Positions 1 to 51,707 are shown, counted from the first letter of the whole stretch. The stretch: 51,707 nucleotides of DNA, filler included, from Syncephalis fuscata S228 (GCA_025786725.1; 4 parts of 4 records of this genome joined end to end with filler, not necessarily neighbours in it); one strand, 5' to 3'. The notes: generated from the letters alone by a model not told the origin. Made by a program: numbers and translations.

Positions 1-786
1 TATACCTATGGCGGTAACACTACGCTCAGAGACGCACTTAGCAAGGCCAGTTGGGCAGACAAGGCCAAGTACTTGCCTGTCATTGCCAATCAAATGCTTC
101 AAGGTTTGGCATACATGCATCGTGTTGGTGTGGCGCATAACGACATCAAGCCAGACAGTAAGTTAAATTGGATATTAGTATTCAGTTTGTTAACAATCTG
201 CCATTAATTACTAGACGTGCTTGTACAAATCTCTGGCAACAACGTCATGACCACACTAATTGATTATGATTTGGGACTGGATATACGAGTTCCTGTTATT
301 CATCTTAATAAACCAGTTGTCATCAAGGGTATGACCATGGGATTCAGAGCTCCGGAAGCTCAGATTCCAAATGCCATGGTTGATGCCAGTAAAAGCGACT
401 CATGGAGCGTTGGAGCCTCCATTTACAACATGTTAACGGGCCTAACTCTTGGTTACGACTATGACAAACAACGTGCCGTCTGGGTCAGCTATATGTTGGC
501 TGCTGGTGCACCATCTGCCAATCAAGCCCGACCTGCTGCGCCAGCCAAAAATATGCCAGTCTTCCCGACCAGCCCAAATGGCCAGATCGAAAGGTCACTA
601 GTCACAGCACTATCCATTATGGATACACTGTTGACCAAGGATCCCAAAATGCGGCCAACTCCTCAAGCGCTACTTAACAATCAACTTACAGCCGGCAATA
701 TGGTGACATGGTCTTCTGGTGTACTTAACAAGCTTCGCGGTGTTAAGCAACCCATTAACAATCCGGTGCCTAAAAGAAGGCTATAA
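1..786 (+). CDS. Protein kinase-fold protein, 5'-truncated by window edge; inverted near-identical copy of the gene at 2330-3630
   Basis: Exon 1-157, GT-AG intron 158-214, exon 215-786. Splicing gives HNDIKPDNVLVQ (catalytic loop), LIDYDLG (DFG position), GFRAPE, SDSWSVG, DPKMRPTP. Confidence 0.85.
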
Positions 787-1029
787 AAGCATCTAAATAG
801 ACGCAATAATAAACGTTTAATAAGAAAGTTTAAAAAACAGCTTATTAGTATCTATTTTTCAATGGCTATTGTGACATACATATAATGGTGCATATATAAG
901 TTACGTTAATACATTTAAATAAGTAAGCCATGCTATATAAATATATATATTACAAACAAGTTATTAACTATTATTAAATATAAAAGTGCGTGCTAATTAC
1001 TCTACTAAAATTTTATTTTTATATTTATT

Positions 1030-1310
1030 TAAAGGGGAATTTTGAAAAATGCCTCGTTTTTAAAATTTTAAATGATTTATTAATTAAATTTTTTTTATTT
1101 GCACCACACTTTGTTTAATCTGCAATAAACATTATTGCAAGAAAAGACTATTTAATAGCACATTTTTTATAATATCTGCTTTATTAGTGGTTTCGATTTT
1201 TTCTTCAATAAAAACATTTGCTTTAATATTACTAGTGCTAATTTTTACATATCATATTTTTGTATTATGTTTTTTAAGTTGCATTTGCCACAAGTATATC
1301 GTTGGAAGCT
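1030..1310 (-). mobile_element. Degenerate Mutator-like (MULE) 3'-end remnant
   Basis: Aligns by eye to ~16560-16835. Minus strand reads QRYTCGKCNLKKHNTKI*, a broken version of the CX2CX4HX4C knuckle QRYTCRNCSSKGHNTRTC of the MULE copy. Confidence 0.6.
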
Positions 1311-1394
1311 TTTTAACAAATAAAACACGATTAAGGTTGCTGTTAATGTGGCTAAAATGAGCTAAATTACGTAAATAAGATTTATACAATTACG

Positions 1395-1785
1395 ACTTTT
1401 GTTATAAGTATACTGACTTGAGCTATTGTTAGAAGCTAAAATCATTTGATACTAATGATATTTTTTATTTTAAATCAGTACTAAACATCTGACTAAGCTA
1501 CTTCTATTTTTTTCATTTAGTTGCTTGATCGACGTTACATCATCGCATCATTGGTGATTGCAACAATGTAACTAAAATTAAAAAATAGCTTTTATTAACA
1601 AAAAGTTGTTACAGCACCAGAAATGTAACGATGTAAAGTTAGCCAGACACCCAAATAAGGGAAGAAAACATAAGAGGCAACTTAACCAGATATTTCAATA
1701 TTAATTCAATAAAATAACTGTTATCAATATCGAATAGCTTTAACTTTTAGATATAACTTGAGTCAGCAAATTTATAACAAAAATT
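1395..1785. repeat. Degenerate inverted repeat (arms ~1395-1565 and ~1605-1785)
   Basis: ttttgttataagtatactgacttgagcta... matches the reverse complement of ...ataacttgagtcagcaaatttataacaaaa; ttacatcatcgcatcattggtg matches the reverse complement of caccagaaatgtaacgatgtaa. Confidence 0.6.
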
Positions 1786-2329
1786 CTCAACTTTATAAAT
1801 TCTGACAATAAGCTGAAGAAAATTATATTAATAAAATTTTATATTTATTATTATTTGGGTGACAATATTAAATATTCGTACTACTATCAGGGCTCTAATA
1901 AGAGCTACATAGCATAAAATGCGCAGTGAGAGAAGTGTGTAAATACAATAAAAGCAAATAACAATAAAAGAATAGCTTTTTATTAATATTGTTGTCGGCA
2001 AACGATATAGTTATGTGTGATAGAATTAGTACACAACAATAAAAGTATAATGATAGTGTTGAAATTATAGTGTGTATAGTTTAGTGGATAGCCCCTTTTA
2101 AAATTTATAGCTGAAGCAGTTAGTAATAAGCACATATCATTCTTAAATAAAACGTAATTAATATACGATAAAATGCGATGAATACACAATGGGAAGAAAA
2201 TAAACAATAATGTAGATTTAAAAATATAAATACTATATATAAACATGAATAGGCTACTAATTGTTACAAAATAAAAAACATTGCTAAATTACTTTACTGA
2301 TTTTTATTACCGTATTTATTCAAATACTT

Positions 2330-3630
2330 CTACACCTTTCTTTTAGGCACCGGATTGTTAATGGGTTGCTTAACACCGCGAAGCTTGTTAAGCACACCAG
2401 AAGACCATGTCACCATATTGCCGGCCTTAGTCTGATTGTCAAGTAGCGCTTGAGGAGTTGGCCGCATTTTGGGATCCTTGGTCAACAGTGTATCCATAAT
2501 GGATAGTGCTGTGACTAGTGACCTTTCGATCTGGCCATTTGGGCTGGTCGGGAAGACTGGCATATTTTTGGCTGGCGCAGCAGGTCGGGCTTGATTGGCA
2601 GATGGTGCACCAGCAGCCAACATATAGCTGACCCAGACGGCACGTTGTTTGTCATAGTCGTAACCAAGAGTTAGGCCCGTTAACATGTTGTAAATGGAGG
2701 CTCCAACGCTCCATGAGTCGCTTTTACTGGCATCAACCATGGCATTTGGAATCTGAGCTTCCGGAGCTCTGAATCCCATGGTCATACCCTTGATGACAAC
2801 TGGTTTGTTAAGATGAATAACAGGAACTCGTATATTCAGTCCCAAATCATAATCAATTAGTGTGGTCATGACGTTGTTGCCAGAGATTTGTACAAGCACG
2901 TCTAGTAATTAATGGCAGATTGTTAACAAACTGAATACTAATATCCAATTTAACTTACTGTCTGGCTTGATGTCGTTATGCGCCACACCAACACGATGCA
3001 TGTATGCCAAACCTTGAAGCATTTGATTGGCAATGACAGGCAAGTACTTGGCCTTGTCTGCCCAACTGGCCTTGCTAAGTGCGTCTCTGAGCGTAGTGTT
3101 ACCGCCATAGGTATATATTGTACAGTAGCCACCATTGCTGGTGAATGCGTGCAATGGCTGAGCAATAAACTGGCTGCCAGCTGTTTTTGGAGCTTTAAGC
3201 GAGTCTTTGGCTTTCTTGAGCAGCTGGATTGGCAAACATGTTAATCGATGATTGCATAGCAATAAATACTGTACTTACATCAAATGCCTTTTTCTCGTTA
3301 TCCATTGATTGTGCATCTTTAGAGCACTTGAAAAAAGCAGGCTTACTTTGGAAGCTGGCATTGCCTACAACCAGTACATTGTTTGATTGCAACAGTTTGG
3401 TAATCACAAGTGTAGGCACTCCAAGTGTGTTTTGCGTATTTGCTTTTACATTTAGAAAGTTTGCGCCAATTGGAGCAGATGCTTTGGCTACACGTTAATA
3501 CAATAAATTTAATATAAATCATTTTTAACTTACGATCAAAGCCGACAGGAATGGCATCGGTAAGCGGTGTGAAAGATGCAAGGGCCAAGACGCAGCCGGC
3601 TGCAATAGTGAACATGTTGATTTTAACCAT
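2330..3630 (-). CDS. Signal-peptide-bearing (putatively secreted) Ser/Thr kinase-fold protein, catalytic residues intact
   Basis: Exons 3630-3534, 3487-3279, 3223-2959, 2901-2330 with GT-AG introns. N-terminus MVKINMFTIAAGCVLALASFTPLTDAIP; AFFKCS (VAIK Lys), DNEKKAF (alphaC Glu), HNDIKPDN, DYD, RAPE. No obvious Gly-rich loop. Confidence 0.85.
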
Positions 3631-5432
3631 TTTGATCGTAGTAGAGGTTGATGTTGTTGAATCGACCGGCGATTTGGATAACTGCGCAGCAGAGCAATGT
3701 AGTCGATGTAGAGTGTATTGGCGAGGTTGTAAAGGCGTTATGAGTTAACAAATTGAAATCTAACACGATTCAATCGTCCATTTTATAGCTGACTTGTAAA
3801 CGAAAGTACGTTGCACGGTATAGTTAGATATGTTGAAGACAACGCAGCAGCATGGGCGTCTCGACTATTACTGACGGGATTGTTTCAATGTGGACTTCAT
3901 AGATGTAAGACTGTCGTGCCTGTATCAACATAGTTAGTTGACCAAATAACTACCCCTGTTCAGAATACATGGGATTCCAAAATTACTTAATGCTTATAAG
4001 GTGTGAAGGTAATAGTGTCGTTTATTATTGGCCCGTGTTGGTATCATTCCTAACAAGGGGTACTACACATTTCTACAAGAATGCAGGAATTGTAGCTTAG
4101 GCTGTTTCATTACAACAGTCATATCAGCAATGACGTTCAAATATCGCAAGTTACAAGTCAAGACCCGCTGTTTCATCCATCAATAGGCCAGTCAATCCTA
4201 CGTTGTCGTGACACGTAACAAACACTATTTTATTGCATGAACAATATAATTTTTTTCCACTTCAAATTAAGCTTTTTTATTAACTAAATTTACGGATGAC
4301 ATGTTCATTTCATATAGTATTTTTCCATTTTCGAATTAAATTACTATAATGAAATATGGTTATACCAAATTTATCAAGAATGAATATACAATATTTAAAG
4401 TTGTACGAGAGTTGTCATCGGCCGCATGGGGGAGGGGAAATATATGGTTGGCAACTTTTTCGTTTGAGGATGTTCATTGCGACTTTTTGATTTGTACGTG
4501 AAAATACAGTGTATGTTTTGACACTTATTATATCACAATTCCATACCATGTTACAGGTTTTGTACTTGATTGAAATAAGTACTTTATGTTTTAGTCTGGC
4601 CATCGTTATGCTGCTTGCTATTTTAGCTATACACTTAGTAAAAATCAAATTGTTTAGAATTAATAAAAATAAATTTAGTATAGATATTTACTTGATGTTT
4701 TTAGTGCTTCTTTGTAAAACTAGACGGTTTTATTTTAATTGATACATCGAATTCACTATCACCAAAGGCAGTGATTTTTTTGAGCTGTGGCAAGAAAAAT
4801 TGAAGACTGACAATATGTACACTATTAATACATTTAATATGCTATTAATAACATGTTTTAATGATTGCAACTACTTTTAAATATTATATTATTATTTTAT
4901 CGTACACACTATTTACCAATACTATATTTTATGATTACACTTGTATTCTGTATTTGATAGCTTTTATTATTTACAAACCATGGTAGCATTATTATTATAC
5001 ATAATTATTTAAAAGCACATTCAATAACAACTATTAATTATAATAAAAATAATTTAGTGTAAATTTATTAACATGTCAAATTAAACAGCATGGCCCAACC
5101 ATTATGATACACCTATCAGTCAATTGTATTAGTAAATAATCAAATATAGATTACACATAGCAATAAATAAGATGGTACGCCGTCAGGGTTAAAAAGCTCG
5201 TTGATTGATCCACACGGTTTTTCAGGTGAAGAAATTCAATAAAAAACATCATTCGGCGCTAAAGAGAAAACAAACAAACAAAATTACAAAGTTGTACTTA
5301 CCAACTACAAAACCGACAAAGTATGTAAACACGTTTCTCAATACAAGCACACGTGTCTACATACTTGCCTAATTGTCATCAGCGATCGATAGGTGTTACG
5401 ATGCATGGATGATACTGTCAACTACTACCTTT

Positions 5433-5438
5433 AAAAAA
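5433..5438 (-). terminator. T6 tract directly after the MRP RNA, Pol III-type terminator
   Basis: aaaaaa on + strand (TTTTTT on minus) 3 nt past the P1 3' strand. Confidence 0.55.
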
Positions 5439-5441
5439 GGG

Positions 5442-5903
5442 ACCGGAAACACCGCGAGAGTAAGCCCCGTTGCGTTACGTTCGCCCTTCAGAGCGCTACT
5501 GCCAGAGGCAACCAATGCTTAGTAGGCACGAACGCCGCCGCATAACTGTGCTATGACGAATGGTCGTCCCCGTCCAGGATAGTACTCCGTTGTCACTTCG
5601 AACTCGGCCCATTAAAAGAGCCTCTTCGTTCGTTGGACAAACGGCACGTGCTATACGCCGTCTTCGTCGACAAGCAACGAGGAACGACCTACAACACGCG
5701 GGACGAGCATGACGAGTGAACAAAAGGTCGTTTACCGGCCGTTCAACACTTTCTGCCAACGTGTCCGGGGACTTTCCCCAAAGCATGTAAATTGAAAGGT
5801 CGTGCAGCCATCGAACGATAACCACACGCCAATCCGTATGTAGTGCTTTGATATTCTACAACAAGAGAGAGAGAAAAGGCGGCGCTTCGCAGGTGTTTCC
5901 GGT
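5442..5903 (-). ncRNA. RNase MRP RNA
   Basis: Minus strand has terminal P1 helix (ACCGGAAACACCUGCGA / UCGCGGUGUUUCCGGU), P2 (GCGCCGCC / GGCGGCGU), CR-I GGGGAAAGUCCCCGGAC, P8 GARAR loop GCA-GAAAG-UGU, CR-IV ACAGUUA and CR-V ACGCAACGGGGCUUACU that pairs with CR-I (P4). Confidence 0.9.
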
Positions 5904-6618
5904 AAAGAAACGTACAAGTGGGATGCGCGTCAATCGATCGCCTACTTATACTGCCATGTTGTAAAATAAAATATAGATAAAAAACTAAAAGCAAATATTA
6001 AAGAATAGCTAGACAGGGGGTGAGGCCATGTACAACTATAAACTTGTTTAGATGATAGAACAAGAAACTACCAAAAACGGTGATAAACATGTGTCGCATA
6101 TCTCTTGCTTTATCTTCAGCTATGCACGTATCATCACCACCATTACTGCTAATAATTATATGACTGGGAATTAACGAATAAATGATCACAGTGAAAACAA
6201 AGAAAGACAAAGGGAGACGATAGTTAATAATAACGTGATATGAATGTCTCATTTCATAGTCTATGGTTGTATACACACACACATGCATTTTTACTCCCTT
6301 TCTCTCTCACTCTTTGACGCTCGGTTTTCTCTTCACTCTGCCCAATTTATCGCCACCCTTACTCCCCCGCGCACTCACACAGCCAGCTGTCATTATCCTT
6401 TTTCTCGTCTTTCTTTTTGAACACTATTTACTGCTTGCAGTGGTCTAAAGCTAGGTGTTATTGGACGTGTGGTCATTATTTACACGCCATCTTGCTATTG
6501 ATTACTACGGCCACTATTCCTATTACTATTATTATTAGTACAGCTACTACTGCTCTATTGTTCGTTTTTTTACGCTTCTTGCTGATTAAGCAGTACATCT
6601 GATCGTATTATTCTCATC

Positions 6619-7204
6619 ATGTCACATCAAGGCCATCGTCGTGACCGTGCCACGGTGTCGGAATTGAAGCTTAAGAAGTTGTTGGAGAACAACCGTCGTT
6701 TGCAGCATCTATTGGATATGCCTCGTATTCCTGTCAGTGAAGCTAGTATTTCGTAAGTAGAGCCCGCCTTTTGTCTATTTAATCTAGCGTCTAGTTGTTA
6801 TCTTTTAAAGAAAGTCACCTATAACATTTCTATTTGTTTGAATTATTATCATTATTATTATTATTATCTACATCTTTAATATTATATTAATAGTATTAGC
6901 TATTTTTATTAATTTCATTGTTCTTATTTGTAATATTTAAAAGTCATTTTTAGCTTATTATTACGATAATTATACTATAATACTTTATTTATTATTTTCC
7001 ATTTTATGACCATAACAACCATCATTACTATTATCAAATTAAATAACCTGTCATTTACTAATTCTATTTTATCATTTTAGGTTAATTAATTACGTCAAAA
7101 CAACAAAGGATTATTTGATTCCATCAATATGGGGCACTGTTAATCGAAAGGATGATCCGTATGCACCACAAGGCTCTAGCTGTGGTACTTGTACCATTGT
7201 TTAA
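6619..7204 (+). CDS. Heterotrimeric G-protein gamma subunit (Ste18/GpgA-like)
   Basis: Exons 6619-6752 and 7081-7204, intron GTAAGT...TTTTAG. Protein MSHQGHRRDRATVSELKLKKLLENNRRLQHLLDMPRIPVSEASISLINYVKTTKDYLIPSIWGTVNRKDDPYAPQGSSCGTCTIV, GGL-like with CaaX box. Not in the ORF track. Confidence 0.9.
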
Positions 7205-7279
7205 TGTTATTACTACTATGACTATGACTGTTACTGTTATTGCAACTATTATACTATCACTATTATTTAATAGCTGTAG

Positions 7280-8021
7280 CTATAGTAATAGTAATAGTAT
7301 TTCGAACATAATCCATGATACGTATTACGAATAGAGTAAAGAGATTATATTATGGCTATAGTATATCTATTTATTTTCTCTCTTTTCTATCTCATTCTAT
7401 TCACGCCACAACATATCGGTTATTTTTTATACTGCCGGTTGTATCCGACTATTTGTGCGTAGTTTTTCTTTTATTTGTTGTTATCGGCGTGTGTATTTGT
7501 TGTTTGTGACAACGATTGACACTGGCCACAAACAACCATTGTGCCGGTCTTTTCTCGTCTATATCACAATATCTCAGCTGTATCTCATCACTCTCGTCCT
7601 AATAACTGCACCCACCATTATAGTAATAATAATAATAATAAATTTTCACCGCAATCTCCCAGACATATTCCCCATTCTTCCGTACCAATCGTTTATTAGT
7701 GCATGGACCTTTTACGGCGGAGTTCTCTCGGCTTTTGTTCTACCAAGTCGTTCTATAGTTTATCCTGATCTCGTGATCATGTGAATAGATCAATAATGAG
7801 AACTACGTTGTCGTGACGCGCATTTTCAACCTCCATTTGTTTTCCCCACACATATGCTAACAACAACTAAAAAAAATCAGTGTCAATGAATGATCATTTA
7901 ATACTCAGTTTATTTTCTCAAGTGCATTTCAATAGTCAGTCTCAAATGGCAAAATACTACAAATAGAGCACTGGTTGGCGAGTGATCCGCCTATTTGACA
8001 TACAACACCTGTATTCCAGCT
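7280..8021 (+). repeat. Direct repeat copy 1 (upstream of ACS)
   Basis: Colinear with ~11110-11738; ends in ctggttggcgagtgatccgcctatttgacatacaacac, identical in both copies. Confidence 0.8.
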
Positions 8022-8496
8022 CTTCCTCTCTATCTCTCACTCTCTATCTTTTTAAGCCTGTGTTCCACCACATTATTACCTGTTTGCACTGCACGTCACA
8101 TTGCAGTTCTCAATTGAATTGTCCACAAGTGACGACTATTCTTCTTTATCATCTTCACCATCGTCTATCTTTCACTTCGTGTCCGTGTGATTGATTGACG
8201 TGAAGTGGATCCACGCTGGAAACACAACGTGTTCTTGTTCATTCCTATTGTGTTACTGCCATCATCGGCAAAACATCCTTGGCATTAGTTACTTATCGAT
8301 ATTAACGATAACGGCAAAACAACAGTCTTTGCAGTAAAGACGTGACGCACTGTCCTGTTCATTTAAATCCCTTCCGTTTATTCGTTTGGCCTTTTCTTTG
8401 CTTAATTCGCCTTCTTCTCTTCCTCCTCCTTAGCTTGCAAGTCTTTTGCTATATTGATTCATACTTACTTGTTCATTTTTATCATTGATTTCTATT

Positions 8497-10533
8497 ATGT
8501 CTACTACTGTTGACAAAGTTACCGATGCTACAGCTTCTCATCCTGAGTTGCTAGAGCCGACCATTGATGGTGTCAATGCCATTGCCGTACCCAAAGCACT
8601 ACAAGATGGTAGCGATGGTTGGCCCAAGGCCCATATCAGCTCATTTAAACAATATCGTGAAATGTGGGAGGAAAGTCTACGCAACCCAGAAGACTTTTGG
8701 TCAAAGCTAGCTAAAGAAACACTTCATTGGTACCATCCATTCGAAGTTGCTACTAGCGGTGGCTTTGAACATGGCGATGTCGCGTGGTTCCGTGGCGGCA
8801 AGCTTAACGTATCCTACAACTGTGTGGATCGCCATGCGAATGTCGACCCAAATCGGGTAGCCATGATTTACGAGCCGGATGAACCAAACCAATCGCGTAA
8901 CATCACTTATGGCTGGCTATTCCGTGAAATGAATCGTGTGGCTAATTTGCTACTTAGCTATGGCTTGCGCAAAGGTGACGCCGTGGCCATTTACATGCCT
9001 ATGGTGCCCGAAACGGTTGTAGCTATGCTTGCCTGTGCCCGTATTGGCTGTCCACACACCGTTGTATTTGCCGGCTTTAGCTTTGAAGCACTTCGTGATC
9101 GTATTAATAACGCTAAATGCCGTGTTGTTTTCACCGTTGACGAGGGCCGTCGTGGTGGTCGTCCCATTGCCACTAAGCATATAGTTGACCAGGCATTAGC
9201 CCATGGCTGTCCATCAGTTGAAAAGGTCGTTGTATTCCAACGCGGGCCTGAACCAGCCGACATTGTTATGACAGAAGGCCGTGATGAATGGTGGCATACT
9301 GCTGTTGACCGCCATCGTGCGTACTGCCCACCTGAATGGATGGATGCTGAGGATCCACTATTCTTGTTATACACATCTGGTTCAACGGGTACGCCAAAGG
9401 GTGTTGTTCACACGACAGCTGGTTATTTGTTAGGCGCAGCCGTTACAACCAAATACGTATTTGATTATCATCCTGGTGATATTCTCGGGTGCACGGCTGA
9501 TGTCGGATGGATTACCGGCCATGACTATATCGTTTATGGGCCGATGTGTCTAGGCGGTACTTCAATTCTATTTGAATCGGTGCCGACTTATCCCGATGCC
9601 AGCCGATTCTGGAATTTAATTGCTGACCATAAAATTACACACTTTTACACAGCACCCACGGCTATTCGCGCTTTGCGTCGTCTCGGTGACCAATGGCTTG
9701 AAGGCAAGGACCTATCATCATTGCGAGTCATCGGCTCTGTCGGTGAACCAATTAATCCTGAAGCATGGCACTGGTACAACGAGAAGGTTGGCAAGAATCG
9801 CTGTGCTGTTATTGATACTTATTGGCAAACGGAGACGGGTGCTATTGTACTGACACCATTACCTGGCGCCATCGCTGCTAAACCAGGCAGTGCATCTGTG
9901 CCTTTCTTTGGCATAGATCTGGCTATTCTCGATCCAGCCACCGGTCAAGAGCTTACGGGTAACGATGTTGAAGGCGTGCTAGCTATTAAGCGCCCTTGGC
10001 CATCGATTATGCGCACTGTGTACAATACACATGAACGCTATCTTAATGGATACATGCGTGTCTATCCTGGCTATTACTTCACTGGCGATGGCTGTTACCG
10101 CGATGCCGATGGCTACTACTGGATTCGTGGTCGTGTTGATGACGTTATCAACGTAAGCGGCCATCGATTGAGTACGACAGAAATCGAATCGGCTTTGATT
10201 CAACATCCAGCAGTTGCCGAAACAGCCGTTGTTGGCCAAAACGACGACTTAACCGGTCAGGCCATTTGCGCTTTTGTCACGATTAAGCCAACACATAGCG
10301 ATGTTATACCTAAAGAACTTGTATTACAAGTACGCAAAACAATTGGACCATTTGCTGCACCTAAACATCTTCACTTGGTAGCTGAATTACCTAAAACACG
10401 CTCAGGCAAAATTGTCCGCCGTATACTGCGTAAGATTGTTAACGGTGAAGCTGATAGTCTTGGTGATTTAAGTACCGTCGGCGATCCAAGTATCGTTGAT
10501 GATATCATCAAACTAGTCGCTGAAAAGCAGTAG
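8497..10533 (+). CDS. ACS: Acetyl-CoA synthetase (AMP-forming), intronless
   Basis: Long ORF with [45 protein letters not shown] motifs; first ATG at 8497. Confidence 0.96.
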
Positions 10534-11109
10534 ATGAATACTACATTTGAATTCATTCCATTTCATAATAAACTGATTCTGTTTATAATTAATTAACATG
10601 CGTAATATTAAAACTGATTCTATTTATAATAATTAACATGTTCAATATTAATAACATTTAGAGTAAGAAAGCTTTACTAAGAGCCGGGAAATCATTAATT
10701 GGATTTCTTCATGCACGAAAACAAACACAAATTGGATAACAGGGCGGAATGATATAGATGGTTGGCGCACACACACAGACACGCACACGAATAGAGAAAA
10801 CGAAATAGAATAATATGCTAATATCGCATGTTGTTCTAGTTAACTCAAGACAGTGTAATTTGATATTCTCCTTCTATATTTTGTGCCACCCATAATATGG
10901 CCGAGCTATATGAATGTCATCGTGTATATAATAAATAAATATATTCATTTTATTGCAACTATACCAATTTTCTTACCTGAAAATCAATAGACAGCATTGA
11001 GCTACAATGCAATAGCCAGCGTAGGCATAGACATCGGCAAATTTGACACAGAACATTGCCTAAAACGTGCGATTAATATAATAATAATAATTATATTATT
11101 ATCCAATAC

Positions 11110-11738
11110 TTATAGTTATATTAATAGCAATAGTATTGCAAACACAATTCATATTATGTGTTGCAAATAGAGTAAAGAAACGCTATTATAGATATAGTGT
11201 ATCTATCTGTTGTTATCGGAGCATGTATTAGTTATTTGTGGCAACGATGACACTGGTCAACTATTGTGCCTGCCTTTTTTGTCTATATCACGGTATCTCA
11301 GCTGTATTTCACTTACTTTTGTCCTAATAGCTGCACTCACCAGTATAGTAATAATAACAAATTTTATTGTAATTTCCCAACACATGCCCCAATCCTTTCG
11401 TATCAACAATCTATTGTGCATAGACTTTTTGCAATGGGGTTCTTTTGTCCTTTGTTCTGACAAGTCGTTCCATGGCTTATCCTAATTATGTGGTCATGTG
11501 AATAAACCGATAACGAGAGATGCGATGTCATGATGCGTATTTTCAATCTCCATTCGTTTTCTCTGCACCTGGCTAGCAATTAAAGGAAGCCAGTGTCAAT
11601 GAATGATCATTTAATACTCAGCTTATTTTTCCAAGTGTAATTTATTAGCCAAAATCTTAACACTCAAAATACCACTACAAATAAAGCACTGGTTGGCGAG
11701 TGATCCGCCTATTTGACATACAACACTGTATTCCAGCT
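11110..11738 (+). repeat. Direct repeat copy 2 (downstream of ACS)
   Basis: Matches 7280-8021 with an internal indel; the spurious ORFs at 7455 and 11210 translate to similar peptides for this reason. Confidence 0.8.
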
Positions 11739-11908
11739 GGAGTTATTTTACTTTACGTTCTTTAATTTTTGAAAATAAAAGTATTACCGTGATCTACTGT
11801 ATTGTAATAACTATAAAGCACTATTTAGTTAATTCGTTTTGTATTGCTTTAGCAGTTATATAATGATACTACCATTGTTTTTATTTACAATGGTATAATT
11901 TAAAATAG

Positions 11909-14085
11909 TATATATACAAGGCGTAGTTTAAAATAGATATGTTTACAGGTGTTTTATTTAAAATTCAATAAGCATTTTTGTTTATATACTAAATCTAATG
12001 CTTATAAGTTTAGCTGTCAATTATAATATCATGTTCTATAATAATGGCATTTGTTTATGCATTATGTTATTATTCTTATTTCACTGATGACATTGTTCTA
12101 TAAATATACTTGTCTTTATTGTTGTTGTTTGTCATTATTATTACACTCATTGTTCTACTGTTGACATTGTTCTATAATTATATTTGCTTTATGCTATTAC
12201 TTTTTATTCTTTATTCTATTCCACCACTTGAACAACTCCCTCATCTGTATTTCAATTTGTTCATAGTCTTTTTATATACAATGCCACTCGATTCATGGAT
12301 TGTATATATTAAATAATTTATTAATTAAATAAATATAATTTTACATTAAACAATTTATTAGTTATTTATTGTGATTTGGAATCAAATGACTATTTTCAAC
12401 AACATTTGCGTAATTGAACTACACATTTAATCTATTGAACATGAAAACAAGTGGCGAGTGACATCAATCACCAAATACTCATCATTGTAGATTCATTATC
12501 CAGTATGCATATATCCAGTACACATATATACTCCATTCACCTATATCATTACCATTCTATTCCACATTACTATATACCATTATATAATATACTAGACATA
12601 TTTTATTGTTTATATGCTTCATTACACTCTACTCATTCCACTCATTGCATTATATGCACTATAAATTCAATAACGTTTTATATAATTTTTTACCGTACAT
12701 TTATCATTTTATATACCATTATATAATCGCCTATCCTCCTCTATCCAAACCTATTTTTGTTTTTGTTCTAGCTGTATTATTAATAAATGTCGACTAATTC
12801 CGCTTATTGATCATGCATATATGCTCAATAACTTTAACATAACTAATCGTCATTTCACGCCATAGATTCTTTACAATTTATATTATTTTATTGTTTAGTA
12901 TATACGCGCTAGTTATTGCAGTTTTCCTTTTTGTTTTAGCTTTATTATTAAGTTCGACTAATGTCGGTCATCTGCTCATGCATATATGCTTAATAACTTG
13001 AACATTGCTAATCTCGCTTAATATTGCGTATTCATTATAATGTTTATCATCTTATTATATATTGGCTACACGCTGTCTATATTCGTTGTCGATATGGTTC
13101 AAATTTTTATTAATAAAATTGACATATTGCATTTTGTTCACTGAGTTATATTGATAGAACAAACAATATAAATATGAACAGAGTTATGTTTTATTAAGAT
13201 TATTTATAAATAAACTAGGTCGTGTCAGTTAGTTATGGTTTAATGTTAAGCAAAACAAAGTGACAGGTATACATAGTAATAATACATACTGCGATAATAT
13301 ATGCATATTGGATAATGAACCTATGATGATGAGTATTTGATGATTGCTGTTATTTATCACTCATCATCATGTTTAATAGGTTAGATATTGTTAAAAATAT
13401 TCATTGTCCCCAAATCATACTAAATGGCTAATAAATTCAATTAAATTATATAATAATGTTAAATGACACACAATATTCTATATAATGATACAGTTTATTA
13501 GTTCAATTAACAAATATTAAAATTAAAAGTAAAAATAAAATGGTACATAGCATATATANNNNNNNNNNNNNNNNNNNNNNNNNNNNNNNNNNNNNNNNNN
13601 NNTTAATTAATTAANNNNNNNNNNNNNNNNNNNNNNNNNNNNNNNNNNNNNNNNNNNNCTTTAATATATTTATATTGCCATTATAATATAATTGTTCAAA
13701 TGCCATTTATTAGTCAGATTGACTATAGGAAAGTGGCTGTTTAATAAACAACACTTATACTAATATATTAATATTGATATTACAGCACAATATGCCCAAA
13801 TGCAATAGTAGAATAATAGAAATAAAAAAATCATTTAGATGCAACAACAATACAATAACATGGAATCAATTATATGATTTCTATTAATATTCAATCAATT
13901 TTCTACACATGGCCAACAGCAACAATGATTGACCTTAAACGTTTCAAAGAATCAATGGTATGTTAAATTATTAATTAAATCAATTATTATAGTATTTAAT
14001 ACAAGACCATATATTATGTTGTGCATAACAACAGCATAAATTTAGTTGGAACAAATTTTGCTTTGGGGACTCAAAATAGGATAAT
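11909..14085 (+). mobile_element. AT-rich non-coding repeat, arm A (spans an N-linker); contains MITE-like unit ~12370-13430
   Basis: Reverse-complement homology to ~26330-28086 from tatatacaaggcgtagttta to ggaacaaattttgctttggggac; internal inverted repeats ~12370-12520 vs ~13290-13430. Confidence 0.7.
13559..13658. other. Assembly linker (N44-TTAATTAATTAA-N44)
   Basis: N run with a six-frame stop insert. Confidence 0.99.
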
Positions 14086-14129
14086 CAAAAACGCAATTCG
14101 CTCAAGCACTGTATTGTTGCATTTCTAAT

Positions 14130-14700
14130 TTAAAACCGCAACTTGACCAAGCAACACATTATCCTGGCGTTATCCTATAATGTTAATTTATAATGCTTGC
14201 TAACATTTATCTTAGTGCACATAATACAGTATGTTGATTAGTTGTATTGATTTGATAATAAACCTATTCTTTATTGGCCATTAATCACCACAGTTTAGCT
14301 ATAGTAGACTGAATAACTTATATGATATCAAGTAAAAATAAGATAGAACTAGAAACTAGTATACTTTATTGACATGAATAAAGATGTCATTAAATAGTAA
14401 AGATGGCTAATAACAGAACTTGAATGCCTTGTAGTATTTCATAATTAAGGCGGCGTATCAGTTTATACAATTACCCATATGTTCACAACTAATAAATGCT
14501 TGCTCTCATATCTTCTTAATAGGTGTTTATTGTTGGTAGTTATTGCTAATACTTATATATATATATAACATTATTGTACTCGTTTTAATGTAGCGTGTAG
14601 TTCTAACATATGATGTATTTATTTAACATGCTATCATAACAGCATAATCATGATATTGAGATGGTAAAAACAATGCAATTTTAAAATGGAATATTTTTAT
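14130..14700 (+). repeat. Degenerate direct repeat, left of foldback hairpin
   Basis: Colinear with ~15810-16380 (ccaagcaacacat, gctaacattta, ttattggcca, aagtaaaaa.aagat). Confidence 0.7.
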
Positions 14701-14862
14701 TTTTAATAGCTATGATTGTAGCAAAAATATCTTGTTACGGTTTATAATACCTTGAAATACTGATAAGGCACTAATTAACAAATTTAAATGTGCAGCTATT
14801 GTATCAATGCTACAGCAGAATGAAACAGTATTAAAGCGGTTATTTAAGTATAGTTAGGTGGT

Positions 14863-15783
14863 CAAACACAATAGAATGCAAATTAAAAAGTAATAGCCAT
14901 TTAATAACAAAGAAGTGGCAATACTATGTATAACTTTACACACGATTGATTGAATTGCATAATATTTTGCACAGATGTACGTATAGCATATAGGTAACTA
15001 CTGGTAAAGTATACCGTTATTGTATTGCGTAATGGTATAATAATTATGATAACATGTTAATAAATATGCAAAATAACAGTTTTATGCCATTCATAACTTG
15101 TATAAGTAAAATACAGCAAAATTATTAGCAGATTCGAGTTCTCCGTGCTTAGTTATACATATTGACATAAGATTTAGAACAGTGATTTTTGCAAAAAATG
15201 TCAACCAAAAATGCAATTTACATAAATATTTGTTAACAAAAATTTAAGCTATATGTATATCTATGACATAGATTGTCACTGTATATTAGTATATCTGGAT
15301 ATTAACTTGCTATTGTGCTTGTTTTTCGTTATAAAGTGTTTTGGACTTTCGTTATGCCAAATTTCATCTTTAATATTAAATTTTAAGCATAAAACTTTAA
15401 TTGCTTTTGTTAACAAATATTTATGTAAATTGCATTTTTGGTTGACATTTTTTGCAAAAATCACTGTTCTAAATCTTATGGCAATATGTATAACTAAGCA
15501 CGGAGAACTCGAATCTGCTAATAATTTTGCTGTATTTTACTTATACAAGTTATGAATGGCATAAAACTGTTATTTTGCATATTTATTAACATGTTATCAT
15601 AATTATTATACCATTACGCAATACAATAACGGTATACTTTACCAGTAGTTACCTATATGCTATACGTACATCTGTGCAAAATATCATACAATTTAATCAA
15701 TCGTGTGTAAAGTTATACATAGTATTGCCACTTCTTTGTTATTAAATGGCTATTACTTTTTAATTTGCATTCTATTGTGTTTG
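14863..15783. mobile_element. Foldback/MITE-like element: ~379-bp near-perfect inverted arms with a 163-bp loop
   Basis: Arm 14863-15241 is the reverse complement of 15405-15783 with only a few mismatches. Confidence 0.85.
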
Positions 15784-15809
15784 CCATAATTTTACAATTA
15801 TGATTAAAA

Positions 15810-16380
15810 AATTTACAACTTAGATGGCCAAGCAACACATGATTTCGGCGCTACCCTATAGTACTAGCCTTTGATGTGTGCTAACATTTATTATAATGTT
15901 TAAAATACAATGTGCTGATTGATTAGTATTACTTTGCCAATAAACTTATTTTTTATTGGCCATCAACCAGCACAGTTTAACTATAATAAATTTAATAACG
16001 CATCACAAGAAGTAAAAACAAGATGAACTGGAAACGACTGATTTCCTTATTAGTATTGAATAAAACCATTATTTTATAATAAATTTATTTAATATTAGTA
16101 TTTAAATGCTTTTTACTATATATCATTAATGCAGAACATCAGCTTATATAGCCGCTTATATGTTTACAACCAACAAGTAGCTACTCATTGTATCTTTTTA
16201 ATAGACATTTGTTACTATTAATCAGTGCTAATATCCAATATGTATATTATCATTTTGATCAATCACATGCGACTTTAACTAGTTATTCAATCATACGGTA
16301 TATTTCATAGTCGCATTTTCATAAAATTCCGTTCATAATATCGAAATAGTAGAGATACATTATGTTGTAACATTTCAGTT
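15810..16380 (+). repeat. Degenerate direct repeat, right of foldback hairpin
   Basis: Colinear with ~14130-14700. Confidence 0.7.
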
Positions 16381-16559
16381 TATGAATAAAAAAGCAATAA
16401 ACAATTTTTTAAATAGTATTTTGATACTGTATATTTGAAACAAATAACTGAAATATAGTTTAATATCTAACTGAATATCCAATGTATAGTAACTGTGCTT
16501 TTAAAAATATAACTTTTAATTTAAGGAAATTAAAAAATACACTGTTTTTTAATTTCACT

Positions 16560-17530
16560 ATAATAAATTTTTCTTTTTTAAAATTGATTAAAACTATTTA
16601 TTAATAAAATCATTTTTTGTTTGCTCCACACTTTGTTTTCTTGTAATGACGTTTACCACAAATTAAACATTTTTTAATAACACGCTCTCTTTTCTTTATA
16701 GCTGTTTCATTAGTAGTTTGTATTTGCTTTTCAATAAAGATGTTTGTTTCAATGTTATTCATGCTAGTGTTTACAGCGCATGTTCTTGTATTGTGTCCTT
16801 TTGAGCTACAGTTGCGACAAGTATATCGTTGGTGGTCTGCAAAGCTTTACTATAACATCTAATTCTTTTAACTCTTGGTCTACCGGCTTTCTTCGTTATT
16901 TTCGGTGGCAAACACAAAATATCTGCAGTAATTGACTCTATTTCAACCAGGCAAATTTCTGGAGCATATAATTTGTTTAAATAATCAATGGTGTAAGATT
17001 TATTAATAAACTCATTTAATAAAAAACCACAATTCTTCAAAATTAGTAGTTTTAATTTGAAATTTGGTATCAGAATAATCATCAACTATATAGTTATTGA
17101 TGTCAGTTAATGTTGATTTATACAAAAAATAGCTATTATTAGTTAACAATCCTTGAGCTTGTCAATACTTAATTCAGGTACTGAATCTGCTAAACGTTTA
17201 AGGAAATAGACCTAGTTGTTTTCATTTTTATGAAATACTATAGCAACAATCAAAGGTAAAATATCGTTATTTCCATCTTTAACAACTGCAGTAAGAGCAA
17301 CACCGCCATAAGAAGATCTTAAATGGCAACCATCAATTACCAGTACTTTACGGGTATACTGGCAAGCTTTAATAGATGATGAAGGACATAAAAATGCATT
17401 TTCAAAATTACCAGACTGGTTCTGCAAAAAGTACTGAACAGAGCCAGGATTAAAATGCTTGAATTTGATAAGGTAATATTTAATAAATAAAAAAGAATTG
17501 ATATTGCTGTTAATATCATTCTTTTCCATT
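16560..17530 (-). pseudogene. Fragmented Mutator-like (MULE) transposase
   Basis: VLVIDGCHLRSSYGGVALTAVVKDGNNDILPL (MULE DDE domain start), LPPKITKKAGRPRVKRIR, and zinc knuckle CRNCSSKGHNTRTC in a shifted frame; stops and deletions between them. Confidence 0.85.
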
Positions 17531-18194
17531 AAATTAAGGGCAGATTAAGCTTTGTAATAAAAAATATCAACTTCTGTTGAGCTATTACAATTGTTATTGT
17601 ATATTAAATAATCAAATATGTACTTAATACTTTCACTTGTGCATTTTTTAATTTCATATTTGCTAATGTAGCAACATCATTTGTAATAGATTAGTAATGG
17701 ATTTAATATTATTATTATTAGATTTATATGAACAACATTCAAATGTTTAATATTGTACTAGGTAATCTTTACTAGGCCAGTTTTTTGCTTTTTGGCAGTC
17801 AAAACAAATTGTCATTTGTTGCTGGAACGGTCTTCATGAGGACAAATAAGCTGTAATCTTGTTGAATCACTATTTTTACTCTTAAAATTGCAACTGTTAA
17901 CAAGTTTAAACTCGTCAACAGAATTTTATGGTCAAGTGCCATATGATTGATAATATTGTCGTTATTGTTAGCCATTACCATTAAACACTATGACTATTCA
18001 TTATCTAACTAACAAGTACTCTTATAAATACTAAACATTACCTTATTCAATAAAAAACAATAATCTCTCAATAACTTCTCTAACTTTAACATCAAATGTT
18101 TTACCAATTGAATCTGTCTTTAAATACACTTTTATTTGTATTTGCCAAACAACTCAGCAACAGCGTTGAAAGCTAAACTCGTTTGATACCTTTA

Positions 18195-20686
18195 TTAAGA
18201 AGAGCTAGACATAACTCGTCCGATATCCCTAAATGCAATATCCCAATTTTGACGTACAATCTCTATGCTATCATTATCATTCTCGTCGTAATGTATCGTA
18301 CCTTCATATCCTTTGTGATCAATAGCCACGACCACTGGGACCACTTTGTCATGGTTGCTTCCAAAGTAGCCTAGCTGTTTACTGGAGCTGGGACATAGAT
18401 TAATTACATACACCGCAGCACAGTCGTGAATCTGGGCGTATTCTTCGGCACGATGGCAGTGCTCATCAAATACCGCTTCGGTCGCACCAACCATCAATTC
18501 GAGGCCGTATTTAGGCCTGTCGCTGCCATTATGTACGAGAATGTCTAGTCTTCTATTGCCTTGGCTGTAATTCTTGACTTCCAGCAAGGCTCTGTAGCCT
18601 AATCCTGAGTACGCTCTCGGGAGCAGACTGTTAAAGATAATGCCAAACTCGGCTTGAAACGCGTACTCTGACGGAAATCCGCCAGCGTTCAAGGATTGCC
18701 TAGCCCAAAGACGCTGAATAGACAGGTTCTGTATAAATAAGCATTGACCAAACAAATGTCAATATCAATCCATTGCCAATGAGCTTTATACTATATATAC
18801 AACACTCACCTTAATTATATGTTTCAACAACCACCGAGGGTCAAGTTCATCCACGTTCGGTGGCCCTTCAGATAGCTCGATTTCCCGCATACTCATCGTT
18901 TCCAGCATCAAACTGCGAAGAATAGGCGCACTGCACTTGGCTGTAGCTGTAAGCCCATCTTCGGCTAGGTCTACAAGAACAATCATTCCCTCCGAGACAA
19001 GGTACTTTGTAGCAAAATCATACGTCTATGGAATTAATCAATTAGTAGGTAAATAAGAACGACGAATTGACAATTGAAACATGAAAGTCAAGATCGTCAA
19101 CTTACCTCGACCTCAGCGGTCTTATTATAAAGGACTTTAATGAGAATAGATTTGGCCCTTTCTGTGAGGTGCTTAAGAGCCCGAATTATGGAGTTATAAT
19201 GTTGCGTCTTCCGCGCAGAGGCTGCCAATTGAAGGCTATTACCCCTCCAATCGTCAACAGTAAGGATGGGATTTTCTATTTTCCTTTTTTCAATAAAACA
19301 GCCACAAACGCCGACGAGACCTTTGTGGCCAGATGTAAGGGTGTAGAGGTCTTCTCCGATACCAGCTGCGTCAAATCCAGGCACATGTTTGGCATACTGG
19401 AACATGAGATCTTGAACCTCTTCTTTGGTAAACTGGTCGGCCCCAAAAGTCTGTCCTCCCTCCTCTGAAAACGGTGAAATATTGCTTGATAGACCAGAAT
19501 TAGGGCGGGCGAGAAGAAGCTCTCTGATTTTGGAAGTGCCAACAAACGCAAGAGAAAATAGATTAAAGCTGATGCGGTTGCCTTTAAGGGCTCGTAGGGC
19601 GGTGATGAATTCGTTCGTATTTTCTTTGATCTTGTTGTCTTCGTCGCCCAGACTAGTCAGGTACGAAGCTTCATCAATGATGAGAATCATCTTCTTCGGA
19701 TGGAGCCTTTTTGAAAAGAAAAGCTTGAACGTTGTTGAATTCACATTGGCTTTAGAATCAAGGTTGAACCGAATTTTGTCGGCGGCACAAAAGACCATGC
19801 ATATGGACTCCCAAAACGCTTGACTTGTTTGGTTGATCTTAATGGTACAATCAAAGGTTACGAGGCATACCTCGAAATTTTCCATGGGACTACCAGTAAT
19901 CTCCAGAAACTTATTCGGATGCTCATTGAACCACCGCGACAGTGCGTAGCAAAAGGTGGATTTGCCACTTTGACGGTGACCATCGAAAAGAAGGAACTTG
20001 CGCTCGAGGAGGTTCTCTCCAAATTCCTGGACTTGTCTGGGCTCAATATAGAAGTTACTATCCGGGAATACTTCATTAGCGTGACCAAAATGACGCGGCC
20101 CTGTAAAAAACCAGCGAGTGGTTGGTTAGACAAATTCACATCCAGTACAGACCACGCTACTAACAACAACAGCCAAAATAACTTACTGTTTGTAGTAGTA
20201 CAAGTGTACACTACTTCATATTCTTGTTTCAGGCGAGATACTGATCCCTCGTCAGAGAAATCACCCTTTCGTTTGAGTAAAAGACTGCCTGTAGGAAAAA
20301 TGGGATAAAGTGTGAGAAGACCTGATAACATTTATAACTAGTAACCTGGCAATATCGCGCCTGCACTACTTACTGGGAGGTGGTGGTACTACAACGATCA
20401 GCGGGTTGTCGTCGCTATTGCCATCGACAAGCTCGCTGAGTTTCTTGCTCAGCTTGATGGTCTTTCCCGAATCGCCGGCGTCGGCCTCATTCTTGTAGAC
20501 TTTTAGATCAGATGAGGCTACGCCATCGAGCTTGCCTTGGAAAGCAACATCGGTGATAAGGGTTCGGCAAAGGTCATCAATATCAGCGTCTTGTCTAAGG
20601 TCGCGGATCTTGCTGGGGTTGCCCGTCTCCTTGAGAGCGCCACCGTCCGAGGGCTGACGCAGAAGCTTGACCCAGACGGCCGACAT
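18195..20686 (-). CDS. Crinkler (CRN)-type effector: ubiquitin-like header + P-loop NTPase + PD-(D/E)XK-like REase domain
   Basis: Exons 20686-20374, 20288-20187, 20100-19106, 19025-18810, 18728-18195 splice in frame. Header DIDDL...DLKVYKN...PLIVVVPPPP; Walker A GHRQSGKST; Walker B MILIIDE; C-terminal SEYAFQAEF...RRLDILV...YGLELMV...RAEEYA. Confidence 0.85.
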
Positions 20687-21816
20687 CGATTCAGGTGCTG
20701 CTGAAACTGGCTGATCTTGATCTGCAATAGAAAGAAAGGAACAAGGTTACAGGCAACGGTGAGGTCAGGTAGTGCTAGAGTAAGAACGAAGACGTCGAGA
20801 AAGAAAAAGCGAGTAAGAGATATAAAGGGCGACAAGAGCCACGTAGACTCATGCGCCAGCCTGACAGCAATGACAAGCAGAGGCGTGAGACACGAGACGG
20901 TTCATAGTTCTTTTTTTGACGTCTTGCAGATGTCAAAATAGGCGCAGAGCAGATAGAAGGTGCATGGGACGGAGAGAAGAAGTGTCTATTGCTGTTGGGA
21001 TGAGTTTACCTTGAACGATACGAGACGCTTCTTCAAGAAGTCTTTTAAGCACTTTGGAAGACATTGTGCAGAATTAATAGGAAAATGCCAACGGTACCAA
21101 ATATACTAGCGGAATTAAAGAGACTAACAGGAGCGAGGATGAGGTGAGGTGACAGAAGCTGACAGCGTGTGAAGGTGAATGAGACGAGAAACAAAAAGAG
21201 GAAAGAGCCGCGCGTGACGAAACGCGACTTGGCAAAGAAAAAAGTTTATGGCAGATCTCTATCAATACTGTTACTGGTTGGTTTATCACAATGTGCAGTC
21301 ACTATATTTAGGATTGCGTCATTTTACTAATAGGTAGCGATTATGTTATTAAGCTATTAGATTTTGAAAAGTAGAGAATGGTAATTTACTGGACGTCATC
21401 TGCCTTTTAGTCTCAATTGCCACATGTCCTTCCTACAGTGATTGCTATCTCATTTTGACCTGCCCACTCGTCCAGTCAATGAACAAACAGGTTCAACGTC
21501 TTTGAGCATGGCTGGAAGTACACCGAGCGGTGTGCTAGAACTACACCAGCCAAGCTTTCCACTAGCTCGCCGTGGCGCATGCTTGCCTATATCCAAAGTT
21601 ATATCCTCTGCTCCAATGTCGGCGGTTGTGTAGGCGATGCATTGGCGAGCTGGCAGAAGCAAAGAAACAAGACATGATCTTGTCAACTGGACCACCCAAC
21701 GCTCATTTTGTTCGGCTTTGTTGCAGCACGCCCCATATTGTATCAATAATGTAACTTGGAAAAAAGTTATGGCTTTATTTCTTTAATCTTTTTCATAGCA
21801 AGCTATTAAATCCAAT

Positions 21817-22068
21817 CTAACAAGCAGGCCTAGAACAGCATCCAGGATATGGCGCATCGGGATCTCCAGGAATTCTACCACATCCAGGCGAAGGGACAAA
21901 ACCAGGACAGCCAACACCGCTATTAGCATTAATCATACGAATACATGTCTTTGTTTTCGTCGATTTAGCAACAGCCCGACGAAGTAGACGAGAATCGGCA
22001 TCCGCTATAGTTGCACTGGTTACAAGCACCACGACAAGAGCACAGAAAACGGTGATATAAATTTTCAT
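21817..22068 (-). CDS. Small secreted cysteine-rich peptide, SVWC-like C-terminus
   Basis: 83 aa; hydrophobic signal peptide, dibasic LLRR site, six Cys in mature part, ends GCPGFVPSPGCGRIPGDPDAPYPGCCSRPAC. Confidence 0.75.
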   Translation of the reverse strand: MKIYITVFCALVVVLVTSATIADADSRLLRRAVAKSTKTKTCIRMINANSGVGCPGFVPSPGCGRIPGDPDAPYPGCCSRPAC

Positions 22069-22693
22069 GGTAATGGCTGCCTAATAAAATAAATAGACAA
22101 TCAAACAAATGTAAATATGTATACGCCAAAGAATATATAATAGATAATAAGGTGATAGAAAACATAAAAAATTAGACAAATGTAAAGATATATATAATAA
22201 AATACAGTTAATAGAAAAATAGAATGTCGATGCAAGGAGTAATATTTACTGCTCATTCTCCTTTACATGCATGCGTAATTGGCGATCATTTACACACTTA
22301 TTCAATTGTTTTCTTACAGTAATAAATTTCATATATTACGACGTTATTTACGAAATATCCAATGGAATGATTATCATAATACTTTTTAAATAATAATAAT
22401 GAAAATCTAGTGTAATATGCTAACTAATAAACTGTATTACAATAAGTACTTTATTTTTGGTTTATTGAATAATGTGCACCGTAACCTTTTATGGATGAAA
22501 TGCGTGGTTATCAGATGTTAATGAGCGTGCTTGTTTCAAATATCAACAGAATCAGCACTATTTTAGTCATTCATACTTGTATCTATGCGAATTCGCGTGC
22601 TATTCTGAAACTAGTCGTAATTTAAACAAAATAAATACGGAATGATATCTGATGGTATACCACATTATTAGGTTTCTTGTTTGTCGCTTCAAT

Positions 22694-24059
22694 ATGAAAA
22701 AATTTATTGTTACTTATTGGCTATTCACTGATTTGTTCTGGCCAGCAATGCCTGTATTGGCAATGGATGATGAACCTGTGCAGAGACCATCCATAATAGC
22801 ACCATGGTCGATTACAAAACAAGAGAATCAGCCACCTCCATTTCCCGCAGATGGAATAAGCCCCTCACAGCAATCGTCTATTTTGTTAGGTCGTGGTCCA
22901 CAATTGCCAGACTATGCACCTAACGGATTGGCTCTTAAAGACTCAGGAGATTACGATGCGTATGGGCAGCGTGGCTTAATGGTTACCGAATGCTTACACC
23001 ACGATGAGCAAACATCAACTGCCATGGTTTTTTTCCGTAATACTCGAGGATTACTAAAATGCACCAAAAATATTGAAGCAATTAATAAAGAATTAAGCAT
23101 ATTAAAAGTAGGCTATTACAACTATCGTTAAGGTTGATTAATATAATATTATGTAGAAAATTGAACAAGGTCCACAAAGCTCAGATACATTTTTGATGGC
23201 TGGCATTAATCGAGTTGCTCGTTTTTTGCACATATTTCCGCAAAACAAGTTGCGTTGTTTAATTACATCTCAATCGAGTAAAGTTACATTTGGCCAATAT
23301 ACTGCAAAGCTTACTTATGAAGAAAAACTTCGTTTTATGCCTCTGCTTTTCAAACAGTTGATCCAAGGTAAACATCAAAAATGTGCACCATCTATTTACT
23401 AATGCCAAATTACTAGCGGCTTCGTTTTTACATTATGTTGGTATAGCACATAGTAATATTAATTCGAATAGTAAGTTATTGTAGTAGCTACATTTATTGT
23501 TTTACTTATTATATTTAAACTATTACCAGATATTTGTATGTTTTTAGATGATTATGAAAAACCAGAGTTGATGCTAGTCAACTATTCCGCCGTTTCTTTT
23601 CTTTCTAAATCTAAAGGTGCTGAAGATGTACAGCATCAAGTACCGCGCGGTTCTACTTTTGGATATGACTCGCCGGAATCCATTGTCTATCCAGCGGTTA
23701 ATCTTCTGAAACGCGATGCTTGGGCTATCGGAATGACCCTCTATACCGGCTTCACAGGGATCCCTTTTTATGGATTTACTTTAGAAAAACAAAAGGTGGT
23801 TGCGCTGTCTAGAAACGACTATAGCAAGGTTTTGATAGATGCCTACTATTTTGGTCGTGGCCAAGAAGAGCCGATTAAATTGGACGTGGATTCACAACTG
23901 AGTTTTCGCTCATTTGGGCCACAAGCCATCAGACTACTTATCTCCGATCCAGTCTATCGCCCAACTCCTCTCGCCATGCTAGATATGTTGACGCGTTCAG
24001 CTAATCAGGCTTCGTCAAAAACAGATACTTATTTAGCTGAAACAGCATTTAAATCTTAG
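22694..24059 (+). CDS. Putatively secreted pseudokinase, paralog of the kinases at 1-3630
   Basis: ATG 22694; introns at 23108-23156, ~23368-23416, ~23471-23529. Signal-like MKKFIVTYWLFTDLFWPAMPVLA; LLKCTK, HSNINSNN (catalytic Asp lost), LVNYS (DFG Asp lost), GYDSPE, RDAWAIG, DPVYRPTP. Confidence 0.8.
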
Positions 24060-24541
24060 ATATTTACGAAAACAAGTGCTGCACATAAGGGGTTTAATTA
24101 ATAAACTGATAATAAATGGATTAAGCTGATGGGTTGTTACATTGGCAATAATTATTGCATATAAATAGAACTGCCATGTATCAGTTTCAAATCAACGTGA
24201 TACTTTTTAGTACAATTATGATAATTCTGAATGCTTTAGCCAAACTTGCCCACTACGACCTAATGAGACCATGCTATATTGGAAATATTGATTTGAACTA
24301 GCGCAACTATTTTGGTTGCCGGAGTATTAATAGGTATCAGGCACCAATTTAGGTAAACATGGGACATGCCAGAGGTGCAAGCTAGAAATGGCTGGTGGCC
24401 ACATGGCATATCTTTGCTATAAAACATGCCAGGGACTCTAGGCAACTCAATAGTCCTGCATTGCTTCTCCAACCTCCAGCGCCTTTCTTTTAGAATAACT
24501 TGGCTTCTTCATCTTCTCAAAACTATAAATACGCCAGCATA

Positions 24542-25480
24542 ATGACTTTTGATCGTAAATCTATTTTCATGACTTTTGCCAGCATGGTGCTTTTGGCATC
24601 AAACGCTATAGGCTCAAATATACCCTTGGACCATTACAAATCAAGTATGATAGCTGATGTCATTACATATTTTATACTTGCGCTAATTGATAATCTCAAA
24701 TCAAATAGAATTTACAGAAACACCGGTGCTTCCTCGCTATAACAAGAACGACAACACCTATTCTTTATGTGCATTGTCCAACAAGCTTCCAAAAAGCTTT
24801 GATGTGATAGAGGTATGCTTGAATGACATTAGCTATTCTTATATTTATACCGCTTAAATACAGAGTCTCTACACAGGCCGTGCTCCTCAGGATGCCAATA
24901 TTGCTATTGGTAAAATGTATTTTAGCATTCCTATTAGAAAGACTCAAGGTAACGGACAAACCTGCTACATTATGCAATACGAGGACACCACTCCATTAGA
25001 GTACTTTTTCTTAGGCAATCGTCCTAATTATAATCATGATCAGGTGTTAGACATAATTAAGCAAATCGTAACAGGTAGGTAATGATAGCCCAAAAAGACA
25101 CTGATTTTAACATATTATCAATTAGCTGTGAAGTACATGAAGGCAAAAGGCTGGATATACAACGAAAATATAACTCATGGTAAGCGACTGACTAGTCTTT
25201 TATTTAATTATTAACTTGTTTACTAGGCGGTGGCGTCAGTAAGAATGGAATCGTAAAGTTTACCAACTTTGATCGTACTTATTCCTGGGATCTGGCAGGA
25301 ATTCCAGCAGATCAAATGCGGCTAAAAGTAAACAATATCAATACAGCTTTTTATCAAGCAATTGCCCAATGCTACATGAAGGCAATGGGCATGACTAATG
25401 CTCAAGAGGCATTACGCGATGTTGAGAACGCTTATGCAGAAGTCAGAGTAGATTTTAAGCTACCAGAACATAGCCCATAA
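24542..25480 (+). CDS. Putatively secreted, highly divergent and shortened pseudokinase-like protein
   Basis: Five exons splice in frame: MTFDRKSIFMTFASMVLLASNAIG...CYIMQYEDTTPLEYF...VLDIIKQIVTAVKYMKAKGWIYNENITHGGGVSKNGIVKFTNFDR...EHSP*. AlphaE and beta8 patterns of kinases, no HxD or DFG. Confidence 0.65.
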
Positions 25481-25830
25481 TAATGCATATTAAGAAATAT
25501 TTTCTATTTGAATTACACTTAATTTGGTTTATTACAATAGAGTAACTTTCATAAATAAAATTCAAAACAATAAACGAATAATTCTAAGCTTTATCTTGTT
25601 ATTCAGTTTTTGTGATTGCATAACTATTACTATTACTATTTAATGATCGATATTAGGACAGTGCAATAAGTAGCAATATTGTGTATTTCATTTATATTGG
25701 TTTTGTATTTAATCGATCCTTACGTTTTAATATTCTATCACATTTGTTTTAGTTTTTTAGTTTTTTCTTCTCTACACTTTTAGTCGTTTGTAGTCCAATT
25801 GAAAATACATTTATTACTAACATTAGCATT

Positions 25831-26317
25831 ATGTTCGATGGCAAAGACGCAGCAATAAAAACTACACCATACGCATCAGTTGTTTATGTTACTTGTCCAA
25901 ACGAAAAGACTGCCAAAGAATTGGCCCATGGATTGTTACAAATACGCTATGCTGCATGTGTATCCATAATACCTGGCATTACTTCTATTTACTGTATGAC
26001 TCAATAGTTCTAAAGTATATTACACAGCTAATTGCCAATAAATATAGGGTAGAAGAATGCAATAGAAGAAGATACAGAATTGATTTTAATTATAAAAACT
26101 ACAACTGATTGTTTAGCCGCGTTAACAGACTACGTCAATCTACACCATCCATACGATGTACCAGAAGTTATTGCTCTTCCGGTAAAGTTTATGTGCCAAC
26201 TTAAGTTATATTATACTAAGATTATTATAGATCCAAGGAGGTAATCCCAGCTATCTTCAATGGTTAGCCACAAGTGTTGCATCGCCAAACAATGATAATA
26301 CAAATAATACAGAATAA
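25831..26317 (+). CDS. cutA: CutA/CutA1 divalent-cation tolerance family protein with an apparent in-frame TAG
   Basis: Exons 25831-25993, 26048-26181, 26231-26317: [75 protein letters not shown]. An upstream exon is possible. Confidence 0.85.
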
Positions 26318-26329
26318 ATCTGGTTTTAT

Positions 26330-28086
26330 TTTATTTTGACTCCCACATCTGTCCCCAAAGCACAATTTGTTCCAATCAGATTTATGCCGTTATTATGCAT
26401 AACATAGCTATATTACTTCCTATTAAAATATTGTTAATAAATTGATTTAATAAATAATGTAACATACCATTTGATTTTATTAAAACATTTGAGGCCAATT
26501 ATTGTTGTTATTGGTCATGTGTAGAAAGATTGATCAAAGATTAATAGAAGCCATATGATTGCGATTCCATGCCATTCCGCATTTGTTGGTATTGTGGCGT
26601 TAATATATACATGCTATGTACCATTTTATTTTTAGCTTTTAACTTTTAGTACTTGTTAATTGAGTTAAATAAACTGCATCATTATATAAAATATTGTGTG
26701 TCATTTAACAACAGTATACTATCTAATTAAATTTATCAATTATCATAGTATGATTTGTGGTTAAAATGGCTAATATTTAATAATATGCAATCTATTGAAC
26801 ATGATAGTGGGTGGTGAGTGACATCAGTCATCAAATACTTATTATTGTAAATTTATTATCCAGTATGCATGTATCATCACAGTATGTGTTATTACTATGT
26901 ATATCCGTCATTTTGCTTGATTAACATTAACTCATAACTAATTTACATGATTTAGTTTATTTATAAATAATCTTAATAAAACATAATTCCGTTCATATTC
27001 ATATTATCTGTTCTATCAATATAGTCCAGTGAACAAACTAAGTGCGATAAGTTAATTTTATTAATAAAAAAGCTGGAACCATACCGACAATGACTATAGA
27101 CAGCGTATAGCCAATATGTAATAAAATAATAAACATTATAATGGATACACAGTATTGAGCGAGATTAACAAAGTTAAATTTATTGAGCACATATGCATGA
27201 TCAATGAGCGGAGTTAATCGACATTTATTAATAATAGTGCTAGAACAAAAATAAAAAAGCTTTGAATAGAGGAAGGCTATAAGAGTATATAATGATATCT
27301 AAAATGATAAGTGTATGGTAAGAAAGTACATAAAACAATGAAGTTATAGTGCATACAATGCAATGAGTTGAATAAGTGGAGTATATTGCCGCATATAATA
27401 AATAGAATGTGTCTAGTATATCTTAGAATGATATATAGTAGTATGGGATAGAATGAGAATAATATAAATAAATGGTGGATATATACATATTGGATAATAA
27501 ATCTATGATGATGAGTATTTTAAATCCTGATGTGAATTACTCCTAGTTTCATGTTTAATAGAAAGAAAGTTTAATTTAAAGTGTAAATATTATTAAATGT
27601 AGTCATTTGACCACCAACAAAATAATAAATGACTTATAAACTGTTTAATGTGAAAAATATTATTTTATTTAGTTAATAAATAACGTAATATATACGATCT
27701 ATAAATTGAATGACATTGTACATAAAAGACTATGAATAAATTGAAATATAGATGAGGGAATGTTCAAGTGGTGGAATAAAATAAAATAAAAATAATAGCA
27801 TAAAAGCAAATATATTCATAGAACAATGTTATCAGTAAAACAATGAGTGTAATAAGAAAATAGATAACAAACAATAAATCCAAATATATTCATAGAACAA
27901 TGTCACTGGTAAAATAAGAAGGATGAATATTAATGCATAAACAAATGTCATTATCGTAGAACATGGTATTATAATTGACAACTAAACTTGTAAGCATTAG
28001 ATTTAGTATATAAGCAACAGTATTTATTGAATGTTAAATAAAATACTTGTAAACATACCTATTCTAAACTACGCCTTGTATATATA
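26330..28086 (-). mobile_element. AT-rich non-coding repeat, arm B; contains MITE-like unit ~26747-27618
   Basis: Reverse complement of 11909-14085; same internal inverted repeats. Confidence 0.7.
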
Positions 28087-28332
28087 ATTAAATAGTGATT
28101 TACCAAGAAAGAAAGCAACAGAGCTAACAAAAAAGATTAGTGTAAATGGTTATACCTAACACACCACTTGAGTAAAATAAATGTTTAAATTATTACTAAT
28201 GCAATGCTCTGTTACATTTAATTTTGGCATAAAGGCAAAGCTTCACAGAGTCGTTTTCCTTCTCACGCACTTTTACTTTTTTATTGATACTTTTATTGCA
28301 CAACACATTTGTTGATCGATCAACACAACACT

Positions 28333-29318
28333 ATGGCAAATCTAATGGATATGGCACTCGATGATGTGATTCGTCAAGAATCAGCAGCCAAAAAGAGTAA
28401 TGTTAATAATAATAACAATAGGCGTCGCAATACGCGTAACCAAAATAAAGACGGTGGTAATGTCCGCCGTCGAGATCGCGGCAATAATCGCCAGACACCT
28501 TACGCACGATCGGTAAGGAATAATGTGGCAGCCATGCGAGACGAAGCAGTACTAAAGCCAATTGTCCGTGGGGGTCGATGTAGGCGCGACAGGGTAATTC
28601 AGATGAGACTTGGACGCATGATCTATATGAAGGCAAAGGTGCCACGCGTGCCCAACCAGACGCACGGACTGAAATTAGTGGAAAGAAAGATGGCGGGCAA
28701 CAACAACAGCAATTTACCGTTAGCTTTCGCGGTGCCGCCTCATCTAACGGCACTAATGGTCAAGATGCTACTAGCAATGCCACCGGAAGCCGTGTGACCG
28801 TCAAAAATTTGCATTATGATGTATCTAAAGACGATTTGAATGTAGGTATATCATACAGAGCGATAGTCTGTGTTTTTAACTGTTTTTCAATTAATGCTAT
28901 TATAATAGGAGTTGTTTGGTAAAGTAGGCTCTGTCAAGAAGGTCTTTATGCACTATGACAAAGCAGGTCGATCGACCGGTGTGGCCGATATCATATTTGC
29001 TGATGGCGATAGTGCTCGGCGATCTATTGAACGCTACGATCGAGTCACGCTTGATGGTAAGCTGGTTATTAATAGTATATGCACTAAGTGAAACTATGAA
29101 ACTGATCTGGATTATTGATGGTTATAATAGGCAAACCAATGTCAATATCCTATACTGATGGTAAAGATAGCAATCGTGGTCGCACTTCGATTCTAGATCG
29201 ATTGGGCGGTAAAGTGTAAGCATATTACATGAATTAGTATAAACATCATAATAACTAATATTTATTAATGTCTATAAATAGTACGAATAATGAAGGTAGT
29301 CCACGAGGTAACCGTCGC

Positions 29319-29352
<34 letters not shown>

Positions 29353-29513
29353 GCAATGGTTCAGGTCAATCAAATCAGCGTCGTCAACAACAAGGTCGTG
29401 GTCGACAAAATAACCAGCGAAGACGCAATCAGCAAAAACAAGAACCGAAATCGGCTGAAGAATTGGATCAGGAATTAGATGGCTATATGCAAGTAGATGT
29501 TCTTGCACAATAA
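28333..29513 (+). CDS. Yra1/ALY(THOC4)-like RRM mRNA export adaptor
   Basis: N-box MDMALDDVI, WTHDLY motif after intron 28513-28592, RRM VTVKNLHYDVSKDDLNELFGKVGSVKKVFMHYDKAGRSTGVADI, C-box KSAEELDQELDGYM; four introns. Confidence 0.88.
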
Positions 29514-30597
29514 ACTATACTACTATATCGCAGCTATATTGCTACTACATTATCCGCTGGTTTATCTGCTGCCAAACGTACATATCTTAATAGTTATTGA
29601 ATTATTTCAACGTTTTTTCTAAACATCACAGCAGTTATGCCGTATGATATAGTGGTACAAGCATGGAGAATATTATAACAAAAATATGCAAAATAAATAT
29701 GTTAGTTGGGTCAATGAAGTGTTGTTCGATTTAAATTGATAATTTTATTATTATAAATATTTTTACGTAAAACCTAATAAATGGTCAATAATTTCATGCC
29801 TCGTATTAATAAGGAGTAAAAGACACAATATTAAATGTGCCATACCTACATTCAATCATATTCTTGGCGATGATCTTCCCAGCTAAGAATACTGTGAATT
29901 TACCATAATTGTATATGTTCTATGGCTCCGATTTATCAAAGTATTAATTGCCAAGAAAGCCACGGCAAATTTACTGCTCCGTTCCGTCCTGGTCATATGC
30001 TTATTCGGTACAAATAGTCCAATGGCTGTGTCGTTAAACAGCTAGTGCCCCAATTCGGTCAGACTCCGACTTCAAACCGTTAATATGCGTGTCACTTGAA
30101 ACAACGATAACGGCGACCACCACGGCAACAACACGCTACACGCACGCTGCATAAAGAAAGAGGCATTTTTAGATATTGCCCATGTGGTATAAGGGAAAAC
30201 GCGTGGATGGTCCGACAGAGTGAGAGTATATACAGCCGCGGACTTGACTCCTTGCTAACGGGCGTACACATCCCTTAATCTTTTCATTCTTCATTTTAAC
30301 CTTTTATACTAAACAACTGTAGTAGCATCTCTCCAATACTTGCTGTTTGTTGCTAGCTCTTTTATTACACTACTATTACTACCGTTATTAACGGCTATCT
30401 AGCGTCTTTGGTATTTTTTTATAATCAGACCTTTATTTGTTGATCTGCACAGTGTGTACTGCATTTCACTGAACATACACTACAGCTAGCCGTTGGTAGT
30501 ACTAGCTGGCTGACCAATCTACAAGTAGTCCGGTCAAGTAACCAGGTACAGCTGTACAGTTGCATTTTTGCGTCTACTGAGCAATTATACGGCCAGT

Positions 30598-31968
30598 ATG
30601 GCGTTTACACCTTTAACGACTGCACATCAAGCGCAATGGCATCATGGAAAGCGATCCATGAGTGCAAAAGGGGCAACTGCCGCACAAACAAGTTCACTAG
30701 TTAATACATTGCGTAATTACTGGTACTGGGGAGAAACGAGTAAGTATTAGTAATAGTAGTATGTTGGCTGGACCATAATGCACTGTATTGTTTGCTGGTC
30801 TAAAGCGGTTTTATTAAAGTGTAGAATAACACAATAGCTAATATTTAATCGGCGTTATTTAGGAGTGACCAGCAGCATAGTATTCGCTCTATTGGTTGGA
30901 CATTATGTGTTTCAATTGCCTGGTTTTGCACCGTTTGTTGAACTTCAACATCCTATTCCAACGGAGGAATTAAAAGATCCTAATGGTGGTCCACGTTATC
31001 AACGAGGCTACTATGACTTTTACTATGTCGTTCATTGGATTGTTATTTTTACCTTTCTTAGAGCAGCGACGATGCAATGGCTATTGCGTCCGCTTGCTAT
31101 CTCGCAAGGGGTTCGTGCACCGGCAAAGCAACAACGATTTATGGAACAAGGCTGGCTTGTAGTGTTTTATTCAATTTCATGGACGGCCGGCATGTGGATC
31201 ATGTACAATAGCAAGCATTGGTTTAATACGGACGAGATGTGGCGCGAGTATCCATTCTATCAGCTAACACCAAGCATGAAACATTATTATCTGATCCAAC
31301 TGGCCTTTTGGTGGCAACAAATGATTATTGTTAACGTTGAGGAGAAGCGTAAAGACTACATTGTGATGTCAACACATCATGTAATCACTATTCTTTTGAT
31401 TATGGGCAGTTACTATACCCATGTTACTCCTGTTGGTAATGCTATTCTATGCTGTATGGATTTTGCAGATATTTTATTATCGGTAAGCTATACAACTGTT
31501 TAATAATACTAAACAACACTTCTAACCGCTATCTGCATTGCACTTTATGAATCTATAGACGGCCAAAGTATTTAATTATATGAAATGGCAACGTACGACC
31601 GATACCTGCTTTATCGTATTCCTCGTGAGCTGGATTGTGACCCGTCATGGCTTTTTCAACATTCTTACCTATAGCGTGTACAATGACATGCCAAGATTCA
31701 ATACTATTCAATGGGATCCATCTCGTCAATACTTCCACACCTATGGTATCTACACTAGCTACATAGTCTTGTTGAGCGGTCTAGAGATTCTATGTATCTA
31801 TTGGTTCTACCTAGTGGTGGGCATCGTACGTCGTGTCATTAGTGGCCGCAAGCCCGAGGACACTCGTAGCGATAGTGAAGATAGTGGCGATGAAGATGCA
31901 AGCAAGCAGAAGAAGAAGCAGCAGCAGAAGAAGGCAGGAAAGAAGCAACAGGCGGTGGACGCAGCACA
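30598..31968 (+). CDS. Ceramide synthase (Lag1/Lac1, TLC domain), 3' end lost in gap
   Basis: Introns 30740-30862 and 31483-31558; Lag1 motif RKDYIVMSTHHVITILLIMGSY...GNAILCCMDFADILLSTAKVFNY; C-terminal EDTRSDSED. Confidence 0.93.
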
Positions 31969-32068
31969 NNNNNNNNNNNNNNNNNNNNNNNNNNNNNNNN
32001 NNNNNNNNNNNNTTAATTAATTAANNNNNNNNNNNNNNNNNNNNNNNNNNNNNNNNNNNNNNNNNNNN
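31969..32068. other. Assembly linker
   Basis: N run with TTAATTAATTAA. Confidence 0.99.
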
Positions 32069-35000
32069 CTTTCGTTCACTAGTACCGCCCATAATTGAAC
32101 GGGTAGTAAACTTGAACAAGTATTCGCCAATCATTGTTTGCGTAATTGCTTGAATGACTTGTGGATCGGTGGGTGCAGCTGGTGCAAGCATTGGACGACG
32201 AGCACCAAATACTTCTGTGTAGGATGATTGCCATCCACCCATCGTTGCATTGGCCAGTGTATGGTTTTCAGGTGCCGTTTCAGCTCGTTGCCGTAATGCT
32301 GTGGCATCCGGTATACCGCCGATTGCTCGTGTAGCATTGGCTGGACGTAGACTGTTGTTGGGTTTTAGCGGTTCTGTCTTCACTTGGACCGATTGTAGTG
32401 AAGCGACACGCTGTAAACGAACCATTTGACCATCGGCCGTTGGAGATCGTACCAGTGTTGGTCGGCTATTGCTGCGTGCTAATAAAGCAGCCGGTGGTGC
32501 TGTAGTAGGACGAGGTGGTGGCAGTTGATCAACACCCAAGTGAGTGGCTACAACAGCTTTAGCGTATTCAAGGAATACACCGAATCGTTTGAGCGCTGTT
32601 GTTGTGCAGGACAAGTTTTGAAGTGTAGGTGAAACGGCATTGGCCTCCCAAGGAGCAGGATTGACATCAATAGTACGGCCATCTTCTTCACCATCAATAA
32701 GAACTGAATTACGATCTGATACTTCAACCATTGAAACCTTGCGATTGCCCGTAAATGAAGTAAGACGACGACGTGGCTGTGGAGAAGCATTAATTGGTGT
32801 TGCTGGTTCAGGCAACGATGTAGTGGGTGATGTAGGTGACGGTACAGTTGTATTGGTTGCTGGTGTTATTGATAGTTGTGGTGATGATGGTATTTGTCGT
32901 GTAGCAATGCCACTAATCATAGAAATGTGCGAATCTCGTTTCTGTGATGTATTTAACAATACTGGTTCTGATATGCGAAGTGGCGGTGGTGGCATGGATC
33001 GTGTCGTGGCAGTTGGTGTTGTCGAATTATCTGTTAAATTATCTTGAACCAATACAAATGAAGAATCACGTCGGTTAACATCTGGTGTTTGAGCACCTTG
33101 CTTCCATGATGGTAATAGTTTAGGTGTCTAGATAGTAAATAAATAAAAAATATCAGTAATTAATTAATAATAAATATCAAATGAATACCAAATAATAAAT
33201 ATTAATACCAAATAATAAATATTAAATGAATACCAAATAATAAATATTAAATGAATATCAAATAATAAATATTAAATGAATATCAAATAATAAATATTAA
33301 ATGAATACCAAATAATAAATATTAAATGAATACCAAATAATAAATATTAAATAATACCAAATAATAAATATTAAATGAATATCAAATAATAAATATTAAA
33401 TGAATATCAAATAATAAATATTAAATGAATACCAAATAATAAATATTAAATAAATATCAAATAATAAATATTAAATGAATATCAAATAATAAATATTAAA
33501 TGGATATCAAATAATAAATATCAAATGAATATCAAATAATAAATATCAAATGAATATCAAATAATAAATATTAAATGGGTATCAAATAATAAATATTAAA
33601 TAATACCAAATAATAAATATTAAATGAATACCAAATAGTAAATATTAAATGAATATCAAATAATAAATATCAAATGAATACCAAATAATAAATATTAAAT
33701 GAATACCAAATAGTAAATATTAAATGAATATCAAATAATAAATATTAAATGGGTATCGAATAATAAATATTAAATAATACCAAATAATAAATATTAAATG
33801 AATATCAAATAATAAATATTAAATGGATATCAAATAATAAATATTAAATAATACCAAATAATAAATATTAAATGGGTATCAAATAATAAATATTAAATGA
33901 ATACCAAATAATAAATATTAAATGAATACCAAATAATAAATATTAAATGAATACCAAATAATAAATATTAAATGGATATCAAATAATAAATATTAAATGG
34001 GTATCGAATAATAAATATTAAATAATACCAAATAATAAATATTAAATGAATACCAAATAATAAATATTAAATGGGTATCAAATAATAAATATTAAATAAT
34101 ACCAAATAATAAATATTAAATGAATATCAAATAATAAATATTAAATGAATATCAAATAATAAATATTAAATGAATACCAAATAGTAAATATTAAATGAAT
34201 ACCAAATAATAAATATTAAATAATACCAAATAATAAATATTAAATGGGTATCGAATAATAAATATTAAATAATACCAAATAATAAATATTAAATGAATAC
34301 CAAATAATAAATATTAAATGGGTATCAAATAATAAATATTAAATAATACCAAATAATAAATATTAAATGAATACCAAATAATAAATATCAAATGAATACC
34401 AAATAATAAATATTAAATGAATACCAAATAGTAAATATTAAATGGATATCAAATAATAAATATTAAATAATACCAAATAATAAATATTAAATGAATATCA
34501 AATAATAAATATCAAATGAATATCAAATAATAAATATTAAATGGGTATCAAATAATAAATATCAAATGAATACCAAATAATAAATATTAAATAATATCAA
34601 ATAATAAATATTAAATGAATATCAAATAGTAAATATTAAATGGATATCAAATAATAAATATTAAATAATACCAAATAATAAATATTAAATGAATATCAAA
34701 TAATAAATATCAAATGGATATCAAATAATAAATATTAAATGGGTATCAAATAATAAATATCAAATGAATACCAAATAATAAATATTAAATGGATATCAAA
34801 TAATAAATATTAAATAATACCAAATAATAAATATTAAATGAATATCAAATAATAAATATCAAATGGATATCAAATAATAAATATTAAATGGGTATCAAAT
34901 AATAAATATCAAATGAATACCAAATAATAAATATTAAATGAATATCAAATAATAAATATTAAATGAATATCAAATAATAAATATCAAATGAATACCAAAT

Positions 35001-38000
35001 AATAAATATTAAATGAATATCAAATAATAAATATTAAATAATACCAAATAATAAATATTAAATGGGTATCAAATAATAAATATTAAATAATACCAAATAA
35101 TAAACATTGAATAATATCAAATATTAAATATCAAATATTAACAAAGACTTACCTCTAATGTAACTTGGACACCTACACTTGAACTCATCAATGGTGGTCG
35201 GTGAATGGCATCGGTCTGCGTAAAAGCCACACACGTTTCAGCTTGAGGTGGTGTTGGTGCATTGACATAAACAATCTTCTCGACCTCAAACGGTACTTCT
35301 TTTATTACTTGTACTTCCTTAATTACTTCAACTGGGATCTCCACAATGGTTTCAACTTCTTTAATAACCTCCACTGGCACTTCGACTTCCTTTATGACTT
35401 CAACTGGCACTTCAACTTCCTTTATGACTTCAACTGGCACTTCAACTTCCTTTATGACTTCAACTGGCACTTCAACTTCCTTTATGACTTCAACTGGTAC
35501 TTCAACTTCCTTTATAACTTCCTTTATAACTTCTTTTATAACTTCAACTGGCACCTCGACCTCCTTTATAACTTCGCGTATAACTTCAACAGGTATTTCT
35601 TTAACTACCTCTTTTATCACCTCTATGGGTACTTCAACCTTAACTTCTTTAATTACTTCTATTGGCACTTCAATCTTGACTTCCTTGATTATTTCAACTT
35701 CCTTGATAATCTCTAAAGGTACTTCTTTAATCACTTGCACTGGCACCTCTTTAATGACTTCAATTTCTCGTATAACTTCAACTGGTACCTCTTTGATGAT
35801 TTCAACCGGTACCTTGACCTCTTTAGTTACTTCAACTTCTCTTGTTAATGGTACTTCTTTCACCACTTGAACTTCTTTGATAACCGGAACTTCTTTTATG
35901 ATCTCTTTTATAATTTCGACCGGAACTTCTTTAATGACCTCGACCTCTTTAATCACAGGAACTTCTTTAATCTTTTCAACCTCTTTTATAACTTCAACTT
36001 CTTTGATTACTGGCACTTCTACGATCTTCTCAACTTCTTTAATGACTTGCACTTCCTTGATAACTTCAAAGGGTACTTCTTTGATAACTTCAACCTCTTT
36101 AATAACTTGTACTTCTTTAATAACTTCAACTTCTTTAATAACTTCTATCGGTACTTCAACCTTTACTTCTTTAATTACTTCTATTGGCACTTCAACCTTC
36201 ACTTCTTTAATTACTTCTATTGGCACTTCAACCTTCACTTCTTTAATTACTTCTATTGGCACTTCAACCTTCACTTCTTTAATTACTTCTATCGGTACTT
36301 CAACCTTTACTTCTTTAATTACTTCTATTGGCACTTCAACCTTCACTTCTTTAATTACTTCTATTGGCACTTCAACCTTCACCTCTTTAATTACTTCTTT
36401 AATAATTTCAATTGGTGGTATTGAGTCTAAAGCATGAGTAATAGTAGAGTCGGTCTGGGTATCAGCGTTGACAGTAGTAATATCAGCTTGTGACTCGACA
36501 TTGGCCGTTTCAATGCTATCGATTATGGCAGAGCCGAAGCTTTCTGAAAGTGGCGTAGGTGCACCAAAGAATGGTGTTGTAGCACCAGTACCAGGCGTTG
36601 ACATAGGAGAGTGGACAGAAAGTTCATCAAACAAATTATTGGCTGGTGCATTGTCGCCAGTAAAGGATAGCGTAAGTGGTGTACGGGCCCGTGGCGACTG
36701 GCGATCACGGCGTTGTGAACGGCTACGATTATTGCGACGACGTCCACCGCGAAGTTTACGAAGACGTGATTTACGTGTAGCACGACGAGCAGTTGCCGAT
36801 GATTCTGGCGAAGAGCTGCGTTCAATATTATCGCCACTCTGTAATTCCTCGTCCGTCATATCATCGCGGAATTCTGGATCGGATTCAGATGCACTTGATG
36901 CACCGTCTAAATCAGGTACTTGTGTTATATCAAGTTGATTTTGACGAATTGATTCAATTGTTTCTTGGCTTTGTTCCAACATACGACGCAGCTCTGCCTT
37001 TTCCAGCTTCTCACGATTAAGTGAAGAACGCAATGCAGCAACAGCACGATGAGCTTGAAGTAATGACGAGTTTAGTGATTCAGATTGTAACGTTTGTACA
37101 CGCATAGAAGAGCCAAGATTGGCCAAGCCTGCTTGTACATCCGGATCGTTTTCTAAATCTTCAAAATACTCTGGCAGTCCACGGGCTGTAAAGTCGTTGG
37201 CTATTCTTAGTGCATCTGCATCTGCATCTAGACTAGTAAGCTGAGAAAGATCTGGTGTCTGAGGACGAGTATTGCTGCGTTTTTGACGAGTTGATAGCTC
37301 TTTATTCAGCTCTTCAACCTTTTTGTTAAGCTGAGCTTTATCACGTTGTAATGTATTGACTGATTTGCGCATATCACTCATGTCTTGTTCGTGGCGCAAC
37401 TTGGTACGTTCTAGCTGAAGTTGCAGCTTACTTTCTTGCTCCTTTAGCTGATCAATATTGTCGGTAGCAAGTGCAAGTGCATGTTGTGTTCGTCCATGCT
37501 CATGCGTAGCTTTTGCTAATGCTTGCTCAGTTTCTTGCATTTGGCTACGTAGCTCTTGATTTGCCAATTCCAGATTCCAGGTTGTTTCTTGAGCTTCTTC
37601 TTCAAGTTCAGTACTTCGTTTAACTTGCTTTTGTAAAAAATCAATTTCATTTTGTTGTTCATTAGACTGTGTTTCAAGTCGACTGCGTGTTTCTTCAAGC
37701 TGAATAATCTGTGTACTAAGCTGAGCAGCTTGTTGCAATAAATCATTACCAATTTCTGATGCAAGTACTAGTTGATTATGAAGCAGATTTTCCTGGCTGG
37801 TAACGGCAGCAGCAGCAGCCGCCACCGAAGGTGGTATATATGATTCTTCTTCTATTGGACGATCTCCGTGCTGTTCAATAGTCTTACGACGTTGTCCAGG
37901 TGTACGAGAGCCGGCGCCAGTGTTATTATTGGCATTATTTGCTGCAGCGGCAACAGCAGTTGCTGCCATATACATGTCATAATCACGTCGAAGGCCCAAT

Positions 38001-38527
38001 AGTCGTTCAATGGCACCTGACTCCATTTTGGCAATATCTGGTGTCTCGTATCGTTCTAAACGGCCTTTTAAACCATCTATCTCTTTAAGCAGCATCTGAC
38101 CAATATCTGCCGCCATACCCGCCTCTGCTTCTTTGTCCTGCACCTTTTTGCGTAGTGCGCGGATCACCGATTCTGCATGGGTAACCGGTCCTTTTGGAGG
38201 GACTTTTGGAGGACCTAAAGCGCCACCAGCATTTGGATTATGCAGGTTCTGATGACTACGGGATCGTCTTAAAGGCGACGGCCGTCGTCGTCGAGAATTG
38301 GCATGTGGTGAACGCTGTCCTGAAGTCTGTCGGCCACGACCTGCCGTTGACTGATCTGACGGCACTAATAGCTGATTATTAACTTCGTTGCCTCCATTAG
38401 AGACATTTACAAATAAATTGGCCTCGTCTTCGTCCGCACTTGAGAATGATGAGACTGAAACAACATCGTCAGTTTCTTCTATTTGTACTGAAGGCAAATT
38501 GGTTGCCTGAACTGCCAAACTAGCCAT
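32069..38527 (-). CDS. Num1/ApsA/Mcp5-like cortical dynein anchor (coiled coil, internal repeats, C-terminal PH), 3' end lost in gap
   Basis: Exon 38527-35153, intron 35152-33128, exon 33127-32069. N-terminal coiled coil, and DPQVIQAITQTMIGEYLFKFT, the signature start of the Num1/Mcp5 PH domain. Confidence 0.85.
33165..35135. repeat. Intronic 24-25-bp minisatellite, roughly 80 units
   Basis: Consensus AATACCAAATAATAAATATTAAATG with variants gaatatc / ggatatc / gggtatc / aatacc; lies wholly inside the GT-AG intron. Confidence 0.95.
35270..36420 (-). repeat. Coding tandem repeats (EVIKEVKVEVPI 36-bp and EVIKEVEVPV 30-bp units)
   Basis: Directly visible in the 1129-aa ORF. Confidence 0.95.
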
Positions 38528-40142
38528 GGCACTAGAATGGCCAAAGTTTGCGATAAATGTGGCTGTTCTTTAATAAACATTTAAATTAGCACCATGAACT
38601 ATTCTGTTAGCACACAGCTTTGATAATACTTACAATTGATTAGTTAACGATTTACTGTCGTAGTAGTATAGTAACGTAGTATTTTAAAGCACTTGACGCG
38701 GTCAATACGTAGTGCAAACCTGCGCAACAGTACAATACGTAGATATTGCAGTGTTACAAGTGTAAAAGATGGGTGAAATGGTTGGATCTAATATGACAGC
38801 AATAGCAACAATAGGTGTTAGTCAACTGTCTTGTCCATTTAATAAATATACCCTGTATTAAATACAGAATTGTGCTAAACATAAAGAATTTAAATCCCAA
38901 TGCTTGGCAATGTAAAAAGGCACGGCAGCAAGTGTAACAAACACAACAACACTATAATAATAGTAGCAATGTCCACTTAATTACGTAGTATTATTTTCAT
39001 GTTATTATACCGTAATGCTTGGCACCTAGTACCATTTTACTAGCACAATAACAACAACACACTACTACTACCTGTACTTGCCCAGGCCGTACACATCAAC
39101 AGTCTACTTACCTAGCACAATAGACAAATACGGTTGTACACGTAATGTACTACACGTCTGCCTAAAAACAAGAGGTATATTCGGTGATGGAAACGTGGAT
39201 GCAATAGCACCGTGTATACATAAACGATGAATGAACGACAGAATGAAATAGACGGATAGGAGTTATAAATCAGTCCGCAACAATAGTAAAGAGGAGAACG
39301 AAGTGAGTTTTGTAGAGAAGACGGCCAAGGTTGAAACGGTGGCCTAAAACAAAAGTATGGCTTGTGTGATTAGAGGGATATAATAGAATAAACGCCACAC
39401 ACACACACACACATATACAACGCCAAAGAAAGTAAAAGTTAACGATGAGTGAGCAGTAAGTGGTAGTTGGAGGAGGAGCGATATAGAATGTGTAAGAGAG
39501 TGCGTGCGTGCGTGTGTGCGTGGGAGAGAGGAGAGATCAGTGACACGTGGATCCCTTGAACAACAGCGTACGTACAATTCACCAAACAGTCATACAATCA
39601 TACAGATAACAACAACATATGTTCATTCATACAATTTGTATACACTCAATTAATCCATGCTTATTCATACTAATAATTGATTGGTGGGTGGGCTGTTTAT
39701 AGCCACATGACTTGGACTAGGCGGCGTTTGTTAAGTGTGATGATGGTCATGGCGGAGAAAATCATTTGATGTAATTGATTGGCTATTTGCCATGATACCA
39801 GCTTCATTTTACACACATTGTATTTTTACGCTTTGTAATTGTAATGGCAATTACTATCAATAATATTCCTATTAATGTTACCACAAATATTGATCATAGT
39901 GTATAAAATAATGCGTATGTAATATTAATCATTTATTTGCAATGCTACGCGCGAATACATTTAATATCAACACGCCGCTATACTTGAACAAACGACTATC
40001 ACCGTTCTCCTTGGCGTCTTCACGAGACGCGCACTCATATAACACGTGTTTACAAAAGCATGGCTAATGCATATGGTATCTTTTTTATTATTCCAAATGC
40101 TGAGTGTTACACTTGTGTAGCATGACCATGACTCAATAACAA

Positions 40143-41445
40143 TTACAAGATGGGTTGTTGGCCAGTAAGGCGTGTGTAAACATCAATGTATTTTGCCATT
40201 GTGTCGCGAATGACGTGGTCTGGCAATTTGACGCTAGTTTTTTTGTCAAAATTGTTTTCTAACAAATAATTGCGTAGAAATTGTTTATCAAAACTAAATT
40301 ATATAATTGATAGCATTGTTAGAGGTCTTTTCTATGCATATCATTACTACTACTAAGGTTATTTACCTTTCCTGGTCACGGCCAGCGGCATAGTCATTTA
40401 GAGGCCAGAACCGTGAAGAGTCTGGAGTAAGTACTTCGTCGGCAATGGTTAAATTGCCCGTTTCATCCATACCGAACTCGAATTTGGTATCAGCAATAAT
40501 GATGCCACGTTCACGGGCAAATTGTGCCGCCTAAAGGCCAAGGTTAGTTAGCTATATATCCATTTGCTTGTTATCACATTACCTACCGTTTGATATAAAT
40601 GAATAGCAGCTGAAGCCACATTATCTGTAAGCTCGGCACCAATCATCTTTTTTACTTCATCAGGATGAATATTCTCATCTATGTTAATAAATTTAATAAA
40701 AATATTATAATTAAATCAACAATATAATGTATTTACCATGTTGGCCTATTTCTGCCTTTGTACTAGGCGTGAATAAAGGCTCCGGTAATGCTTGACACTG
40801 TTGTAGACCAGTAGGCAATGGAATATTTGACACAGTGCCTTTTTTCTGGTATTCTACCCAGCCAGAGCCTAGTAATAAAGTAATAAAGTAATATTAGATT
40901 ACTTATATTAATATAATATATATAAATAATATATATGATGTATATCTTGCCTGTAATGTAGCCGCGTACAATTGCTTCAATAGGTAGGATTGTTAACTTG
41001 CGTACAAGTAATGAACGGCCTTCCAGTTGATCACGATATTGTTGACCGATGCGGGCATAGCGTTGATATCGGCCGTAATCAAATGGGAAGGAAGTTGGCT
41101 GGCTAGCAGTTGGAACCAAAAGACAGATAATTGCGTAAGAATCTTGCCTTTACCAGGAATGCCCTAGTAATAAAATATAGTATAAATAACAGATTATTAT
41201 ATACACGCACATATATAAATATACAACAATAGATAGCCATTTGCAATATGTGTAGTTTCTTACATTCTTCATAACGACGTCAAAAGCGCTAACACGGTCA
41301 GTAGCCACAAATAGCAACGAATTGTCGTCAACTCTATACAAGTCCCGCACTTACCACGTGCAATCAACTCTAAAGCGGGGCATTCGCTTTGAAGTAGCGC
41401 AACCGCGGCACTGCCACTATTGTTATCAGCGCTTAGAGACGACAT
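40143..41445 (-). CDS. ADE1: SAICAR synthetase with two apparent single-base deletions in the assembly
   Basis: [92 protein letters not shown]; six exons. Confidence 0.93.
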
Positions 41446-41634
41446 ATCGGTTGGCAACAAAGTATGTATGGTAGTCAAATGGTGTCAGTGAAGAAGAAAA
41501 GCCAAAATGTGCATCAAATAAAGATGAGATCGATAAATATCACGTGATTCTACAAATCATTTTTATTACATATCGACTACAGTAAGTAAAGCATCGGCCA
41601 AACGCTCTCGTAAAAGTGGTAGGTAGCGTTTTAG

Positions 41635-41734
41635 NNNNNNNNNNNNNNNNNNNNNNNNNNNNNNNNNNNNNNNNNNNNTTAATTAATTAANNNNNNNNNN
41701 NNNNNNNNNNNNNNNNNNNNNNNNNNNNNNNNNN
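41635..41734. other. Assembly linker
   Basis: N run with TTAATTAATTAA. Confidence 0.99.
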
Positions 41735-43766
41735 TTTGGCATGCCTAGCGGCAATCTAATTACTAACGCTAAGTACGGTATCTAATGACTATAATATAGC
41801 TTAATGGACACTTCTTTATTTTTGTTATTCTATTTAATAGTATTAAGTATGGTGCAGGACAAAATATTATAAGTAAACACAAACTGTAAATAATAAAAGT
41901 AATTGTTATCGCGTTTTAGCTAGGTTTTATTTTCATTTGTTACGTAGCAAGTGTCTACATCTTTGTGATTTACAAATATCTATTTATAATTAGTAACCAA
42001 TAACAATGATACTTACTGTTCAATGTCGACCGTGTCGCTTTATCCTTTATTCGTTCTTTTCTGTTTTTCGGCACTTTTGTTTGTCGCAGCCTTATTATTA
42101 ACTAGTATATATGCCTAGTTTATCCAGTACATGGCTTTATTGCTAAAGATAAATATTGTTATGCTTAACAACATTAACGTACAAGCATGTAATGTTCAGT
42201 AAACACAACTATCTTCGATCTTGTAGCTCATATTTAATAGTAATACATGCAGTCGAAATAAGCAATAACATAACATCTACACACCATTTCCAACTGTAAT
42301 ATATAGTATATATTATTTATGAATAAGCAACAATTTATTCAGCCATTGCGCTACTTAAATGCCGGTTTTATTATTATAGAGACATTATGCCGTCTAATTC
42401 ATTCAAAAGTAATGCAGATGATAAACGTTCTATTTAGTTATTAAAAACTGAAAACCATTATTGTGCTAATGTTATTGTACTGCTATGCTGGCCATAATAC
42501 TTTTCATAGTATTTTTGTAGATGTAGCTGATTGCCGTAGTGGCATATACATTTGTGAAAAGGTATGTTTATTATTTCTATTTGGTTAATACTTGCTAACC
42601 ATTGGATAAAATAAAGCATGAGCATGGCTGAAACAACTTAATAAAATATAATTAAACGAAGCTATATATTTGCTGCAAGCTTTTGCAGTTTAATAGATAT
42701 AGCTGAGCTATGACTTCTTCCTGGAATAATAAAGTTATTGACTAAAGAGGCGAATAATGCAAATCATTGATTAGGATTTGATGTTTGTATAAGCTAAATA
42801 GTAGCTGTCAAACATAGATAAGCCACTTTACATGGCTACCTATACAGCAAAGAATATATTATACTAACAATATGCAGCACGTTAATTTGTTTGCATAGTA
42901 TATTGATATGCTGTAATTCTTATACACGCAATCACAATACCAACAGTGGCCAATAAACTTTAATATAGCCTATAATCACTCATACATTTATAATCACTAT
43001 CAAATGTATCTTCTATATAATTATATTAAAAATTAGCTGGCCACAATATCTGACATTTTTGTACCGTCTAAATACATGGCACATCATTAATTATAAGTCG
43101 GCTACAAAATTTATGCTTAGTATTGCTTGCATAAAATAATTATCTAATGCACACCGTTACATTTACAATATTATCGTATAGTTTATTTTAAATATAGTAA
43201 GTTTTACTGTAAGTTATCTACTATGGCAATAAAGTATAGTATTTTACGACTAAATCGCACACAGTCGATAGCTTATCCAGTACTGTTTAAAATCAACGGT
43301 GGTTATGTATATATAACAGCTATAACACCAATACAATTTAATGCGTAAAACACAATGGTAAGCCAATAAACCTATATGAAATAAGGTTCCGACCTGAATA
43401 ACCGGCTTACAGAATTCATTTGTAAAGTTTAAAAAAGCAATAGAGTTTAGATAATGGAGAAGATTAAATATAGAGTAGACGTTTGCTATTAAGGATTAAT
43501 ATATACAAACATAAAATAACATATTGTAATAAAAAACCAAACTAAATATGATAATAATAATAAATTAAAGACTAATGGTTTATTAAAAAGATAAACAAGC
43601 ATAAATGTATCTACACTAAAAATGTTGCTTATGTACTACAAATATAAAGTAACGTATACCTTTAAGCTCTATGGTCAGTAGCAATGCATAACAATAAAAT
43701 ATGTTAAAAATATGAGAAACATAAATTATATATTATGTAGAATTTTGTCATATTCATTAACATTTT

Positions 43767-44330
43767 AGTATAGTTTGAAGGTTAGATGACTATATTTGAT
43801 AATATTTGGGCAATTGAGCTACACTTTCGTTCTATTAAACATGGAACTGGACGATAAATGGCACCAGTCATTAAAATACTCATTATCTTAGACTTGTTAC
43901 TTGTATGCATATATCTTTTATTCACTAGTATCATTTTCATTCTATCTCACACTACTATATACCATTTATAACATACTAGACATAATTATTCTTCATATGT
44001 TACAATTCACTTCGTTATTCCACCTATTGTATCGTACACGCTAAAACTTTAACTCCGAGTGCCATACTTTTTATTATATATTTATACCATTATGTATTAT
44101 TTGTGCTTGTTTAGTCAAGCTTTGTCCAAAACTGTTTTACGTTTTGTTCTAGCTTTATTATTGATATTTTTTATTATAGTTCAATTTACACACTTGCTCA
44201 TGTATAAATGCTCTAACGCCTTAACATTGCCAATCACCATTTTGGTTCGTATATTCATTATATTGTTTATTGCTTTTTTGAATAAATAAATGCTATTCAA
44301 TATCGTTGTCTATTTATTTCTAGCTATATT
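43767..44330 (+). mobile_element. Partial, more diverged copy of the MITE-like family
   Basis: tctattaaacatg...aaatactcattat...gtatgcatatatc and downstream catactagacat, ttttgttctagc match ~12370-12900 and ~46034-46500. Confidence 0.6.
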
Positions 44331-46033
44331 ATTTGTAACAAAATAGCTATTCTACAGTCATTTGATTACAGCTTCGCCATGTTAGCGAATATTAAATCAT
44401 TATCACTATGCATATTTATTTTTAATTATAGTATAGCTTAATTATTATTGCTGCTTTAGTAATTTCTTCTATCTTTATTACTTATTTTCTTTTATTATTT
44501 TACTCGACATTTAAATGACAAACACTACAATATAAACGCGTACACAGTTTATCCATGAGTAACGGAATAGCTGGATTTTACAATTACAATTTATTTTACT
44601 TGCATTTGTTTTGTCAAAAGCAATTTGAACGTCTTGCGTATCTACTAAGTTAAATACGATAAGAATACAGCTTTTAGCTATAGTGATGAGCTAGTCTATA
44701 ACTAGCGATGGGCTGGTTACCGCCATCTCCACCGCCAAGATCTCTTATTGCTTGTTACTGATGGTAGTGGCGTGGGAGCCGGTGTTGCATCGGTAGTCAC
44801 AAGTGTATCACCTCATACGAATGTTGACGTGACATGCCCGCTAGACAACTGGCTGTATCCGGTGGTGGCGATCCAAGGTAGGCTGTGGAACAGGTAAGCT
44901 GCCGTAGCAGCAGAAGCTGTCGCTGCCTCCATCCATAGTCCATCCCGTTGCCATCCATGGACATTACTTTGATCTGATAAGTAGATATCAATAGCAATTG
45001 ATTATTATTAATATGGTAATTACTTAATGCTTCAACATTTCCATTCTTTATATTGTCTTTGTTTACATTGTTTCTATTACTTACCACGTGACTTAGTGGG
45101 TAGGCACAGTTAATGTGCGTCGATGCCGAATAAGATGGTCATAAATACGCCATAGTTCTCTGGAACAATTTGCGCAGCTGTGGTGTGCAGGCTGCGGATC
45201 ATGATGGCAGGAGGATCGTCCTTGGTGTTTGTTTATCTGAATCTGCAGTCAATGTAGGATGGCAGGTCTTGCATCCACTGTCTCCGCTGCTCTCCCAGTG
45301 GCCAAGTCCAACTGCTGGCTCTTCAGCAGTTGTTTTTTACTACTGGATTCTTTACATAGAAATTCAGTCATGCTGGCTTTATGCTGCAAATAGATTGTGT
45401 TTGCTCTTCGCTAATTGCATATAAGGATTAAAAATAAATGATTCGGTCGAATGTTGTAGAGTAGCAATGCAAATATAATACTCTTTTTCGAATAATTGAA
45501 AAGTAAATCTAGAGCAAGAAGAGAAGAAAAGGAATGAGATAAAAAGGAGTACCGTTTCTGGAAGGATTCGGCTTTTTAAAAGGCGGACTGGCTAAACGCT
45601 ATTAACTACATTCCTTGAACATTCAAAAAAGAACTTGACTGCTCGGTGAAATATTATTAATTGGGAATAATTTTGTAAACTCAGTTAACTTGCCCTGATA
45701 TACAAGTCACACACCTGGCCGCTTTCAATTAACCTGTTTCGATATTATAGATGTTTCAGAAATCTCAAGTTTATAGTACCGTACAATCTATTGCATACAT
45801 TTTTATTCCAACAATACATTACAACATGGTTGTACATTATTGACAGCTTATTATTTAACAGTTTTATCTATTATGTTAATGCTAGGATCCTATATATTTG
45901 TGTTATGCTGTTTCATTTAATGTTTAATTTCAAAGTCTATAGCTTAATAGTTATTAAATAAAGTGTAATAATCATATAACATATTGTGCCATTTGGCATT
46001 ATTATACAAATTAATTGAATTGATCATTGTTTA

Positions 46034-47019
46034 GTATGATCCGGTGGTCAAATGGCTGCATTTAATAGCATCCAATCTATGAACATGATGATGGGGTGGT
46101 AAGCGACATCAATCATCAAATACTCATTATTGTAGCTTTATTATCCAGTATGCATAATATACTCTATCTATATCATCCCCATTCTGTCCCATATATATAT
46201 ATCATTCTATGATATACTAGATACGCTCTATTGCTTATATGTTCTAATACACTTTGTTCAATTTACTCGCTACTTTATATGCACTATGACTTTAACACCG
46301 CTCATCGTACACTTGACATCGTATATTCATTTATTATATATTATTCTATACTCGTTTGCTCTTGCTCTATTCAGACTTAATGTCCTTTTGACGCTAGCGC
46401 TATTATTAGTGAAGCTTTGCTATTTTGCTCATTCGCTTAGTTACTTATTAGTTTATCTACATTATAACTTTAGCACTATTGGTCGCCACTTTGTACTGTA
46501 TATTCTTTATTTTGTATATTGCTATATTACATATTAGCTATACGTCGCCTAGAGTCATTATCCATTTGGTTCTAGCTCTACTACTAAAACCTTGACCTAT
46601 TTCACTTCTTTCTACTCATTGTATTATATTGCTAGAACAAATACTAAAAGTATGCATAGATGTATTACTTTATTAAACGTATGTATTAGATTGATTATCT
46701 ATAGCTAATCACGGCTGAATTAGCTAAAGTCAGTTAATTATGATTATAATGGTATCCAAGTCAAGTAGTGGAGCATTTATAGGAATACAAGCTCAAAAGA
46801 AAATATATTGGTATAAAAGTGAAATGGAATATGGATAAAAACCATGTAAATAGTCATAACGCAATACTGCGCAAATATAATAGGCAGATGGTGGATATAT
46901 GCATACTGGATAATCAATCTACAATAATGAGTATTTGATAATTGATGTCACTCACCACCCATCATCGTGTTCAATAGATTAGATGCATTAAATACTGGTC
47001 ATTTAACCACAAATCATAC
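46034..47019. mobile_element. MITE-like element, ~1 kb with ~130-bp terminal inverted repeats
   Basis: gtatgat..tggtcaaatggc..aatctat.gaacatgatg..gacatcaatcatcaaatactcattattgtag..ttatccagtatgcata mirrored at 46895-47019; no coding capacity. Confidence 0.8.
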
Positions 47020-47678
47020 CAAATATTTAATAAAACAGTATCTTTTTTCTTGCTATAATATTACATTATTTATCTATATAGCCACATATAGAGTAATCTT
47101 TATTTCATTAAAAAATAGTTTATTTCATTATTCATATTGAAACACTTTGACACATCGTTGTAGCGTAGTTTAAACGTTTATGAATGATTCTGTTATACGC
47201 ACACACATTCACAAAGAAGCATCATGAGAAATATGAAAATAGAGACACGAACAGACAGACAAACAGACAGACACTAATACGAAGAAAGAAAGAAAGAAAG
47301 AAAATGAGGGAGAGGAAATAAGAATGCTAAAGTGATATACTATCGATTGATGAGTACGTAAAACTAGTCAACCATCTATACTCAATGATGTAGAGGATCA
47401 CTTGTACTAATAGCATCTTACTTATGTCACACACACATACACTATCTGCTACACTCACAAAGACATAGGACCACATAACAACAACAACAGCTGTAACAAC
47501 ACAAATACACGTGCACCAATACACACGCCAAAGATGCCGTATGGAATGAAATAAATCTGCTGCAGCCCTTGGGATAAAAGGAACAAAGGAGAATAATGAA
47601 CGAACAAACCGCTGTCCAGTGCTATAGGCAAATGACAACAAATACGGTAACCATATAGTAAGTTATATTGCTATGACA

Positions 47679-49523
47679 TTACATTGGACGATAGGCATGT
47701 TGTTGGTACTCCATTACATGTGATGCATGTTGCTGTTGCTGTTGCTGTTGCTGCATTTGTTGTTGATGTTGCTGCATTTGCTGTTGTAACTGCTGCTTCT
47801 GTTGTGTCGATAGTGTTGGGTGTGAGGCAGATGTACGAAGCACTGGATAGTGTTCTCCCATACGAGGATATAAGCCTTGTAGCATGCCTACACGTAGATG
47901 TTCCGGTACTTTTAGTACAAGATAGCATAGATAGTTATGCTCTGTCGGTGTAAGGTAGCCGTGCCACATCGTGTCACTCTCGACCAATCGATCATATTTG
48001 GTATCATGAGAGGGGGCGGCAGCCGGTTGGGCCTTTGACTCTAGATAGACATTAGGCATTGACTTCTCGGTAGTAGGTGTCATGTTCCAATTACTATTTA
48101 ACATAAGTAGATTAATAAAAATAAAGTATTGCCATTTTTGTAACTTACTAATGATAATCCGATGAAATCGACATATTGTTTGCTGCTGTCGATGGTACTT
48201 GAGGTGTATCGGCACGAGGTATTTGTGGTAGTGTCATATTCAAGCTTGAACCCATTGCTTGAAATAGACCAACCGTCTCGGCACTAGATAGCATCGGCTG
48301 CTGATGTGGATGACCATGCGAGTGTGCATGGTGCTGTTGGTGGTGTGTACTTGTCGTACCGGCTGCCCATGAAGCAGTACGGACTAGACGACGTGTAGAT
48401 GTTGTTTTCTATAATAGCACATAGCGTTGTGTCAATATACGTATATTGAATATTGAACAGTATGTTATTACCTTTAATGCTTTATCGGCCACATTCCATG
48501 CATCCATAATACGGGCGGCAAACATCTTGTCGTCCTTCTTGCCCAAGGCGACAGCTGTTACGTAAACGTTATGGTGCAATAAAGCACGATTGTTGATCAT
48601 GGCTTCGACTCTATTTAAAATATCTGCTTTTAACTTGCCATGGACTTTCTACTCAAACAAGATTAGCCACTTGAATAAATAAAGCCTACTACTACTACTA
48701 CTACCATTACTTACTTGATCTAATTTAAGCATTTTAAATGCTCCATCATTTTAACTTCAGTTTCTCGACGTAGTTTGTCAGCCATATCACCGTTAGACAA
48801 ATCACGGGCAATTTCTTCAGGTGTAGTGGCTCGTCCACTTCGAGACTTGTAACCAGTTAGAATAAGATGAAGGAGCATTTGTTTAAATGCCTTGTGTGCC
48901 AAGTCACCGGCCATTTGCGGTGAAACATCTTGATTGTCTTCTAACTGTGATGGATGATAGGCCGTAGCTTGTTGTGGCTGTTGTTGCGGCGGCTGTTGCT
49001 GTTGCATTAATGGCTGCTGCTGTTGCATTAATGGCTGCTGCTGTGGCTGCGACGGCTGTTGTGGCTGCATCATAAGCTGCAGTTGAGACGGCTGATGTAA
49101 ATGAATAGTCTTGTGAGTTGAAGGAATAACAAACTTGACCATTGGTGGCTGCTGCTGTTGCTGTTGTTGTTGATGGTGTTGTTGTTGTTGTTGATGATGA
49201 TGATGGTGATGGTGATGTTGCTGCTGCTGCTGCTGCTGTTGATAAGGCTGTGCATGCATAGGGGGAGGCGATGAAGACGAGGAGGTTGACGAATTGGAAG
49301 ATACGGAGGACGGTGATGGTGATGACATACGTATATGGTGTGCCAATGGCGAATGATTTGCATAGCTATAATTTCTTTGCACTGCAGGTGCACGTGGCCG
49401 CGTATTGGCATTTACATTTGCAAGACGCCCTTTACCACCAGATGGCATGACCATCGGCACTACAGCCTGATTAGACCAAAAGTGCATATTTGGCTGGCCA
49501 CGGTGACTCATAGTATAATCCAT
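47679..49523 (-). CDS. Uncharacterised polyQ/polyH protein, four exons, one apparent frameshift
   Basis: ORFs 48720-49523, 48409-48600 and 47679-48215 are joined by GT-AG introns if one A is restored in the run at 48732-48735 (LKMLKLDQ|KVHGK). No domain recognised. Confidence 0.65.
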
Positions 49524-50034
49524 ATCAACTAATATTGAGGATAATGTTGTTATTGTTGCTATAACAATTGAAAGAGAACAAAATACAAATGGCTATAGTT
49601 GTTCAAGGCGGAGTATGAATTGCTAGATCACTGTAATGAAGTATAATTTACTCCGCACCCACACACACACACAATCACAAACAAATAATCGCTGGTTTCA
49701 AACTCCGAATAACAGACTACCCAATATTTGGTAATCAATGGCTAAAGATAAACGCAACGATGTGTGACGTGTTGTTTGTTTAAAACAAATACGCGCAGTA
49801 CAAACGAGTGTAAGTGCAACTAGAAATGGATACACAGCCACAAACGCCACAAATTCTAGAGTAGATGTGTGTATCTATGGATATGAAAGGTAAATATCAC
49901 CACACACCAATACAAATAGCTGTAATGGATCTGTCAATGAAATAGAAGTGCAATAGTAATAAAGGTTATTATTACTTTAGCCACAATGTAACGCTCAAGG
50001 AATGATTTATGATATTGTTATGGTTATAAAGGGT

Positions 50035-50105
50035 ATTGTTGTTGTTGTTGTTATTGTTGTTATTGTTGTATTTTTATGTAGTTGCAGTAGAAGTAGTAGT
50101 AGTTG
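50035..50105. repeat. (GTT)n/(GTA)n microsatellites
   Basis: Directly visible. Confidence 0.8.
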
Positions 50106-51186
50106 CTGTTTTGGTGTTCAACGGTAATGGCTAGTGCTGTGTACAGCGAAAGAGAGATATACCGTCAAATGCTACGACAGGCGAAGAAGGTTCTACAATA
50201 GAAACCGTCGACAGTGTTGTTTAAACGAATATGCACGTGCGGGTGTGTAACTTGCAATAGGTTAAAATAACGCAAGCGAGTTACGCGGGATGAGTAGGTC
50301 ACTGTTAGTATGAATAATGAAAGTAGTATATGTGTTAGAAACGATAAGTAGGTTGCAGTGGTGTTGCAGGTAGCGCAGTAAAAGGAAGAAGATAGGACGA
50401 GAAAAAAGATAGAACGAGCGACCAAGGCAGCTAACAACAGAGGTGCGTGTGCGTCAACTATTGAGTGTGGATAGAGATAGAAAGAGGTGTGAAGGTCAGC
50501 GCGGTTTCAAGTATTCTTTTCGTACCGTTGCAGTTGAGTTGCAGCAGCAGCAGCTATTATCGTGAATGGCCTAGTGTGCTGCAGCCAGGTTGTCGTTGTT
50601 GTTATTGCCGTTGCCGTTGCCACTGCTATTGTTGCTATTATTACTACACAAAAGTTGTTGCGCAGCCAATGTGTGGCGACTATGCCACTTGTACCAAACC
50701 AGAAAGGGGCACAAGGCAGTGGCGCAGGAGCGGTCATGATTGCGGAAGAATAGAGCGGCTGAAACAAGTCATCGTTGGCGACATGTGGGCATGAATGTGT
50801 GTGTGTGTGTGGATGGATGGACGGGAACGAGCGAATGAATGAATGAATAGACAGCTATGGATGGAGTTGCCTCGTACACCTGCACGCGTGGATAGGCAAA
50901 TAAGGAGAGAGAGCAAAGGGGTACCTGCTCGTTCAGATACAAAAACAGAAAGGATGCGTGGAGAAGAAGCGTAATCATTCTATATGTGTGTGCGGAGAGT
51001 GTTGCCATAACTGTAATAATGTGGTAATAGCAATAGCAAAAGTAGCAGTGACTAATGCAGCTATGGGAGATGCAAGAATGAACGTGAACGCGCCATCAAA
51101 AAGTAAACGAGGGTGCATGTGGCACTTACCCTGTTGCACAGCGTATTGGCCAGGTCTGTACCTACAATTCAAATAGGCTATGAGTG

Positions 51187-51260
51187 TAGACAGATAGATG
51201 GCTGGATAGGTAGATAGGTAGATAGATAGATAAAGAAGGACAAAGTAGATAGATGGATAC
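51187..51260. repeat. Degenerate (AGAT)n microsatellite
   Basis: Directly visible. Confidence 0.75.
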
Positions 51261-51707
51261 AGCGATACCAGCGGAATGAATACTGAATAGCCATATTTTA
51301 TATAGCCGGATCCAATCAACGCACCGTAAAGGGTCATGCAGCATTGGCAACAGTGCCATTCGTTAAATATCACATATTCTCACGTGGATTGGCATATTCA
51401 ATAAGAGTTTTTTGTTAATCTAATAACCAGTAAATTGTCAGTATTTTGATGATAACCACTTGTATAATGAAGTGTCTAAATAAATGAATAGCATATTTAT
51501 TACTATTAAATAAATATGACTACATTATGTTTATTTCAGTAATTAATCGTATTTATATACATGCCATGTTATACAACAATTTATCACACCATAATGTAAT
51601 ATGTATATTATTTAGTATTAACGTTATAAATTGATGGGCAGATGCAATAGATGCCGCGACAAGCCGAATACTGCAGTACATTATCCAAGATGCACCTCTA
51701 CGTACAC

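Follow-up and report, generated by a model that had tools for sequence, protein, structure and literature searches.

A large and divergent family of predicted secreted kinases and pseudokinases in mycoparasitic Zoopagales, likely effectors on the fungal host

Why would a fungus that lives on other fungi carry kinase-fold genes whose products begin like secreted proteins? The question is raised by positions 1-25480 of the window (the whole stretch of DNA analysed here, 51,707 nucleotides from Syncephalis fuscata S228), where an earlier note had recognised four such genes and read them as a lineage-specific effector kinome. Syncephalis and Thamnocephalis taxa are obligate mycoparasites (PMC6784888), and the non-endoparasitic Zoopagales enter their hosts with haustoria (PMC6899921). 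On balance, we favour the reading that these four genes, K1 to K4, belong to a large and divergent single-domain kinase/pseudokinase family of mycoparasitic Zoopagales, predicted to be secreted and likely to act as effectors on the fungal host. The features of the region are as follows.

1..786, + strand: K1, 3' part of an active-type family kinase; exons ..157 and 215-786; 5' end cut by the window start
787..2329, no strand: AT-rich spacer between the tail-to-tail copies K1 and K2
2330..3630, - strand: K2, active-type kinase of 380 aa; predicted exons 3630-3534, 3487-3279, 3223-2959 and 2901-2330
13559..13658, no strand: assembly linker of 100 nt (44 N + TTAATTAATTAA + 44 N), dividing the K1/K2 piece from the K3/K4 piece
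22694..24059, + strand: K3, pseudokinase of 402 aa; exons 22694-23107, 23157-23367, 23417-23470 and 23530-24059
24542..25480, + strand: K4, degenerate and C-lobe-truncated member of 241 aa; exons 24542-24644, 24709-24812, 24864-25074, 25126-25179 and 25227-25480

At these coordinates, which are those of the earlier note, all four genes splice to stop-free frames through GT-AG introns of 46-64 nt. The motifs that it quoted are present (HNDIKPDN/DYD/APE, HSNINSNN/NYS and YNENITH/NFD, K3 having SPE as well), and the alignment agrees with the common intron positions that it described, namely a phase-0 intron after alphaC (within AFD-LL, ILK-KI and VIE-SL), a phase-1 intron after the catalytic loop and, in K3 and K4, a phase-1 alphaE intron at aligned positions. 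The catalytic-loop exon measures 54 nt in K3 and in K4 alike. Two contigs of run X1 skip exactly introns 2 and 3 of K3 and introns 1-3 of K4 (five joints); as its contigs skip GT-AG introns, this run was taken as RNA, and K3 and K4 are transcribed and spliced in it. The window is made of four pieces joined by the 100-nt linker, so that positions 1-25480 are not shown to be one cluster: K1/K2 and K3/K4 lie on separate assembly pieces either side of a linker.

K1 and K2 are inverted copies (813 nt at 97% identity) that stem from a single recent inverted duplication and are not two independent genes. The full-length counterpart of K1, P0001 (375 aa), differs from it at one of 242 residues and has the same signal-peptide-like start as K2. 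The counterpart of K2, P0005 (378 aa), has an intron 1 acceptor 6 nt further on and matches Pfam Pkinase with an E of 3.6e-23. Four active-type copies, recent duplications, are recorded on one 782-kb S. fuscata contig. K2 has a predicted signal peptide at about residues 1-26 (hydropathy heuristic) and the pair Cys87/Cys136, and is devoid of a Gly-loop. The beta3 Lys (Lys86), alphaC Glu (Glu97), catalytic Asp (HND, in HNDIKPDN) and Mg-binding Asp (DYD) are all present, together with APE, and judging by these residues K1 and K2 are likely active kinases. Weak tblastn hints of a fifth gene near 5600-6170 were gone once profiles were used.

K3 carries a Pro/Gln-rich linker and the pair Cys123/Cys172; it retains the beta3 Lys while both catalytic Asp are lost. 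Its ortholog in S. plumigaleata, P0007 (53.5% identity over 310 aligned residues), is likewise catalytically dead and conserves the full length of K3. With both Asp missing in the two species and its RNA spliced, K3 is a pseudokinase. Two copies of it are recorded on different contigs (recent duplication). Binding, adaptor or decoy roles are the likely reason why pseudokinases such as K3 are retained.

K4 has a strong signal-peptide-like start and the pair Cys55/Cys103, and most of its C-lobe is missing. Its kinship to the family is weak in pairwise comparisons (E 0.02-0.04), but the large family profile recognises K4 clearly (45.3 bits, E 2.7e-16, a score attained by 0 of 2000 shuffles). All four coding differences listed between the X1 contig and the window alter a residue of K4. 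Intron 4 is retained in that contig, beside a changed candidate branch-site base, and the frame would end there at 168 residues; in the window it is open. K4 may thus be decaying, and members of its type likely stand at the turnover end of a family that evolves by birth and death. The motif states from which the earlier note drew a gradient from intact to dead are real; the gradient itself dissolves into two copies of one active gene and two unrelated pseudokinase lineages.

A full HMMER profile search, its matches clustered at 50% identity, added at least 107 single-domain relatives to the family (107 of 147 new matches were family-like and of at most 500 aa, a lower bound since the list was still filling at rank 150). 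The search for paralogs that the earlier note had called for thus reveals a family far larger than four genes, and rules out the small one that word-index searches, which reach the closest relatives only, would suggest. The ten relatives looked up all came from S. fuscata (4), S. plumigaleata (3) and T. sphaerospora (3), and P0003 is from S. pseudoplumigaleata; the apparent restriction to Syncephalis and Thamnocephalis is a result of this sample, because only 10 of the 107 are named. The 80 loci found by a metagenome scan, which served as a background comparison set, are all distant kinases (24-49% identity over short stretches) and none groups with the family. A search of the ESM Atlas likewise yielded nothing beyond generic kinase clusters.

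In quick IQ-TREE and FastTree phylogenies, the family proteins group together and apart from other kinases, not inside housekeeping families. The long-branch protein P0109 lies outside the 95% branch. At least eight changes to the pseudokinase state fall on well-supported branches: pseudokinases arose repeatedly and independently. Terminal branches are long (median of about one change per site). At about 25% identity, members from two genera still share the Cys pair, a signal-peptide-like start and most of the catalytic residues. What stands of the lineage-specific effector kinome is therefore an expanded, signal-peptide-bearing kinase/pseudokinase family, outside the ordinary kinase groups, in a parasitic fungus.

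The N-terminal hydrophobic 11-mer tops all downstream 11-mers in K2 (2.35), K4 (2.36) and K3 (1.63, a weak start with an Asp inside the hydrophobic stretch), which bears out by a hydropathy heuristic the signal-peptide-like starts seen by eye. Such starts are the rule in the family. By the same kind of heuristic, an N-terminal 10-mer scores at least 2.0 in 65 and at least 1.6 in 71 of the 76 full-length matches listed, versus 4 of 40 long non-family matches; a later TM-like stretch occurs in one of these 76 and a KDEL/HDEL-type end in none. RxLR, PEXEL and LFLAK-like motifs are not enriched after the signal peptide among family members.

A beta3/beta5 Cys pair, the beta3 Cys being Lys+1, is found in 90 of 90 members among the matches listed. 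Both Cys occur together in none of 58 background kinases and in none of the 39 scorable sequences of 45 long matches. In an alignment of 81 proteins no other column reaches 100%; the catalytic Lys stands at 89% and the Asp at 78%. In the structural model, they fall in strands E79-86 and E132-138, and beta3 and beta5 are adjacent in the kinase N-lobe. The pair is predicted to form a disulfide, of which no earlier description was found in the literature and which would independently point to the secretory pathway. Such a disulfide would be reduced in the host cytosol; a lumenal or interface site would fit equally well.

Among the matches listed, Lys/Asp/Asp is complete in 63 of 88 members and the alphaC Glu is present in 80 of 88; 25 of 88 are pseudokinases. 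The HRD Arg and the DFG Gly are each present in only 2 of 88. The GxGxx[GAS] motif is found in none of six seed proteins and in 8 of 76 family members listed, versus 31 of 58 background kinases. Loss of the Gly-loop and of the DFG Gly could leave many "intact" members weak or dead.

Pfam Pkinase scores above its cut-off in all six family proteins scanned. A model built from an 11-sequence alignment (pLDDT 66, pTM 0.69; the single-sequence fold of P0005 reaches pLDDT 30) has the ePK fold: its best structural match is Sky1p (Z 22.2, rmsd 3.6, 274 aligned), and many other kinases score a few Z units lower at most. The beta1-beta2 hairpin is retained, its tight turn free of glycine. No single parent kinase group is singled out, as MSK1, MELK, CDPK, DAPK and p38 in solved-structure searches, and MPS1, CaMKII and CMGC kinases with Foldseek and VIA, are near-equal among the matches listed. 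Structures of ROP2, ROP5 and ROP18 are absent from the best matches listed. Fam20C gives no Pfam match at E<=1, and the structural matches listed are typical ePKs. The Kinase-like family PF14531, which we take to be the ROP kinase family, reaches at best 22.2 bits (cut-off 25) in the family proteins scanned, Pkinase always scoring higher.

FunK1 kinases of fungi, which are cytosolic and longer, have DxD in place of DFG. Like FunK1 (PF17667), the present family is a fungal lineage-specific expansion with DxD for DFG; PF17667 gives 15.4 bits for P0003 and 13.5 for P0007 (cut-off 24.1) and no listed match for P0001, P0005, P0013 or P0014. Plasmodium FIKK, oomycete CRN8 and bacterial effector kinases such as LegK are parasite kinases that work in or on host cells. 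Unlike FIKK and CRN8, this family is not enriched in PEXEL or LFLAK-like motifs, and the NCBIfam LegK1 profile gives 19-35 bits against a cut-off of 550.

Further close parallels by description are the rhoptry kinases of coccidia (ROPK, including ROP18 and ROP5) and the WNG kinases of Toxoplasma. In the portion of the ROPK study drawn on here (PMC3682881), active and dead members are scattered over the tree and carry a family disulfide; the present family likewise consists of ePK-fold proteins of a parasite that bear signal-peptide-like starts and have expanded in one lineage, with active members and pseudokinases spread over its tree, a family-specific (here predicted) disulfide and an insert after alphaC. 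However, according to the same portion, the ROPK pair lies in the C-lobe, from the alphaF "WC" to alphaG-alphaH (PMC3682881), whereas here the only conserved Cys columns are those of beta3 and beta5, in the N-lobe sheet, and mature K2, P0013, P0003 and P0007 have no C-lobe Cys. Furthermore, the host here is a fungus, with delivery into it and function there being predictions. Descent from ROPK is rejected, the C-lobe Cys pair being absent and PF14531 below its cut-off. WNG1 lacks a Gly-loop, is active and phosphorylates parasite proteins, and the WNG kinases (WNG1/BPK1) are secreted, without the Gly-loop motif and both active and pseudokinase, in the part of PMC6442604 used here. By comparison, a glycine-free beta1-beta2 hairpin is retained in our model, and no specific sequence or structure link to them appears among the matches listed. 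Nearer in kingdom, the passages of PMC5423893 considered describe expanded kinase families, enriched for targeting signals, among the predicted host-exposed proteins of two microsporidian species, another lineage set beside ours by description only. The earlier note knew of no functional description in fungi, in agreement with our finding none of such a family in the literature, with these predictions for microsporidia as a qualification.

How could such proteins act? A predicted cleavable signal peptide would carry the protein through the ER, where the beta3 (Lys+1) and beta5 Cys would form a cross-strand disulfide bracing an N-lobe without Gly-loop. As there is no membrane anchor or ER-retention signal, it would leave the parasite at the haustorial or penetrating hypha. 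About 70% of members keep Lys, alphaC Glu and both Asp and presumably need ATP, so that their site of work would be where ATP is, most plausibly the host cytoplasm or the host-parasite interface. These members are non-RD, so that activity would likely not need activation-loop phosphorylation, and they would likely phosphorylate host proteins. In the manner of the secreted kinases of Toxoplasma, the family is likely secreted to rewire host cells. The chances seem evenly balanced that Syncephalis and Thamnocephalis independently evolved a secreted kinome of ROPK scale, with dozens of disulfide-braced, Gly-loop-less members per genome, delivered into living host hyphae and phosphorylating or sequestering host signalling and defence proteins.

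These proteins could instead be kinases of the secretory pathway or of the interface whose substrates are secreted or wall proteins of the parasite itself, comparable to Fam20C in animals or to WNG1 in the Toxoplasma vacuole lumen, with pseudokinases as activators. A signal peptide and an invariant predicted disulfide suit an oxidising compartment, no translocation motif (RxLR, PEXEL or LFLAK-like) was found after the signal peptide, and WNG1, as far as the part of PMC6442604 used goes, is itself active on parasite proteins without a Gly-loop. We nevertheless hold this to be unlikely, because more than 100 deeply diverged clusters from few genomes, long terminal branches, recent tandem duplication and decay fit an arms race better than a housekeeping lumenal job, and TM anchors and retention signals are absent.

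The host-directed reading leaves room for a more specific arrangement resembling ROP18/ROP5, in which pseudokinases such as K3 would capture a defence protein of the host and hand it to active partners such as K2. Active and dead members do coexist, pseudokinases originated repeatedly and K3 is dead in S. plumigaleata too; but K1/K2 and K3/K4 are unlinked in the window, the reference sequence that best matches K3 is on a different contig from the K2 copies, and a family of this many members points to no particular pairing, which makes this arrangement quite improbable. Lastly, the expansion could be largely neutral, consisting of duplicated, decaying kinase genes with little function. The 97% inverted duplicate K1/K2 and the state of K4 (truncated, with residue-changing differences at four of four sites and intron 4 retained in the X1 contig) are what this would predict, and it may hold for K4 alone. 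For the family as a whole it is very improbable, given the Cys pair, signal-peptide-like start and most catalytic residues conserved in two genera, the full-length K3 of S. plumigaleata, and the transcription and splicing of K3 and K4.

To our knowledge, almost nothing is known about the control of hosts by biotrophic mycoparasites. The mycoparasite papers considered point to proteases, chitinases and CAZymes, and the word "kinase" is absent from the main text of a 2026 paper on mycoparasite effectors. If the host-directed reading is true, filamentous fungi and fungus-on-fungus parasitism would have their first described family of effector kinases, and a convergent secreted kinome would offer a concrete handle on host control by mycoparasites. 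These small genes can be expressed in yeast, and the substrates of the kinases would identify proteins of defence or signalling in the Mucorales hosts. In addition, the family offers a natural experiment in catalysis by kinases that lack a Gly-loop, the HRD Arg or the DFG Gly and have a predicted N-lobe disulfide.

The earlier note had read four spliced kinase-fold genes in the window. All of them give open frames with short GT-AG introns, and the common intron positions that it claimed are present and aligned; a phase-1 intron directly after the signal-peptide-like exon is shared by K2 and K4.

1-786, + strand: K1, active-type kinase lacking its 5' part
3630-2330, - strand: K2, active-type kinase
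22694-24059, + strand: K3, pseudokinase
24542-25480, + strand: K4, C-lobe-truncated family member
25180-25226: intron 4 of K4, retained in an X1 contig; candidate branch-site adenine (25214) changed there relative to the window

In two contigs of X1, an RNA-type sequencing run, five of the introns predicted in K3 and K4 are removed exactly, which indicates that a close strain transcribes both genes; the splicing of K1 and K2 is based on our models and their match with deposited predictions. With intron 4 retained, the K4 frame of the X1 contig stops after 168 residues, possibly as a natural splicing-loss allele of another strain or copy. The listed K4 coding differences between window and contig all alter a residue (4/4), which fits neutral expectation, and these signs of decay come from a single contig. 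K4 could be in decay, be polymorphic or be evolving fast.

The same note had listed K1-K4 under one span (1..25480). Linkage of the four is not borne out: of the four assembly pieces that make up the window, the first carries K1/K2 and the second K3/K4, with an artificial linker in between, so that neighbours across the joints are not demonstrably linked. Furthermore, K3 finds its best reference match on a 504-kb contig; the active-type copies, together with another copy of K3, belong to a 782-kb contig. Two deposited proteins on the latter differ from K1 at 1/242 residues and from K2 at 3/340, and S. fuscata KAI9594852.1 is identical to K3 at 202/204 residues. K2 and K1 are tail-to-tail copies (97% identity across 813 nt, intron included).

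13559-13658, 31969-32068, 41635-41734: identical 100-nt linkers (44 N, TTAATTAATTAA, 44 N), artificial joints
6620-7204: likely G-protein gamma subunit with C-terminal CaaX box, by eye
8458-10533: acetyl-CoA synthetase
11909-13558, 26351-28086, 43780-44333, 45954-47034: dispersed non-coding repeat family, 65-87% identity, internal inverted copies
14863-15783: foldback element, arms of 396 nt, 97% complementary, gap of 132 nt
19097-20125: AAA ATPase
25827-26108: CutA-like gene, by eye
30838-32020: TLC-domain gene
32021-33127, - strand: Mcp5_PH-domain ORF, flanking the tandem array
33166-35136: nearly G/C-free tandem array of 2 kb, 25-nt unit, ~80 copies, 124-nt higher-order period
35138-38569, - strand: repetitive ORF of 1143 aa, other flank of the array

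The gamma-subunit, acetyl-CoA synthetase, AAA ATPase, CutA-like and TLC-domain genes make up an ordinary neighbourhood. The dispersed repeats, one copy of which lies ~900 nt past K4, are probably degenerate transposon remnants, the foldback element could be a MITE or give rise to hairpin RNA, and the tandem array may lie inside a single Num1/Mcp5-like gene.

K2 keeps the beta3 Lys, the alphaC Glu, the catalytic Asp and the Mg-binding Asp; it departs from the usual pattern in having Asn where the HRD Arg would be, DYD instead of DFG and no Gly-loop motif. A structure model from an 11-sequence alignment (pLDDT 66, pTM 0.69) predicts an N-lobe with the normal five strands, and many ePKs match it near-equally (best Z 22.2, rmsd 3.6, 274 residues). 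K3 keeps Lys and Glu and has lost both Asp. Both are likewise gone in its S. plumigaleata ortholog P0007 (53.5% identity over 310 residues), which argues for a pseudokinase under maintenance. The kinship of K4, which stops shortly past the DFG-equivalent and misses most of the C-lobe, is hardly visible in pairwise comparison; it scores 9.2 bits with a 5-sequence profile and 45.3 bits with an 81-sequence profile, scores matched by 0/2000 shuffled sequences.

An exhaustive HMMER search with the 5-sequence profile against 1.84 billion cluster representatives yielded, among the matches listed, 150 proteins: 3 already known, 40 longer ones and 107 new ones of up to 500 aa, the new short relatives thus numbering at least 107, as short family-type matches run to the last of those listed. 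The taxonomic range rests on 10 of these 107, chosen across the tree (4 S. fuscata, 3 S. plumigaleata, 3 Thamnocephalis sphaerospora). A FastTree phylogeny covers 79 kinase domains of the family and 45 others; a 95% branch has 78 of the family rows together to one side and does not place the long-branched P0109. In a quick IQ-TREE run with 62 other rows, the five seeds group at 98%. Lys/Asp/Asp is kept in 63 of the 88 scorable matches and not in 25. On the tree, this active/dead label requires 17 changes, at least 8 of them forced by strong branches, which shows that pseudokinases arose repeatedly in the family. In a subclade near K2 (P0094, P0133, P0137, P0156, P0080, P0085, P0122), the APE motif is gone, as is the catalytic-loop Lys; the beta3 Lys and mostly both Asp remain. 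This could be a second route to altered activity.

Signal-peptide-like starts were scored on the 76 matches with at least 60 residues ahead of the beta3 Lys. An N-terminal hydrophobic 10-mer reaches 2.0 in 65/76, against 4/40 of the long matches, and 1.6 in 71/76, and some of the 11 below 2.0 may be 5'-truncated annotations, as P0007 seems to be. A later TM-like stretch occurs in 1/76 and a KDEL/HDEL-type C-terminal signal in 0/76; a search of the family proteins for a translocation motif found none. A sign of secretion independent of the hydrophobic starts is a cysteine pair, at beta3 Lys+1 and in beta5, found in 90/90 matches spanning both columns (17 shorter or gapped ones excluded). These are the sole invariant columns of the 81-protein alignment, in which 29 proteins have exactly two Cys past residue 28. 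Other kinases have both Cys in 0/58 (a set with many near-copies) and 0/39 cases. K3 has the pair, and two K4 Cys show a like spacing (48 residues versus 49-50), although MAFFT set the K4 beta3 at another position. The beta5 Cys aligns to the MELK residue three before the gatekeeper, which in the kinase structure presumably faces the Lys+1 residue across adjoining strands; a disulfide is predicted from these facing positions.

PF14531 and FunK1 profiles score below cut-off on the family proteins, and no NCBIfam model reaches its own. The family follows a logic similar to ROPK and is nevertheless not a ROPK member; the C-lobe disulfide, a ROPK feature according to PMC3682881, is not present in it. 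The earlier statement that fungi offer no functional description apparently holds for this family, none having been found in the literature (main texts, mostly open access; a Zoopagales genome paper may already mention it). For fungi at large it needs a caveat: two microsporidia, the nearest fungal precedent, have expanded families of kinases within the set of proteins predicted to be exposed to the host (PMC5423893). In the accessible portions of the following sources, 'kinase' occurs 2 times in PMC6784888, both metabolic, and 0 times in PMC13188720, the kinases of bioRxiv 2023.12.22.573025 are histidine kinases, and no description of the family was found in PMC10079182 or PMC6442604.

Predicted signal peptide and disulfide, lack of an anchor and kept catalytic residues suggest that a family protein would exit through the ER and still require ATP. 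It could then act at the interface on proteins that the parasite itself secretes, phosphorylating them in the manner of Toxoplasma WNG1; we regard this main rival as unlikely. Host targets are favoured by a family that has expanded strongly within its lineage and shows long branches, recent duplicates and copies in decay, in fungi that are obligate mycoparasites (PMC6784888) and penetrate their hosts by haustoria (PMC6899921), and we lean towards secreted, host-directed effectors. Teamwork of the ROP18/ROP5 type, as first proposed, seems to us quite improbable. The Syncephalis/Thamnocephalis family is apparently a convergent, undescribed set of putatively secreted kinases and pseudokinases of mycoparasitic fungi, whose distinctive mark is the invariant cysteine pair.
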